Assembly: GCA_963758525.1 (NCBI GenBank)
Contig: CAVWVQ010000003.1
Span: 1,056,001 to 1,120,000 of the forward strand
DNA: 64,000 nucleotides
Direction: 5' to 3'
Origin: an uncultured Phycisphaerales bacterium
Lineage (GTDB): Bacteria > Planctomycetota > Phycisphaerae > Tepidisphaerales > Tepidisphaeraceae
Below the pieces are notes generated by a model that saw nothing but the letters and a program-made list of their open reading frames with translations, was not told the origin of the DNA and searched no databases. Shown here piece by piece: positions 1 through 64,000 of the stretch (position 1 is the first letter of the stretch; the number at the start of each line of letters is the position of its first letter). A program made the position numbers and the translations under genes.

Positions 1-2154
1 ATGTGCATCGCCCGTAAACACCACCGATTTGCCCAGACCCGCCTGCCAGTGGCCGAGGATTGGGTCGCTCATCTTCCCGGACACGAGCGGGATGTCCACG
101 CCGGGATCGAACTTTCGGCTCACCAGAACCTGCCCGAACAGCGGCTCAAAAGAACCGATGCCGCGCACCAATTCGTCAGAGGCATCGACCAACCGGACGG
201 GGATGCCGTTCGTGTTTTCCTGAATCAGACTGCGGCGAACGATCTGCGCTTCCTTGATGAAGATTTGCGGAAGCTGATTGGGGGCCTGGTTGATCGGCCC
301 ATACGCCCGGCCATGCGTTCCCTTGGCAAGATCGCTCATCGCCTGGGGGACCGTCGGCGAACTGGGATCCTCGGCAAATGCCGTCACCGTCGAGACGCTG
401 ATCTTGTTGTCCACGCAAGCCTGAATCGTTGCCGGACTGGCGCCGCCCGAATCGCCGTCGCTGATGACGATGACGTGCTTCTGCCGGGCGTTCGATTCGA
501 TCAGCCCTTTGGCGTTCCCCGGGCCGCCCCCTTTGAGGGTCAGCTCGATCGCCTCGTTGAAGTCGGGGAGATCGCCGTCGTGCATCTTCTTGATGGCATA
601 CTTGGCGGTTGTCCCGTCCCCTTTTTCGCGGAGCGGCAGCACCCATTCGCACCCGCCGCCCATCGGGTTGTAATCGACGATCCCCACTTCATCCTGCGCG
701 CTGAGGGCATCGATCGCCTGCAAGGCGCACTGTTCGCCCCAGTACGTCCCCTCGGGAATTTCGCCGGGATCCATCACCAGCACCAGCGCCCCTTTCCCCA
801 CCATCCGCTCGGCCGGAATATCCATGTTCACCGGCAAAATCTTCTCTACTTCCGACCCCGCCCAGCCGCCGGCGCCAAAGGCGTGCTCTCCGCCGATCAT
901 GATCAGGCCGCCTCCGAAATCGTGCACGAAATGGCCGAGCATCGCGTCTTGATCAGTCGTCACGCCGCCCGCCCCCCGCGGCACGTTGTCGAGAATTACC
1001 ACGTCGTAGTCCTGCATGTAGAGCAGGTCGGTGGGAATGCGATCCGCGGTGATCTCATGCAGCTCGATCTTTTCGTCCTTCAGGGAATTGGCCAGCGTCT
1101 GATCGAGATTCCCGCCGGCGTCGTGCGAGTTGTTGACGTACAGCACTTGCCCCTTCCCCCGCACCACGGTGAATGCGTCGCCGGTATTGTTTTGAGCCAG
1201 CGTATCGACCTTTCCCTGTCCCGGATCGGGGATGAACTCCGCGCTGAACCGATGAACCCCCCTGCTGTTCAGCGCCGGCACCTGAATCGTTTTGTGATTC
1301 ATCCCCGGCTGCAGCGTCACCGCGACAGGATGGTCCGTCAGCGGAACATTGCCGTCCCCGGTTTCGTGCGTGACCACGATCTTTCCCGTCACCGGCTTGT
1401 CGTTGGTCGATCGAATATAAACATCGAGACTGAACGGCTCGTTCTCCCGCCGCCACGACGGAGCAACGAGCCGCTCGACCATGATCTCGTTGGTGAGATT
1501 GTACTGGAGCGGGAAAACGTCGATGGGAATGTGCATCGACTCGGCAAGCGTGAGAGCCGCGTTGAGGTCGCCGGCGGTCTGGTTCCCGTCCCACATCAGC
1601 AGGATGCGATGCATCGTGTCCGGCGACATGCTTGCCATCGCCAATTGCAGCGCTGACGCAACATTCGTTCCCGAAGAAGAAACCGGCGTCCCCCGTCCGT
1701 CGAGGCTCAGGGTGCGATCGGCAATCGCTTCCACCAACGGAATCCCCCGAAAACCCACGACGCCGATCTTGTCGTCCGGCTTCTTCCGCTCATCCTTGGC
1801 CAGGGCCATGAAGTATTGATCGATCGACCGCTGCAGCGACGGCCCCGGATACTCCTGCACCATCGTCGTCGAGTCGCTCGCGTCGCGCAGGCAATAGACC
1901 TCGACATTGGTCGCCGCGCTCTGCCAACGCAATCCGCTCAGCAGCGCCACCAGCGTCAACAGCACGGCCAGCCGCACGCCGATCGTCACCCATTTCCGGA
2001 CCCCGGTCATCCCCGTCAACGACCGCAGCCCCAGAAAAAGGACGGGCGTTGCCAGAACCGCAAACGCGATTGCCGCCACCCACCACGAGCAATATTCCAG
2101 ACGGAACGGCAGCGGAACCACGGCAAGCATCAGCGGGAGTTGAGTAGGAGTCAT
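1..2154 (-). CDS. VWA domain-containing membrane protein (two VWA-like domains), runs off left edge
   Basis: Not in ORF track; manual translation from ATG 2154: MTPTQLPLML..TM helices..VYCLRDASDST (MIDAS-like DxSxS), GTNVASAL, ILLMWDGNQT, later KHVIVISDGD. ORF 1..1656+ is its antisense shadow. Confidence 0.8.
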   Translation of the reverse strand, partial: MTPTQLPLMLAVVPLPFRLEYCSWWVAAIAFAVLATPVLFLGLRSLTGMTGVRKWVTIGVRLAVLLTLVALLSGLRWQSAATNVEVYCLRDASDSTTMVQEYPGPSLQRSIDQYFMALAKDERKKPDDKIGVVGFRGIPLVEAIADRTLSLDGRGTPVSSSGTNVASALQLAMASMSPDTMHRILLMWDGNQTAGDLNAALTLAESMHIPIDVFPLQYNLTNEIMVERLVAPSWRRENEPFSLDVYIRSTNDKPVTGKIVVTHETGDGNVPLTDHPVAVTLQPGMNHKTIQVPALNSRGVHRFSAEFIPDPGQGKVDTLAQNNTGDAFTVVRGKGQVLYVNNSHDAGGNLDQTLANSLKDEKIELHEITADRIPTDLLYMQDYDVVILDNVPRGAGGVTTDQDAMLGHFVHDFGGGLIMIGGEHAFGAGGWAGSEVEKILPVNMDIPAERMVGKGALVLVMDPGEIPEGTYWGEQCALQAIDALSAQDEVGIVDYNPMGGGCEWVLPLREKGDGTTAKYAIKKMHDGDLPDFNEAIELTLKGGGPGNAKGLIESNARQKHVIVISDGDSGGASPATIQACVDNKISVSTVTAFAEDPSSPTVPQAMSDLAKGTHGRAYGPINQAPNQLPQIFIKEAQIVRRSLIQENTNGIPVRLVDASDELVRGIGSFEPLFGQVLVSRKFDPGVDIPLVSGKMSDPILGHWQAGLGKSVVFTGDAH

Positions 2155-2253
2155 TCGGCATCCGCCCCGCAGCATCCACCGACAGTTCGAGCACCGCCAC
2201 AACCATCAGTCATCAGCAATAACCCGCATTATAGACCCACCCGCACGCGACGC

Positions 2254-2323
2254 CATCCTCTGCCGAGCATCCTCTGGCGGACATCCCCTGCGAACATCCC
2301 CTGTCGGACATCCTCTGTCGACA
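2254..2323. repeat. Five tandem 13-14 bp units, core CATCCYCTG
   Basis: catcctctgccgag/catcctctggcgga/catcccctgcgaa/catcccctgtcgga/catcctctgtcgac. Confidence 0.85.
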
Positions 2324-2370
2324 GGGCAACGACAGTTACTACTGCTCCGAAAAGAGATGTGGGAGACCAA

Positions 2371-2485
2371 GAAATGGCCAAGGCCCAATGGCCAACAAAA
2401 TCCCAAATCGCAATGACCAATGGGAGAACCAGCCTTGGGACTTGGACTCTTGGTGCTTTGTTGGCCATTGGGCCTTGGACATTTC
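2371..2485. repeat. Long inverted repeat with ~7-nt periodic arms (REP/MITE-like)
   Basis: 2371-2399 gaaatggccaaggcccaatggccaacaaa pairs with 2457-2485 tttgttggccattgggccttggacatttc (1 mismatch). Confidence 0.85.
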
Positions 2486-2533
2486 TGCTCTGAAAGGAGA
2501 CGCTACCCAATGCCAGACGCGACCCCATTTTCA

Positions 2534-2588
2534 TTCTCTCTGGGCGTGGCGCCCTCATGAAAACTCGGGGAGAGGGCCGGGGTGAGGG
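2534..2588. repeat. Degenerate REP-like unit ending GGGAGAGGGCCGGGGTGAGGG
   Basis: Same sequence style as the repeats flanking DUF559 at 47259/47702. Confidence 0.5.
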
Positions 2589-2708
2589 TGATTTCGAACG
2601 CCGAGAAACTTTGATAGTCGAAATCACCCCGGAGTTGCAGAAGGCATTCACCAGCCCGAGGGACAAAAGAAACGATGTTTTGCGCGGCCCCGTGCTTCTG
2701 ATGGCTCG

Positions 2709-2736
2709 CCTCGGTGTCTCCGTGCCTCCGTGGTGA
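2709..2736. repeat. Short ~9-nt periodic repeat cctcggtgt/ctccgtgc/ctccgtggtga
   Basis: Direct reading; similar periodic elements at 14806 and 45548. Confidence 0.5.
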
Positions 2737-2799
2737 ACTCTTTTTGGCCTCGGGCATGAAACTCCAAAGCCTCGTCGCATGACGTCTGCAGCACGCTGG

Positions 2800-4383
2800 C
2801 TACTTCGCGGGATCGATCGAACTCTTGGGATTCCAATCATCGGTGCGGAAGGGCGAGCCAGGAAGGCCGTTCTTGTTATAAAGGTTGGCCAGCGGACTCT
2901 GCGCCCACGCGTAGCGTACAGCTGTCGGGCTGGGCACCTGCTCGCTCGAAACCACCACGGTGTTCCCGTCGATGGCTGCCAGCGCCTCGACCCACTTGTG
3001 GTCCGCGCCCGCGATCAGGAAGCCCTGCAACTTCGTGAGGGACGGGGTGATCTTCGCTTTCGGGTCTTTCCATGGCGAACTGCCGATCACAAGTCCCTCG
3101 CCGATGGTGTCCGGCCGAAAGCGGATGCGGATGCGGGCGCCTTCCACCTTCATCGAATCGTAGAGCGGCCCGGAGCAGGCGACGTTTTCTCCATAAGCGA
3201 TGTGCCGCGCCAGCAGCGACAGGCGCAAACCCACGTCCGCCTTGTCGGGCGGGTGAATGAAATAGGGCGTCCCGATGTCGAGGGTTACAGCCATGCCGGT
3301 CTTGGGCAGCGAAAGCGTCCTGAGCTGCGCCTCGCGCACGAGGGGCCAGTTGTCCCTGTAGCGCTGCGCAAGGTTCGCGAGCTGGACGTAGAGGAACGGG
3401 AAATCACCCTCCTTCCAACGCGTTCGCCAGCCGGTGATCATCGCCGGAAACAGTCTGGCGTATTCCAGGGCCGACGCGGGCGCGGCGTTGTCCTCCCCCT
3501 GGTACCAGATCACCCCCTTGATCGCGAAGGGGATGATGGGGTTGATCATCGCGTTGAAAAGGCTGCTGGGGATCGTGGGTCCGTAGCCTCTTCTCAGCAG
3601 CGAGCCGCCCGGCTTTTCCCCGGGCTTTGATTGCGCCGCCACCTGCGCGGCGAAATCCCTGTCGCCGCCGGGATATTTCGCCGCGACCTTCTGCTGCTCC
3701 TCCACATAGTGATGGAAATCCGGGTCGGACTGCAGGGTGGCCGGATCCGTCCAGACCTGCGCGGCGGTCCCACCCCACGCAGCCTCGATCAGCCCCACGG
3801 GCCGCTTGAGCACGGCACGCAGGTGCTTGCCAAAGTAATAGCCCACGGCGCTGAACTTGCCGACCGTCTCTGGCGTGCAAACTTCCCAGATGTCCGCCGC
3901 TGGCGTCGTCGGCGAGATGTCGTCGCGCGGAGCCAGCGCAAAATTCGGCGGCACCATGCAGAGGCGAAGCTGATTGTCGTTTGCCTGCGCCGCCGCCGCT
4001 GCCGCGTTGTCCGTCTTGGTGAGCGGCAGTTCCATGTTCGACTGACCGGAACAGAGCCAGACCTCACCCACGAGCACGTCGCTGAGGGTGATCGTGTTGC
4101 TCGCGGCAACCGTCAACGTCCCGGCGGCCGTTCCCGCCGGCAGCGCGGGAAGATCGATCCGCCACTTGCCGTCGGACCCAGCGGTTGTCTCCGCCCTCTC
4201 GTTGCGGAAAGTGACGATTACTTTTTCCTGCGGATTGGCCCAGCCCCAGACAGGAAGCGTCGCCCCTTGTTGAAGCACCATGTGGTCGCCGAAAATGCCC
4301 GGCAACCGCACGTCGGCATGGACAACCGAGGTTAGCAGAGAAAGAATGATGGGGAAGATAAATCGGCTTGAAAAGAAACACAT
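2800..4383 (-). CDS. Sialate O-acetylesterase (SGNH family)
   Basis: LPGIFGDHMVLQQ, GEVWLCSGQSNM, KGVIWYQGE, IHPPDK, AVRYAW; signal-like N-terminus; start uncertain. Confidence 0.92.
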   Translation of the reverse strand: MCFFSSRFIFPIILSLLTSVVHADVRLPGIFGDHMVLQQGATLPVWGWANPQEKVIVTFRNERAETTAGSDGKWRIDLPALPAGTAAGTLTVAASNTITLSDVLVGEVWLCSGQSNMELPLTKTDNAAAAAAQANDNQLRLCMVPPNFALAPRDDISPTTPAADIWEVCTPETVGKFSAVGYYFGKHLRAVLKRPVGLIEAAWGGTAAQVWTDPATLQSDPDFHHYVEEQQKVAAKYPGGDRDFAAQVAAQSKPGEKPGGSLLRRGYGPTIPSSLFNAMINPIIPFAIKGVIWYQGEDNAAPASALEYARLFPAMITGWRTRWKEGDFPFLYVQLANLAQRYRDNWPLVREAQLRTLSLPKTGMAVTLDIGTPYFIHPPDKADVGLRLSLLARHIAYGENVACSGPLYDSMKVEGARIRIRFRPDTIGEGLVIGSSPWKDPKAKITPSLTKLQGFLIAGADHKWVEALAAIDGNTVVVSSEQVPSPTAVRYAWAQSPLANLYNKNGLPGSPFRTDDWNPKSSIDPAK

Positions 4384-4493
4384 AGATTTAATTTGGGAAG
4401 ACTTCTTAACGACGGCTATTCCCCCGCATAATCTGCGGCGACGGACCATCTTCGCAGCGCGGCTGCTGGTTGGGAAGAGGCGGATTGTCCCGG

Positions 4494-4972
4494 TCACGCC
4501 GCTGAGGTTTGTGCCAACGCGGCGAGGGCGGCGTCAACATCGCGGCGTTGTTTGGGTGAAAGGTGTTCGCCCTCGCGTCGAAGCAGGTCGCGCATGACGG
4601 AGGGGAACTCGCAGGCGCGGAGCAACTGATCGTAGGCTTTGTCCTGAAGGCTGCCGCCTTCGTAACGGGCTAGCGTGGCGGGGCTGGTGCCAAGCAGGGT
4701 AGCGAATCCATCCTGGCTAAGAGCATACTTTTCGCGAATAGCGCGGATTTGCTGCGGCGAAAGAAGCCCATGACGTTGGCGGTATTCGGCATAGAGCCTG
4801 ACCGTCGGATCGCCGAAGCCTTCCTCGATCACCGATTCACCGCAATTCAGGCAGATCAGGCGGGGGACATCCAGGGCAATTTTTTCTCCTCGGACTTCGT
4901 ACTCTTCGCGCACCGTTTGGCGCGAGCCTCACGATCTACTTCACATATCGGGCAATAAATTGTTCTGCTCAT
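4494..4972 (-). CDS. MqsA-family antitoxin (Zn ribbon + XRE HTH), 1-bp frameshift near 4918
   Basis: MSRTIYCPICE from ATG 4972 (overlaps toxin stop) joins the VRGEKI..CLNCGE..IRAIREKYALSQDGFATLLG..LARYEGG frame if one A is restored. Confidence 0.85.
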
Positions 4973-5310
4973 GATCCACCACCTTTCAGTGGATAAGCCA
5001 GGGGGTGCTCGGCGGGGTGAAAGCTGCGCACAACCGGTCGAGAAAATGGCCTTTTCGGATCGAGGCGGAGCTTGACGTACACGTCGATGCCGCTTTCAAC
5101 ACAGCCAAAAATCCAGACCTCCTTGCCGTCCTCATCCCTGTCCATTTCAGGGCCCAGGCAAAAATCTCCCGGGCGCAGCGAGCAAATACGCTCAATGGCC
5201 TGGGCTTGAGTCATATTCAGAGCCACCAAGCCTTGAATGTTCTTTGGCGTTTGTCGGAACTCAACCTTCGATCCGAACTCCACGCAGACACGGCTTGTGA
5301 CCCGGGTCAC
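4969..5310 (-). CDS. MqsR-like toxin, probably 5'-truncated
   Basis: KNIQGLVALNMT..DFCLGPEMD..VWIFG..VYVKLRL..SFHPAEHPL; coupled to antitoxin; start lies inside RAYT end motif. Confidence 0.75.
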   Translation of the reverse strand: MTRVTSRVCVEFGSKVEFRQTPKNIQGLVALNMTQAQAIERICSLRPGDFCLGPEMDRDEDGKEVWIFGCVESGIDVYVKLRLDPKRPFSRPVVRSFHPAEHPLAYPLKGGGS

Positions 5311-5323
5311 AAGGTCACAAGCC
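5292..5323. repeat. Downstream end motif of RAYT-1 (GGTCACAAGCC), partly duplicated and inverted
   Basis: ggcttgtgacccgggtcacaaggtcacaagcc; perfect 20-bp palindrome 5294-5313; inverted relative to 6073 motif. Confidence 0.8.
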
Positions 5324-5344
5324 TATTGCCGCCACGGTTTGCCT

Positions 5345-6037
5345 TCAGCCTTTTCTCGGCGACTTCGATTTCGGCGGTCGGCCGATGGGGCGCAATGAAC
5401 TTTCCGTGCCCAGCGCCCGGGCCGTCCGTTGCGACCAGCGATCATCGCCGTAAGGCCGCCCACGATCAATCGCGCGGCGCAGTGCAGCCAACTCTTCCTC
5501 GGTTTCCGCCCGGTTCAGCAGGGCGGTCCATCTCACGGGTCTTTCCACCGGCCATGCGGTCAGCATCGGAGCGACCGAACAGCTGCGGTCGTCCCTGGCC
5601 CACAGCGAATTCCACCGCCAGTCCTGCGCCTTCGCCACCAGATCGGCCCGCAAGGCATTGCGCTCCACGTACCGGCAGACACTCAGAAAATGACCGTCCT
5701 GCTGAATCGGAAAACTCCGGAACCGGCCCTGGTACAGATGCCCGCGCCCCACGCTGTGGCGATGGGCATGCCAGCGGGCCGCGTGGGTCATGGTCAGCCA
5801 TTGCATAAACCGCGATAACTGGCCGTCGGTTTTGGGCCATAGCACCAAATGGAAATGATTGGGCATGAGGCAATACGCGCAGAGCCGCATTCCCCGGTGT
5901 ACATCCAGCGCCTCGACCAGCACCTTCTCGAACGCCTGGTAGTCCCCGGCATCCTCGAACAGCTTGAGCTTTCCTGGCGCGCGGTTCATCACATGATACG
6001 CCAGGCCGCCAGGGGAGAAGCGAGGTTTGCGAGCCAT
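5345..6037 (-). mobile_element. REP-associated tyrosine (HUH/Y1) transposase, RAYT-1
   Basis: YHVMNRA, AYCLMPNHFHL (HUH), GHLYQGRFRS, RYVERNA (catalytic Y), WRWNS. Confidence 0.93.
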
Positions 6038-6072
6038 CAACCCAGTGTATCAGCCCATCAATCGCAAGGAAA

Positions 6073-6092
6073 GGCTTATGACCCCCTTTCTT
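6073..6092 (-). repeat. Upstream end motif of RAYT-1 (AAGAAAGGGGGTCATAAGCC)
   Basis: GGTCAYAAGCC shared with 5313-5323, 29756 and 45496. Confidence 0.8.
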
Positions 6093-6688
6093 CACTCGCG
6101 GCGACGTTTCCCGCCGCGGATTACTCGGCCGACACTGTCGGCGCAATCCGCAAATCACTGAAGGCAGCGATGGTAAGCGAGGGCTTGTTTTCCGATGAGG
6201 CGGACGCGCTGCTGAACACATGGGAAACCTCTTACTTTCGACGTCCCGGACTGCGACTGTTCTTTCTGTGCCCCGACGACTGGACGAACCGCGTGTTGCC
6301 TTTGCATCTGTCGGTTGATGCCGATATCAAGCGCGTCATGATCGGGCGAATCGAGATTGTGACGCCCGAGCAGCGCCAACTGCTCTCCCGCATCGCCACG
6401 GGACCGGCCTCCAATGCCGGCCAATGGAACTGGGTCTCCGATGCTCTGAAGCAGGCGGGCGGCGGGCGCGACGACTATTACCGTGAGGACTGGTACCTGG
6501 GCGCGATAGACGGACGCACCAGCTTGCAGAGTCTGCACGTCCAGATGCCCGATGACTATCGCGAGTACCTGCAACTCGGCCGCTTCCGCAATACGCTGAT
6601 CCTGGACGAAGCCCATCGCCGCCCAACTACCGCGTTAACGGCTTTCATCGATAATTACTCGCTTGAGGCAACCGGGGGGAAGCGGTGA
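6093..6688 (+). pseudogene. 3' fragment of a conserved-looking hypothetical protein, cut at RAYT-1 end
   Basis: Protein-like frame LVSEGL-type MVSEGLFSDEADALLNTWETSYF..RVMIGRIE begins right at the motif with no start/RBS. Confidence 0.6.
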
Positions 6689-6745
6689 TCCATCGAGCCT
6701 GTCTATTTCCGGGAGAGCCATGCTCCGAATCTGTTTGGTGGGAAG

Positions 6746-7092
6746 AACTAGGTGACGCGAGTCTTAATATCGCGCATGCCACGTCAGTTTTGCCCTTTCA
6801 GCTTGCTTTTTGGCTTCCGCCATCCCGGCGGACGGCCGCGGGGGCGGAGGCTCTGCTGCAAGTGTAGCTTCTGGGCCGTCCGCTGCACCCATGGCGGGCT
6901 TCCAAAGGGACGGGAACGCTCGATGCTGAGCGTCACCGCCTTCTCCTCTGCCGCCGTCTGCGGCTGGTTCACCAGTTCCAGCCAACCGCAGGGCCGATCG
7001 ATCGGCCAATCCGAAAGCAGGGACGCCAGCGCGTGGCCGCGATGCTGCCGGGCAAAACAGCTTCCCCATCGCCACTCCTCGGCCCGCTCCAC
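6746..7092 (-). mobile_element. RAYT C-terminal remnant plus end motif ATATTAAGACTCGCGTCACC
   Basis: VERAEEWRWGS..WPIDRP..RPFGSPPWV..SLRPRGRP aligns with the C-terminal half of both intact RAYTs. Confidence 0.85.
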
Positions 7093-7147
7093 CAGGCTCT
7101 GTCTGAAAACCCTAAGTCCTCACGACGCCTCAGAATGGCTTTGGCCG

Positions 7148-7582
7148 CTAGGAGTTCATCGCCTGCTGTGCTGTGTCGACCCTAGACATTCGTCCCACCC
7201 AAGCGTTGCGCAGTATTTCATCGCTTCTTTTCTCCGCTGTCGGCCATTCCATCTCCAACTGTCCGAGAAGTGCAAGGACAACGACAAGAAATCGCTTTAT
7301 GCCGGGAGAACCACGATTCATCTCCCGGGTAAGGCGCTGAAGCGACTGGTCGAGGCTTGAAGTATCATTGATGTACGGCAAGAAAAACTCGTACGTGGCA
7401 ACCTTGAGTGCAGCAGCGAGCTTGTCGATGGCATCGAACGATGGGACTTTCTGCCCCCGCTCAATTTCCGCAATGTGCTTGTAGCCAACCGAAGCCGCTC
7501 TGCCCAACTGCTCCAAGGTCAACCCCCGGCTCTTGCGAAGCAGTCGTAATCTCCGGCCGAACGTAATTTTGGCGGTTTCCAT
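7148..7582 (-). CDS. XRE-family HTH transcriptional regulator
   Basis: FGRRLRLLRKSRGLTLEQLG..HIAEIERGQKVPSFDAIDKLAAAL. Confidence 0.88.
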   Translation of the reverse strand: METAKITFGRRLRLLRKSRGLTLEQLGRAASVGYKHIAEIERGQKVPSFDAIDKLAAALKVATYEFFLPYINDTSSLDQSLQRLTREMNRGSPGIKRFLVVVLALLGQLEMEWPTAEKRSDEILRNAWVGRMSRVDTAQQAMNS

Positions 7583-7922
7583 CAGTGAAGCGCCGATGGT
7601 ACGGAGCACCGCAATTTGAATAACTATCCAACGGATGCCATTTGTATTGATTTTTCTATCCAATGGACGTAACTTACCCGCGCTCTATCGCTGCCGGGGC
7701 AGCATCGCCACTGGCGGCGCGTATTTCCGTTCAACTGCCCTCAAAGGGACGGGGGCGTGGCGGTAGGGTTGAAGCTCAAGTCAATTCGCTGATCTTAGCA
7801 AATTCTGATACGCCAGCGGGGAGGATTTTGAGTAGTTGCTCACTGCGGCGGATGAACGGAGCCGGAAATGCAATCGGAGTGACGAACTTCGGTGGCTAGC
7901 GGAGACAAAGGAGGAGCCCAGT

Positions 7923-9437
7923 ATGAAATGGTTCAAATCGGCGTTCACGTTGACTTTCGCCGGGATCGTATTCGCATCTGGCTGCAGCAAACGCGAGAGC
8001 TCGCAACAGCCAGCGGCGGCAGCGGCAACTGGAGCCGCGGCACCCCAAACACAACCGAAGGAAGCGACCGGCGAAACAGCACAGGCGCCAGTGGTTCCCG
8101 CGCGGGATGTGCCTCGCGAAGCGGAAGTGCGGTTAGTCAAAGCGCTGCAAGAGGATGATTTCGAGGCTATCTACAAGAACGATTCGCGCGCTCAATCGCA
8201 CGAAAAGGAAGTTCGTGCCAACCAACCGGTCTTCGCACAAGAGAAGCTGCTTGCTGACTCGCATGACGCGGCGAAGCGAGAATTTCGGTCTGAACCGCTG
8301 GGGCAATTCGCCGCGCCCTACGTTGAATTGGCAAACCTGCTTGAGTTCATGCCCTCGGTCGAGTTCGTTGAGGAGAAGGCGCGCGAGGACGTTACCGACG
8401 TGTACGTCCGGTTCAAGTTCCGCTCACCGGACTCGGGTCCGCTGATCAGGACGCGCGACGGCGATGTCCAATTTGCAGTGGTCCGGGAGGAGGTGGGCAA
8501 GCTGTCGTTCAATCAAGATGGGGCTTTCGTAGGATATGAACCGGTCCTCGAGTTCCGCCAGCTATTTCCCGTGGTGCCCCATATCCTATGTATCTATTAT
8601 GACTATCCGTTCCACATGGGTGCCCCTCCGAAAAACGAGTACGACTGCTTCATTCTTGCTTCCGCAACGCCGTCGAAATGGGGAGCCAGCCGACTGAACG
8701 GCGAGCAACTGGCAACCCCGTCGAATACCCATTTTATTGCCACTTCGCCCGGCGAATACATCGTCTCGGCTACTTTCACGAACGCCGCCGGGGTCAATAA
8801 CACTGAGTACGTGTCATTCAAGTTGAGTGACGACAGCCAGCATCTCACTTCGCATTTCGTGCGCCAGTTTTGCCATTCCCGGTGGAAGCAAGCGTCGATT
8901 AAAGCCCTTGGGATGGCGCTCTTCGATCGATTCCCTATGAGTGACGACCCAGTCGCTGTGGTGGACCCCCACGGCAATCCAAGGTACATCTCCCCACAGC
9001 CGGACGCACCACCAACGCTAAGCGAGGATGAAGCGCGCGCGAAAAGCGCCAAAAATCTTACGCGGATAGGACTTGTAGCGCAGATGTATTCAAACTCGAA
9101 AGGCAGGCTCCCTAACAACTTTGCGGAACTCGTTCCGGAAGATGATGGAGCCTCCGTTACAACGTTTCTCAATCCACGGCTGCGCACCACAGGCCCGACT
9201 GCGGACGCTATGAGCGATCAGGAAAGAGGGGAATGGGCCGACGCACATGGCGATTACGTGTGGGTTGGTGGGGGAAGGACGGATTTCGGAACCGCCGCCA
9301 CTCTGTTGGCATACGAAAAACCCGAAGGACTGAAGGACGGCATTAACATGCTTTACGGCGACGGACATGTGACATTTCAGGATATGCAGACGGCCAGACA
9401 ACAGATCGAAGCCGCGCACCAGAAAGTGTCGAACTGA
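7923..9437 (+). CDS. Lipoprotein with C-terminal H-X9-DG/DUF1559-like domain
   Basis: RBS GGAGG, lipobox ASGC; AKSAKNLTRIGLVAQMY..GRLP..LLAYEKP..GINMLYGDGHV. Confidence 0.7.
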   Translation: MKWFKSAFTLTFAGIVFASGCSKRESSQQPAAAAATGAAAPQTQPKEATGETAQAPVVPARDVPREAEVRLVKALQEDDFEAIYKNDSRAQSHEKEVRANQPVFAQEKLLADSHDAAKREFRSEPLGQFAAPYVELANLLEFMPSVEFVEEKAREDVTDVYVRFKFRSPDSGPLIRTRDGDVQFAVVREEVGKLSFNQDGAFVGYEPVLEFRQLFPVVPHILCIYYDYPFHMGAPPKNEYDCFILASATPSKWGASRLNGEQLATPSNTHFIATSPGEYIVSATFTNAAGVNNTEYVSFKLSDDSQHLTSHFVRQFCHSRWKQASIKALGMALFDRFPMSDDPVAVVDPHGNPRYISPQPDAPPTLSEDEARAKSAKNLTRIGLVAQMYSNSKGRLPNNFAELVPEDDGASVTTFLNPRLRTTGPTADAMSDQERGEWADAHGDYVWVGGGRTDFGTAATLLAYEKPEGLKDGINMLYGDGHVTFQDMQTARQQIEAAHQKVSN

Positions 9438-9535
9438 TTCCCATTGGTCTGTAGCGAGATAGCATCTCGGGGCGATGCAAACCGGTCGCGAACCTGGCGC
9501 GGGCCGACAACGTCAACTTAGGAAGGAAAACAATT

Positions 9536-9886
9536 ATGAACGCTCGGCTTTATACTCTGCTGCTGATCGGTGCGCTTGCGATGAGCGGATGCGCCTCGAA
9601 CGGAGCGGATTTCAACTCGGACAAGGTTGCCGACATCCACAAGGGCACTACTACCGAACCTCAACTGATTTCGATGTTCGGGGAGCCGAACCAGCGGAGC
9701 ATCGATTCGGACGCCCGCACACGTCTGGTCTGGTTCTACGCTCATGCCCACGTCACTGCCTCAAGCTTCTTCTTTCATGGCGGCGGTGCTAAGACTCAAA
9801 AGACACTAACGGTGACGCTCAAAGATGGGTTAGTGACCGATTATTCGTTAGCAGAAGGAGGATCGGGTGCGCGGGTGGGCTCGTAA
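9536..9886 (+). CDS. BamE/SmpA-like small lipoprotein
   Basis: Lipobox MSGC; IHKGTTTEPQLISMFGEP..WFY..LTVTLKDGLVTDY. Confidence 0.7.
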   Translation: MNARLYTLLLIGALAMSGCASNGADFNSDKVADIHKGTTTEPQLISMFGEPNQRSIDSDARTRLVWFYAHAHVTASSFFFHGGGAKTQKTLTVTLKDGLVTDYSLAEGGSGARVGS

Positions 9887-9985
9887 CAGTCGTGGGCACT
9901 CAGATCGCTTCCCGTTTCTTTTGGCCCACGCTCCTTCGGGAGAGAGGCACCGGCAGGGATAGGGTGGGGGATCCCCCAGCAGCAC

Positions 9986-10007
9986 AAAAACACCCCGCTT
10001 CGGGGTG
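9986..10007 (-). terminator. Possible intrinsic terminator
   Basis: caccccg-ctt-cggggtg stem with adjacent A5 (U tract on minus strand). Confidence 0.5.
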
Positions 10008-10212
10008 CCTCGTGGAATAGCCGTTATTGCTCCATCTTTCTACATTCCCAACAGACGGCACTTCGGAACTCGTTCCTCTACCAACGCCTCTCGTTCGGGC
10101 TGGCGCCGATATGGTTGTCCGGTAACCTGACGGTCAACGTCAAAAGCACTCGCCGCGACGGCCCGCCGGTAATCGATCGGCTGGATCCAGATCGCGCCGA
10201 GCGGGTTGTCAG

Positions 10213-10255
10213 TTATCACTTCAAATGCCACCACCGATTATCACTTCAAATGCCA
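10213..10255. repeat. 18-bp direct repeat TTATCACTTCAAATGCCA x2
   Basis: 10213-10230 and 10238-10255; shares TATCACTTC with the RAYT-2 flank. Confidence 0.85.
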
Positions 10256-10402
10256 ACAGGTCCGATATACTTTTTCACCTGATCGATTTCAAATCCACGC
10301 TGAGTTTGTGACTGTCGGCAATCACGTCTCCGCGGGTTGCTCACCCCCCACAGAAGATACTGCCACAGAGGCGTTGGTGTCTTCCGGAGGGGAATGCGGA
10401 TT

Positions 10403-10521
10403 AACTAAAGGTGACGCGAACCTTAATATTGCGTATGCACCGTCAGTTTTGCCCTTCCTGCTTGCTTTTTGGCTTCCGCCATCCCGGCGGACGGCCGCGG
10501 GGGCGGAGGCTCTGCTGCAAG
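10403..10521 (-). mobile_element. Short RAYT 3' tail plus end motif, near copy of 6746-6862
   Basis: Shared run gcttgctttttggcttccgccatcccggcggacggccgcgggggcggaggctctgctgcaag and ggtgacgcga..ttaatat. Confidence 0.88.
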
Positions 10522-10562
10522 AAGGAAGTGATACGGAAGGAAGTGATACGGGGACGCAGCTA
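10521..10562 (+). repeat. RAYT-2-type end motif with tandem duplicated flank (GAAGGAAGTGATACG)x2-GGGACGCAGCTA
   Basis: AGTGATACGGGGACGCAGCTAG identical to copies at ~37818 and ~37922. Confidence 0.88.
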
Positions 10563-11730
10563 GTGTAGTGTATCATAAATAAGCTATCCTAATTATTAGT
10601 TGCGTGTCTGATCCTCCAACAGGAGGATAACCCCTTGCGCATCGCACCCGATGTCACCGTCACGGATGAACAACGTAGAGTTTTGGAACAGTGGTCGCGC
10701 GGCCGAAGCACGCCGGCACGACTGGTCCTTCGCTCGCAGATTATTTTGCAGGCTGCCGAAGGCGTCGCCAACAACCTGATCGCGCAGTCGCTGGAGACCG
10801 ACCGGTTGCTGGTCGGCAAGTGGCGCAAGCGATTCATCGAGAAGGGTCTGGAAGGAATCAAAAAAGATGCTCCGCGCGGGGGCCGTCCGCCGGTGAGTCG
10901 CAACGCGATGACCGCTCGCATCATCGAGTGGACCACCCAGAAAAGGCCGAAGAACGCCACGCATTGGAGTTGCCGGACGCTGGCCAGGGAATTGGGGGCC
11001 AGCTCCGCGATGGTCAATCGCGTGTGGCGGGCCAATGGGCTCAAGCCGCATCTGATCCATACTTTCAAGTTGAGCAACGACAAACAGTTCATCGAGAAAG
11101 TCGTGGACGTCGTGGGCTTGTACCTCAATCCGCCGGAGCACGCGTTGGTGCTCTGCGTGGATGAGAAGACACAGATTCAGGCTTTGGATCGCACTCAGCC
11201 GTCATTGCCGCTGAAGAAGGGACGATGCGGGACGATGACGCATGATTACAAGCGGAACGGAACGACGACGCTCTTTGCGGCACTGAATGTAGCCGAGGGA
11301 AAACTCATCGGCACATGCATGGAGAAACATCGGCATCAAGAGTGGATCAAGTTCCTCAGGCAGATCGACGAGCAGACGCCAGCGGACCTGGACTTGCACC
11401 TGATCGCAGACAACTACTCCACGCACAAGCACCCGAAAGTGAAGAGCTGGCTCAAGCGTCATCCACGCTTTCACATGCACTTCATCCCGACCAGCAGCTC
11501 GTGGCTGAATCTGGTGGAGCGGTGGTTCCGGGAGATCACGGACAAAAGAATCCGTCGTGGCGTTTTCCGCAGCGTGCCGGAGTTAACAGACGCGATCATG
11601 GCCTACATCGCAGCGCACAACGAGAACCCCAAGTCATTCGAATGGACGGCAAAAGCCGAGGACATTATTGTAAAAGTCCGACGGGCGCGCGAGGTGCTGA
11701 ATAAGAGTGTATTAGCCTGACACACTACAC
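10563..11730 (+). mobile_element. IS630-family insertion sequence
   Basis: TIRs GTGTAGTGTATCA / TGACACACTACAC; TA duplicated at 10561-62 and 11731-32 (CTAG target). Confidence 0.95.
10635..11720 (+). CDS. IS630 DDE transposase
   Basis: HWSCRTLA, VDEKTQIQAL, THDYKRNGT, IADNYSTHK, SWLNLVERWF. Confidence 0.96.
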   Translation: MRIAPDVTVTDEQRRVLEQWSRGRSTPARLVLRSQIILQAAEGVANNLIAQSLETDRLLVGKWRKRFIEKGLEGIKKDAPRGGRPPVSRNAMTARIIEWTTQKRPKNATHWSCRTLARELGASSAMVNRVWRANGLKPHLIHTFKLSNDKQFIEKVVDVVGLYLNPPEHALVLCVDEKTQIQALDRTQPSLPLKKGRCGTMTHDYKRNGTTTLFAALNVAEGKLIGTCMEKHRHQEWIKFLRQIDEQTPADLDLHLIADNYSTHKHPKVKSWLKRHPRFHMHFIPTSSSWLNLVERWFREITDKRIRRGVFRSVPELTDAIMAYIAAHNENPKSFEWTAKAEDIIVKVRRAREVLNKSVLA

Positions 11731-11732
11731 TA

Positions 11733-12139
11733 GTTGATAGCTTGAAATCTGACGGATTGAGCGTCAGCAAATGGGTGAGACCTTCGGCCTTCATCAAGGC
11801 AACGAGTTTCGTGTCATGGACTTGAACCCCGAAAACGGAGTGGGCCATGACGAGCCGCTTCCATTCCGCGTAGCTGGCGGCAGAATCAGTGAGCACTTCG
11901 ACGGCGAGTTCAATGAGGGCCAGCCGACGTTGTGCTTCCTGGGTCGTCAGACCGAACCCGCCACGGGCGGTGGCAGGCCTGGTCGTGACGTTCCAAAACT
12001 CCACGACATTTTGCATTCCGCAATAGAATGTGTCGCCCCGGCCCTTGAGAAGGTCCAGGGCATCAACCACGTCTTGATGTTGCGGGTCTCCTGGATGCAC
12101 CAGCCTCAGCAAGATTCCCGTGTCGAGCAGATACCGCAT
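11733..12139 (-). CDS. VapC/PIN-domain toxin with natural C-terminus replaced at RAYT motif/IS630
   Basis: YLLDTGILLR..QNVVEFWNVTTRP..VHDTKLVA..LLTLNPSDFK, then reads into the motif and IS (to 11603). Confidence 0.85.
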
Positions 12140-12306
12140 CAGTCGTGGTCGTCGTAAAGGTCAGCACGAGAAAAGTCTGCCGGGATGGGAGGAAGCGGCG
12201 GCATTCCCGCCGATGCATCATCAAGCCACTGACGAAACTCGGCCTGACGACGTAGCTTCTCCAAAGCTTGGGCGGCTTTTTCGTCAAGTGTCACGGTTGT
12301 CGCCAT
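12139..12306 (-). CDS. Small VapB-like antitoxin (55 aa)
   Basis: Manual: MATTVTLDEKAAQALEKLRRQAEFRQWLDDASAGMPPLPPIPADFSRADLYDDHD; TGATG overlap with toxin. Confidence 0.7.
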   Translation of the reverse strand: MATTVTLDEKAAQALEKLRRQAEFRQWLDDASAGMPPLPPIPADFSRADLYDDHD

Positions 12307-12402
12307 CGCACATCCCTCGAAAATGAGCTTATCATCGACGCTCCCCTTGGTCCATAATGGAGAGAACTAAAGTGGTGTGGCGAGCAACCGAATCCGGCCG
12401 GT

Positions 12403-12593
12403 AGCGGGGACGCTGGGAGGCAGCCAAGCGCGGCCGGCCGAAAAAGCCTCCCGGCACCAAGGCTGTGCCGACGCTCATTACCGTCGATCCTCAACTCCTC
12501 CGCCGTGCCGACGCCTATGCGAAAAGAGCCGGCCTCAGTCGCTCCCAGCTTTTTTCCGACGCTCTCCGTCGGCGAATTGAAATCGCGACGTGA
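12403..12593 (+). pseudogene. 3' fragment of RHH antitoxin, paralog of 39107-39403
   Basis: Nucleotide match to ~39213-39403 (AAKRGRPKKPPGTKAVPTLITV..ADAYAK.AGLSRSQLFSDALR). Confidence 0.85.
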
Positions 12594-12654
12594 AGATCAT
12601 CTGCCCATTCGAAGCTCGAGTGCTTCCGCGACAACTGGCTGTGACGAATTTTGG

Positions 12655-14790
12655 TTACTGCGCAGGTTCCGGCGTGGCGGTCTCCCGGCCGGGAGCGGTC
12701 GGGGCGGCGGAGGGATCCACCATCCATTGGCACGAGTCGGTGACTTTTCCCTGGCTCGTGATCGCAGTCGCTTTCACTTCATTGTTGCCGGGTTGAAGCG
12801 TCACATTGAGCCAGCGGAAAACCCTGACCTTATCCGGTGAAACCGCGGGCAGCGCCTTTCCATTGATGGTCAGCTCCACCTTGTCACAGTTCGAAAAGAC
12901 CTCAATCTCCGTCGCCGGCTTCCGTCGCGGAGTCGACCGGCTGGAGGCAATGTGGACCATTGGCTTGTCGGTCCAATTCGCCTGATAGAAGAAATAAGCA
13001 TCCTTCTTGATCTTGCGATCCTCGGTCACCAGCCCCTTGTCATTGACGCCGACAAAGCCTCCCTCGTGACGGTGCGCGGATTGGAAATCGAACATGCACC
13101 AGATAAAGGTTCCCCACAGGTGGGGATTGTCCTTGAATCGATCCCAGATCACCTCATGGACGTGGACTTGCCATTGTTCGGAGTGGAGCGGGCCCGCGCG
13201 CTTTTGGGTCAGGGGACCTTCCTGTTGCTCCTTGGGAGCGGGGTTGGCGCCAGCACCATATTCGCTATAGGCGATGCGCTTCCCTGCTTCGGCCGAGTCC
13301 TCCTTAATCAACGACTCAACCTTGTCGATCCCGGCGTACCAGCCAGGATAACGATTGAAGCTGGGGTGGTCAGGAATCTGGTTATAGGTTGTGTGACCTT
13401 TATAAATCGCGCACACGATCAGGCGCGACGGATCCAATTCTTTCGCGACCGCCTTGAGATGCTGGAGCAGGGCATCCGGCGCGGGCGTCGTGCTGAGTCC
13501 CAGCTCATTAAAGAGCCCCCAAAAGGCAATGCTGGGATGGTTGTAACGCTGGAGGATCATTTCGCGAAGCTGCTGCTCAGCGTTGGCGGCAAACTCAGGT
13601 TTGTTGGAAATGAGATTCACCAGCGGAATTTCATCCCAAAGCAGAATCCCATTATGGTCGCAGAGATTGTGGAGATAATCACTCTGGGGATAATGCGCCA
13701 GCCGGATGGCGGTAACGCCCATATCCAACATGATCTGGGCATCCTCATCATAGTTGGCGGGAGTCGCCGCCCAACCCTGATCGCCCCAGTCCTGGTGTCG
13801 ATTCACGCCATGGATCGGATAGGGCTTGCCGTTCAGTAGAAAGCCCCGCTGTTCGCTGATCTCGACCGTGCGCAGGCCAAGTGGTTGACTGATGGAGTCG
13901 GAAATGCCAGTCCCTGCGAGCAGGGAAACCGTTGCCGTGTAGAGATAGGGATCCTTGCGTCCATTCCAACGGTGGGGAGAGGAAATATTCAAACTGAGAA
14001 GAATCGACTTGGTCTTACCCGCTTCAACGGAGACGGGTTGGGTCTGGGTGGCCACGATCCCCCCGCCGGCGTCGGCGATATCAGCTTTGACCTGTACTTG
14101 CACCGGACTGGTTTTGCCGTTGGAAACCAGTGTCTTGACTTCTATTTGCGCCGCCGAATCGTTCAGCGATTTCGTCGTCAGGTAGACGCCGGGAGAGCCC
14201 AGCTCGAGCGGCGATATGCAGACCGGATCCGTGACGATCAGATGGACCGGACGGTAGAGCCCTCCATCGACGTTGAAATCTCCGCCTAAGGGTGCCACGT
14301 CCTTCTGGCCCGAGTTATCGACCTGGACCCGCAACTCATTGGCGCCGGGATGAAGAAGCGGCGTCAATTCGTAGCAGAAGGCGGTGAACCCCCCGCGATG
14401 TTCCCCCAGTTCCTGTCCATTCAGATAAGTCTTCGCGACCAGTGAAGCGGCTTCAAAACGAAGGAAAACTCTTCTCCCCTGCCACTCGGCCGGAACATCA
14501 ATGGTGCGGGCATACCAGCAGTCGCCCCGGTAATAGTTATTTTTGTAATGAGGATCTTTCTTGTGGTCGCCCTGATCGGCGCTCACCGTGTTCCAGGTAT
14601 GAGGGAGGGTGACCGCCTCCCACTGATCCGTCGCTGCGGTCAGGCCCGCGTCCTCTTTGATAAATTTCCAGCCATCGGCGAGGACCTGGTCCTGGCGTGT
14701 GGCCGCAGCTCCAAAAGCGATGGAGCCCCCGCAAAGAATTGCGCCCACGACGAGAACGAAAAAACGGAGTTGGCGTGTCAATCGATGCAC
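12655..14790 (-). CDS. Glycoside hydrolase family 2 (beta-galactosidase-like)
   Basis: GVNRHQD, IRLAHYPQ, NHPSIAFWGLFNE, SEYGAG, NDKGLVT; GTG start inferred. Confidence 0.93.
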   Translation of the reverse strand: MHRLTRQLRFFVLVVGAILCGGSIAFGAAATRQDQVLADGWKFIKEDAGLTAATDQWEAVTLPHTWNTVSADQGDHKKDPHYKNNYYRGDCWYARTIDVPAEWQGRRVFLRFEAASLVAKTYLNGQELGEHRGGFTAFCYELTPLLHPGANELRVQVDNSGQKDVAPLGGDFNVDGGLYRPVHLIVTDPVCISPLELGSPGVYLTTKSLNDSAAQIEVKTLVSNGKTSPVQVQVKADIADAGGGIVATQTQPVSVEAGKTKSILLSLNISSPHRWNGRKDPYLYTATVSLLAGTGISDSISQPLGLRTVEISEQRGFLLNGKPYPIHGVNRHQDWGDQGWAATPANYDEDAQIMLDMGVTAIRLAHYPQSDYLHNLCDHNGILLWDEIPLVNLISNKPEFAANAEQQLREMILQRYNHPSIAFWGLFNELGLSTTPAPDALLQHLKAVAKELDPSRLIVCAIYKGHTTYNQIPDHPSFNRYPGWYAGIDKVESLIKEDSAEAGKRIAYSEYGAGANPAPKEQQEGPLTQKRAGPLHSEQWQVHVHEVIWDRFKDNPHLWGTFIWCMFDFQSAHRHEGGFVGVNDKGLVTEDRKIKKDAYFFYQANWTDKPMVHIASSRSTPRRKPATEIEVFSNCDKVELTINGKALPAVSPDKVRVFRWLNVTLQPGNNEVKATAITSQGKVTDSCQWMVDPSAAPTAPGRETATPEPAQ

Positions 14791-14805
14791 AAATATTCCC
14801 TCTTC

Positions 14806-14843
14806 CTTCGCGTTTTTTCTTCGCGCCTTTGCGCCTTCGCGGC
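14806..14843. repeat. Periodic CTTCGCG repeat (REP-like)
   Basis: cttcgcgt..cttcgcgc/ctttgcgc/cttcgcggc. Confidence 0.5.
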
Positions 14844-14907
14844 TCTTTATTTTGCGGGTCCTCGAGACCGGGATTTCGAAGAACTCCATCACTTGATCGG
14901 GAAAGGT

Positions 14908-15576
14908 CTATCGCATCGGGGATCGCAGCCACTGCTGAAACGCACGCAAACCCGCATTTTCGTCCATGAGCATCAGCCGGGTGAAACGGTCGACAATCTC
15001 CGGCGTCATGAATGACAGCGCTTCGGACGCGGCGATGGGTTCGTAATCCCCCGACTCCGTGCGCCGAAAAAACGCAAACCGCTCGCCGTCGTACCGCCAC
15101 AGCTCGCGCACGCCCAGAGCGGCATACACGCTGGGGCGATCGATGGGCTCATGCGTAATGTCGATCTCGACCGCCAGATCGGGCGGAGGATCGCGTTTGA
15201 GATCGATGTCCGTGCGGCCGTGGACCGACGGCTCATTCTGAATGTAGTAGCACTCGTCTGCTTCCAAACCCTTCGCAAGATCCTGCCGTTTCCAGGTCGT
15301 TGAGCCGAAGCTGCTGACGGGAATCGCCAGCTCGAAAGTGGCCATCTCGATCAACCGGCCTGCCAGCTTCTTCATTCTCCCGTGAATGAGTGCCGGCGAC
15401 ACGAGCACCAGCCTTCCCTGGTCGTACGTGATGCGCATGTGCTGCCCGTCGGTGTCGCGGAGCAACAATTCGTAGAGCTCCCAGCTCACGTTTTCGAGCG
15501 CCATCACGCCGGCAACTCCGCAAACTCCGAGAATGTCTCTAGTGGCGGTCATGCCGATCTGCTTCTCTCGCGGCAT
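14908..15576 (-). CDS. Uma2/DUF820 restriction-endonuclease-like protein
   Basis: VSWELYE, RITYDQG, FGSTTWKR, EADECYYI, PPDLAVEIDIT, YAALGVRELWRYDG. Confidence 0.92.
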   Translation of the reverse strand: MPREKQIGMTATRDILGVCGVAGVMALENVSWELYELLLRDTDGQHMRITYDQGRLVLVSPALIHGRMKKLAGRLIEMATFELAIPVSSFGSTTWKRQDLAKGLEADECYYIQNEPSVHGRTDIDLKRDPPPDLAVEIDITHEPIDRPSVYAALGVRELWRYDGERFAFFRRTESGDYEPIAASEALSFMTPEIVDRFTRLMLMDENAGLRAFQQWLRSPMR

Positions 15577-15642
15577 AGCATAACGGTGCCGTTCAGGGTC
15601 GACAATCGGTTCAGACGGTGGCCTGTCCGGACGCTGCCGCAA

Positions 15643-15969
15643 TCACTTCGCGTGCTTCTGTCCCCATTCTTGCAATGCCTTGAGGATCGGGCCGAGCGTT
15701 CGGCCTTTGTCGGTCAGGAAGTATTCCGCGCGCGGCGGGTGTTGTTCGTAAAACCGCCGGTCGACGATCTCGCGATCCATCAGACTCTTCAGCCGGGCCG
15801 ACAGCGTGTTGGAACTGACACCTTGCAGCGACCGCTCAAAATCCCCAAAGCGGAGCGGCCCGCGCTTGAACAGATCACGCAGGATCAGGAGTGTCCATCG
15901 TTCGCCGATGACGTCCAACGTTCGGGCAACCGGGCAGGCCGTGTCGTCTTTCAACTTCATCTGCTTCAT
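15643..15969 (-). CDS. HxlR-family transcriptional regulator
   Basis: CPVARTLDVIGERWTLLILRDL..RFGDF..PPRAEYFLTDKG. Confidence 0.93.
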   Translation of the reverse strand: MKQMKLKDDTACPVARTLDVIGERWTLLILRDLFKRGPLRFGDFERSLQGVSSNTLSARLKSLMDREIVDRRFYEQHPPRAEYFLTDKGRTLGPILKALQEWGQKHAK

Positions 15970-16019
15970 CTTTCGTCTCTTGGGCTGAAATAACAACACC
16001 CGATAGACAAGCAAAACGA

Positions 16020-16046
16020 TAGTGACTACAATAAAACAAGTCACTA
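16020..16046. promoter_or_regulatory. Putative HxlR operator TAGTGACT-N11-AGTCACTA
   Basis: Perfect 8-bp inverted repeat between the divergent regulator and membrane gene. Confidence 0.65.
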
Positions 16047-16064
16047 ACTGAAGGAGACTCTGTG

Positions 16065-16928
16065 ATGAATTCCGCACTTGCAGAACGCAGTCGAAAGGCC
16101 TGGAGCTGGTTTCTTCTCGCCGTGGCGTTGGCCGGCGGCTGGTTCGGACTGAATCTCCTGCTGCCAAACCTGGCGGTCGGGCCGATTCCCACACGGCTGA
16201 TGTTCATCATCGCCGTCAACGCGATGTTCCTTTACGGACTCTGGCGGAGCCTGGCGCGCACAGACTTCCCGCAGTCCAAACGCGTCGCCGGCTGGCTGGG
16301 CGTTGCGCTCGTGTTGACGGTCTGGCTTGGGGCAACCTGGGTGCTGGCCGTGAACGGCGTCTTCCAGAAAAGCCTCGGCAAGGTCCCGTCGCTGCCGTTC
16401 GCAATCCTTCTTCCCGTTCTCCCCGGAGCATTCCTGCTGACGCGTTCGCGCACGGTGGCATCGCTGCTGGATGCAACCCCGCCGTCCTGGCTGGTTGGCC
16501 TTCAGCTCTACCGCATTCTCGGCGCGATGTTCCTGGTCTACTTTATTCGAGACGCCATGCCCGGCGCATTCGCTCTGCCGGCGGGAATCGGCGACGTCAT
16601 CACAGGCTTGCTCGCCCTCCCCGCGGCCGTCTGGATTGGCTCAGCCTCTCCAATCGGCACAAGAATCGGCATCCGGTGGAACCTGTTCGGCCTGACCGAC
16701 TTTATCGTCGCCGTCACCATGGGAATGCTGACTTCCCCCGGACCGGCGCATCTGCTCGCGCTCGACCATCCCAACGTCCAGATCGCCATGTTCCCCGCCG
16801 TCATCACCCCGGCTTTCGTTGTCCCCTTTTCGATCCTCCTGCACGTGCTTTCCCTGAGGCAGCTCAAGCGCGGGGCGAAGACATCCGCGGCAATTGCGGG
16901 GAAAGAACCCGTTCTGGCAACCGCATGA
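16065..16928 (+). CDS. Multi-pass membrane protein
   Basis: RBS AAGGAG; many TM helices; LVGLQLYRILG, AGIGDVITGL, WNLFGLTD. Confidence 0.8.
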   Translation: MNSALAERSRKAWSWFLLAVALAGGWFGLNLLLPNLAVGPIPTRLMFIIAVNAMFLYGLWRSLARTDFPQSKRVAGWLGVALVLTVWLGATWVLAVNGVFQKSLGKVPSLPFAILLPVLPGAFLLTRSRTVASLLDATPPSWLVGLQLYRILGAMFLVYFIRDAMPGAFALPAGIGDVITGLLALPAAVWIGSASPIGTRIGIRWNLFGLTDFIVAVTMGMLTSPGPAHLLALDHPNVQIAMFPAVITPAFVVPFSILLHVLSLRQLKRGAKTSAAIAGKEPVLATA

Positions 16929-16971
16929 AGGAGGGCCAAATCTAGCAGGGGGCCGCTCCCGGCCTCGAAGC

Positions 16972-17032
16972 GCGTCCCGTTATTGGTCTGCGTCCCGTTA
17001 TTCGTCAGTTGGATATTAACGCTCGCGTCACC
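16972..17032 (+). repeat. Stacked RAYT-type end motifs: GCGTCCCGTTATT x2 and GATATTAACGCTCGCGTCACC
   Basis: 16972-84, 16990-17002; 17012-32 matches the reverse complement of 6751-6771. Confidence 0.75.
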
Positions 17033-17037
17033 CGCAC

Positions 17038-17364
17038 TTGTTCCGAGGCCTTCGCGTTGTCTCGGCCTCGATCAGAAGCTACTGTTATTCATATGGAAAA
17101 CGTAACACGTACTGCACTGACGGATGGACGGATCTGAAAATTGAACGGGGTCGCAGATCTTCCGGACAAGTCCTGCGGTTTACGGTTCTGTTGCCAACGA
17201 CCAGAATCGTTGGCGTGGCAGAAATCCAGATTCCGTTAATGGAGGGCTACAGCCTGGCGGACAAGGTCGGTGAAGCCGAAGCAAAGAGCATTGAAGAGGA
17301 CCTTCAGGCGCTAGCCGTGCGCGTTGCGGATGCGGTTCAGAGCAGCGTCAGCAAGGCAAGCTAA
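17038..17364 (+). pseudogene. Probable 3' gene fragment starting at end motif
   Basis: No RBS; frame opens at the motif and stops 2 nt before the next ATG. Confidence 0.4.
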
Positions 17365-17366
17365 GC

Positions 17367-17869
17367 ATGACTCTCGTGCTGACGAATGTGACCGAGTATG
17401 GCATCGCCATGGCCGCGGACGACGCGCTCACCGAGCGGCTGGGCAAAGAAGTGAGGATTCTTCACGGAGCCACAAAACTCTTCGCGCACTACCACTGCCA
17501 TTGCGGCTTGGCAACTTGGGGTCTCGGTGCCCTGCCGAACAGAAACCCGGAGCACGCCCCATTTCGATCGAATTCATCATCAAGCGGTTCCTGCGAGAAG
17601 CGGTGAACGTCAATTCGCTTGATACACTGATTGCGGGGCTGGTAGACCGGCTGAACAATGAGCACCCCAAGGCTAAAGAAGCTGCCATGATCGACATTGG
17701 AGGGTGCGTCTTCGTCGACGGAATGTGGAATCCCGTCGTACATCAGATCGATCGAAGCAGCGGCCAGTCGATCTCATCCAAATCTTTCAGATCGCTGAAG
17801 AACTCAGACTCTGCTCCGTACGCATGGCTGTTCGTGAACACCGATCGCTGCCTCAGTTGCGACAGCTGA
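17367..17869 (+). pseudogene. Proteasome-beta-like Ntn-hydrolase, frameshifted near 17548 and probably truncated near 17750
   Basis: M-T1LVLTNVTEYG11IAMAAD17..TKLF..GLATWG. Confidence 0.6.
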
Positions 17870-17870
17870 T
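17743..17870 (-). pseudogene. Internal fragment resembling DarT (DUF4433) toxin
   Basis: VFTNSHAY..EFFSDLKDLDEIDWPLLRS. Confidence 0.6.
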
Positions 17871-17981
17871 GTACGCCGACTCCGGCCCGAGCGTTGGCAT
17901 TCCAGTGTTCCACCCCATTCTGTCGTCCCCGGTTGTCACGCGGCACGGGCGTCTCCGCCGGTCCAAACCTGTCTTTGGCGT

Positions 17982-18503
17982 TCAACGCTGAAGCGTGAAC
18001 TCGTCACGGATACTTGTGAACATTGCGAGCTTCTCGGGCGGCGGGGCAGAGCCGCCGAAGGTGAGGAATACCTTGAATGCGGAGGTGCCGCTCCGGTCGT
18101 AGAACTGAAAACTGAGCGTGTTCACGCCGTCCATGTGGCCGGGTTTCTCAACTGCGAACACGCCAGCCAGTTGCTGATGGCGGATGTGCATGTCAAGCGT
18201 CTTGGTTTGGACATTGAAGTATTCGCCGAACGTGCTGAAGTTCCCGAACTGGCCAAAGCATTCCAGCGTCACGGCCCCGTTTGTGGCGATGACGTGCACC
18301 TGTCCAAGCAACTCAAAACGGCGAATCAACTCCTCCCACCGCAACATGTCCAGTTCCACCGCATGTCCGGCTGGCAGGCAACGGATTACCTCGACTTCGC
18401 TCACGCCGAGCTCGCGGGCCACTTGAACGGTCATCTTCCGGCGATTGAGCTCGAGTGCCTTGCGGATACGTTCGATGGTCTGCTCTTGAGCGGCTTGCGA
18501 CAT
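17982..18503 (-). CDS. ChuX/HutX-family heme-binding protein
   Basis: ARELGVSEVEVIRCLP, YFNV, LSFQFYD, AFKVFL. Confidence 0.8.
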   Translation of the reverse strand: MSQAAQEQTIERIRKALELNRRKMTVQVARELGVSEVEVIRCLPAGHAVELDMLRWEELIRRFELLGQVHVIATNGAVTLECFGQFGNFSTFGEYFNVQTKTLDMHIRHQQLAGVFAVEKPGHMDGVNTLSFQFYDRSGTSAFKVFLTFGGSAPPPEKLAMFTSIRDEFTLQR

Positions 18504-18790
18504 GAACTCCAGCTTAAACCCCCGTGCACACCACACCAACTGTGGCCGATGTAATCATGTTGTTGGCGACACGTTCATACAGCGGCTGACGATCACTCAT
18601 CTTCGGCTGCCGCCCCCCGCTGTTTCGCGCATTGGTGGGCCGAAGTATCCCCGCGCTGCATGCTGTTGAAAGAGATTCTTCCGCGCAATTCGCGCTTTGA
18701 CGACTATCGGGTGGAGCACGACTTCATGCGCGGGGTTGGATTGACGGATTTGCCGTTCCATCCAGTTTCCTCTTCAGCGGCGACTGGCAC

Positions 18791-18808
18791 CATTACGCAT
18801 CTGTAATG
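18791..18808. promoter_or_regulatory. Palindrome CATTAC-N6-GTAATG, candidate response-regulator box
   Basis: ~100 bp upstream of moxR. Confidence 0.5.
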
Positions 18809-18911
18809 TTCCAGAAAGATTGCAGCCATCAGGCTGGTCTATTGTTTGACCAGTGCGAGCAACACCTGGGTTGCGGCATCGCGAGAAACTAACAGATAAG
18901 GACGCAGAACA

Positions 18912-20075
18912 ATGAACATCTGGAACAAGAAATCAGGCGGCGATGGAAATGGCGATGGTGCTGCGAACCATAGTGCGGCGGTCGCCGTACGCAACGCGCC
19001 ACAGGACAATCACGCAACCGGCACGTCAGTGTCCCCGGCGGCCACGCGATGGACTTCGGCGGCGCCGCGCACGGAATACGCCGGTCGCAACGTCAGCATC
19101 CAGGCCATCAATGAATCGGTGGCGCAGACTTCGGCCTGGGTGCGGCCGCTTCAACACGAAATCAGCCGGGTGATCGTCGGTCAGCAACACCTGATCGACC
19201 GGCTGCTCATCGGATTGGTCGGCAACGGACATCTCCTGCTCGAAGGTGTGCCGGGCCTGGCCAAGACGCTGTCGCTGAAAACACTCGCTGCCGCCTCGCA
19301 CATGAAGTTTCAGCGGCTGCAGTTCACACCGGACATGCTGCCCGCCGACATCGTGGGCACCATGATTTACAACCCGCGCGAGGGATCGTTCCACACCAAG
19401 CACGGCCCGGTCTTCGCCAATCTGGTGTTGGCCGACGAGATCAATCGCGCGCCGGCCAAGGTGCAAAGCGCGTTATTGGAGGCGATGCAGGAGCGCCAGG
19501 TCACGCTTGGCGACGAAACGTACAAGCTGCCCGATCCCTTCCTGGTGATGGCCACGCAGAACCCGCTCGAGCACGAGGGAACCTACCCGCTGCCCGAAGC
19601 ACAGGTCGACCGGTTCATGCTCAAGATCATCGTCGATTATCCGAATCGCACCGAGGAAAGGGCGATTCTCGACACGATGGCCAGCACCGAACCCAAGTTC
19701 GAGGTCGCCCCGGTCGTGACCGTCGACGACGTCATCCGCGCCCGCCACGTGGTCAACACGATCTATGTCGACGACAAGGTGAAGGACTACATCGTTGATC
19801 TGGTGCTGGCGACGCGCGATCCGCAGGGGCACGGCGTGGATCTCAACGGATACATTGAAAACGGGGCTTCACCGCGGGCGACGATCAATCTCACGGTGGC
19901 GGCGCGCGCCTCGGCGTTCCTCCAGGGCCGCGGCTACGTCACGCCGCAGGATGTGAAGGATCTCGCGCTCGACGTGCTGCGGCATCGGGTGATGGTCAGT
20001 TACGAGGCCGAGGCGGAAAACATTAGTTCCCAGGACATCATCCAGAAGATTCTGGAAACGCTGCCCGTGCCATGA
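18912..20075 (+). CDS. moxR: MoxR-family AAA+ ATPase
   Basis: LEGVPGLAKT, LQFTPDMLPAD, LADEINRAPAKVQSALLEAM, ATQNPLEHEGTYPLPEAQVDRF. Confidence 0.96.
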   Translation: MNIWNKKSGGDGNGDGAANHSAAVAVRNAPQDNHATGTSVSPAATRWTSAAPRTEYAGRNVSIQAINESVAQTSAWVRPLQHEISRVIVGQQHLIDRLLIGLVGNGHLLLEGVPGLAKTLSLKTLAAASHMKFQRLQFTPDMLPADIVGTMIYNPREGSFHTKHGPVFANLVLADEINRAPAKVQSALLEAMQERQVTLGDETYKLPDPFLVMATQNPLEHEGTYPLPEAQVDRFMLKIIVDYPNRTEERAILDTMASTEPKFEVAPVVTVDDVIRARHVVNTIYVDDKVKDYIVDLVLATRDPQGHGVDLNGYIENGASPRATINLTVAARASAFLQGRGYVTPQDVKDLALDVLRHRVMVSYEAEAENISSQDIIQKILETLPVP

Positions 20076-20104
20076 AACGCGCGGGCAATGAGCAAGGAGA
20101 TGCC

Positions 20105-21016
20105 ATGAACTCTGATCAAACCCGCGAGATCCTGAAGAAGGTTCGCCAGATTGCAATTCGCACCAACCGGCTCGTCACCGATTCGATGGCCGGCGAATAC
20201 CATTCGGTCTTTCGTGGCCGGGGCATGGACTTCGACGAAGTCCGGGAGTACGTCCCCGGCGACGAGGTGCGGACGATTGACTGGAATGTGACGGCTCGCG
20301 CCGGTCGGCCATTCGTAAAGAAATTCACCGAGGAACGCGAGCTGACGATTCTGCTGCTGGTGGACCTCAGCGCCTCCGGCAACTTCGGATCGACGCATCA
20401 GAGCAAGCGCGAGCTGGCCGCGGAGCTGGCGAGCGTTCTTGCCTTCTCCGCCATCCGCAATGGCGACAAGGTCGGGTTGATCCTCTTCACCGACCAGATC
20501 GAGCAATTCATTCCCCCCAAAAAAGGCCGCCGTCACGTTTTGCGTGTGATACGCGAAATTCTCTACTTTCAGCCGCAGCAACGCGGCACGAACGTGGCGC
20601 AAGCGTTGGACTTTGCGAACAGTGTCACGTCGCGCCGCGCGGTGGTGTTTCTGATTTCCGATTTTCAATCCAGCGGGAATCAGCGCGCCGCGTTAAGCGT
20701 GCTTCGGCGTGCGATGCGACAGACGCGTCAACGGCACGATCTGGTGGCAGTGCGGATCCAAGACCCGCACGAAGCCAGGCTGCCCGAGGTCGGGCTGCTC
20801 GCCATGGAGGACGCCGAGACGGGGGAACTGATCGAACTCGACACGCTGAATCCGCAGGTCCGGGCGCAGTTTCAACTGGACGCTCAGGAACGTCTCACTG
20901 AACTGCGGCGGACCTTCAACGGCGAGGCGGTTGACTCGCTGGAACTGATCGCGGGTGAACCGTATGTGCCAGCGCTCAAGCGATTCTTCGAAACCCGCGC
21001 AGGGAGACAACAATGA
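20105..21016 (+). CDS. DUF58 domain protein
   Basis: GRGMDFDEVREYVPGDEVRTIDWNVTAR, EEREL, FLISDF. Confidence 0.95.
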   Translation: MNSDQTREILKKVRQIAIRTNRLVTDSMAGEYHSVFRGRGMDFDEVREYVPGDEVRTIDWNVTARAGRPFVKKFTEERELTILLLVDLSASGNFGSTHQSKRELAAELASVLAFSAIRNGDKVGLILFTDQIEQFIPPKKGRRHVLRVIREILYFQPQQRGTNVAQALDFANSVTSRRAVVFLISDFQSSGNQRAALSVLRRAMRQTRQRHDLVAVRIQDPHEARLPEVGLLAMEDAETGELIELDTLNPQVRAQFQLDAQERLTELRRTFNGEAVDSLELIAGEPYVPALKRFFETRAGRQQ

Positions 21017-21719
21017 GACATGGGAAACCATTCAGGCGCGCGGCCAACAGGCTGGCGGCGATGATCGTGTTGCTGGGCATCAGCGGTGGACTGGCGCGGC
21101 GCAATCGCCGGCGCCGCCAGCCACTCCGGCAGTCCGGGCAACGGCGTCAAACCCGGCAGCCGCTGCTCAGGAAGACATCCGCGACATTCGGCCGCCGATT
21201 CACATTCCCTACGGCTGGCTGTGGGCTGCTTATGCCGCCGGCGGATTCGCGCTGGCCGGGCTGACCCTTGCGGCCTGGCGCTGGCATCAGCGGCATGGCC
21301 AATCGCGCCGCAGGCTTCTGTACGAATTGACCCTCGAGCAGCTCGAAGTGGTCCGCGCTCTCATGGAGCCGGGCAAGGGGTATCAGTTCTCCCTTGCCGT
21401 CTCGGAGATTGTCCGCAATTACATCGAGCGACGCTTCGGGGCGCGGGCAGCGCATCGGACTACGGAGGAGTTCCTCCACGACCTGTTAGACGAGTCCCAC
21501 GCCGCGATCTCGGTGCATCAGCCGTTGCTGGCGGATTTCCTGGAGCACTGCGACCTGGCCAAATTCGCGCGCTGGCACCTCTCTGTCCCGCAGATGGAGA
21601 CGATGTACCAAAGCGCCCGCACGTTTGTCATGGAAACTGGTAAACCCGCTGCCGCGGTGGTCGCCGCGACATCCGCGACGGCCCCCGAAGCACTCCTCAC
21701 CGAGCCGAGATCAATATGA
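21013..21719 (+). CDS. Bat-operon membrane protein (DUF4381-like), frameshift near 21095
   Basis: Signal-like N-terminus in one frame; DIRDIRPP..TTEEFL..DLAKFA in another. Confidence 0.75.
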
Positions 21720-22713
21720 TTCGCTTTCTCTATCCGCACCTGTTGTGGCTGCTCACGCTATTGCCGTTGCTCATGCTTTGGCGCGGTCGCCGGGGGCCGG
21801 TCGCGGCAGTCGAGTATTCCAATGCCGACCTGGCCCGCCAGGTGAAACGCGAAACGCGCAGCCGTGCCGGCCGCTGGTTGGTGGCACTCCCGCTCGGCGT
21901 GTCGGCGCTGCTGATCATCGGCCTGGCGCGGCCGCAGTTTGGCCGTCGCGACGCGACGGTGCGCGCCAGCGGCATCGACATGATGCTGGCGCTGGACGTG
22001 TCGGGCTCGATGCAGTCGCTGGATTTCAAGGTCGATGGGCAGCCGGTGAGCCGCGTCGATGTCGTCAAATCCGTCGTGGGCAAATTCATCGAGGCGCGCC
22101 CCGATGACCGGATTGGCATGATCGAGTTCGCGCATTCTCCGTATCTCGTCTGCCCGTTGACGCTCGATCACGACTGGCTGTTGCGAAATCTCGACCGCGT
22201 TCAGATCGGCGGCATCGATGACGGCACCGCGATCGGGTCGGGGATCGCCGCGTGCGTGAATCGTTTGCGCGATCAACCCGGGAAATCAAAAGTGGTTGTG
22301 CTGTTGACCGACGGCCAGAACAACTGCGGCAAAGTATCGCCTGTCATGGCCGCCGAAGCCGCCAAAGCGCTCGGCGTCAAAGTGTACACCATCGGCGCCG
22401 GCGTGCGCGGCGAAGCGCCCATGCCGGTCACCGATTCGGACGGCAACAAACGGATTGTCATGATCCAGACGGACGTGGACGAGAAGGCGCTGCAGGAAAT
22501 TGCCGCCGAGACGGGCGGGAAATTCTTCCGGGCTACGGACACGGCTTCGCTGAAGAACATCTATGGCGAGATCGATCGGCTCGAAAAGACCACGCACACG
22601 TTGAAGAAATTCGAAGCTCAGCGCGAGCTGTTCCCGTGGCGCTGGTGCCCGCGCTCTGTCTGCTCGGCGCGAGCATCGCCCTGACACAGACCCGATTCCG
22701 CAGGCTGCCATAA
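21716..22713 (+). CDS. batA: BatA VWA protein, frameshift near 22635
   Basis: LARPQ, LDVSGSM, GTAIGSG, LLTDGQNN; terminal TM and FRRLP in the alternate frame. Confidence 0.88.
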
Positions 22714-22745
22714 ACAAGCACGCAAAACACAACCCTGGTGACATT

Positions 22746-24869
22746 ATGAACTTTGCCCAACCTCTCTGGCTCATCGCGGGTCTCGCCGCCTGCACCTTTC
22801 TCTGGTGGCGGTATCGCCGGTTCGACCGGAAACAACACGTGGCACTGACCACGTTTGTCTCCCCGCACTTGCTCGACCAACTGGCGCACTCGGTATCGTC
22901 AGGACGCCGGACGCTGAAACATGCGCTGGTCATCGGAGGCGTCGCCTGCACGTTCATCGCGCTGGCGCGGCCGCAGGCGGGTTATCGCTGGGAAGAAACG
23001 CACCGCAAAGGCCTCGACATCATGTTCGCCGTCGATACGTCCAGGAGCATGCTCACGCAGGACGTGAAGCCCGACCGGCTGACGCGCGCCAAGATGGCCG
23101 TCGACGACCTCGTCAACAAACTGGACGGCGATGACGTGGGCCTGATCGCGTTCGCCGGCGACGCTTTCCTGCAAAGCCCGATGACCCTGGACTATGACGC
23201 CTTCCGAGAATCACTCGACGCGCTCGACACTTCCACCATCCCGCGCGGCGGCACCGACATCGCCCGCGCCATCGGCGAAGCCCAGGCGGCGTTCCAGACA
23301 GAAAACGATCACGACAAAATCCTCGTGCTGGTCACCGATGGCGAAGATCTCCAAGGCAGCGGCATCACCGCCGCCGAGGCCGCGGCGAAGAATGGCGTGA
23401 AGATCTTCACCGTTGGCGTCGGCACCACGGCTGGCGAGCTGATTCCCGCGCCGGCCGAAAACGGCGGGACGGAGTTCCTCAGAGATGCATCCGGCCAGTT
23501 CGTGAAATCGAGGCTCGATGAAACAATGCTCAAGAAAATCGCCGCGGTGACCGGCGGAATGTACCAGCCGCTCGGCCAGCGGGGCGAGGGATTGACGACG
23601 ATTTACAATCAGGGGCTCGCGCCCTTCCAGCGACACGATCTCGCGTCGCGTCAGCACCGCGTTCCTCTCGAACGGTTCCAGTGGCCATTGGCCGCGGCAT
23701 TGTGCTGCTTCCTGGCCGAGTTCCTCATCGGCACACGCAAACGAGTGCGGCGCGCTGCGGCGGCACCGGCGTCGGGCAAAGCGGCTCGCTTCGCCCAACG
23801 CCGACCAAAACTCGCCGTGTCGGCTGCGGCTGCCGCGCTGGCTCTGACAATCTTCGCATGGCCGGGTTTTGTGCAGGCGTCGCCACAGAGCGCGGAAAAG
23901 GCGTATCAGAAGGGGGACTTTGCTGCGGCGGAGCAGCAATACCAGGCTGCGGCTGTAAAGGCGCCGAGCAATGCGGAGTTGGAATTCAACATCGGATCGG
24001 CCGCTTACAAGGCAGCGAGTTTCGACAAGGCCGCCGAAGCGTTTCAGAAGAGCCTGAAGACGGATCAGGTCAATCTTCAGCAGAGCACGTACTACAACCT
24101 CGGCAATACCCAGTACCGCCAGGGCCAGCAGACGGAGAAGACCAATCCGCAACAAACCATGACGAGCTGGCAGCAGGCGATCCAGTCATACGAAGCCGCG
24201 CTGCAACTCAAACCTGATGACGCCGATGCTCGCTACAACCGCGACCTCGTGAAGAGGAAGCTCGAAAAACTGCAACAACAACAACAGCAGCAGCAGAGCA
24301 AAGACAACAAGGACCAAAAGGATAAGGACCAAAAGAACCAGGATCAGAAAAACCAGGGTCAGGCGAAACAAGATCAGGAGAATCCAGATCAGAAGGGCCA
24401 GGATCAGAAGAATCAGGACCAGGCGAAGCAGAATCAGAAAGGTCAAGGCCAGCAGAGCCAAGGCCAGGCGAAACAAGAGCAGAAGGGCCAGGACCAGAAG
24501 AATCAGGGTCAAGCAAAGCAGGACCAGAAGAGTCAGGATCAGAAGAATCAAGGGCAACAGCAACAGGCGGGCGCCCAGCCGCAGCAACCGAAGCCGGATG
24601 CGGGCAAGGATCAATCCGGTCAGCAAGCCAGGGCCGGCCAGCAACCCCAGTCGCCTAAGCCGAACGGACAGGATCAGGCCAGTGCTGAACCGAAGAAACC
24701 CAGTTCAGACGCATCAGCCGACGCCCAGCCTGTTCCCGGTCAGATGACCCGCGAAGAAGCCAAGGCCCTGCTCAACTCGCTGAAGGGGGACGAACACCGG
24801 TTGCCCGCCGCGCCGCTCGGCCGCAACGAGTCAAAGGACGACAGCGCACCGCCTTTGAAAGATTGGTAA
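22746..24869 (+). CDS. BatB-BatC fusion (VWA + TPR + Q/K/D/N-rich linker)
   Basis: VDTSRSM..DVKPDRL, VTDGED, YNLGN TPRs, ends KDW. Confidence 0.88.
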   Translation: MNFAQPLWLIAGLAACTFLWWRYRRFDRKQHVALTTFVSPHLLDQLAHSVSSGRRTLKHALVIGGVACTFIALARPQAGYRWEETHRKGLDIMFAVDTSRSMLTQDVKPDRLTRAKMAVDDLVNKLDGDDVGLIAFAGDAFLQSPMTLDYDAFRESLDALDTSTIPRGGTDIARAIGEAQAAFQTENDHDKILVLVTDGEDLQGSGITAAEAAAKNGVKIFTVGVGTTAGELIPAPAENGGTEFLRDASGQFVKSRLDETMLKKIAAVTGGMYQPLGQRGEGLTTIYNQGLAPFQRHDLASRQHRVPLERFQWPLAAALCCFLAEFLIGTRKRVRRAAAAPASGKAARFAQRRPKLAVSAAAAALALTIFAWPGFVQASPQSAEKAYQKGDFAAAEQQYQAAAVKAPSNAELEFNIGSAAYKAASFDKAAEAFQKSLKTDQVNLQQSTYYNLGNTQYRQGQQTEKTNPQQTMTSWQQAIQSYEAALQLKPDDADARYNRDLVKRKLEKLQQQQQQQQSKDNKDQKDKDQKNQDQKNQGQAKQDQENPDQKGQDQKNQDQAKQNQKGQGQQSQGQAKQEQKGQDQKNQGQAKQDQKSQDQKNQGQQQQAGAQPQQPKPDAGKDQSGQQARAGQQPQSPKPNGQDQASAEPKKPSSDASADAQPVPGQMTREEAKALLNSLKGDEHRLPAAPLGRNESKDDSAPPLKDW
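24272..24570 (+). repeat. Coding low-complexity repeat (polyQ, DQKNQ/GQAKQ pentapeptides)
   Basis: Recurrent caggatcagaagaat-like 15-mers. Confidence 0.8.
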
Positions 24870-24871
24870 CC

Positions 24872-26722
24872 ATGAACGCCACACTCACTCGCACTCTCCA
24901 ATGCATCGCAGCGTTCGCGGTGATGACCGCGTTCGCTCTTCCGGCCCTGGCCGCGAACCCGCCCGTTAGCGCCACGCTCGAGCCGTCGCATGTGGCGGTC
25001 GGCGAATCCGCACAGCTGACGGTCACCATGAGCGGCGCGACTGCCGATGAACCCGCACTCCCTCATGTGGATGGACTGGAGTTTACTCCGATGGGGCAAA
25101 CGAGCGAGACACAGTCCATCAACGGCGTCGTCACCGCCAGCAGCAGCTACACGTATCTGGTCACCGCCAACCGCGCGGGGCGATTTACGATTCCCTCGAT
25201 AAAGATCGGTCAGGGGAGCGCCGCCGAGACCACTCAGCCGATCGTCTTGCAAGTCACGGGGGCAGGCTCGGCCACCGCGCCGCACGCGGGTCGCCACGCG
25301 CTGCCGGCACTTCCGTCCCCCAACGTTCCGGGCGGCGAGGATGATCGTGCCGTTTCCGCCGAAGGACAACAGGCCTTTCTGCATCTCGTGATGCCCAAAC
25401 GCCATTTGCACGTTGGCGAACTCTTGCCGGTGCAGATCAAGGCGTACTTCCGCGACGGTTTGCAAGCCACGATCAATGGCTTGCCCTCGCTCAGCAGCGA
25501 CGCGTTCACCTTGAACTCGCTCGGTGACAAGCCCGCCCAGACAGAGGAGGAGATTGACGGTCAGCAATACGCTGTGCTGACCTGGACCACGGCTCTTTCC
25601 GCCGTAAAAGCGGGCGATTACTCGCTGAAACTGGAGATGCCTGTGCTATTGACTGTCAGGCAGAAGGCGAGCAGGCCGCGCGATCCATTTGGCGATTCGT
25701 TATTTGATGATTCGTTCTTCGACAACTTCTTCGGGAACACCGTCCAGAAACAGATGAACTTGACCAGCGAGGCGGACACCGTAAGTGTCCACTCGCTGCC
25801 CTTAGCCAATCGGCCCGCCGATTTCAGCGGCGCGGTGGGGCAATTTACCGTCGCGGCTGAAGCGAGCCCCGACCACGTGAGCGCCGGCGACCCGATCACA
25901 CTGCGCCTGACCGTCGCCGGCCGGGGAAATTTCGATCGGGTTTCCTCGGACTTGCTCCGCAATTCATCCGGCTGGAAAACGTACAAGCCCGTCGCACGAT
26001 TTGCGCCAGCCGACAGCGTTGGCTCCGAAGGAAGTAAAACGTTTGAGCAGGCGGTCGTGCCGTTGCAAGCGGGCCAGATCCAGATCCCGCCGCTGAGCTT
26101 CAGTTATTTCGATCCGGAAACGGCCAGGTATGTGAAACGCACCACCGCGCCCATTGCGATCGAGGTCGCGCAGGTCGCGAACGCGTCGGCCGCCGCACCA
26201 TCTGCCGCGGCGCCCGCCAGCCTGGTGCAATCAGAGTTCTCACCCAATCGCGTTGAACCGGGAGTGTTTACTCCCACGCTTCGGCCGCTGTTTTTGCAGA
26301 CGTGGTTTCTCGTCGCCAACCTCCTGGCCTGGTGCGGCCTGGCGACCGTCTTCTACCTTCTCCGCCGCCGCGCCCGGCTCGCGGCCAATCCTCACCTCGT
26401 TTGCGCGCGGCGGGCCGACCGTGCGATCCACGAGCAACTTGCGGTGATGGAATCAGCGATCCAGCACGCCCAGACCAACGTGTTCTTCGCTGCCGCCCGC
26501 CGCGCGTTGCAGCAGCGGCTTGGCGAACGGTGGGGGTTGCCCCCGGAAGCGATCACGCTGACCGAAATCAACGCACGCCTCAACGGTGAGGCCGACGGCA
26601 TCCGTCCCGTTTTCCAAATGGCCGACCAGGTTGCGTACAGCCATGAGAGTCTCCCCGCCGGCGACCTCGCGGGCTGGAAGCGCATCCTCACGGAACAACT
26701 CAAGCAACTGGAGAGTCTATGA
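24872..26722 (+). CDS. batD: BatD-family protein
   Basis: SINGVV, FSGAVGQF, FSYFDPET; operon position. Confidence 0.88.
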   Translation: MNATLTRTLQCIAAFAVMTAFALPALAANPPVSATLEPSHVAVGESAQLTVTMSGATADEPALPHVDGLEFTPMGQTSETQSINGVVTASSSYTYLVTANRAGRFTIPSIKIGQGSAAETTQPIVLQVTGAGSATAPHAGRHALPALPSPNVPGGEDDRAVSAEGQQAFLHLVMPKRHLHVGELLPVQIKAYFRDGLQATINGLPSLSSDAFTLNSLGDKPAQTEEEIDGQQYAVLTWTTALSAVKAGDYSLKLEMPVLLTVRQKASRPRDPFGDSLFDDSFFDNFFGNTVQKQMNLTSEADTVSVHSLPLANRPADFSGAVGQFTVAAEASPDHVSAGDPITLRLTVAGRGNFDRVSSDLLRNSSGWKTYKPVARFAPADSVGSEGSKTFEQAVVPLQAGQIQIPPLSFSYFDPETARYVKRTTAPIAIEVAQVANASAAAPSAAAPASLVQSEFSPNRVEPGVFTPTLRPLFLQTWFLVANLLAWCGLATVFYLLRRRARLAANPHLVCARRADRAIHEQLAVMESAIQHAQTNVFFAAARRALQQRLGERWGLPPEAITLTEINARLNGEADGIRPVFQMADQVAYSHESLPAGDLAGWKRILTEQLKQLESL

Positions 26723-27486
26723 AGCTCCCAACAATCATGGTGCCCTTGCTTGCGATGCTCATCGCCAGTTCGGCGGCGCGCGCAACGGAACAGCAAACGG
26801 CCTTTGAACAAGCCAACACGGCCTTCGCCCAGAAAGACTACGGCCGTGCAGCGAACGACTACCAGGCCATCATCACGCGGCAGGGATTCTCCGCGCCAGT
26901 GTTGTTCAATCTTGCCAACGCCTACTATCAGGACGGCAAGATCGGTCTGGCAATTCTGAACTACGAGCGCGCCCAGCTTCTCGCGCCGAACGACGCCGAC
27001 ATCGCCTTCAATCTCCATCTTGCCCGCGCCAAAGTTGGTCTGGCGGATCGTCCCGCGGCGTGGTTCGACCGTGCGGCGCGTTTTCTCACTCTTAACGCAT
27101 TGTCCTGGCTCGCTGCTTTCGCCGTGCTGTTCATCGCCGCCGGGATTGCGGCGCAGCAGTTCACCAGCCGCCGTCGGTTCGCCTGTGCGCAGGGGATGAC
27201 GGCAGCGGCTTGCGTGTTGCTGGCAACGGTCTTGGCCGTGGGCATCCGGTGGTCGGACCTGCGCAAGGCGATCGTCATCGTGAAGAACACGCCGGTATAC
27301 ATTTCACCGGTCACGGTCGCCCAGCCTTTGTACACATTGGCCGAGGGCCAGACGGTCGTGCTGGGCCAGGCGCACGGCGAATTCATGCTCGTCGAAACCA
27401 GTGACGGCCATCGCGGCTGGGTAAAACGCGCGGATATCAGCCGCCTCATCCCCGGGACGCACGAAGCGCAGATTGCGTCGACGTGA
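26719..27486 (+). CDS. batE: BatE-like TPR + SH3 protein
   Basis: FNLANAYY..AILNYERA..DIAFNL; GWV. Confidence 0.85.
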   Translation: MKLPTIMVPLLAMLIASSAARATEQQTAFEQANTAFAQKDYGRAANDYQAIITRQGFSAPVLFNLANAYYQDGKIGLAILNYERAQLLAPNDADIAFNLHLARAKVGLADRPAAWFDRAARFLTLNALSWLAAFAVLFIAAGIAAQQFTSRRRFACAQGMTAAACVLLATVLAVGIRWSDLRKAIVIVKNTPVYISPVTVAQPLYTLAEGQTVVLGQAHGEFMLVETSDGHRGWVKRADISRLIPGTHEAQIAST

Positions 27487-27583
27487 TGTCCCGTTCCGGC
27501 GACGCTGGTTCTGGAATACTTTTCACGCGGCAGTCCTGCGTGTCGTTGTTTGTGCAGCTCGAGTGATCTCTGATAATGGGCAT

Positions 27584-28252
27584 ATGCGCATTCTGGTGGT
27601 TGAGGACGATCCGCAAATCGCGTCATTTGTCGCGAAGGGACTGAAGCAGAGCGGCTACGCGGTTGACCAGTGCGGCGATGGAGACGAGGCGTTGGCGCTG
27701 GCCAAGACCACGGACTACGACGCGGCCGTCGTGGACATCATGCTGCCGAAGCTCGATGGCCTGAGTCTCGTGCAACGACTGCGACGCCAAAACAATTGTG
27801 TTCCCGTGCTCTTTCTCAGCGCCAAAGCGTCGGTGGACGACCGCGTGCGCGGATTACAGGCCGGCGGGGATGATTATCTCACCAAGCCCTTTGCGTTGTC
27901 GGAAATGCTGGCGCGGGTGCAGGCATTGATCCGACGCGCCACGCAGGTTGCCGAGCCGTCCAGGCTCACTGCAGGCGATCTGGTGCTGGATCTGCTGTCG
28001 CGGTCGGTGACGCGCGCACTCGAGACGATCGAACTGCAGCCGCGTGAGTTCGCGTTGCTCGAATACCTCATGCGCAACGCGGGGCGTCCGGTGACGAAGG
28101 CAATGATCCTTGAACATGTCTGGGATTACAGTTTCGATCCTCAAACCAACGTCGTCGACGTGCTCGTGCATCGGCTGCGCGGAAAGATCGATCCTGACAA
28201 AACCCGGCTGCACACTATTCGCGGGGTGGGGTATGTCCTCCGACCTGCTTAG
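27584..28252 (+). CDS. OmpR-family response regulator (CusR/CzcR-like)
   Basis: MRILVVEDD, DIMLP, DDYLTKPF, TNVVDV, TIRGVGY. Confidence 0.95.
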   Translation: MRILVVEDDPQIASFVAKGLKQSGYAVDQCGDGDEALALAKTTDYDAAVVDIMLPKLDGLSLVQRLRRQNNCVPVLFLSAKASVDDRVRGLQAGGDDYLTKPFALSEMLARVQALIRRATQVAEPSRLTAGDLVLDLLSRSVTRALETIELQPREFALLEYLMRNAGRPVTKAMILEHVWDYSFDPQTNVVDVLVHRLRGKIDPDKTRLHTIRGVGYVLRPA

Positions 28253-29645
28253 GAGTCTGGCACGCTCAGCCGCCGTGCGACTCAGCCTGTGGTTCGCTGT
28301 CATCTTTATCTTCAGCGTCGCGGGCTTGTTTGGGCTGCTCTACTATTTGCTCTCCGCCACCATCGATCGCGCCGATCGTGCCGTGCTCCAATCGTATCTC
28401 AAGGACTATGCCGACGTTTACCAGTCGCAGGGTCTGGGCGCGTTGCGTGACCGCATTTACGAGCAAAATGCACCACCCGCCGAAAAGTCGTTATTCGTGC
28501 GGCTCGCCAGCGCGCAAAACGACCTTACGTTCGCCAAAGTGCCCGATGACTGGATCAGCTTTGGGCAGGTTGACCCGGGGTTGGAGGGCTACCGGCAAGG
28601 CGCACGCATCATGCGAATCCCGCGTGATGCCGAGCGGGACTTTCTCCTGGATTCCGCGGTGCTGCCAGACGGTTCGCTGATTCAGGTTGGACGCAGCACC
28701 AACAATCGCGAGGTCTTGCTTGATCCGTTACGACACACGTTTCTCGTCGTGGGCACTGTCGTAGTGGTGTTGGGTCTTATAGCGGGGGCGGTCTTTGCCC
28801 ATCACACGATGTTGCCGGTTCGTCAAATTGTGGCTACCGCCCGTTCGATCATCCTGACCGGAAAACTCGACGCCCGCGTTCCGGGCCGATCCTCCCATGA
28901 CGAACTGGCCGAGATGGTCCAGCTCTTCAACCGGGTTCTCGACAAAAACCAATCGCTCATTGGGGCAATGCGCGAGTCGCTCGACAACGTCGCGCACGAT
29001 CTGCGGACGCCGTTGACGCGCCTCCGCGGCACGGCGGAACTGGCGCTGCAGGACAAGACCGATCCCTCCGCGGCGGACGAGGCGTTGGCCGGCTGCGTGG
29101 AAGAGGCCGAGCGTGTGCTGAGCATTCTCAACACGTTGATGGACATCACCGAGGCCGAGAACGGGATGATGAAACTCCAGCAAGAATCGCTGGATCTGCG
29201 TCTCATCATCCGCGAGGTTGTCGAGCTCTATCAGTACGTGGCGGAGGAAAAAAAAGTCTCCGTTCACACCGATCTGGACGAACCTTGCGTCGCCTCCGTC
29301 GATCGCAATCGTCTGCGCCAAGTCTTCGGCAACCTGCTCGATAATGCCATCAAGTACACCGATGCCGGCGGATCGGTCGCCATCTACGCGCGCACCGAGA
29401 ACGGCGCCGCGGTGGTCAGCTTCCACGACACCGGCTGCGGCATTCCCGCCGACGAGACGAGCAAAATATGGGCGAGGCTCTATCGCGGCGACAAAAGCCG
29501 GTCCCAACGCGGACTGGGGCTCGGGCTGAGCCTGATCAAGGCAGTCGTCGAGGCGCACCAAGGCCAAGTCTTCGTCACCAGTACAGTCGGCGAAGGCTCG
29601 GAGTTTACCGTAACCCTCCCCATTGCCACGGTTGCCCAGCGTTGA
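28233..29645 (+). CDS. HAMP sensor histidine kinase
   Basis: AHDLRTPL, NLLDNAIKY, DTGCGI, GLGLGL. Confidence 0.95.
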   Translation: MSSDLLRSLARSAAVRLSLWFAVIFIFSVAGLFGLLYYLLSATIDRADRAVLQSYLKDYADVYQSQGLGALRDRIYEQNAPPAEKSLFVRLASAQNDLTFAKVPDDWISFGQVDPGLEGYRQGARIMRIPRDAERDFLLDSAVLPDGSLIQVGRSTNNREVLLDPLRHTFLVVGTVVVVLGLIAGAVFAHHTMLPVRQIVATARSIILTGKLDARVPGRSSHDELAEMVQLFNRVLDKNQSLIGAMRESLDNVAHDLRTPLTRLRGTAELALQDKTDPSAADEALAGCVEEAERVLSILNTLMDITEAENGMMKLQQESLDLRLIIREVVELYQYVAEEKKVSVHTDLDEPCVASVDRNRLRQVFGNLLDNAIKYTDAGGSVAIYARTENGAAVVSFHDTGCGIPADETSKIWARLYRGDKSRSQRGLGLGLSLIKAVVEAHQGQVFVTSTVGEGSEFTVTLPIATVAQR

Positions 29646-29755
29646 GCTGGTGCGAGACGGTAGGGTCGTCCACCAATTCGAATTAGCAACGGCCGTAGCT
29701 CCTCAACGTGCATCCATGAGCGACAAGTGACGATCGGCCTTACTCGTCCGCGGGA

Positions 29756-29803
29756 AAGAAAGGAGGTTCATAAGCCAATCCTTTAAAGAGGTCTACCCCC
29801 CTT
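29756..29803. repeat. Isolated RAYT-1-type end motif (possible mini-element)
   Basis: aagaaaggaggttcataagcc vs aagaaagggggtcataagcc at 6073; followed by ggtctacccccctt. Confidence 0.6.
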
Positions 29804-30044
29804 CTCGAAGTTTTACCGAGGACCGTTTGGTTGGCCCGTAATTCACGCCGTATTCCTGAAATTTACGCCCCGCTCGCGCATCATATGCGGTAGAGGAAGA
29901 TGGAGTGATTGCAAGTTGATGATGGCAAGTGTCCTGTATTTAGGTCTCGCTGGGAACGATTGCTTGTCGAGCAGCCCACGCAAATTTGCAACATTTTGCG
30001 GACAGCCTTCCGCTCGCGGAGAATTCCTGCACCGAGGTGAGAAC

Positions 30045-33000
30045 ATGAAAACGGGACGGCAAACGCTCAAACGCGGGATTCGACTGAATCCCTGGCTTCT
30101 GTTTCTATTGATGACAATCAGCAGCCTGGGAAGGCTCGGCGCCGCTGCGAGCATCGATACCACGCAGCCATCCGCAGGTGTCGTTCGATCAGCAGTTGCC
30201 GTGGTTTGGAACCCATCCGATTCACTGGCTGGCGTGCCGCAGCCTGAATTGATCGAATTGAAACTGGCTCACTGGGGCATATTTCGGCTCGTCGATCGTT
30301 CCGCGATCGCCTCTGTTCTTAAAGAACAGCAACTTGCGGCGGCCCTGGGGCCGAGCGATGGAAGCAATCGAATAAAGCTCGGCCGACTGCTCAAGGCTGA
30401 CTTCCTGGTCATTCTGCGATCATCGGGAGACGTTTCAGCACGGAAAATGGAGATTACCGTCTGCGAAACGCACGGCGGATTGCGTATAGCGACTGAGCGA
30501 ATACCCCTTGGCACCGACCCCGAGCAAGACGCCGCTGCTGCCGTCAAGTTGATCCAACCGGCGCTGGAAAGAGGGACGGCGGGAATCACGACGATTTTTG
30601 CGGTACCGCCGTTTCAAAATCTTGATCTCGAGCAAACCTTTGATTCGATGCAGGATGCCTATGCGCTGGTGATCCAGCAATCCCTGCTCAGTCACAAAGG
30701 TGTTCTGGTAGTCGAACTCGCCGAAGCGCAGGCAATTAGTCAGGAGCTGGCGCTGTCGAACGACCAGGCGGTACACCGGCGTGCCCCGATCTATGTGGTC
30801 GGTGAATTTCGCCACGGCACAGGAACAAAATCGCCGACGATCACGATAACGCTCAAATGCACGCAAGCGGGAAACGACCTGCTCCCGCCCCGGTCACAGA
30901 CCGTCGGCAATGGAAGCGTTCCCGAACTGCTACTTGCCGCAAGTGAGAATATCTTCTCCGCCAGCCGTCGAACGGCCAACCCAGCCACAACACCGGCCGC
31001 CGAAGAGGAGCAATTACCAACAGAGGCGAAAAGGGAGGCCGCGCTGCTGGACGAACGCGGCGAGGCCTTCGCACTAGTCGGCGATTGGGAACGGGCGTTG
31101 CCCCTGCTGGAAGCCAGCTTGCTCGTGCAGCCAAACCAGCCTTGGGTCCACGCCGCGGCGTTTAAAGTGCTTGGGCATTTGCCGCTTGGTTTGGATCACT
31201 ACTACCGTACTCTCCCCGGTTGGGGGGACAAAGATCAGTGGGACAGCGCCAATACAGCGGCCATCGTCGGATTCAGGGCTCGCCAGATTGACCATTTGGA
31301 AGCATTTCTCAGGTCGACCATCCCCTGCGACACGTACAAACATTATGGACCATGTTTTAAGATCATTCGGGCATCCCAGTGGGAGTACCACACGCATGTC
31401 CGGGATCTGGCGGCGCAGGATTTGGCTTTGCGGCGACGCCAGCGGGATATGTTCTTTGATGTTTTTGAAGCAAAGGTGCGAGCGCATGCGACGGACGCAT
31501 ATGCGTGTGGTCTGTGGGGCCGCGAACTCGGGCAATTTCTGTATCCGCAAGAGACTCTTGAAGAAAAAGTGCAAACGAAACTGCGTGCAATCAAACTATT
31601 CAAAGATGCACCCATCGCAGGCAAGGGCGAGAACATCATTTACGTAATCTGCCGGTACGATGAACTCCGCGGAATGAAAGGCCTTCCTTGGCCGCAACTA
31701 GACCGACTGCTGACGGCGGCCGAGGCGTTGAACTCCCCAAACGTATCCACGATTGTTGCCAGGATTCGCGCTGAAGGGCCGGACTTCAAGATGCACTTTT
31801 CCACGTTTCGGTACGTGCCGCCCCCCGCGGCGCAAGACACGGCCGCCTATCGTCCATTGAATCTGACTTTCAGGGACTCAAATGGCCTTGCGCTGGCGAA
31901 CCACGCGCAGATTTTTGATTGGAAACCTGCCGGCAAAGGGGCAGATGTGGCCATAGGTCGGGACGCTCTGTTCGTGATGACAGAAAAGGATGTGCTTCAG
32001 CAAATTTACAAGGCAGATACAAACGCCTTTGATTTTTCCCAGATCTGCTTTGATGGGAAATATGTCTGGGCGCCGGTCGTTCAAGCTGATCCATCGGTTC
32101 TCATTATCGATCCCCTAGCGGGGAAAGTGGTTGCGAAGTTGACCGCGGCTAACGGAGTCCCCGCGATGAACATACGCGCGGTCGCGGCAGCCATCTCGCC
32201 CGGCCATGCCTGCCTGTCGGGGGGCTTCGGGCGCGGGTGGATCGCCTGGGCGTCATTCGATCCCACGAGCGGGCCGACGTTCAAAGTGTTTTGGGAAGCG
32301 CGAGACGAAACCGGAAACGCCATGACGGATCCTCACTTCGCGTTCAGCCCATTGTATGCCGTGACGCTCGAGGGAAAGTCGTCGGATACCAATGGTGCGG
32401 CGGTGCAGCGAGTGATTCTGGAAGGAGTTGCGAAGACAGGAATGCCCCTGCCGTTGATCATCGATCCCGTTTCCAGTTCGGTGACTGTTCTGTCCACTGG
32501 CGGAGCGCCGTTCGGTCACCCCGCGACGGAGCTGTTTGCGGATGGGGACTCGCTTTATTGGATCGACCTTTCCCAGGGCTACAGCAGCGGGCGATTGGTG
32601 CAGTGGGGCCTGCCGGATTTCAAGGCGCGAACGCTGGCACCGAGTGTTCCCGGTTGTGGTCCAATGGCCTTTTACGACGGCAAGCTCAATGTGGCAGGCG
32701 GCCTGGGCCAGTGGATTACCTCGAGGAATCCCGCTGGCCCGTACGTCATCCTCGGTGGCGACATGCCGGGTCGGCTGGCCTTCCGCCGTATTTGCATCAG
32801 CAATTTCTACGGCCTGCTCCTGATCCCCGATGAGCGACAGCATGATCTAGGCGTTTACGCCGTACAGCTTCCCCCCGACGTGTTGATGAAACATTCGGCT
32901 GATCCAGAGGAGACCGCACGCCGCATGACAATGAGCGATGTGGCTGCGGCGCTGAAAGCTGCCGACGACCATTATGCGCAAGAACTTCAGCGTGCCAGGG

Positions 33001-33839
33001 AACTATTGATCACGCGTATGGCGCATGCAAAGGAATTTGCCCGTCGCCCGGGTCAGGCGGAAGCAATCGACAAGGCGTGCCAAGCCCTCATGCTGCTGAA
33101 GCCAGGACCGGAAATTGGTGAGCACCATGCGGAGACGTTACCGGCTGCGCCAGGGGCCGACTTCCTGAAGATGGGACTCGCCGATGCCTGCGAGGATGTG
33201 ATCTGCTTTGACGCGGACCTGGAGCTGGCGCACAAAAGGTGGATGGGCGCCGTGGCGCTGATGATCCAATCTCCCGGGACGATGATGGCAGACGATCTGG
33301 CAAGAGCCAGCGCGACGGGGGATCTTGCGCAAATATCGAAGATCAAGTCAATGCTTGAGCGTCTGGAAGAGGCGAAACGCGGTATTCCGACGACGTGGTA
33401 TCGAGAGGCCATCAAGGACCATGACCCCGGCAAACCGCCGGCGCGCTCAGCGCCGCTGGCCCAGGTCATTCACGATGTGCATCTAAGCTCCGCCCGCGTG
33501 GGCGGAGGACTTAACTTCCCGTTCGAGGTTCGGACGCTGATCGCTCCTTTCCGAAGCGGTGAAGCAATGGCGTCGGGGACCATCGAGCAAATCTTTCAGG
33601 GAGACGAAATGGTCTATGCCGCGATGGATCTCCCCGCGGGAAACCGCGGTCAAGTTGGAGACGAGCGCTTCATCGGAGCGGCCACGTATAAGAATATGCT
33701 GTCAGCCGGCTCAGGCGGGCTCTGGCATTTTTCAAAGCCGGGTCAATACACGTTGAAGCTAATCGTGATCAATGGTGACGGATGGAATGATGTTCTCGAC
33801 GCATACGAGGAACCATTTACGGTTGGCCCCGCCTCGTAA
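30045..33839 (+). CDS. Large exported protein, CsgG/HfaB-like N-terminus, TPR-like and beta-rich regions
   Basis: Signal-like segment; LVDRSAIASVLKEQQL..KLGRLLKADFLV. Confidence 0.65.
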   Translation: MKTGRQTLKRGIRLNPWLLFLLMTISSLGRLGAAASIDTTQPSAGVVRSAVAVVWNPSDSLAGVPQPELIELKLAHWGIFRLVDRSAIASVLKEQQLAAALGPSDGSNRIKLGRLLKADFLVILRSSGDVSARKMEITVCETHGGLRIATERIPLGTDPEQDAAAAVKLIQPALERGTAGITTIFAVPPFQNLDLEQTFDSMQDAYALVIQQSLLSHKGVLVVELAEAQAISQELALSNDQAVHRRAPIYVVGEFRHGTGTKSPTITITLKCTQAGNDLLPPRSQTVGNGSVPELLLAASENIFSASRRTANPATTPAAEEEQLPTEAKREAALLDERGEAFALVGDWERALPLLEASLLVQPNQPWVHAAAFKVLGHLPLGLDHYYRTLPGWGDKDQWDSANTAAIVGFRARQIDHLEAFLRSTIPCDTYKHYGPCFKIIRASQWEYHTHVRDLAAQDLALRRRQRDMFFDVFEAKVRAHATDAYACGLWGRELGQFLYPQETLEEKVQTKLRAIKLFKDAPIAGKGENIIYVICRYDELRGMKGLPWPQLDRLLTAAEALNSPNVSTIVARIRAEGPDFKMHFSTFRYVPPPAAQDTAAYRPLNLTFRDSNGLALANHAQIFDWKPAGKGADVAIGRDALFVMTEKDVLQQIYKADTNAFDFSQICFDGKYVWAPVVQADPSVLIIDPLAGKVVAKLTAANGVPAMNIRAVAAAISPGHACLSGGFGRGWIAWASFDPTSGPTFKVFWEARDETGNAMTDPHFAFSPLYAVTLEGKSSDTNGAAVQRVILEGVAKTGMPLPLIIDPVSSSVTVLSTGGAPFGHPATELFADGDSLYWIDLSQGYSSGRLVQWGLPDFKARTLAPSVPGCGPMAFYDGKLNVAGGLGQWITSRNPAGPYVILGGDMPGRLAFRRICISNFYGLLLIPDERQHDLGVYAVQLPPDVLMKHSADPEETARRMTMSDVAAALKAADDHYAQELQRARELLITRMAHAKEFARRPGQAEAIDKACQALMLLKPGPEIGEHHAETLPAAPGADFLKMGLADACEDVICFDADLELAHKRWMGAVALMIQSPGTMMADDLARASATGDLAQISKIKSMLERLEEAKRGIPTTWYREAIKDHDPGKPPARSAPLAQVIHDVHLSSARVGGGLNFPFEVRTLIAPFRSGEAMASGTIEQIFQGDEMVYAAMDLPAGNRGQVGDERFIGAATYKNMLSAGSGGLWHFSKPGQYTLKLIVINGDGWNDVLDAYEEPFTVGPAS

Positions 33840-33917
33840 AATGTGGCGCGCCCCTGATAAATGCGCCTCGCAGGTGGCGTCGGTACGCTCAAACTGGAAT
33901 ATCTCGGAGAAATCTCG

Positions 33918-34655
33918 ATGTCACGTTTGGGAATGCTGGGCACGTTGGGAGTTCTGGTGCTGAGTGGCTTGGTCTGGCGATTAGCATTGGCAGCCGGAGC
34001 GGACATGGCGGATTCGCAGGACCCGTCGACGACCGGGCCGCAAAGTATCCCGGAGGCGCCCACGCATACTACGGCCGTCGCCCTCTCTTGCGGCCAAGTG
34101 GAAATCTTCTGGCAAAACAACGCGTCCAACGAGACAGAGTTCAAGCTGCAGCGGCAAGAGAAGACGGCAGAGTCTCGGGGTAGCTTATGCGACTGGATCG
34201 ATGTCGCGACGGTCAATGCCGGAACCACGGAATTCGTGGACAGCAGCGTCTCCGCTTCCACGAGGTACAACTATCGCGTCAAGGCCGCAAACGTCGCCGG
34301 TGACTCGTCAGCCGCTGGGGCTTCCGTGACAACCCCCGCCTCATCTTCTCGCGATCCGGCTGCGAGCGTTTCCATCATCGCTGGCGGTATTCAGGGGAAA
34401 TACGACGGACCCGACGGCCATCCGCAGAACAGCTATTTCGACTTCCACCGCGTCGGCGCCCTCGATACGGTGTTCACCGCGGGCGTCAAGTACGACGGCA
34501 GCATCGCCAAGCCGGTCATAGATTATTCCGGCTCGCTTCCGACCAATGTCACCTTCTGCCCGGGCGTCCAGGATGTGATAGTGCCGATCGTACCCGCCAA
34601 TGGAGCTCCGAGTTTCGGCGGCACCATCAACGCCACCTTGGACCTGCCCTATTAG
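33918..34655 (+). CDS. Exported fibronectin type III domain protein
   Basis: WQNNASNETEFKLQR..FVDSSV..YNYRVKAANVAGDS. Confidence 0.75.
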   Translation: MSRLGMLGTLGVLVLSGLVWRLALAAGADMADSQDPSTTGPQSIPEAPTHTTAVALSCGQVEIFWQNNASNETEFKLQRQEKTAESRGSLCDWIDVATVNAGTTEFVDSSVSASTRYNYRVKAANVAGDSSAAGASVTTPASSSRDPAASVSIIAGGIQGKYDGPDGHPQNSYFDFHRVGALDTVFTAGVKYDGSIAKPVIDYSGSLPTNVTFCPGVQDVIVPIVPANGAPSFGGTINATLDLPY

Positions 34656-35000
34656 CGGATGGCAGATCTTTGACGGAATCGGGTGTGCGATCTGTGGACG
34701 GCTTTGGGTCTACCGCCCGGCGACATGGGTATGACAAGGGGTTAGGTATGACCGGGGAGGTGTGACAAGCGGGTCATCATCAGCGCACCCGGTCCGGCCG
34801 ATCCTTGAACGGCGTAACGATGGCGCCGGGCGCATCGCCCAGTGGGTCGCCGAGCTGGCCGACGAAGGCGGCGATCAGCTCGTCCATCGTCGCGGGTTCC
34901 TGGAGCAGCTTTGCCTGATCGCGATGCCGCCTCGTAACAACGCTTTTCCTTAGCCGCCGATTGAGTACTACCGATAACGGTCGTATCGTTGATCGGAAAA

Positions 35001-35129
35001 ATGAAAGTGCATACGCGATTCGAATGGGACGAGGACAAGGCCGCGACGAATGCGTCGGTGCACAATGGAGCGCCCGGGCCGCCAATCGAAAGCAGACAAA
35101 AGAATATGCAACGTTCGCGTCACCTTTAG
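35001..35129 (+). pseudogene. BrnT-toxin remnant ending at end motif TTCGCGTCACCTTTAGTT
   Basis: MKVHTRFEWDEDKAATN; motif ~35114-35131 matches the reverse complement of 10403-10420. Confidence 0.65.
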
Positions 35130-35139
35130 TTGTTCCCGT

Positions 35140-35406
35140 TCAAACAGTGCCGCCGGTATGGCGTCCCCTCAGCGCATGGTAAATCACCAGGCAAACCACT
35201 GCGCCGCAAACCGCAATCAAGATACTGTAGAGGTTGAAGCCGGTAACTCCGTTAAACCCGATGAATTGCGCGATGAATCCACCGATGATGGCGCCGATGA
35301 CTCCCAGGAGAATATCGCCGATGAATCCTTCGCCATGCTTGTTCACCAGCAAGCTGGCGATAAATCCCGCAATGAGACCCAGCACGATCCACGCTATGAC
35401 ACCCAT
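35140..35406 (-). CDS. GlsB/YeaQ/YmgE-family membrane protein
   Basis: IAWIVLGLIAGFIA..DILLGVIGAIIGG. Confidence 0.92.
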   Translation of the reverse strand: MGVIAWIVLGLIAGFIASLLVNKHGEGFIGDILLGVIGAIIGGFIAQFIGFNGVTGFNLYSILIAVCGAVVCLVIYHALRGRHTGGTV

Positions 35407-35672
35407 ATAGGCTCCCGTAAATTGACCAGTGAAACGAACAGCGACAGTCGCTGCACCGTCCGCTAAATCAGCAAAACCGGGGCCTTTTGTTCAGATTCTG
35501 GTTTTGCGTCTCTGGGAGTGAGATGTGGTTTTCGGAATGATGCAGCGGGCTCGGCTCCGGACATCGCCACTAAAGTGGCAATGCCGGCGGTCGGGGGGCG
35601 GACGAGGCGGTATAGCAGATTGAAAACCGCTTCAGGTGCGAATCTCTTTCTGTGCCTGAGCCCGTGCGGTCT

Positions 35673-36410
35673 CTACCGCGGTGGTCTTTGGGTGGGGTAT
35701 TGCGTTGGCAGGAATTCCGCTTTCGGCCCGTGGTGCTTGCAGGCCAGGCACTCCATCTGTTCCTCGGGAGCGGATGTAAAGCAGATCAGCGCCACAAAGC
35801 TCTTCCAGATTTGCGGAACGGGGATGACACGCCAGGCGTGGCATTGCGGGCAGCGGAAGTCCTCTGCGTCGGCCTCGTCTTCGGCCGCGTCGAGCAGCCG
35901 CCGGGCCTTGTCCAGATCATCTTCGCACACCCGCAGGATGAACCGCTTCCCCTGCCCCGGCGGTCGATCGCCACGTGGCGCCATGATCGGCAAATGCGAT
36001 GATACATGCCCGGCAGCCAGGATCGTCTGCGCATCTCGCAGCAGCCTGACGCTCTCGAATGCCGCCACCGGCGCCAGTGTGACGGAATGACCCTCATCGT
36101 CGGTCACAGGCACTGCATTGGCGTCATCCACCGGCTCAAGGTCGTCTGAGGTTGCCAGCGCCAAGACTGCCGTCGCCCGTTCGACGTCGTCGGGATGCAC
36201 ATGAATTTCCACCCTCGAGAACCCGCTGTATGGCATCCCCAGCGAGTTTACATTTCCATTGAGAACCGTCGTGCGAATCCCCTCCGCGCCCAGCTCCGCC
36301 GCCTGCAGCTCCGCCTCCGAGGCATTCCCGAAGCTCGCCAGCCGCACCATCGCATTGTCCATCGGCATGGCGTACGACAATAGTGGCGGGATTTGGTCGC
36401 GTTCGGCCAT
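35673..36410 (-). CDS. DUF2007-like protein with C-terminal CxxC pairs
   Basis: EAELQAAELGAEGI..VHPDDVERA; CPQC..CLAC. Confidence 0.65.
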   Translation of the reverse strand: MAERDQIPPLLSYAMPMDNAMVRLASFGNASEAELQAAELGAEGIRTTVLNGNVNSLGMPYSGFSRVEIHVHPDDVERATAVLALATSDDLEPVDDANAVPVTDDEGHSVTLAPVAAFESVRLLRDAQTILAAGHVSSHLPIMAPRGDRPPGQGKRFILRVCEDDLDKARRLLDAAEDEADAEDFRCPQCHAWRVIPVPQIWKSFVALICFTSAPEEQMECLACKHHGPKAEFLPTQYPTQRPPR

Positions 36411-36439
36411 CGGAAGGATGATAGTTCGTCGCGGAGTTT

Positions 36440-37243
36440 TCACCACACCTGCCGTTGGCTGAAGTTGGGAACCGCTGCGTCCAATCGCCGGGCCAGGGCG
36501 GGGAGGTGGGGAGTTGGAACGGCTGGGAACAGGTGATGCTCCAGATGGAAAAACATGCTGTAGCTCACCACGTTTTTCATCCATCCGCGCTGGGTGCGGG
36601 CGATGTGGTGGTGCTCCTCGCAGCCATGATGGACGGTCCAGACGGCGAAGAAAGCGGTGAAACTTTCGCCGACGATCATCGCGGCCAGATGCCACTTGAG
36701 AGCGGGGATATCGAAGATGAAGATCACGGCGATGAACCATGCCGTCATGAGAATGAGTTCGGCCGCGATCCAGCGGCGTTTTGCCGCGGCGCCTTGGCGG
36801 ATGGCGGCGAGCACCAGCCGGCAGGGGAAGAGCGGCCCGCAGAGCAGAACGCGCCACCAGCGCTCTTCCGCATGTGCCGCTTCCACGTCATCGGTGGCCA
36901 GGCAATGGCGGTGGTGAACCAGGTGCGTGACCTGCACTGCGTGCATGCTCATCATCATCAGCACGCTCAGCACGAGCAACACAATATCCTGCGCCCTGCG
37001 GCCGATGCCCAGGCAATAGTGCTGGGCGTTATGGCTCTGCCGAAGTCCGGTCAGAAAGAAAAAGAACGTGCAGCCGGCTCCGACTGCGAGCCAGCATCCG
37101 CCGCGGGCGTAGCAAGCGAGACTGGCGAGGAGCCAGGGCGCGCTGAGGCTTAATTCCCAGACTCTTTCCCAAATATTCAGAGGGACAAGATCGCGCCACT
37201 GCACGGTTCGAAGAGGATCGTTTCCTGCCAGTCGCTCATTCAT
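36440..37243 (-). CDS. Fatty acid desaturase-family protein
   Basis: His boxes HNAQH, HLVHH, HLEHH. Confidence 0.88.
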   Translation of the reverse strand: MNERLAGNDPLRTVQWRDLVPLNIWERVWELSLSAPWLLASLACYARGGCWLAVGAGCTFFFFLTGLRQSHNAQHYCLGIGRRAQDIVLLVLSVLMMMSMHAVQVTHLVHHRHCLATDDVEAAHAEERWWRVLLCGPLFPCRLVLAAIRQGAAAKRRWIAAELILMTAWFIAVIFIFDIPALKWHLAAMIVGESFTAFFAVWTVHHGCEEHHHIARTQRGWMKNVVSYSMFFHLEHHLFPAVPTPHLPALARRLDAAVPNFSQRQVW

Positions 37244-37586
37244 CGTGCTCCCTTGCAAGATGAAGAGCATCTTGGCGCTGCTCCCCTGCAGCGACAAGAA
37301 GAAGCGAGGGACAATCGCCTGCCTCACAAATGTTTCATTAGTCGCGAAACCGCGCTGCGGAGTAAGGGCACTGCTTCCGCCGAAGCGGCTTTATTTTGCT
37401 GTGCACGTCCAACGTCGCGCACGCGAAGAGGGACACTTCGTACGGGTGTCCGTCTTTGCGTTCCCCGGAGATGCCGCTGCTGCTGGCATCAGAGGCGGGA
37501 TGTTAATGGCAGGAATTTGGCCATGCCATGCCGGGTCCTGAGCGGAAGCATTGAGATGGTTGCGGGTATAATCAGACCATGATCAG

Positions 37587-37670
37587 AAGCTGTTAAGGTG
37601 ACATCCACGAATGGCATTGCCTTAGCCCATTAAAGGCTGTTTTCGCAAAAGCTGTTAAGGTGACATCCAC
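37587..37670. repeat. 22-bp direct repeat AAGCTGTTAAGGTGACATCCAC x2 (RAYT end motif)
   Basis: 37587-608 and 37649-670, just downstream of the RAYT tail stop. Confidence 0.85.
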
Positions 37671-37690
37671 CGTTTTTATTTACCATTTGC

Positions 37691-37798
37691 CTACGTCTTC
37701 GGCCTGCCTCTCGGATTCAGAGTGTACTGCAGCCCCATCCGGCCGGCCATTTTCAGGGTCCAGGGATCGGCGCCGAGCGGCCGGCCGCGCTCGAAGCT
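37691..37798 (-). mobile_element. RAYT 3' tail remnant
   Basis: Manual: SFERGRPLGADPWTLKMAGRMGLQYTLNPRGRPKT*. Confidence 0.8.
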
Positions 37799-37915
37799 GG
37801 GGGAGTGATACGGGGGGAGTGATACGGGGACGCAGCTAGTTTTTATTGACCTGGGATTGGGGTCGGGTTAGCCTTCTGCCGATGCCGCGTCGCCCCCGGC
37901 GGTCTGGTCTACCAC
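37799..37915 (+). repeat. Partial duplicate of RAYT-2 left end, promoter and first codons
   Basis: (GGGGGAGTGATACG)x2, then near copy of 37915-38030. Confidence 0.9.
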
Positions 37916-37984
37916 GGGGGGAGTGATACGGGGACGCAGCTAGTTTTTATTGACTGGGATTGGGGTCGGGTTAGCCTTCTGCCG

Positions 37985-38680
37985 ATGCCCCGTCGTCCCC
38001 GCGTCGCCCCCGGCGGTCTGGTCTATCACGTGCTCAATCGTGCCGTGGGACAGATCGTGATGTTCCGCCGGGACGCTGATTTCGAGGCCTTCGAGCGGAT
38101 CATGCAGGAGGCGCAGGAACTGCATCCGATCCGCATTCTTTCCTATTGCCTGATGTCCAACCATTGGCACTTTGTCGTCTGGCCGGAGCGGGACGGGCAG
38201 GTGACGGCCTTTTTCCGCTGGCTGACCCACACCCACGCGCTGCGCTGGCGGGTATCGCATCACACGGTTGGTTACGGGCATCTCTATCAGGGCCGATTCA
38301 AAAGTTTTCCGGTTGCGCGCGATGGGCATCTGCTGAGCGTCTGCCGATACGTGGAACGCAATGCCCTGAAAGCACAGTTGGTGGAGGGGGCGGAGCAATG
38401 GCGGTGGTCGAGTCTTTGGGTCAAGCAGCACGGAACCAAACAGCAGAAGTCGCTTTTGTCTCCTTGGCCGGTGGAGCGTGGACGGAAGTGGACCGAGTTG
38501 GTAAACCGCGACTTAGGCGAAGCCGAGCTGAAGGCGATCGAGGCCAGCGAGCAGCGCGGCCGGCCGCTGGGCAACGCGGCGTGGATCGCCAAGACCGTCG
38601 CCGAACTCGGGTTGGTCCATACCGTTCGTCGCGAAGGGCGGCCGGCAAAGGTTCAGGAAGGCGTGAAGCGTGAACGGTGA
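37985..38680 (+). mobile_element. REP-associated tyrosine (HUH/Y1) transposase, RAYT-2
   Basis: YHVLNRA, YCLMSNHWHF, GHLYQGRFKS, RYVERNA. Confidence 0.93.
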
Positions 38681-38691
38681 AGGAATATTAT

Positions 38692-38720
38692 CTAGCTGCG
38701 TCTACCCGGTATCACTTCCT
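38692..38720 (-). repeat. Downstream end motif of RAYT-2, inverted relative to upstream motif
   Basis: ctagctgcgtctacccggtatcacttcct, approximately the reverse complement of aggaagtgatacggggacgcagctag. Confidence 0.85.
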
Positions 38721-38738
38721 AGCCGAGCGCCGAGCGGA

Positions 38739-38767
38739 TTGACAGATCAATAGTTTCGATATATAGT
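38739..38767 (+). promoter_or_regulatory. sigma70-like promoter, probably leaderless
   Basis: TTGACA-17-TATAGT, ATG 7 nt later. Confidence 0.7.
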
Positions 38768-38774
38768 GTAAATC

Positions 38775-39107
38775 ATGACCTTTTCGTGGGACGACGTGAA
38801 CCGCGATCATGTCGCGCGGCACGCCGTGAGTCCAGCGGAGGCAGAGGATGTGGTCAGTGGTGCAGAGGCTCCGTTCCCGCAAACTATCGAGGACGACAAG
38901 TTTGTGGTGTGGGGAGCGACCGAGTCGGGCCGGTACCTTCAGGTAATTTACGTGCTCAAGATGCCGGCTGAGGTGACGTATGAGAGCCTCGCCGTGGAAG
39001 ACTGGATGGACGTCGAGGCAGGCGAGGTCACGCAGGTGATTCGGGTGATCCATGCAATGGATATGACGGCGTCGATGAAGCATCGGCTCCGCAAACGCCG
39101 GAGGTAG
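38775..39107 (+). CDS. BrnT-like toxin
   Basis: FSWDDVNRDHVARHAVSPAEAEDV..WGATESGRYLQVIY..IRVIHAMDMT. Confidence 0.75.
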   Translation: MTFSWDDVNRDHVARHAVSPAEAEDVVSGAEAPFPQTIEDDKFVVWGATESGRYLQVIYVLKMPAEVTYESLAVEDWMDVEAGEVTQVIRVIHAMDMTASMKHRLRKRRR

Positions 39108-39403
39108 TGATGAAAGCGAAGCAGGCCCGGACCAACGAAAACGATTTTGCGGCGATGGACCGGTTGGCCCGCAGCATCACCCCCAACAAGCTGCGTCCGC
39201 TGACCGCCCAACAGCGGGGACGCTGGGAGGCGGCCAAGCGCGGCCGTCCGAAAAAGCCCCCAGGCACCAAGGCCGTGCCGACGCTCATTACCGTCGAACC
39301 TCAACTGCTGCGACGTGCCGACGCCTATGCGAAAAAAGCCGGCCTCAGCCGATCACAGCTCTTTTCCGACGCCCTGCGCCATCGAATCAGCGTCGCAGAA
39401 TGA
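39107..39403 (+). CDS. RHH-type antitoxin
   Basis: RGRPKK..ITVEPQLLRRADAYAKKAGLSRSQLF; coupled to toxin. Confidence 0.75.
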   Translation: MMKAKQARTNENDFAAMDRLARSITPNKLRPLTAQQRGRWEAAKRGRPKKPPGTKAVPTLITVEPQLLRRADAYAKKAGLSRSQLFSDALRHRISVAE

Positions 39404-39445
39404 AGATCCGGCGAAAAGGCTCGTCTTGCGCTACTTGAATCAGCG

Positions 39446-40113
39446 TCAAATCCTCAATTCCTTTGCGCTCGCGTCGCCCGCGTGCGATACACAGAGCAGT
39501 CGACCAGCGGGCCCGGGACTGATGATCAGGGTTGCACCGCGTCGCCACTCTCGGGCGAACCAGTCGTGCACGTGACCTTGAACGACGGCAATGGGCTGTA
39601 GCTCCTCAACAAGCCGTGCGACGCAGTCGTACGTCCAGGATACGGGCACATCACCGCAGGGAAGCTCCGGCAGTTTCGGCGGATAGTGGGTCAGTAAAAT
39701 GAGCTTGTCCTGTGCCAGGAGCTGGCGAGAGGCTTGTCGGGCCAGCGCACGACACTGTGGCTCCAGGTCACTCTCGCCTGGGAGGTCATAGTAGCGTTTC
39801 GGCGCAAAGCCGATGCCGGCGATCCAGAGGCCGGGGCCGAGTCGGCACAAGCGCCGGTCAGATCCTGGGCCGCGCGGAAGAACCCGCCGGGATCGAGATA
39901 GTCGTGATTTCCCCTGACGGCGAATACCGGAACCCCCGCCGATGCCGCCCAGTGCCGCGCTGCCGGATCGTCATCGTCCTCGATCAGCGTCGGCGCGTCA
40001 TAGACATCGCCCGCGTGCAGCACAGCAGCGATGCCTGGCTCGCCCCATCGCGGAAGCGATGAGCCGTGAGTATCGGAACAGCAGCCAAGCATGATTTCAT
40101 GGTCATTGCTCAC
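39446..40113 (-). CDS. Metallophosphoesterase, frameshift near 39850
   Basis: SDTHG, HAGDVYD, RGNHD in one frame; THYPP, GHVHD in the next. Confidence 0.85.
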
Positions 40114-40184
40114 TGTTTTCCCTCCGCCGAACGGCCATTCTTGCGGGATCGTGTGTACGAGGGGCCAACGTGCGAACAGTAAGG

Positions 40185-40775
40185 CTATTTGCCTCTTCCG
40201 CGCCTGCGCCGGTCGAACACTTTCCAGACTTCATAGGCCATGGCACCGATTCCGCCGACGGCAAAGCCGCTGGCGAAGGTGTTCCTCTTCGACAACGCCT
40301 CCTTTTCGTCGAGCAGGCGCAGCGCCTCCTCGGCGACCTCCCGTCGGTGCTGCAAACGGCGCATTTCGCTTTCGTGGGCCTCGTTGGCTTTCAGCCATTT
40401 CGGATCACGATATTGCCGCCTGACCAGCCGATCCAGTTCCGCATCAGTCGATTGGCTGTACCCGTCGAGGATCCAGTCTTCCCAGTTTGCGCCTTCGATC
40501 AATCGCCAGCTCATGTCGGCATACTCAAAGACCCCGATCCGGCTTCCGCACTGCAGGATCTCATCGTCGCCGCGCAATTCCACGGCTCGGTCCCACAACT
40601 GATTGATGGCGTCCTCCGGACTGTCGCCCTGACGGCGCAACTTGTAGTTGCCTTTCTTTTTCAGAATGACAATGGACGATTCGAGGCAATATCCGCCATC
40701 GACTTCGACGACAGTCGCACCGGGGTCAAGTTGCTGAATGTAAAGACGCTTTTGGGTCGAATTGAAGTTGCTCAT
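40185..40775 (-). CDS. Hypothetical protein with C-terminal TM/coiled coil
   Basis: RBS GGAGG, co-oriented with neighbours. Confidence 0.6.
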   Translation of the reverse strand: MSNFNSTQKRLYIQQLDPGATVVEVDGGYCLESSIVILKKKGNYKLRRQGDSPEDAINQLWDRAVELRGDDEILQCGSRIGVFEYADMSWRLIEGANWEDWILDGYSQSTDAELDRLVRRQYRDPKWLKANEAHESEMRRLQHRREVAEEALRLLDEKEALSKRNTFASGFAVGGIGAMAYEVWKVFDRRRRGRGK

Positions 40776-40837
40776 CAGGTCCTCCAGGAGATGCAGATCT
40801 TTTTTCGATGCTGTCCGAGGCTTTCAAGACATTACGG

Positions 40838-42001
40838 TTAGGTTTCGGTTGATGTCTCCGAAGCCCGCTCATCCGGCGGCCAGAAAAACGCCACCGGTCC
40901 CGCCGGGAAGATCAGGTTTTCCCATGAGAGGGCCGGCTGCCAGTACATCTGGTCGGATTCCGCGGTGATCGACCGGCACTCTGTCGCCCGCCGGGTCAGC
41001 CGGTGCAGGTCGATCGGCCAATCGCCGCCAAGGCCCTTCCACATTGCATAAGCAGCCATGGCGGCCTCCCACCCGCCCTCGCTCAAATCCGCCGGCAGAT
41101 CGAGCCCCAACAAGATCGCCAGGATCTGGATCCGCACCCGTGGTGAATGCAATTCGGGCGTCTGGACCAGGTGCGTGTAGCACTCCTGAGGCAAAGTCTC
41201 CGTCACCGGCAAATCGGGCCACCGCCTCCGCAACAGCGTTACCAAGGCAATCGCGGCAAGGGACGAACGGCACTCGCCCTGAGACGGGCCCCAATAGAAT
41301 GGGAACTCATCATACTCACATTTTCGATGGAACGGAGCGTCGTTGATCCAGTAGTCGGCGGCCCGCCAACCCTCCCGCCCGGCTCCCACCGCCAGCCACT
41401 CCGCCGAGCCGATGCCCAGGGGTCGTGGCCCCTCGGAAAAAGCGCCGACAATCTGGTGCGGGCTAAAGAACATGCGGAATTCGATACCGACGGCCTTCCC
41501 TGCCTCGATCGTCAAAACGGCGATGACTGGAAGCACCGCGCGCTCGGAATGGCCCAGCACTTGACCGGTGATCCGTGACGCGCCCTTCGATGACTGGCCT
41601 TTCGCAACCTCGGTCGCTCTGCCAATGAGAGAACTGGCATCGAACGCCGGTCCCGCCGGCAGCCCCATGGCCACCAAAAGCGAGTAAGCCTCCTCGATAG
41701 ACGCATGTCCCATCAACCGGGTCGGCTTCAAGTTTCCCGCGACCGCGTGGCAGACCAGTTGCCGGAGGTTCGCCACGCCCTCTCGCGCAAGACCCTTGCG
41801 CGCCCTGACGGAAATGGTGTGATCGACGATTGAGGCATCCAATCGCGCATCCGTCAGATCGATGCCGGTTCCCTGGCACGCCTGGCAAACCTCTCCGATC
41901 GTGGCCGAAAGATTCCGACCCGAGGTGCAGGCCCCGCACGTTCCCCAGGAGGACGTTCCGCTGACCTGCGACACACGCTTGGATGTTTCTTCTTCTGCCA
42001 T
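40838..42001 (-). CDS. Zn-finger + RNAP alpha-CTD-like + DUF429-like fusion
   Basis: CGAC..CQACQGTG; ISVRARKGLAREGVANLRQLV..MGHASIEE..MGL; VTETLP..WEAAMAAYA..IDLH..FFWP; RBS AAGGAG. Confidence 0.6.
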   Translation of the reverse strand: MAEEETSKRVSQVSGTSSWGTCGACTSGRNLSATIGEVCQACQGTGIDLTDARLDASIVDHTISVRARKGLAREGVANLRQLVCHAVAGNLKPTRLMGHASIEEAYSLLVAMGLPAGPAFDASSLIGRATEVAKGQSSKGASRITGQVLGHSERAVLPVIAVLTIEAGKAVGIEFRMFFSPHQIVGAFSEGPRPLGIGSAEWLAVGAGREGWRAADYWINDAPFHRKCEYDEFPFYWGPSQGECRSSLAAIALVTLLRRRWPDLPVTETLPQECYTHLVQTPELHSPRVRIQILAILLGLDLPADLSEGGWEAAMAAYAMWKGLGGDWPIDLHRLTRRATECRSITAESDQMYWQPALSWENLIFPAGPVAFFWPPDERASETSTET

Positions 42002-42208
42002 ATGAATCTCCTTTCATTGCGATTTGTTAAAGGTTCAATCTCCGCCCCGGCCTTGAGTGGCGGATCAGCGCAGCCGGGGCTATTCAGATGCCAAAGAACC
42101 GCCGCCGGCTGGAACCGGCGAGCGCGCACCGCTGGCGGCGCGGGTATCACCAAAGGAGAAATGGAGCGACAAGGACCGACAGACGAAGGCGCTGGCCGAC
42201 ATCCCCTG

Positions 42209-42349
42209 CTAAAGCTTTCGCACATCCCAGATCACGGCCCGCGGGAACTGCGACTCAATCAGCCGCCGAGCATCGTTGCTCGTTCCCGCCTGTACCGTCT
42301 GGGCGTAACGCTCGTTGTCGATCGTAAAGGTGACCTCGTATGTCTGCAT
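42209..42349 (-). CDS. 46-aa small protein
   Basis: Manual: MQTYEVTFTIDNERYAQTVQAGTSNDARRLIESQFPRAVIWDVRKL; RBS GGAGG. Confidence 0.7.
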   Translation of the reverse strand: MQTYEVTFTIDNERYAQTVQAGTSNDARRLIESQFPRAVIWDVRKL

Positions 42350-42380
42350 CGCGAACCTCCCTCATTAGGCTGATGCAGTA

Positions 42381-42413
42381 AATGTACAAGGCGAAGCGGA
42401 CAAAAGGTGTCCG
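42381..42413 (-). promoter_or_regulatory. Candidate WYL-activated promoter CGGACA-N5-TGTCCG-N10-TACATT
   Basis: Palindrome 42397-42413, -10 at 42381-86; same palindrome at 45211. Confidence 0.7.
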
Positions 42414-42434
42414 GTGGTCACTGCCGGCTTATTA

Positions 42435-43238
42435 TTACGAATCTCGGACTGTATTCCATCGATCCACACCCGCGGCGAGCAACGCGGGATCCAGTGAAAT
42501 GATCGCCCCCACATGGGCCCTTTGTCCGGCGGCGACGTCGACGAACACGACCCCGCTGTGCAGCCGGCCGTTCAATGTTCGTACTCCCGCCTCAAACGCG
42601 GCGCGTGCGGCGTTCTTCATTGCGTAGCAGAAGACACAAGACGCGCCCGGCTTTCCGCTAAAGAGCCAGGACCGAACCGGCTCGAGTAACAATTCCCAAT
42701 CGGCCGCGTGCAGGTCTCCATCGTCGGCGCTTTTGTCTGCGATATAGGTGTAGGGGTCCATCGTAAAGAGCCACGGCCGATCCAATCCCGGTGGCGCGTG
42801 CAGATGATCGATCGCTGCCCGCCAACTTCCGTGGATTACCTGCATAGCCGTTCCACGCCAGCGTGCCCGAAGTTTATGAAAGGTGGAATTCTTCTTTTCG
42901 ACAAGCGTTCCGGCTAGTTCCCGTCCGCCGATCAGGGCTTTGGCAACCTCGGCGCTATTCGGGTAGCGGTCCGGTTCGATGAGTCGGGTACATCGATACG
43001 CGCGGAGAACCGCCGGTTCATCCGCTGGCGGATTTGCATTTAGAGCCCGACTCCACCAAAACTCAAATCGCGCCCGCTGATCCCCGCTCTTGCTAATCGA
43101 TCGTCGAAACGCGTCAAACGGTTACATGGAATATGTGCAGACGAGGTGCAAGCCGACCTCACCCGCTGAAAACAGGCGGGACATCAACTCCGCTTCAACG
43201 GAGTGCTGCAGGAGATTGACGTCGTTGCCACGTGCCAT
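42435..43238 (-). pseudogene. RlmJ-like SAM-dependent methyltransferase with in-frame TAA at 43122-24
   Basis: RGNDVNLLQH, RYPNS, LFTMDPY in one frame across the stop. Confidence 0.55.
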
Positions 43239-43266
43239 GCAAAATCTGCTCGAACGAAGCCCAACG

Positions 43267-43503
43267 CTATAACAAATCTTTATGTCGTCCCTTGCCACAG
43301 AACCTGCCCCCACCACCTCGGTTCGGGCATTTGCACTGAAAACAACTGCTACTATTGACCCCGTGGTGATATCCGCAGTCGGTGCAGACCATTTCGACAA
43401 CATGTTGGCAGTGGTCCGTTCCCATCCGCCCTGTGTCTTTCAACACCTGCTGTTTATTCGGATTTATATAGCCGGGCATCGTTGTTCGGGAGGGCATGAC
43501 CAT
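43267..43503 (-). CDS. Small Cys-rich zinc-ribbon protein
   Basis: GYINPNKQ..GTDH..CTDCG..KCP. Confidence 0.6.
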   Translation of the reverse strand: MVMPSRTTMPGYINPNKQQVLKDTGRMGTDHCQHVVEMVCTDCGYHHGVNSSSCFQCKCPNRGGGGRFCGKGRHKDLL

Positions 43504-43527
43504 TCCTTTCGTTCACGGCCGCGACTT

Positions 43528-44358
43528 CTAAGATGGTAAATCTACACTTGGCGAATAGCAGTCACCATCAATCCAAACTTGAGCCGTATTCCCAGCTCGC
43601 TCCAACCGTGCGCGATTCACGTTGAGCGCGTCCTTTGCCCATTGCTGCCAAAGCTGCCAGGGTGGGAGGAAGAAATAGCCGCCATGTGGATCACCGACGG
43701 CGGTATATGAACCCTGCCACACACAAATCGCGGTAAGCGCACACACGAGGCCGGCCTGCTCATCATGTTGGTTATTCTCGGCAAGCGCCCGCCAGAACCC
43801 TTCGTGCGGCCAGTTCAAATGTTGTTTGATAGCAGACATCGTCCGAGCGCGAAATCCTTCGAGCAACCACGAGAACTTCTCCCCGCGCTGTAGCTCCGGC
43901 ACGCCCTCGTAAATCATGTCGTCGAGTAAAATCCCGAGGAAGGCGTTGGGGAAGGCCTCGACTATGTTCTTACCCGGGTAGACGCGCGGAATTTCTCGCC
44001 TGAGCCCGTTCCCGAGCGTTTCCTGCTCGAATTGCTCCGCCGTATCACAGCCGCCTCGACGCAGACCTTGCCCTGTTCTGGCAACCTGACTGAAGCCGGG
44101 CTTGCAGCGGGTCTGAAACGTGCCCCATGCAAATAAGCACTCGACTCCGCGCAGCTGATAATGCACTGGTCCCGGGGCTAAAACAGGGCCATCGATCGCC
44201 AGCACATCCCATTTTCCTCCCGAGGGCAATGCGGTCACGCGGCTGCGCTTGTCAATGAATGTGTGGGTCAGGACAAATCCTGCATCGCCTGTTGAACAAA
44301 TGCCCGATGTCGGGTCCTTGAGAGTCAGACCGACGTCAATTCCAAGGAGATTTGGCAT
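43528..44358 (-). CDS. DUF429-like RNase H-fold nuclease
   Basis: LLGIDVG, LAIDGP, VEAFPNAF, HDEQAGLVCA. Confidence 0.75.
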   Translation of the reverse strand: MPNLLGIDVGLTLKDPTSGICSTGDAGFVLTHTFIDKRSRVTALPSGGKWDVLAIDGPVLAPGPVHYQLRGVECLFAWGTFQTRCKPGFSQVARTGQGLRRGGCDTAEQFEQETLGNGLRREIPRVYPGKNIVEAFPNAFLGILLDDMIYEGVPELQRGEKFSWLLEGFRARTMSAIKQHLNWPHEGFWRALAENNQHDEQAGLVCALTAICVWQGSYTAVGDPHGGYFFLPPWQLWQQWAKDALNVNRARLERAGNTAQVWIDGDCYSPSVDLPS

Positions 44359-44428
44359 AGTGCCTTTTTATTTTATGGGGGCTCGTATAGTTGCTTTCAC
44401 CACCACCACTATCACGTATTGTGCCATG

Positions 44429-45185
44429 TTACGTCTCTGACAGTGCGCAACCGTGGGTTGCGGCGATCTGGCGAGCTGCAAGACGGACGCTCCTCCGCAA
44501 TTCTCTCGGCTCCATCACCTCCACGCGCCCGCCCCATGCCAAGACGTCGCGTTTTACAGCGTATAGCGCGCCCGTATCGAACTCAACAATGATCCTGCCC
44601 TCCGGATCCCGGCTGATTTTCTGCGTCGAATTCGAGCGGTACTCCTCGCCATAGGCGGCGGCTTCCTTGCAGAAACGCAGCTTCACCCGGTGAATCGGCC
44701 CCGTGCTCTGGTCGCAAAGTCGTCGGCTCCTCCAGCGCGTTGAGCAACGTATCCCAGATCTGGCGAGGCACCGGGTCTACCGGGGGGCCTTCAAACCGGA
44801 TCTTCTTCGCCATCACCTGGTAACCCGTCCGGGTCTCCGGCGGGAGCAGGTCCAGAAGCCGGCGATACATGTCAGCCAACTGGGCATGCACCGGCGTCCC
44901 TTTGAATTGCTCGGCGGCGTGCAGCCCGATGAGCAGCGCGAGCCGATCGGCCGTGCTGACCATCGTCCCAGGCAGAGACGTCACCTCGCCTTCGTAATAC
45001 CAGGCTCGCTGGTGTCGGTCGTACCGCACCGGCAGCCGATATTTTCCGGCCAGCACCTCTTTCAGGTCGCGGCGAACGGTGCGTTCATCGACTCCAAATT
45101 CCCGTGCGGCTTCAGCAGCGACAACCCGCCGACCGCCTCGGAGCCAACGGTCCAGCGTTAGAATTCGGGAATTCATCTTCGACAC
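44429..45185 (-). pseudogene. HTH-WYL-WCX regulator with internal deletion of the WYL domain
   Basis: AREFGVDERTVRRDL wHTH; breaks after EEPTTLR (~44715); WCX VKLRF..VLAWGGRVEVMEPRELR in another frame. Confidence 0.8.
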
Positions 45186-45209
45186 TGCCTCAAGATCTAC
45201 CGGAGGGCG

Positions 45210-45228
45210 CCGGACATTTCGTGTCCGG
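45210..45228. promoter_or_regulatory. Palindrome CCGGACA-N5-TGTCCGG upstream of WYL gene
   Basis: Direct reading; repeated at 42397. Confidence 0.7.
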
Positions 45229-45322
45229 CTCTCCCACCGTATTGAATATCACGACCACTGACCGCCGCCCGTCAATTTCCATCGCGCCGGCTCAAACATC
45301 TTTCGCCATCTCCTCGAGCATA

Positions 45323-45451
45323 TCATCCGCGCACTTGGGGGCGACGGCACGGCACCGCCAAGGCTTGCCGCGCATAGTCGTTCAAGTCTCCGGTGACGTG
45401 TCGGCGAAGCGGGGCTTCAAGCTCCACGGGCAATTCGACGGTGAGATGCAT
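45323..45451 (-). pseudogene. UPF0175-like antitoxin N-terminal fragment
   Basis: MHLTVELPVELEAPLRRHVTGDLNDYARQALAV, then diverges. Confidence 0.45.
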
Positions 45452-45495
45452 ATCGCCCAAATAATAACATGCCGGGAAGTGTGACAAGGGGCACG

Positions 45496-45534
45496 GCGGT
45501 CATAAGCCAATAGTTGAATTTGGCTTATGGCCGC
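45496..45534. repeat. Hairpin mini-element built from RAYT-1 ends
   Basis: gcggtcataagccaa-N9-ttggcttatggccgc. Confidence 0.75.
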
Positions 45535-45547
45535 TCTTCCTCACCCT

Positions 45548-45577
45548 ATCCGCGTTTATCAGCGTTCATCTGCGATT
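45548..45577. repeat. 10-nt periodic repeat ATCNGCGNTY x3
   Basis: atccgcgttt/atcagcgttc/atctgcgatt. Confidence 0.55.
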
Positions 45578-47155
45578 AAACTCTTGGGTTGCGGGCGCGG
45601 CCGGCGCTTGGTCCTCCGTGGTGAGCCCCGAATTTTCCGGGTTGGGACCGAGCATGGTTTCTGGCTTGCTCAGAATCACGATCCAGCCTGGAACGTCGGC
45701 GTCGTCTTCCTTGCGCAGCACGATTTCCTCGGCGTGGATTTCCGCCAAACCATGCTTCTGGGCGAGCTCGCGGACGTAGGCAAGGGAATGTGCGAAGCGG
45801 CACGTGGGCTGAAGAACGAATCCCCGTCCGTCATGGCGCTCGATGGAGAACGCGAAGAACCCGGCGGGACGCAGGGCGCGGGCGACGGCGGCGAAGACCG
45901 CCGCCAAATCGCCGACATAAATGAAGACGTCGCCGGCGAGGATCAGATCGCAGCCGACGGGACGTTCGTCCAGCGCGGCGAGAATGTCGGCGTTGACGAG
46001 GCGGTCGTAAATGTTTCGCTCGGCCGCCTTCTGGAGCATCTTGGGCGATAGATCGACTCCGACGAGCCCGCGCGCGTGCGGACGGAACTGCACTCCGCAA
46101 AGGCCGGTGCCGCACCCCAGATCCAGGACATCGAACTTCGTTCCCGGCGCCGCCGAGAGAACCGCCTCGAGAAGCAGTTCGGGCACGCGATAGGCGAGCT
46201 TGCCGAGCAAATTTCGATCGAAGCCCGGGGCGTAGCTGTCGAAAAGGCCCTGGAGATATCGGGGCGGCGCCGTCGGCATCGACGAGTCGCCGGTGAGCGC
46301 TGCGAGGATGAATCGCCAGTCGGGGGAGTCTGATTTCAGACGGACGGCCTCCCGGTAGGCGGCGATCGCCTCGTCCAACTGCGCCTTTTTCAACAGGGCC
46401 TCGCCGAGACTGGCGTGGGCCTCGGCGTAGCCGGACCGCAGCGCGATGGACGCCCGGCATGCGACGATGGCCTCGTCCAGCAGACCCTTTTTCGTCAGGG
46501 CGATGCCGAGAGTACGATGGGCCTCGGGGAACTGAGGCTTGACGGCGATGGCCTGCCGCGAAGCGGCGACGGCCTCGTCGAGTCGGCCGGTCGCGAGCAA
46601 CGCATTTCCCAGATTAATCTGTGCCTCGCTGTAGTCAGGTCTGAGATGGACGGCCTGACGGTAGGCGGCGGCGGCCTCGTCGAATTGATCGCGTCGCCTC
46701 AGCGCGTTGCCGAGGTTGTACCACGCTTCGGGGAGCTCGCCCTTGATTGCAATCGCCCGACGGCAGGCGGCGATGGCTTCGTCCAGATGCCCTTTTTGCA
46801 CCAGGGCATTACCGAGATTGCTGTGAGCCTCCGCGTAGTCGGGCCGCAGCGCGATGGCCTTGCGATAGGCGGCAATGCCCGCGTCCAATTGCCCGCCGTC
46901 CTTCAACGCATTGCCCAGATCGCTATAGGCGCCAGCATCGCCTGGCTCCTGGACGATGGCCTGCCGGATCAAATCCACGGCGATGTCGGTGCGGCCCGCC
47001 TGATGCGCGATCACTCCCAGATAATGCAGCGCCCCCGCGTGATTTGGGTGGTGGAGCAGTACGTGGCGATAGAGGTGCTGAGCCTCCAGGAGCTGACCGG
47101 CCCGGTGGCGTTGCACCGCCAGGTCGAAGGCTTGCTGGAGAGTCATCGTCGCCAT
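45566..47155 (-). CDS. TPR-repeat protein with C-terminal SAM methyltransferase
   Basis: Multiple NLGNAL TPRs; LFDSYA, VLDLGCGTG, GDVFIYVGDL. Confidence 0.92.
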   Translation of the reverse strand: MATMTLQQAFDLAVQRHRAGQLLEAQHLYRHVLLHHPNHAGALHYLGVIAHQAGRTDIAVDLIRQAIVQEPGDAGAYSDLGNALKDGGQLDAGIAAYRKAIALRPDYAEAHSNLGNALVQKGHLDEAIAACRRAIAIKGELPEAWYNLGNALRRRDQFDEAAAAYRQAVHLRPDYSEAQINLGNALLATGRLDEAVAASRQAIAVKPQFPEAHRTLGIALTKKGLLDEAIVACRASIALRSGYAEAHASLGEALLKKAQLDEAIAAYREAVRLKSDSPDWRFILAALTGDSSMPTAPPRYLQGLFDSYAPGFDRNLLGKLAYRVPELLLEAVLSAAPGTKFDVLDLGCGTGLCGVQFRPHARGLVGVDLSPKMLQKAAERNIYDRLVNADILAALDERPVGCDLILAGDVFIYVGDLAAVFAAVARALRPAGFFAFSIERHDGRGFVLQPTCRFAHSLAYVRELAQKHGLAEIHAEEIVLRKEDDADVPGWIVILSKPETMLGPNPENSGLTTEDQAPAAPATQEFNRR

Positions 47156-47212
47156 CAGCGAGTGATCTTACCGTTCGCGCCAGCGATGTTCATACGATGC
47201 GCCGCGGGTGCG

Positions 47213-47659
47213 TCACAGTTTGGGAGTTCCGGTAATTGAGCCGGTCGGCGCTCGTACTCCCTCCCCCGGTATTTCCGGGGGAGGGTTGGGGAGGGGGTTC
47301 TTCAGAAGTTGCTGGTAAATCGATTCCGCCACGGCGTCGCCGTGTTTCAGGATCTCGTAATCCGAGAAACGCAACATGCGGATTCCTTTTTCAGCCAATG
47401 CCTGAGTGCGGCGGCGATCATACTCCAAAGCTTGTGAGTCGTAGTGTTGCCCCCCATCGGCTTCGACTCCCAGACCAGCGCGCAAACAGCAGAAATCGAG
47501 GATGTAACCGGCCACGGGAACCTGCCTCCGGAAGCGATGTCCCTCAAGCCGACCGCGGCGCAGCAAAGCCCAAAGTTTCCTCTCCGCTTCCGTCGGCGCC
47601 TGACGCATCTGGCGGGCGAACGCAATCAGGCGGCGAGAGTGATCCCGTTTATGCGGCAT
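47213..47659 (-). CDS. DUF559 (Vsr-like) endonuclease
   Basis: PTEAERKLW..FRRQVP..YILDFCC..VEADGGQH..RMLRF. Confidence 0.9.
   Translation of the reverse strand: MPHKRDHSRRLIAFARQMRQAPTEAERKLWALLRRGRLEGHRFRRQVPVAGYILDFCCLRAGLGVEADGGQHYDSQALEYDRRRTQALAEKGIRMLRFSDYEILKHGDAVAESIYQQLLKNPLPNPPPEIPGEGVRAPTGSITGTPKL
47259..47297. repeat. REP-like palindrome at DUF559 3' end
   Basis: ccctcccccgg-tattt-ccgggggaggg-ttggggaggggg. Confidence 0.85.
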
Positions 47660-47701
47660 GGCATCGCATGCTGAGCGATCGATGGGGCATTCGTCAAATG
47701 G

Positions 47702-47738
47702 CCCCCTCCCACCCTCCCCCGGAAATACCGGGGGAGGG
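47702..47738. repeat. Inverted copy of the REP-like palindrome upstream of DUF559
   Basis: ccccctccca-ccctcccccgg-aaata-ccgggggaggg. Confidence 0.85.
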
Positions 47739-47972
47739 GAAAGAGCATCATCCCCTGATATTTCATGGACCGGGGGACAGAGTTCCTATTGCGCCAGTTC
47801 CTATCGCCCCACCTTGTGGATCGCGCGCGGTGAGCGGAGAATCGAGACTTAAATCACGGAACGTGCGCGATTACGCGTCCGTGCCGGAAGTAAGCTGCCC
47901 AAGGGCAGCCGCTAAACGGTTTTTTGTAAGCGTGTGATCGGGCAAGGTCATACAGATCGGCAGCGCACGATC

Positions 47973-48563
47973 ATGGAAATCGCCAGCAATCCTGCGACTC
48001 CTCCTTCTTCCGAGCATCTGGCGCAACTTGATGCCGCGCGTCTGACGGCGCAAAATCAGTCGCGCTGTGTCGGTTGCCAATTTTGATGGGTGGACGATCG
48101 CCGCGTTCGCGGCGATCACGATTGTATTTTCTGTTACCAATAGCGTCTCGGGCATCGCGTTGGGCTTGGGAATGACCTATGTCGCCTGGCGCGAGCTTTC
48201 GAGCGGCGCGGCGCTCAAGAAGCTGGATGCGGCCGCTCCGCGCCGTTTGGCGATCAATCAAATTGTGCTGTGCGGGATGCTGGTGCTGTATTTTGGGTGG
48301 GCTCTGTATCAGGACCTGTCCGGTCCAGCCGCGTCGGTTCAAATTCTTGCTCAAGCGCCGACGCGCAGGGTATGCTCGGCGATATCGACCAGATCTCGCG
48401 TGAAATCACCATCTGGATGTACGTCGGATTGATGGCGGCATCCCTGCTCGCGCAGGGGGGCACTGCCTGGTATTACTTTTCGCGCGAGAAGCTGCTGCAG
48501 AAGTACCTCGCGACCACGCCGAAATGGATCATCGATTATCAGCGGGGCGGAGGAACGCTTTGA
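47973..48563 (+). CDS. Membrane protein, two apparent frameshifts
   Basis: TM-rich pieces 48067-48432 and 48270-48563 join; ATG 47973. Confidence 0.55.
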
Positions 48564-48724
48564 ATCGGCGGAAGGGCATGCGAGAAGAGGTGGCGTATTG
48601 TTTGGCTGCGCGGGCAGGTAAATCCCGGGCGCATGACCTACTGATTTTCGCGATACAGAAATTGCCCTGCAGCGAGCCGGAAGGACTGCGCGAGCCAGCC
48701 ACCGGCGTTCCGTCCTCCGTAAAC

Positions 48725-49543
48725 CTACTCGTCCATCGCGTCGTCCTCGAACTTCTTCAATCGCCAGACGCCGTAGGGATTATGCCAGGGCGAGTCTTTG
48801 GGAAATCGTGTGCATTCGACGTGTTGGAGGGTGAACTCCGGGCCGTGGGGGCTGCCGATTGGGTCGCCGTCGGTGATCGCGACTCCGGATTGATAGGTGT
48901 ACCCGAGAAACTCGTGCAGCTTCATGCCGTCGACTTGGGGGTCGGTGGGGTCGAGCAGCTCGGCGTCGCGGAAGCCGAGGCAGTGCATGCCGGCGGAGAA
49001 GACGTCCTCGTCTGAGGCGGTGACCGAGACGAAGGCCCAGTACATTCCGCCCATCAGCTTGTCGCCGGCCAGGTCGAGCCAATCGCGCGGGCCGTGGCAG
49101 TTGCCGGAATTGTCCACCATGACGCCCAGCGCGCCGGCCTTGATGAACGACTTGCCGATGGCGAGAAACGTCCTGGCGGCCTCGTGCGAGCCACCGGCGC
49201 CGGTAAGAAATATTTTCACCTGGTGTTTCTCGAGGGCGCGCAGCTCGTGGGATTTCATCCGGCCAGTGCCGGCGAACAGCTGGGCGATCTGGTCGTCACG
49301 TTCCGTGACTGACAGTTCGAATCGCCGGCCGCTGCGCTGGTGCAGGAGGCAGATCTCGCCGGCCGAGTCGCCGGCGGACGCGCCGGCAGGTGCGGCATCG
49401 ATCTCAGATTGGCGGATGAGGCAGCCGGTGTTGGCCTTGGCCAACGCTGATTGCAACTGTTCCAACGATTTCCATGGCCCGGGGATGCGCAGCGTGATCC
49501 GCGGAACTCGGTCCTGCTCTGATAGCTTCTCGTCCGATGCCAT
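48725..49543 (-). CDS. DUF4261-like protein
   Basis: LRIPGPW, GMHCLGFRDAE, NPYGVWRL. Confidence 0.7.
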   Translation of the reverse strand: MASDEKLSEQDRVPRITLRIPGPWKSLEQLQSALAKANTGCLIRQSEIDAAPAGASAGDSAGEICLLHQRSGRRFELSVTERDDQIAQLFAGTGRMKSHELRALEKHQVKIFLTGAGGSHEAARTFLAIGKSFIKAGALGVMVDNSGNCHGPRDWLDLAGDKLMGGMYWAFVSVTASDEDVFSAGMHCLGFRDAELLDPTDPQVDGMKLHEFLGYTYQSGVAITDGDPIGSPHGPEFTLQHVECTRFPKDSPWHNPYGVWRLKKFEDDAMDE

Positions 49544-49739
49544 GTTCGATTCTCAAGCTTACCAAATTTGCTGCCGATCCGGTTAGCGGGAAACGCACGG
49601 GCGATCGGAAGAACTGTGGCGACTGCGGGTCTTGCGATGGCAGGGCGGGATTCATCCCGCCCGCCGCAAGGAATCCAACGGATGGCCATCCGTTGGCTTT
49701 CGGAATTTTCGCTTGCCGCAGTTGCAGTCAACTTCTGAT

Positions 49740-50501
49740 CTAGGCAATCGATGTGCTTTGGGGGTTCAGGAAGCCCTCTGCAGTATGCCATACCACGGGA
49801 ATGAAGTGTCGGCCCGTTGCGCGGCGCACGGCGGTGGCCGCGGCGTGGCGCGGGGTGGGGTGGTGCAGCGTGAATTGCCAGTGATCGAGCGGGAGCGGGT
49901 TCCCATCGCGGGCGCGCTCGATTGTGAATCGTTCGGGCAAACGGGACAGGCCCGATCCGCAGCCTTTGAGGAAGGCCTCCTTCAGAACCCACTGCTCGTA
50001 AAATCGCTGCAAGCGCGGGGCGGGCGCGCTGGCGAGAGCGGAGCACTCGGCGGGGGAAAAGAAGTGCCGGGTGACCTGGTCAATATCGACGGGGCGGGAG
50101 ATCTCTTCGGCGTCGATTCCGACGTCACCGGCTCGGGTGATGGCGCAGGCGATCAGGCTGGTGGTGTGGGTGAGATTGAAACTGAGACCACGGAAGGAAG
50201 TTGGAAAGGCGATGTGCGGCTTGCCGAATTCGTTGTGATCGAAACGCCAGTCTGCGGGATCGACGCCGGTGTATCGGGAGAGCGTGGCGCGGCAGAGCGC
50301 GCGGCTGAGGAGATTGGCGTGTTGCAGTATGGGTCCGCGAAAATGGTCGCGCCGGGCTTGCTCCTGGGGAGTGAGCCAACCGAGGCATTGGCGCTGGAGG
50401 TCTTCGGGGGAGATGCGATCGGGGTCGATGTGCCATGCGTGGACGCTGGTAAGCAAGCTGTCCCATTGCGCGGTGGTGTGCCATTGCGCGGCGAGCGTCA
50501 T
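49740..50501 (-). CDS. Sfp-type 4'-phosphopantetheinyl transferase
   Basis: FGKP, FNLTHT, VGIDAE, WVLKEAFLKG; ATG overlaps upstream TGA. Confidence 0.9.
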   Translation of the reverse strand: MTLAAQWHTTAQWDSLLTSVHAWHIDPDRISPEDLQRQCLGWLTPQEQARRDHFRGPILQHANLLSRALCRATLSRYTGVDPADWRFDHNEFGKPHIAFPTSFRGLSFNLTHTTSLIACAITRAGDVGIDAEEISRPVDIDQVTRHFFSPAECSALASAPAPRLQRFYEQWVLKEAFLKGCGSGLSRLPERFTIERARDGNPLPLDHWQFTLHHPTPRHAAATAVRRATGRHFIPVVWHTAEGFLNPQSTSIA

Positions 50502-51574
50502 GTGAGCCCCGACGGCGGTGTCGTGGTGAGGTCCGAGAGGGAAACCTGCGTGACGAGCGGCACAAACCCCAGAGCGCTCGATTCCGTGTAAGCCAGAGCG
50601 GCATTGTCGGGATTCAGGGCGTAATCGATAGTGAAGACCGGTTTGCCGGCGTTCTGATAGATCTGATAATCGGCAATGCGCCCGGCAGTAACGGTCGGGT
50701 CGGTCGCGATGTCGCCGCCGGCAGGGTCGTCCCACTGGGCATTGGGTGTTCCCGAGAACCAGGTGTCTTCGACGGCCAGGGCGTCGACGACGTTAAGGTA
50801 ATTCGGGTCGGCGGCGGCGAGGCCTTCGCCGTTGAGTCCAACGACGTCGGCGTTGCGATTGACACTGCGGGCGGTGGCGCGGATACGTGCGATAAAGCTG
50901 ACCATGGCGGATGCGGGATTGATCCGATTGCGCTGGGCGGCAGCGTCAATGACCGGATCCTGGTAAGCGCCGACCCAGTCGAGGAAGACGCCGTCAAAGC
51001 CGGCTTTCATGACGCGTTTCACAATTCCGTTGGGGCCCAGAAAAAGGCTTTGCCACGCGGGCTGCCAGTAGGCGACGGGGTAGCTTCCGTTCCAGCCGAA
51101 GGGGTCGGATTCGAGAATGTAGGAGGGGCTGCCGTGGCGAGCGGCAGTGGGCGGTTTCCAACTGGGTTTCCAGTAAGCCCGGAAACTGGCGGCTTCGCCG
51201 ATATCGAGATAGGCGAGCACGACGCGGCCCGGATCGGCGGCGTGGAGTTGGGCGACCATGGCAGACATGTTGAAGTTGGCGTTGCCCTTCAGCGTGGCGG
51301 TCGGATCAACGATCAACATGTCGTAGTTGCTTTGCGCCAACGCCGTCACTTCCGGTGAGCCTGCGAGATCGGCAAGCACGTAGGAAAAAGTGCGGACGGA
51401 ACTGAGCGGCATTGCCGCGGGTTGAGTCGACGTCTTTGCGGCGACGTGGATTGCCGGGGCAGCCGCGGCCGAGAGGTCGATCCGCGCCGGGGCGGCGGTG
51501 ACAAGAGTCCTGCCCTCAAGAGACTCGACGAACGGGAATGCATTCACGCGGTCGGGCAACTTCGCTGGATCCAT
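50498..51574 (-). CDS. Endo-alpha-1,4-polygalactosaminidase-like (GH114/MJ1477) protein with LEPR-XLL-like N-terminus
   Basis: ESLEGRTL; LAYLDIGEA..R.YW, GFDGVFLD, VFTIDY. Confidence 0.85.
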   Translation of the reverse strand: MDPAKLPDRVNAFPFVESLEGRTLVTAAPARIDLSAAAAPAIHVAAKTSTQPAAMPLSSVRTFSYVLADLAGSPEVTALAQSNYDMLIVDPTATLKGNANFNMSAMVAQLHAADPGRVVLAYLDIGEAASFRAYWKPSWKPPTAARHGSPSYILESDPFGWNGSYPVAYWQPAWQSLFLGPNGIVKRVMKAGFDGVFLDWVGAYQDPVIDAAAQRNRINPASAMVSFIARIRATARSVNRNADVVGLNGEGLAAADPNYLNVVDALAVEDTWFSGTPNAQWDDPAGGDIATDPTVTAGRIADYQIYQNAGKPVFTIDYALNPDNAALAYTESSALGFVPLVTQVSLSDLTTTPPSGLT

Positions 51575-51674
51575 GCGTATCTCTCACAATGCGGCTCGCG
51601 CCGCGACGCGCCCGAGGCGTCGGATGATATGCCGGCGGAACCGCCGGCGGCAATCGTCCGAGCGCACCTTCGTT

Positions 51675-52800
51675 TCAATAATGGAAGCGCCTGATGCAAT
51701 TTCTCAATCGGCAGGCGATGACGAGCATCCCCCATTTTTTATTGAGCGTCAATCGCCTGCAAAGCCTCGTGAAATAGTTGCCGTATTGCTCGTCGCAGAT
51801 TCCATAGTCTGAAAACACCGCATCGGAAGCGTACGCGCGCAGAGCCTCCTTTTGCTCCCTGATTCCGCCGCCGTTCCGGCAGATATTGCATATTCCCATT
51901 ACGTAGAACGACTGCAAATCGGCCAAAAGTTGAGGAATTTGATCTATCAGATTCAGCTTTTCATACTGTCGATACAGCGCGTCAATCAGGTAAATCATTT
52001 TACCGGAAATCTCTTCTTTATATGCGCGAGAGGCTCTGCCTCTCCCTCTTGCAATAGTGGTAATAGGGCCGGGAGACGATGACCGCCTTATCCACGTGTG
52101 CAAGGCAATCGAGCGTGAAGAGCAAATCCTCAAAATTCGACAGCTTTTCATCGAAGGATAGTTTATGGTCCGCGACGACAGAACGTTTATAGAGCTTGTT
52201 CCAAGTGGGAGTGAGATAGTTGGCGCGGAACAGATCCCAGTACCTGTCCTTAAAGGTTTCCCTTGTAACGACCGCATCTTCGTGCGAACGAACAGTCCGG
52301 CTCTTCAGTTTTCCGTTCTTTACTGTATCGAAGAACATTCCGAAAATAACCACGTCGGCGTTATGACCGGCGTTGGCCCGAAAGCAGGCTTCAATCATAT
52401 CGGGTTCAAAAAAATCATCGCTGTCGAGAAACATCAGGTAATCGCCTGTCGCCTCCCGAATGCCCCGATTGCGCGCCGCGGATACCCCCCGGTTTTGCTG
52501 ACGGATGTATCGCATCACGGGGTACTTTTGGGCGTATTCGATACAAATCGCGCCACTCGCATCCGTGGAGCCGTCATCAATCAATAGAACTTCAAGATTC
52601 CGGTAAGTTTGCGCCATTAAGGAGTCCAGCGTGGCCGCGAGATACCTTTCGATGTTATAAACCGGGATGATAACGCTCACTATTTTCTGATGGCCCACGT
52701 CAACCCCTGACAAGATTCCGGACGCAATGAGCGGGCGGAGCGGCTCCGGCGTGGCGCGAGCATGCATGGGGCGTTCCAGGAGCAGTTCTCCGGTTTTCAC
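51675..52800 (-). CDS. GT2 glycosyltransferase, frameshift near 52030
   Basis: SVIIPVYN, IDDGSTD, FLDSDD, WNKLYK, FED. Confidence 0.88.
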
Positions 52801-52823
52801 GATACATCACCTTCGGCCTCTGG

Positions 52824-53990
52824 TTACATCCCCTTCGTCGTCGCCTGCAGAATCTGGCGCGACGCGACCGCGGGCCCGGCTTTGAGAAGTTCGCCGTAGA
52901 TCCCTTCCCAGCGGTCAAGCACACGATCAATGTTGAAGTTCGATTCCACATGATCGCGACCGCGGCGCCCCATCGCGTCGCGCTGCTCGGCGGTCATCTT
53001 CATGACGCTGCACATCGCGTCGGCAAGCGCCGGCGAATCCCTGGGAGGAACGATCAGGCCGGAAGATTCGTGGATCACCACTTCCGCGTTTCCACCGACA
53101 TCGGTGGCCACGATCGGCAATCCTGTGGCGGAGGCTTCCTGCAGCACCAGGGGCATTCCTTCCATGGACGAAGAGAGCACCTGGGCGTCGGCGGCGTTCA
53201 TCAGATCGGCGACATCGTCGCGTACGCCCATGAAGCGGACGCAGCGGGAAAGCTTGAGGTTGTCCACGAGTTGTCGCAGCTCCGACTCGAGCTCGCCCTG
53301 CCCGACGAGCAGCAGGAGCGGATCGGCGGGGTGGTTTGCCGCAACGGCCGCGAACGCGCGGAACAGGTTGGCGTGATCCTTGTCCGGCTCCATTCGCGCG
53401 ACGGCAAGCCAGACGAAGCGGCTCTCAAGCCCCAATTGTTGTCGCAGCCGAGCCCGCTGCGAACCATTGCGCTGAAATCGCGTGAGGTCAACCCCGTTGG
53501 GCATAAATCGAATCCTGCCGGCCGGGGCGAGACCCAGTCGCACGTAACGATCGACCGCAGCCTGGCTGACATTGGTAGTCAGGTCAGCAAGTCGATCAGT
53601 ATATCGATACCCAAGATCGTGCACCCAGCACCCCTCCTTGAGGCTGTGGGCGGTGCAGACGAGAACCGGCATCTTTGCGAATAACCGTGAGACGCGTGCC
53701 AGCAGGTTTGCGTGGACAATATGGCTGTGAACGACTTGCGGCGCGCGATCGCGGATAAACTTGCTGAGTTTGAGAATGGCGAGCGGATTCGGGACGCCGG
53801 GTGTCATGTTCAGGCAGAAGACTTCGATGCCGGCTTCGCGCAGTTGGGTGTCCAGAGCAACCGGGGGAAGCATCGAGACGACGGCGACGCGCCAGCCGCG
53901 GCGTTGAAAACCATTGGCCAGCCGCGAAACCTGAATCTCGGCGCCACCGTGGGTGAGCGTGTTAACGACAAAGGTAATGGACTTATTCAT
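52824..53990 (-). CDS. GT4 glycosyltransferase
   Basis: GGAEIQ, PNGVD, KDHANL, EGMPLVLQEA..TDVGG. Confidence 0.92.
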   Translation of the reverse strand: MNKSITFVVNTLTHGGAEIQVSRLANGFQRRGWRVAVVSMLPPVALDTQLREAGIEVFCLNMTPGVPNPLAILKLSKFIRDRAPQVVHSHIVHANLLARVSRLFAKMPVLVCTAHSLKEGCWVHDLGYRYTDRLADLTTNVSQAAVDRYVRLGLAPAGRIRFMPNGVDLTRFQRNGSQRARLRQQLGLESRFVWLAVARMEPDKDHANLFRAFAAVAANHPADPLLLLVGQGELESELRQLVDNLKLSRCVRFMGVRDDVADLMNAADAQVLSSSMEGMPLVLQEASATGLPIVATDVGGNAEVVIHESSGLIVPPRDSPALADAMCSVMKMTAEQRDAMGRRGRDHVESNFNIDRVLDRWEGIYGELLKAGPAVASRQILQATTKGM

Positions 53991-55484
53991 TGGAAATCCG
54001 CTTCGCTTGAAACATCCTGCGGCAACGACCATTCCTGACGGCGCGGGTGAATGGAGGCGTCGCGCTGAGCCAACTGCAGAGTGGACTTCGGCGCCGGGCG
54101 CGGATCGGGCGAAGTGCAGATCCCCGGCCAAACCGTGAGCCAGCCGAGCGCGACCCAAATCGGCAGGAGCTGCGTGTAACTGGTGGTTAAGGTGATACCC
54201 ACTGTCCAGACAATCGTGATTGCCGCAAACGCCGGATTGAAATTGCTTGCGCCAGACGCGCAACAAATAGAAACCGATGAGACAAATCGCCAATGCGCCG
54301 ACAAGACCGGTTTCATAGATATAGGTAAGGAGCACGCTCCAGACCGCGTCCAAACGCAAAGCATTCCAGATGGCGTCCGCCGAGAGGCCGGCGCCCAGGC
54401 CGAAGAGAATCGTCGGCAGATCCCCATGCGCGTACATCGAGAATCCGGCGACCAGAGTTTCAGAACGGTCATCCCACGAGCCGCCCATCTGATACTCGCC
54501 CTCGATGCGATTGGCCATGATCGTCACGGTCATCCACACGAGGAGGGGCAGGAGAATTCCCGCGGTCGGCAGGAAGATCGCGACGGTTCGCGGCGTCACT
54601 CTCAGCTTGCGCAGACCGAGCAGGCCGATGACCGAGAGCCCCGCGAGCGTGATCATCGTGTGTCCGGAACCCGAAAGAATGATGAGCACCAGGCCGCCGA
54701 TGGCAGAGGCCGCGAAAAGGATGCGGCGCCAGCGCGATGGTCGCTCGCGCAGCTGCACAACGCCGCAGAGTTCGGCGGTGATAAAGAGAACCCATGGCGC
54801 CAGGGAACTGGACATCGCCGACGGCTCGGGAAAGAGCCCGAACGGCCGCTGGATATAAGTTGCGATGGTGCGGGCATTGTCCTGCACGCTCAAGAAAGAC
54901 TGATTCACGTAAAAACCGGCGAACGGAAATTCCTGGGAGGTAAAACTATAGAGCTGCCAGAGTCCGACGAGGGCGTGTAACAGCATGGCGGCAGCGATGC
55001 CGGTCAGAAGGTGGAGCGCGTATCGCGGCGCGTACAATTGGATGACGACCAGTGTCACGCAAGCGGTCGCCCAGACCGTGATATCCTTGAGGCAGAGGTT
55101 CAGGTCGCCATTCCCTGAGAACGCCACTTTAATGGCGGAGAGCACCAGCGGCATAAGAATCAGCGGGTAGAAAAATACGGGGCGATACCGCCACGGGAGC
55201 GCAACCGCCGGAATCAGCAGCAGCAGCGAAAGCATGTTTCCGCTCTGCAGCGCGGATTGATTGCCTATCGATATCGCCGGATATGGCATGAAACAGAGGA
55301 ATCCCAGCACCAACACGACGGCGGGGGCGATGCGCGAGATCCATCGGCCCGACGGGCCGGCCGGAGTGACTCGTGAGGGCATCACCGGCAAACCAACAGA
55401 ACTTTTGCAGATGGCGGCGATCATCGGCGCTGCGGTTCCCCCCAGGCATATCGAGCGTGTCGACCGCGGGCCAACGAAATGCAA
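53987..55484 (-). CDS. Wzy/O-antigen-ligase-like membrane protein, frameshift near 54245 (start uncertain)
   Basis: Many TMs, RPFGLFPEPS, FGLGAG, YETGLVG; C-terminus in ORF 53987..54472. Confidence 0.7.
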
Positions 55485-55510
55485 TTGTACAAACGATCCA
55501 TTGGTTGCCT

Positions 55511-57019
55511 TTACAAGACCGTGCTCGTCGGGAACGACGCGACGCTTTCAACAGAATCGAGCGCCGGCTCAACCGCGATCGCGGTGAGGGTCGCGCGTTT
55601 CGCAACCAACGCGGCACGCACTCCCAGAAAATTACACGCGAACAGAACTGATCCGTAGAGCGCCGTGCCCGCGGCAACTTGCGCGGCAAGGGCGGCATGA
55701 CTGATGCGCCCGCGAAACGGGAAGAGGACCCCGGCCATCACGCCGGCGGCAACGAGCGTTTGAAGAAGCGGGCGCATCGGAAGCGGCAGCGCGAGATACC
55801 GCCTGCCCACCAGGGCTGTCAGAACAATCGCCAGCACATACGCCAGCACAGAGGCAGACGCGGCCCCGTTGATTCCGAATCGTCGGATGGCCACCAGATT
55901 CAGCGCGATGTTGACCACCGCGGCAAAAAGAACAATCCAGACCTGAATGATGGTTCGATTTACGAACTGAAACGCAGTGTCGAAATGAAACGCCTTGAAG
56001 CTGGCGAGAAACGTGCCCGCCGCGACGAGCGGAAGGATCTCCACAGCGGTATGGCGAAAGCTTTCGCCCAGGAAGCAATTGGCGATCCCCGGCGCCAGCA
56101 CGCTGAGCCCCACGGTTGCCGGCAGCCCGACGGCCAGCAGCAGCGACGCGTTATGCCGCATCTCGCGCTGCGCGGCCTCGCGTCCGTGCTCCTCCCATGC
56201 CCGCACGGCCAGCGGGAAAACCGCCAGATAGATTACGATCATCAGCATCGCAATCGTCTGACTCGTAAAGTCGACGGCAACGGAGTAAAGACCCGCGGCG
56301 TCCTTCCCCAGAATCCAGGCGATGAGAAATCGATCGGACGTGCTGATGACCACCGTGAGCGCGACCGTCAGGGAGAGGGGCAGGCCGTACTGGCAAATGG
56401 TCCAAAGTGCTTCGCGATCGATCGAAAAGCGAAGCCCGCTCCAATCGCGGCGCATTGCATAGAGCATCGGAAGCAGCATCCCGATGGCGACGCCCACCAG
56501 CGGTCCCCACCATCCCAGGCCCAGCTTGATCAACGCCGCGCCCAGCGTGATGAAGACAAAGGCCCGGATGAGTTGCATCCACATGAACTGCCAAGGCTGA
56601 ATCCGCGCCCGGGCGTGGTCGCAGAACATTTCATAAAGCGCCTGCACCGCCAGCAAGATCCAGCAACCGATGATGACCGGGCGCAAGCCTTTTGCGGCGG
56701 GGAGTGCGCAGAGCAGGGCGGCGACGACGCCCAACGCGGCAATGAAGAGGTATTGCACGGTCAGCAGCGTGGACTTGAGCGTCCGCGGATTCTCGCGATA
56801 GACCGGAAGATATCGCACCAGCGCGAGCCGCAGCCAGGAGAAGAGCAACGCGTTGAGCATTGCGACGGTGGCGGCAACCAGCGCGTAGTTGCCATATCCC
56901 GCCGGGTCGAGCAGCCGGGAGAACGTGGGGATCGCCAGGAACGCGACGATCGACGGGAGGCCGCGCGCCAGCATGTAGACTGCGGCGTGGCGAACTGCGC
57001 TGGATTGAGCCTGACCCAT
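55511..57019 (-). CDS. Wzx-type polysaccharide flippase
   Basis: RLLDPAGYGNY, SDRFLI..AGLYS, FGINGAA. Confidence 0.9.
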   Translation of the reverse strand: MGQAQSSAVRHAAVYMLARGLPSIVAFLAIPTFSRLLDPAGYGNYALVAATVAMLNALLFSWLRLALVRYLPVYRENPRTLKSTLLTVQYLFIAALGVVAALLCALPAAKGLRPVIIGCWILLAVQALYEMFCDHARARIQPWQFMWMQLIRAFVFITLGAALIKLGLGWWGPLVGVAIGMLLPMLYAMRRDWSGLRFSIDREALWTICQYGLPLSLTVALTVVISTSDRFLIAWILGKDAAGLYSVAVDFTSQTIAMLMIVIYLAVFPLAVRAWEEHGREAAQREMRHNASLLLAVGLPATVGLSVLAPGIANCFLGESFRHTAVEILPLVAAGTFLASFKAFHFDTAFQFVNRTIIQVWIVLFAAVVNIALNLVAIRRFGINGAASASVLAYVLAIVLTALVGRRYLALPLPMRPLLQTLVAAGVMAGVLFPFRGRISHAALAAQVAAGTALYGSVLFACNFLGVRAALVAKRATLTAIAVEPALDSVESVASFPTSTVL

Positions 57020-57256
57020 CTGCCTTCTCCGGACACCAAGTCACGTAGATGCGGATTCGAATCCGCAATTTTCATGCACCACGCCGAGTCTGCGGTACAC
57101 CGAAGGCTCGGATTTCCGCGTCCGATCCGAGCCTTCGGAGTATCTCAGACTCGACGTGGTATGGGAATGCGGGCTCGGATCTGCATATAAGCTCGTCCGC
57201 GACCGCTCCGTTCCATCAAATTGTTGCGCGCCGCATGCGAAATGCGAACTGCCGCC

Positions 57257-59638
57257 CTACGGCGCGGCCAGTTCCCAGCGGGCGTCCGCCGGTGAATCGG
57301 GTTCGTTGATCGCCAGGATATCCGCGGGCAATTGTGTCGCGGCAAGTGAAGCCTGGCGATTGCTCAAGATTCCATTGCCATTGCCATTCCCGTTTCCATG
57401 TCCATTGCCATTTGCAGTTCCGTTGCCGTTAACGTGATGGGGAGCGTACCCGACGGCGCTGCCAAGCCGGCGGAGGAGTTGATTGCCGGAAGAGACGCGC
57501 GGGCGAAGCCTGCCGTAGTAGTGATATCCCTCCGGTGTCTGCACTTCGTTGGCGATTGCGCCCAGGACGGTTGCTTTCACTTTCCGCAGCGCGTCCAGCG
57601 CGACTTCGCCCAGTTTCCGTGACGAGCGGCACATGCGAATGACCAGAAGGGTGACGTCCGCGGAGGCGGCGAGGATGCGGGCATCGGTGACCGCGATCAC
57701 GGGGGGCGAGTCGATCACGATGCGGTCAAAAATCGACGCCAGTTGTTGCATCAGTTGTGAGAAGCGCTTGCTTTCCAGCATCTCGGCGGGCTTGCCGGGA
57801 ATCGTGCCGGCGGGAATCACATAAAGATCGTCGATGGCGGTGGCGCGGATCACGTCGCGGACTTTCGCCTTGCCGGTCATCACGTCGGCGAGCCCGAGGC
57901 CGCCATCGACGTGAAAGATCGCGTCCTGCACGGGGCGTCGCATGTCGGCGTCTATCAGCAACGTGCGCTGGCCGCCCTGCGCGAAGGAAATCGCGAGATT
58001 GCTGGAGCAGGTGGATTTCCCTTCGCCCGATGTCGGGGAGGTGACGAGAAACGTTTTGGCGTTGGGCGGAGCGCCGAAGGAAATGGTGGTGCGAATCGCC
58101 CGGTAGGCCTCGGCAACCTCCGACATCGAATCGCCATGAACAATCGTTCCGCGATCGGAGGCGGAGAGATTTGCCGGCATCCGCGGCACGAGCCCGACCA
58201 TCGGCAATTCGAGCAGACCGACGATGTCGTCGGGCGTTCGCAGCCGCCGGTTGCGCCATTCCTGCGCCATCACCACGCTGCTGCCCAGCAGCAGGCCTGC
58301 CAGCAGTCCAATGGCAAGCGTCAGCGCCTTCTTCGGACGGATCGGCTTCTCCTGGGCATGGGCGGGATCCATCACCTCCACGTCGAGAGCGCCGGCATTG
58401 AGATTATTGACGCTGACTTCCTGGATCCGGCTGTCGAGCACGTCGCACTGCTTCTGCATCCGCTCCACGTCACTCTCGAGCCGGGCATATTCCGCGGCTT
58501 TCGGATTCATCGCCAGGGCCGCCGCCCGCTGATCGGCCAGGGAAACGCGAATCTGCTTTTCCCGGTCTTCCGCGGCCGCCAACTGCACGGACAACTGCGA
58601 AACCTGTGCTTCGGCAATGGCCTTCTCCTTCGCGGCGATCTTCGCCTTCAGCAGGTCGATCGATGATTCGATCTCCCGGGCGCGAATGTTCTTGGGGCCG
58701 ATCACCTCCAGGTTGCTTCGCAGCATCAATTGATATTGCTCAAGCGACGAGCGCAGGTCGTCGAACTCCTTGTCGCCGAAGTCTCTTCCCTTCATCTGTT
58801 GCGACTCGACGAACGCCGAGATTTCCTGCGGATCGGCCAGGGCCGACCTGGTCGCGGCAAGCTGGACGCGATAATCGAGCGTGGCTAATTCCGCGGTGGT
58901 CAGCGCTGCGGAGAGCGTCGCAAGCCGGTCGAGAATGGTGTTTCCCTTCTCGTCGCGGAATGAGATCGCGCCGTTTTCGGCCTTGAACTGCACCAGCGCC
59001 GCGATGCCCGCCTCGCGCTTGCGCTCGAGCTGGTCGCGCTCGTCGGCGAGAATTTTCACCATTTCTTCGCCGGTCACGCGGCGATGTTTTGAGAGCCGAA
59101 AGAGATAGCCATCGACAACTGCTTTTACGAAGTCGGTTGCCTCGCTGGGGTACGGCGACTCCATGGAGACGGTGATGAGGTTGTCTTTTCTGCCGACATC
59201 GACTTTGAAGCTATTGCCCTGCAGGAGCCAATCCACGGGGTCGCCGGTGACGTTGGCGAAGGTCTTGAGTTGGCGGTACCCCACCTGATCCAGCGCGTAG
59301 CGAAGGACAGGCGTCGATTGGATTGCCGAGGCTTGCGAGTAGAGATAGGCGTCGGTTTGCGCGCTGTCGGTGCTGCGGGAATTGGTTTCGCTGAAGACGC
59401 TGGGGGCGTTTTGTTCCACGTACAGACGCGATTGGGCGCTATAGATCCGCGTTGCAAAGAGCAGGTAGACGACCGCGACAAAAAGGCATCCGGCTACCGC
59501 CAATCCGATTGTCCATCGGCGCCTCAGGAGCAGTTCACTCAGTAAAGGCGCACCGGCAGGGGCAGCGGCCGGAGCGTTTTCGCGCTTCGACAGCGTGCCG
59601 CTTTCCCAAAGAAGTCTGGGGATTCTTTTCCCGATCAT
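57257..59638 (-). CDS. Wzc-like polysaccharide co-polymerase/tyrosine autokinase
   Basis: EAYRAIRT, TSPTSGEGKST, IDADMRRP, IDSPP, YHYY tail. Confidence 0.93.
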   Translation of the reverse strand: MIGKRIPRLLWESGTLSKRENAPAAAPAGAPLLSELLLRRRWTIGLAVAGCLFVAVVYLLFATRIYSAQSRLYVEQNAPSVFSETNSRSTDSAQTDAYLYSQASAIQSTPVLRYALDQVGYRQLKTFANVTGDPVDWLLQGNSFKVDVGRKDNLITVSMESPYPSEATDFVKAVVDGYLFRLSKHRRVTGEEMVKILADERDQLERKREAGIAALVQFKAENGAISFRDEKGNTILDRLATLSAALTTAELATLDYRVQLAATRSALADPQEISAFVESQQMKGRDFGDKEFDDLRSSLEQYQLMLRSNLEVIGPKNIRAREIESSIDLLKAKIAAKEKAIAEAQVSQLSVQLAAAEDREKQIRVSLADQRAAALAMNPKAAEYARLESDVERMQKQCDVLDSRIQEVSVNNLNAGALDVEVMDPAHAQEKPIRPKKALTLAIGLLAGLLLGSSVVMAQEWRNRRLRTPDDIVGLLELPMVGLVPRMPANLSASDRGTIVHGDSMSEVAEAYRAIRTTISFGAPPNAKTFLVTSPTSGEGKSTCSSNLAISFAQGGQRTLLIDADMRRPVQDAIFHVDGGLGLADVMTGKAKVRDVIRATAIDDLYVIPAGTIPGKPAEMLESKRFSQLMQQLASIFDRIVIDSPPVIAVTDARILAASADVTLLVIRMCRSSRKLGEVALDALRKVKATVLGAIANEVQTPEGYHYYGRLRPRVSSGNQLLRRLGSAVGYAPHHVNGNGTANGNGHGNGNGNGNGILSNRQASLAATQLPADILAINEPDSPADARWELAAP

Positions 59639-59980
59639 GAACGCAACCTGCTGAAAAGGTGAAACACCCAACGTATAACGGGGTGCCCAAGCCATTGCAA
59701 TTAAGAACTGCAACGCTTCGGCAAATCCCGAGGGCGGGGCGTCACTCTGGTGAATACTTGAGATTCGTGCCAGCGTGAAGACAAAAGATTCCGTTTATAC
59801 GACCGCAAATTGATCGCTGAGAACCCGCACCTTATTTCGACGCTCAGGGCGGCGCATAACCGATTGGGAGGACTCGCACTTAACAGGCTGGGCATTCTGG
59901 AGAAGATGTGCCGAGCTTGACCTCTGGGCAGGCTGGCTTGAAAATTCAATCGCCGGCGCGAACTCTACCCGATACCGAAT

Positions 59981-61123
59981 ATGGAGCGGGTAGTTATGCA
60001 CCAAAGCGAATTTGCGTTTGATTCACAGCCACGTCAGCTCTCGATCGCCTTAATCGAGCCATTGGAATCTCGTCGTCTGATGTCGGCCGCATCGGTGGTG
60101 ACAATTCATAGCGTTTTGTTGTCCAACCCCCCTGCCGCAGTCAGTGCGCCGCTCGCCACCAAGCATCCTCCGCATCACAAAGCGCATCACCCCGCTCCCA
60201 AGCCAAAGAAGCACACGGTCGCGAAAAAGACGCCAGTGGTCACCCCGCCGACAACGTCTCCTACGGCGACCGATTCCGGAACCGATCCCACGAGCAGCAC
60301 GCCCACGGGATCCGGCAACAGTTCGACGACTGCAACTTCGAGCGGCTCGCCCGTCACGTCGGCGCCACCGACAACGACGGCCAACCCCGGACCGACACCG
60401 CCAGTCCCCGGAAGTTGGCAGACCACCTTCGATGATGAATTCGACGGCACCACGCTCAACCCCGTCTGGCATACGGCGCAGTACTGGGATCACGCCGTTA
60501 CTATTGTGAACAAGGGCGAGTTGCAGGCGTACGACGCCAGCGGCGTCACCGTCAGCGGCGGCCAACTCCACCTCGCCGCCCGGGTCGACAACCAATACGG
60601 CGTCCCCTATGTGAGCGGCATCGTGCAAGCCGGCGGCGACATCTACGGCAATCCGGCGCAAAAGACCTTCAGCTTCCAATACGGCTACATGGAAGTGCGG
60701 GCGAAGATGCCAAAGGGGCAGGGATTCGCTCCGGCAATCTGGATGATGCCCGCCTCTCATAATGACGGCGACGGCGAGATCGACGTCGTCGAAGTCCTGG
60801 GCCACGATCCGACGCAGGCATACTTCACGGTGCATCACCTGGCCCTGAACACCTATCAGCAGCACACCGAAATCGGCGCCGACCTCTCCGCCGGCTTTCA
60901 CACCTACGGCGTCGACTGGGAGCCGGACCACATCACCTGGTATCTCGACGGCGTCGCCGTCGGCACCGTCACCGATCAGTCGCTGATTCCGCACGAGCCG
61001 ATGTATCCGATCATGAACTTGACTGTCGGCGGCGACTGGGAAGGTCCGCCCAACGCCAGCACGAAGTTTCCGGCTTCGATGGATGTGGATTACATCCACG
61101 TATGGCAAGCGGATGCGGCGTAA
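59981..61123 (+). CDS. GH16 glycoside hydrolase with LEPR-XLL-like N-terminus and Pro/Thr linker
   Basis: EPLESRRLMS; FDDEFDG, PAIWMMP, EIDVVE, FHTYGVDW. Confidence 0.92.
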   Translation: MERVVMHQSEFAFDSQPRQLSIALIEPLESRRLMSAASVVTIHSVLLSNPPAAVSAPLATKHPPHHKAHHPAPKPKKHTVAKKTPVVTPPTTSPTATDSGTDPTSSTPTGSGNSSTTATSSGSPVTSAPPTTTANPGPTPPVPGSWQTTFDDEFDGTTLNPVWHTAQYWDHAVTIVNKGELQAYDASGVTVSGGQLHLAARVDNQYGVPYVSGIVQAGGDIYGNPAQKTFSFQYGYMEVRAKMPKGQGFAPAIWMMPASHNDGDGEIDVVEVLGHDPTQAYFTVHHLALNTYQQHTEIGADLSAGFHTYGVDWEPDHITWYLDGVAVGTVTDQSLIPHEPMYPIMNLTVGGDWEGPPNASTKFPASMDVDYIHVWQADAA

Positions 61124-61138
61124 CGGATTCGGCGAGTG

Positions 61139-62113
61139 CTACCCGTGTCGCGGGATCCTCCGCGGCTCCGTGCTGGGCCCATCGACCCTTGGTCCTTCCG
61201 GCGTCCATAGGATCGGATCGATGCACATGCGCCGAGCGGTATGAGCCGGATCCCAGGCGTGATAAATCATCCACTCGGTGTGGCCGTCAGGACCGATCAC
61301 CACACTGTTATGTCCCGGGCCGATCAACTTTCCAGGAATCCCCTTCAGCACGGTCGGCCCTTGGGCGGCAAGCGGCGCGCTCCAGGGACCCAGCGGATGA
61401 TCGGCAACTGCGAAGCCTACGCCGTAGGCCTGACCGTGCCAGGCGCCGCCGGAGTAAAAGCAATAATATCGGTTGTCGTGAAAAACGACGCTGGGCCCCT
61501 CGACACAATTCCACTGGGGCCAGACGCGCCCCTTGTAGTCACGGTTAACCTCATAGACCTGCCAGGGGGCGGAGGCGCGGAGTACGATTCTGGGCGCGTC
61601 GGCAACGCCCATCATGTCCGCGGCCAGCGGTGCGACGGCCAGACCGGTGCCGGCCGGGTCGTCTTTGTCGTAGTCGGTTGCGAAGAAGAGGTAGCGGCGC
61701 CCGTCGCGCGGGTCGGTAAACGGACTGGCGTCGATGCTGAATCCCTGCTCCGGCATCAGCAACTTTCCCGAATCCTCGAAAAGGCCCGCCGGGGTGTCGG
61801 ATACCGCGACGCGGAGTCGTTGATCCTGATCTGACTTTGTCGTCGAGGCGGAGTAGTAGAGAAAGTACTGGCCCGCTTTTTCGGCGACCTCAGGCGCCCA
61901 GTAACTTCCCGGCATCGCGGATGGGACTGGCAGCAGCGCGCCGCCGCTCGATCGCCAGTGGATGAGGTCGGCTGAGATTAAAACTGGAAACTCACGTCCC
62001 AGCGGATCGCACTGTCCTGTTCCATATGCGTAGTACAATGGCCCCGCACGCATCACGAAAGGATCGGCGAAATAGCCCGGCCAGACCGGATTGCAATAGT
62101 CCAACGTGTTCAT
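61139..62113 (-). CDS. GH43 glycoside hydrolase
   Basis: FADPFV, WAPEV, IDASPF, EGP, GPGHNS. Confidence 0.92.
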   Translation of the reverse strand: MNTLDYCNPVWPGYFADPFVMRAGPLYYAYGTGQCDPLGREFPVLISADLIHWRSSGGALLPVPSAMPGSYWAPEVAEKAGQYFLYYSASTTKSDQDQRLRVAVSDTPAGLFEDSGKLLMPEQGFSIDASPFTDPRDGRRYLFFATDYDKDDPAGTGLAVAPLAADMMGVADAPRIVLRASAPWQVYEVNRDYKGRVWPQWNCVEGPSVVFHDNRYYCFYSGGAWHGQAYGVGFAVADHPLGPWSAPLAAQGPTVLKGIPGKLIGPGHNSVVIGPDGHTEWMIYHAWDPAHTARRMCIDPILWTPEGPRVDGPSTEPRRIPRHG

Positions 62114-62242
62114 GGGGCCTTGGTTTGCAGTCCCGCTGTTTTTTCTTTCCGGCATCCGCTTGCTCTCCTGTCAAAATTCACGCCGCCTATTGATTGGCCC
62201 GATAAATGATGCGTCCCGCATGCACAACCGAGACGTTTTCCT

Positions 62243-63547
62243 ATGGAAGTCATGAGCACGAGTCGAACTGGTCCAGAGGAGCGCGACCCGGGGCTTTCGG
62301 CCGAGCGGCCGGACGTTATTCCCCCGGCGCAGGAGGTTGCGCGCCCGCTCCTCGATACCCTGCGATTCATGTTCGCGGTCGGAATCGAATGCTCCAATCC
62401 CGTCATTGCCGGCAACCACCGCATCGATCAGCTCGCGCTCACCGGGCACTACGAGAACTGGCGAAAGGATCTTCACCTCGCCAGAGGGATGGGCCTGCGG
62501 TATCTGCGCTATGGGCCGCCGATTCATCGGGTCTTTCTGGGGCCCGGCAAGTATGACTGGACGTTTATGGATCGGGTGATGGCGGAGATGCAGAAAATTG
62601 GTCTGCGCCCCATCATCGATCTGGTGCATTTTGGACTTCCTGACTGGCTGGGGACGTTTCAGCATCCCGATTGGCCGCAGAGATTGGCGGAATATGCGCA
62701 CGCGTTTGCCGAGCGATATCCCTGGGTCACCCTCTACACGCCTGTAAATGAGATTTACATCACCGCGCAATTCTCCGCCGCATTCGGGTGGTGGAACGAA
62801 CGGCTGATGAGCGATCAGGCGTTCGTGACGAACTTGAAACACTGCGTCAAAGCGTCGATCCTCATGATGCGGGCGATCCTCAAAGTGCGCACCGACGCAA
62901 TTTTTATCTACAGCGAATCGACCGAGTACGTTCATCCCGGCAGCCCGGAGATGGTTCCCCGCGCGACATTCATGAACGAGCGGCGGTTTATCTCGCTCGA
63001 TCTGCTGTTCGCGCACGACGTGTCGGCCACCATCTACCAATATCTGCTGCAAAGCGGCATGAGCGCGGCGGAGTATCAGTGGTTTCGACAACAGGCCGAT
63101 CTGAAAACCCATTGCATCATGGGGACCGATTACTACATCACCAACGAGCACGTGATCCGCGATGACGGCACCAGCATCGGCGCCGGCGACGTTTACGGCT
63201 ACTACGTCATCACCCGCCAATACTTCGACCGCTATCGACTGCCGGTGATGCATACGGAAACCAATCGTGTGAACACCGACTCGGTCGCGTGGCTGTGGAA
63301 AGAATGGATGAATCTGCTTCGCCTGCGTGAAGATGGGGTGCCGATCATCGGGTTCACCTGGTACGGGCTGATCGACATGCTCGACTGGGATTCCGCGTTG
63401 ACCAAGGCACAGGGGCACGTCAACAAAGTCGGCCTGTACACGCTGGCGCGAAGGGAGCGAAAAGTAGCCGCGGAGTATCGCAAGCTGATCGCATCCTTCT
63501 CGCAACTCCCCATCAGCAGCTCCAAGTTCCCGCTGCTCACCGCGTGA
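62243..63547 (+). CDS. Family 1 glycoside hydrolase-like protein
   Basis: DLVHFGLP, TPVNE, HTETN, GFTWY. Confidence 0.88.
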   Translation: MEVMSTSRTGPEERDPGLSAERPDVIPPAQEVARPLLDTLRFMFAVGIECSNPVIAGNHRIDQLALTGHYENWRKDLHLARGMGLRYLRYGPPIHRVFLGPGKYDWTFMDRVMAEMQKIGLRPIIDLVHFGLPDWLGTFQHPDWPQRLAEYAHAFAERYPWVTLYTPVNEIYITAQFSAAFGWWNERLMSDQAFVTNLKHCVKASILMMRAILKVRTDAIFIYSESTEYVHPGSPEMVPRATFMNERRFISLDLLFAHDVSATIYQYLLQSGMSAAEYQWFRQQADLKTHCIMGTDYYITNEHVIRDDGTSIGAGDVYGYYVITRQYFDRYRLPVMHTETNRVNTDSVAWLWKEWMNLLRLREDGVPIIGFTWYGLIDMLDWDSALTKAQGHVNKVGLYTLARRERKVAAEYRKLIASFSQLPISSSKFPLLTA

Positions 63548-63558
63548 GCTGCGGCCAA

Positions 63559-64000
63559 TCATTGGCTCGAAACCGTGCTGGCCTGCGCCTGACCGCGCGA
63601 CCCGCGGGTGCGGTCGCTGGTGGTCACGCCCAATTCTTCTTCGGAGATGTGCGGTTCCCCGTTCATCTCCTCCGAAGGCCGGTCGTGCGCCGCGGCGTTA
63701 CGACCGTCAGTGGTGCTGGCGTATTTCATCGCAATCGTTGTCTCCGGTTTGTTGCTGATGAGACGGTCGACCAGCTCCACGCCCTGCATCAGCGAGTGGT
63801 CCGTGTTTGACACTTCATATTTCCAGATTCCGAATCGGCCCCGGCTGTAGATGCCCTGCGATTCAAGATACGGAATTGCCAACCCGAGAATCGCGTCACG
63901 CTCCACGGTGGGAGTCGGGTAGCTGTAGCCGGCGTTGAACATCCACGTGTCGACAATCGCTTCGCGATCCGCCTCATTCAGCAGGCCGCAGCGGATCAGC
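63559..64000 (-). CDS. FAD-dependent oxidoreductase, C-terminal part
   Basis: YSYPTP, YSRGRFGIWKYEVSNTDHSLMQGVE; runs off right edge. Confidence 0.75.
   Translation of the reverse strand, partial: LIRCGLLNEADREAIVDTWMFNAGYSYPTPTVERDAILGLAIPYLESQGIYSRGRFGIWKYEVSNTDHSLMQGVELVDRLISNKPETTIAMKYASTTDGRNAAAHDRPSEEMNGEPHISEEELGVTTSDRTRGSRGQAQASTVSSQ

Follow-up and report, generated by a model that had tools for sequence, protein, structure and literature searches.

Background: related elements and transposases

Elements in which a gene for a RAYT-like tyrosine transposase lies between terminal inverted repeats (TIRs), and not between GTAG REPs, were named TIRtrons, and their transposases TIRYTs, by Di Nocera, De Gregorio & Rocco in 2013 (PMC3733652). 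In the portions of that account available to us, a core near GGGGWSAS is a feature of the majority, several types occur per genome, and solo, dimeric, and grouped TIRs are found elsewhere. These features are shared by the elements described here, so the layout, which a preliminary description of this DNA had set apart from that of classical REPs, already had a name. The same portions of the 2013 account deal with layout; the genome studied here also has mobile whole elements, flanks that do not rejoin, re-copied tips, stacked copies, and Rhs arrays.

According to the available text of PMC6006769, no group of RAYT-like proteins is larger than TnpA-Y1 subclass 2.1, which occurs in 14.9% of species. 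It corresponds to Bertels RAYT group 1, the most IS-like of the true RAYT groups, with 6.3% duplicates (PMC6006769, PMC5581495, in part). Features common to this subclass and the present proteins are a length of ∼230–238 aa, an NHxH motif (NH[VYF]H in the subclass), a C-terminal extension with a serine motif, and no REPs; a C-terminal HTH is reported for TIRYT examples and for subgroup 2.1.2 (PMC6006769, same text). The literature searched gave no substrate or reaction for subclass 2.1. In picocyanobacteria, TnpA-REP proteins of this subclass lie beside prochlorosin genes, with full and truncated copies through a diversifying array; a diversifying role was proposed, and the causal claim was withdrawn by the authors (10.1101/2020.03.09.984088). 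Inverted repeats were not found there and the genes face the transposase, whereas here breaks lie at TIR tips and Rhs pieces are co-oriented.

The REPtron of Escherichia coli encodes a TnpA-REP (4ER8) that cleaves and transfers strands at sites near to and distant from its motif, as far as the consulted part of PMC8266576 describes it. The fold is common to both systems, by comparison of a structure model with 4ER8, and a corresponding activity is proposed here. The E. coli gene is single-copy and domesticated, with GTAG-footed hairpins and cleavage between C and T, whereas the present elements are multi-copy with linear TIRs. Identity as an IS200/IS605 element was considered and rejected, as the Y---Q signature, length of ∼150 aa, subterminal hairpins, and clean insertion 3' of a fixed tetranucleotide were not found.

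Elements and interrupted genes in the window

The window is a stretch of 64,000 nucleotides from an uncultured Phycisphaerales bacterium (contig CAVWVQ010000003.1). It contains two transposase genes, RAYT-1 and RAYT-2, together with remnants of related elements and their neighbours:

4494..4913 (-): MqsA-family antitoxin gene, apparently intact (TIGR03830 above cut-off)
4969..5292 (-): MqsR-like toxin gene without codons 1–14 of 121; broken off at an inverted partial TIR, on its inner edge
5292..5323 (unstranded): RAYT-1 right end (family B); TIR core accompanied by a re-copy of 8 nt and by a partial copy in inverted orientation, usual outer arm absent
5345..6040 (-): RAYT-1 gene (TIRYT, family B); Y1_Tnp, NHFH and YVERNA; element about 800 bp
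6073..6096 (-): RAYT-1 left TIR, outer tip ∼6095–6096; related contigs cease matching at 6095
6095..6688 (+): truncated gene that begins at the TIR tip and encodes the C-terminal ∼197 of ∼460 aa; an intact paralog is the only place where the N-terminal half was found
6740..7110 (-): 3' remnant of a family D element, right TIR (6740–6765) included; related contigs have a TIR of this type joined at 4343
10399..10520 (-): 113 nt left from the right end of a family D element, 93% identity with 6750–6862; truncated by the TIR that follows
10521..10563 (+): family C TIR whose tip is re-copied (15 nt)
10561..11733 (+): IS630, an unrelated DDE element, within the CTAG of the C TIR
11741..12139 (-): VapC/PIN toxin gene that stops at K133 of ∼154; its end lies within the C TIR by 7 nt
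12359..12593 (+): partial D tip (12359–12372), then a 5'-truncated antitoxin copy, 89% identical over 12403–12577 to the antitoxin at 39107–39403
16973..17044 (-): solo D-like TIR stacked against two cores of another TIR variant; gene from ∼17093 uncut
29752..29808 (unstranded): degenerate family B mini-element made of a head-to-head TIR pair
34727..34780 (+): solo TIR resembling those of family B, with incomplete tip re-copies, judged by eye
35000..35137 (+): BrnT-like 5' remnant fused to a transposase-like tail that ends in a D TIR, tip ∼35137
37585..37799 (-): solo family A TIR (37585–37610), then 150 nt from the right end of a family A element (37649–37799), 92% identity with A copies, truncated by the left tip of C
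37799..37950 (+): RAYT-2 left TIR (family C); outside the full copy lie re-copies of 14 nt and ∼104 nt
37985..38680 (+): RAYT-2 gene (TIRYT, family C); Y1_Tnp, H60/H62/Y122; predicted fold nearest TnpA-REP 4ER8
38692..38720 (-): RAYT-2 right TIR
38775..39403 (+): BrnT-like/CopG toxin–antitoxin pair adjoining the RAYT-2 right tip, apparently intact
45474..45540 (unstranded): family B-like mini-element, two head-to-head TIRs with a 9-nt loop and a partial re-copy

Both proteins have 231 aa and score above cut-off for PF01797 (Y1_Tnp) in a profile search. This is their sole Pfam match; the C-terminal HTH (Bac_DnaA_C, HTH_23, HTH_28) is absent. The residues H60, H62, and Y122 are invariant across 55 sequences, with an HUH motif of NHFH in RAYT-1 and NHWH in RAYT-2, followed in the model by extra helices after the core. 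The RAYT-2 model (pLDDT 94) has 4ER8 as its top fold match, with ISDra2/IS608 next. Scores for NF047646 are 57 and 49 bits, below the cut-off of 80. By sequence, the proteins are likely members of subclass 2.1, and no more than likely, because the HTH is absent and subgroup 2.1.1 has a different conserved extension. At the class 2 signature Y---NP (PMC6006769, in part) both read Y-V-E-R-N-A; among 53 homologues, NP is found in 37 and NA in 15.

The 11-mer motifs reported in the preliminary description are the cores of ∼25-bp TIRs of TIRtrons. GGTCAYAAGCC occurs at 5292(-), 5313(+), 6073(-), and 45498(+), GACGCAGCTAG at 10553, 37829, 37933, and 38692, TCGCGTCACC at 6751, 10410, 17023, and 35115, and TGGATGTCACC at 37597 and 37659. 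The left TIRs of both window genes contain cores resembling GGGGWSAS (GGGGTCAT and GGGGACGC, 7/8 each), and in families A and D the core reads GGTGACAT and GGTGACGC. Each RAYT is indeed flanked by its own inverted motif, each subfamily having its own TIR, and the distinction from canonical REPtrons stands: TIRs take the place of GTAG REPs and the elements are multi-copy. No GTAG-footed hairpin REPs were found around RAYT-1 or RAYT-2, where one chance GTAG in the RAYT-2 right TIR lacks a hairpin. The earlier statement that the REP hairpin is absent also holds, because six single TIRs, folded alone, formed no significant hairpin (z −1.5 to +1.0). For the mini-elements, 45470–45540 folds (z −6.4) and 29745–29815 does not. 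Of the motifs noted away from transposases, the sites at 16972 and 17012 belong to a further TIR variant, CGTCCCGTTATT, at 16973 and 16991, and those at 29756 and 45496 are mini-elements. No gene cut is evident at the latter two.

Five genes had been described as cut at motifs, and for three of them this was confirmed. The fragment at 6093/6095 consists of the last ∼197 aa of ORFs of 395–631 aa and starts at the outer tip. The MqsR-like gene, a label inferred because an MqsA antitoxin gene is adjacent, has lost its 5' end and resumes directly after GGGTCACAAGC, and the VapC gene has lost its 3' end, with the IS630 inserted in the CTAG of the motif. In the latter two of these three the cut is on the inner side of a partial TIR. 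The two other examples did not hold. The junction of the BrnT-like remnant lies ∼55 nt inside the transposase-like tail and not at the motif (both labels by eye), and the ‘17038 fragment’ carries a frameshift and still starts, at a distance of ∼60 nt from the TIR, with its own MENVTRT, as does P0163.

Copies, junctions, and re-copied tips across the genome

The genome-wide motif search that had been suggested found 86 ends with family probes, compared with 1 in a triplet-shuffled genome; removal of two chance in-gene matches left 84 TIR ends. There are 42 transposase matches and ∼39 copies or remnants. RAYT group 1 averages 1.9 copies with 49% identity (PMC6006769, PMC5581495, in part), whereas the ∼39 loci here are up to 99% identical. 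The earlier view that elements stack is borne out: 20 pairs lie within 6 kb (1.3 expected) and 18/20 neighbour pairs share one orientation (p=4e-4), with stacks mixing subfamilies of only ∼45–50% protein identity. In metagenomic homologues, inverted repeats of at least 12 bp flank 52/58 (control 1/58). A second element copy was found beside none of 61 such loci, so stacking is not general.

Homology between copies, with identity up to 99%, ends at the tips. Among 73 outer ends tested, 34 have a protein match in the genome, and in 13 of these the homology runs to 0–1 aa from the tip where the match goes on for at least 45 residues further. Tips are joined to unrelated DNA in mid-gene, as had been proposed. 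The missing gene part was beside another tip in 0 of 9 cases, being found in intact genes only. Five junctions with an uninterrupted reference share at most 1 nt, and the 22 two-ended units show an apparent target duplication of at most 3 nt. A reference copy of the flank is available for 11/22 units and in none does it resume on the other side; the remaining 11 could include clean insertions. In four of the 22, the right flank repeats DNA from 0.5, 0.8, 5.2, and 6.4 kb upstream. Two of these four duplications lie inside a multi-copy repeat (92–95% identity) and may be ordinary neighbours. As a control, an IS5-like element has ordinary TA/CTAG ends, and the family A gene that it interrupts resumes across it.

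Exact tandem re-copies of the tip are found at 22/84 TIRs (21 distinct), compared with two on the inner side and 16/1500 random sites. They restart mostly 8–17 nt outside the core, and these sequences suggest that re-copies mark the nick site. Some begin again at the core, others as far as 70 nt beyond a tip; because of these and the two inner-side cuts, one fixed nick site is insufficient. Tip re-copies also occur in 9/52 independent metagenomic loci. In related contigs from moss metagenomes, a D tip is joined within the 5' end of an esterase gene at 4343 (3/4 runs). The overlap at that joint may be up to 6 nt, and the relatives are ∼94% identical and may be one organism seen three times.

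Proposed mechanism and alternative explanations

We lean, by a narrow balance of judgement, towards multi-copy TIRtrons (here about 770–800 bp: a gene for an HUH (Y1) transposase with an inverted repeat of ∼25 bp on either side) whose ends undergo nicking and joining independently of one another, so that deletions, duplications, and stacks arise; separate handling of the ends would be the likely reason for tips at mid-gene breakpoints. The enzyme would nick one strand ∼10–13 nt outside a GG(G/T)GAC or GGGTCA core, in some cases at a greater distance or at the core itself, the strand being assigned solely from the side that bears re-copies. The tyrosine would then hold the 5' tip and pass it, largely irrespective of sequence, to a free 3'-OH, the probable setting being a replication fork; a link to the fork is unsupported by orientation, which does not track local GC skew (agreement in 11/19 clusters). 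Transfer onto the freshly re-copied strand of the same end would produce tandem re-copies, and transfer onto a strand elsewhere a one-ended join. Where the two ends reach different landing points, the intervening DNA would be deleted or duplicated, and repeated events could stack elements and leave gene stumps, mini-elements, and solo TIRs behind. The shuffling is probably increased by homologous recombination among copies. Flanking DNA may occasionally travel along, the usual product being a truncated gene rather than a captured cassette.

It is less probable that the elements insert cleanly into accessory hot spots, like ordinary IS, and that later RecA recombination and host deletions placed tips at breakpoints because repeats recombine. 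The mosaic nature of family A copies favours this, as inter-copy recombination can also separate flanks, and other IS cluster too (2/9 IS5-like copies within 2 kb of a TIR). However, reciprocal halves would be expected beside other tips and were seen in none of the nine cases, host deletions would not end 0–1 aa from a tip so often, and neither polar re-copies with a fixed restart nor stacking across subfamilies of ∼45–50% identity is explained. An assembly artefact, in which long metagenomic reads were joined chimerically at short repeats, is very improbable, even with a contamination estimate of 6% and a search for the source reads in which the best read set contained 0.06 of the words. The same architecture is present in G001, G002, and G018, independent contigs break off or rejoin at identical tips, re-copies recur in the independent metagenomic loci, and long reads are not misled by 25-bp repeats.

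The preliminary description went further, to a gene-capture mode that builds mosaics of toxin–antitoxin (TA) and defence genes. We consider it doubtful that an end and its adjoining DNA move as a unit, in the manner of an IS26 translocatable unit or one-ended IS91, and dock in direct orientation beside an existing copy, recruiting Rhs toxin/immunity pairs. It is similarly doubtful that TIRYTs act as single-strand, HUH-based recruiters of gene fragments, in which one-ended nick-and-join would move DNA beyond the far end, dock it beside earlier copies, and build orphan Rhs toxin/immunity arrays as well as further accessory mosaics, integron-like without att sites. In the available text of PMC4196232, IS26 arrays also have directly oriented copies between unique segments, and the absence of new target duplication and the preference for an existing copy are likened to the events here. 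IS26, however, has a DDE enzyme and a demonstrated, targeted conservative reaction between near-identical ends, whereas here there is an HUH enzyme, stacks join divergent subfamilies, and single-copy cargo at two sites was not found. Capture would fit the co-oriented arrays with 0.7–1.6-kb segments between copies and the distribution of Rhs: all nine Rhs-core matches of G002 fall in three loci, each with TIRYT copies, several of its orphan modules begin at a tip, and the association recurs at G001 C25 and in G000 arrays. In three species of the genus, a TIR tip is where Rhs orphan modules begin. Orphan cores are 69–78% identical to neighbouring or paralogous longer Rhs (four pairs) and so did not arise by recent local copying. 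An E element that has lost an internal part carries the same 240–860-nt left flank at four loci with differing right junctions, and one re-copy restarts 70 nt outside the tip. Against this, no single-copy gene was seen relocated with a tip to a second site, and the co-copied flank lies in a multi-copy repeat, so recombination could have spread it. Several Rhs orphans have no TIR, G012 has 36 transposase matches and zero Rhs cores, transposase and Rhs core never share a contig among the matches listed for G010 and G011 (fragmented assemblies), and no plasmid records matched at 1e-20. For genes with a reference, the missing half occurs only in intact paralogs or is duplicated from 5–6 kb upstream, which favours deletion or duplication. 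TA toxins are not enriched near TIRs: none of 27 PIN, ParE, or BrnT loci is within 2 kb of one (3% expected), in a search that overlooked the window's own divergent toxins. Capture of Rhs orphan modules, and of the flank co-copied at four loci, is a minority reading beside independent nicking and joining of ends.

Significance

With this genome, every enzyme has its cognate TIR, and both a nick position and a product can be predicted, the product being one-ended joins by which kilobases are lost or duplicated. Enzyme function can therefore be tested with the existing cleavage and strand-transfer assay. As a tool, too, an HUH enzyme might be useful if it attaches a 25-nt tag to free 3' ends. 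If the proposed mechanism is true, these elements would be a widespread source of rearrangement, unlike the clean excision of IS608, and if the link to Rhs is causal it would explain the origin of some orphan toxin arrays.

The elements and their transposases

The window (contig C3, 1056001–1120000) holds two Y1 transposase genes.
5345–6040, minus strand: RAYT-1, family B
37985–38680, plus strand: RAYT-2, family C

Each encodes a 231-aa protein that matches the Y1_Tnp profile, scores below the cut-off of the REP-transposase profile and carries the sequence motifs NHxH and YVERNA. A structure predicted from a 55-sequence input (pLDDT 94) has E. coli TnpA-REP (4ER8) as its best fold match, followed by ISDra2 and IS608; a search of the PDB by sequence with the transposase gave no match. 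The layout of the window elements is the one given for the TIRtron in Di Nocera 2013 (PMC3733652). This type corresponds to subclass 2.1 in Quentin 2018 (PMC6006769) and to RAYT group 1 of Bertels 2017 (PMC5581495). The window elements belong to this already named family. In the literature searched, two papers use the terms TIRtron (the element) and TIRYT (its transposase). The transposase protein is present in all 18 same-family genomes searched, a count that includes the unpublished genome G004.

Terminal inverted repeats

The short end motifs of the preliminary description are real, and each is the core of a longer repeat. The source assembly (6 contigs, 6.47 Mb) is probably that of a planctomycete, judging by its gene content. 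Comparison of motif contexts throughout this assembly gave terminal inverted repeats (TIRs) of ~25 bp, one for each subfamily, along with several rarer types besides A–D.

TIR cores of the four main families
Family A: GGTGACATCCA
Family B: GGGGTCATMAGCC
Family C: GGGGACGCAGCTAG
Family D: GGTGACGCGAAC

A genome-wide search with nine TIR probes found 86 ends, compared with one in a shuffled genome; two in-gene matches were removed, leaving 84 TIRs for analysis. Folding of single TIRs gave no hairpin; the site at 45496 consists of two TIRs head-to-head, and this pair does fold. Inverted repeats of at least 12 bp flank 52 of the 58 metagenomic homologues with enough flank (control, 1/58).

Gene cuts in the window

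Motifs had been claimed to cut genes at five sites. Three of these cuts hold at the motif; in two cases the break lies on the inner side of the TIR. The 6095 fragment corresponds to the C-terminal ~197 aa of ORFs of 395–631 aa and starts at an outer tip (the outer end of a TIR); in the MqsR-like gene 14 of 121 codons are missing, and the sequence resumes directly after an inverted partial TIR; VapC ends at K133 of ~154, 7 nt within a family C TIR that also carries an IS630 insertion. The BrnT-like remnant is joined, by eye, ~55 nt inside a transposase-like tail, away from the motif, and the 17038 fragment was rejected as a cut gene, having its own start ~60 nt from the TIR.

The IS630 (10561–11733) sits in the CTAG of its TIR, and a 99.9% identical second copy lies at 518952–520129 of contig C3. 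A 5′-truncated copy (89%) of the CopG-like antitoxin at 39107–39403 occupies 12403–12593, with a partial D tip ~30 nt from its start. Other window genes include a small conserved gene that belongs to no known family (17093–17364; homologues of 60–107 aa, frameshift near the start), an ordinary MoxR/DUF58/VWA/TPR/BatD (Bat-type) operon with a two-component pair after it (18912–28252) and, just after a B mini-element, a 1307-aa ORF that matches nothing in Pfam or NCBIfam (29916–33839). Among the accessory ORFs at 39400–45500 is a broken WYL-type regulator, whose PafC-like HTH and WCX domains fall in two frames that overlap (44429–45185).

A search for the source reads gave no hit (five runs, 0.05–0.06 of words shared), and junctions were compared with contigs of relatives. 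In such contigs from moss metagenomes, which are ~94% identical and possibly one organism, matches to the window break off at positions 6095 and 10398. In three of four runs a D tip, not necessarily the orthologous copy, is joined at 4343, inside an esterase gene. The same-genus genomes G001 and G002 show ~70% DNA identity to the island and no common gene order with it, and therefore offer no empty site. A tblastx comparison gave mostly noise, and from it only long matches were used.

Junctions across the genome

We compared 73 outermost ends with the genome's own ORFs, using stop-to-stop frames as subjects. An ORF match was found at 34 ends. In 13 of these, homology reaches 0–1 aa from the tip and the subject extends at least 45 residues further; many of the others are repeats or off-frame. 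Hydrolases, IS pieces, an intron RT and other TIRYTs are among the genes cut, and many tips adjoin other mobile DNA or intergenic sequence. In nine cases checked, the missing gene part was present only in intact genes; none had the reciprocal gene halves beside other tips that an inversion model predicts. A coding-potential test (score 12) cannot show enrichment of gene cuts, because 31% of TIR flanks score as coding, against 73% of random positions.

Clean, IS-like insertion is an alternative to the separate joining of each end. By hand count, a reference exists for one or both flanks in 11 of the 22 two-tip units, and in none does the reference sequence resume across to the other side; an IS5-like element of this genome, taken as a control, behaves as a normal IS. 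Apparent target duplications of two-tip units are at most 3 nt, and the sequence shared at five junctions with references is at most 1 nt. In four of the 22 units the right flank repeats DNA lying 0.5, 0.8, 5.2 or 6.4 kb upstream. Single-copy genes (by eye, L,D-transpeptidase and integron integrase) are involved at the two larger offsets, and a multi-copy repeat at the two smaller.

A 178-nt piece at C3 4614592 was considered as captured DNA and rejected; its GTAA end and sequence mark it as an IS66-like end that a tip has cut. Locus L011 (contig C1, 197000–211000) resembles an integron array that introns have invaded: it has an integrase-like gene, repeats of ~100–125 bp and three ends of group II introns (RF00029), and there a family B element separates a cut intron RT from a partial integrase duplicate. 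A dispersed 0.7–1-kb repeat (C3 4263774–4264700 and ~15–20 further loci, such as L018, L023 and L026; 80–95% identity) often adjoins TIR tips and HTH genes; it may be a family of decayed HTH genes or a non-autonomous element. Rfam searches with this repeat and with the window gave nothing.

Mobility, clustering and possible gene capture

The 42 transposase matches in the source genome were merged by hand into 39 loci. Homology between copies spans ~765 bp (family A) or ~800 bp (family B) and ends at the tips, and copies are up to 99% identical; these elements are mobile. A plasmid collection searched at 1e-20 gave no match. Elements are clustered, with 20 neighbour pairs at most 6 kb apart against 1.3 expected, and 18 of these pairs are co-oriented, also between different subfamilies. 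A leading- or lagging-strand bias was discarded as the source of this orientation, as only 11 of 19 clusters fit and GC skew is patchy. On C3 the skew flips sign every few hundred kb and clear replichores are absent, which may reflect frequent rearrangement. As some array neighbours have sequence patches in common, the initial view that none of them is a local duplicate was abandoned.

The suggestion that these mosaics gather TA and defence genes fails genome-wide: none of 27 PIN, ParE and BrnT loci lies within 2 kb of a TIR (3% at random) and one lies within 5 kb (5.5% at random), in a search that missed the window's own toxins. Rhs loci are a different matter. Elements alternate with Rhs-type pieces in three arrays of the source genome, two of them labelled by eye with no Rhs match from Pfam; TIRYTs occur in each of the three loci that hold all nine Rhs-core matches of G002, and in one of four Rhs loci of G001. 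Subfamilies A, C and E are involved, and orphans often start at a tip. Arrays of Rhs orphan toxin/immunity genes interleaved with co-oriented TIRYTs of three subfamilies are found at L033, L034 and L041 (G002), L050 (G001) and L012, L015 and L026 (source genome); at L041 an Rhs piece forms an in-frame fusion with a transposase N-terminus.

Several points speak against TIRYTs as the cause of such arrays. Some orphans are without TIRs, only one of three Rhs-core loci in the source genome is near a TIR, and the relative G012 has many transposases yet no Rhs core. Rhs arrays also draw in mobile DNA in general. The literature searched held no paper on Y1_Tnp with Rhs orphans. A deleted E element occurs in four copies that have a flank of 240–860 nt in common and differ in their right junctions, as capture might produce, but this flank belongs to a repeat family; gene capture by TIRtrons is possible, if rather improbable. 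IS26 arrays (PMC4196232) and a withdrawn prochlorosin proposal (bioRxiv 10.1101/2020.03.09.984088) are the nearest functional parallels.

Re-copied tips and a proposed chemistry

Exact tandem repeats of 7–73 nt occur at 22 of the 84 TIRs (21 distinct events), compared with 16 of 1500 random sites and two on the TIR inner side. The second copy restarts mostly 8–17 nt outside the core, and some re-copies restart at the core or 7–70 nt outside the tip. Longer re-copies are seen at window 37799–37930 (~104 nt) and at C3 303646 (83 nt).

Drawing on known HUH chemistry (PMC8266576), we propose that the TIR would be nicked with its 5′ side remaining bound by the enzyme. Extension of the 3′-OH and rejoining would then yield tandem re-copies of the tip, and the same transfer onto a foreign 3′-OH would yield one-ended joins. 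One fixed nick site is too simple, given the restarts at the core or 7–70 nt outside the tip and the two inner-side cuts. End-joining by such elements was not found in the published literature searched. As a behaviour of TIR tips it is well supported by the junctions compared here, and the chemistry outlined for it is, by a modest degree, probable.
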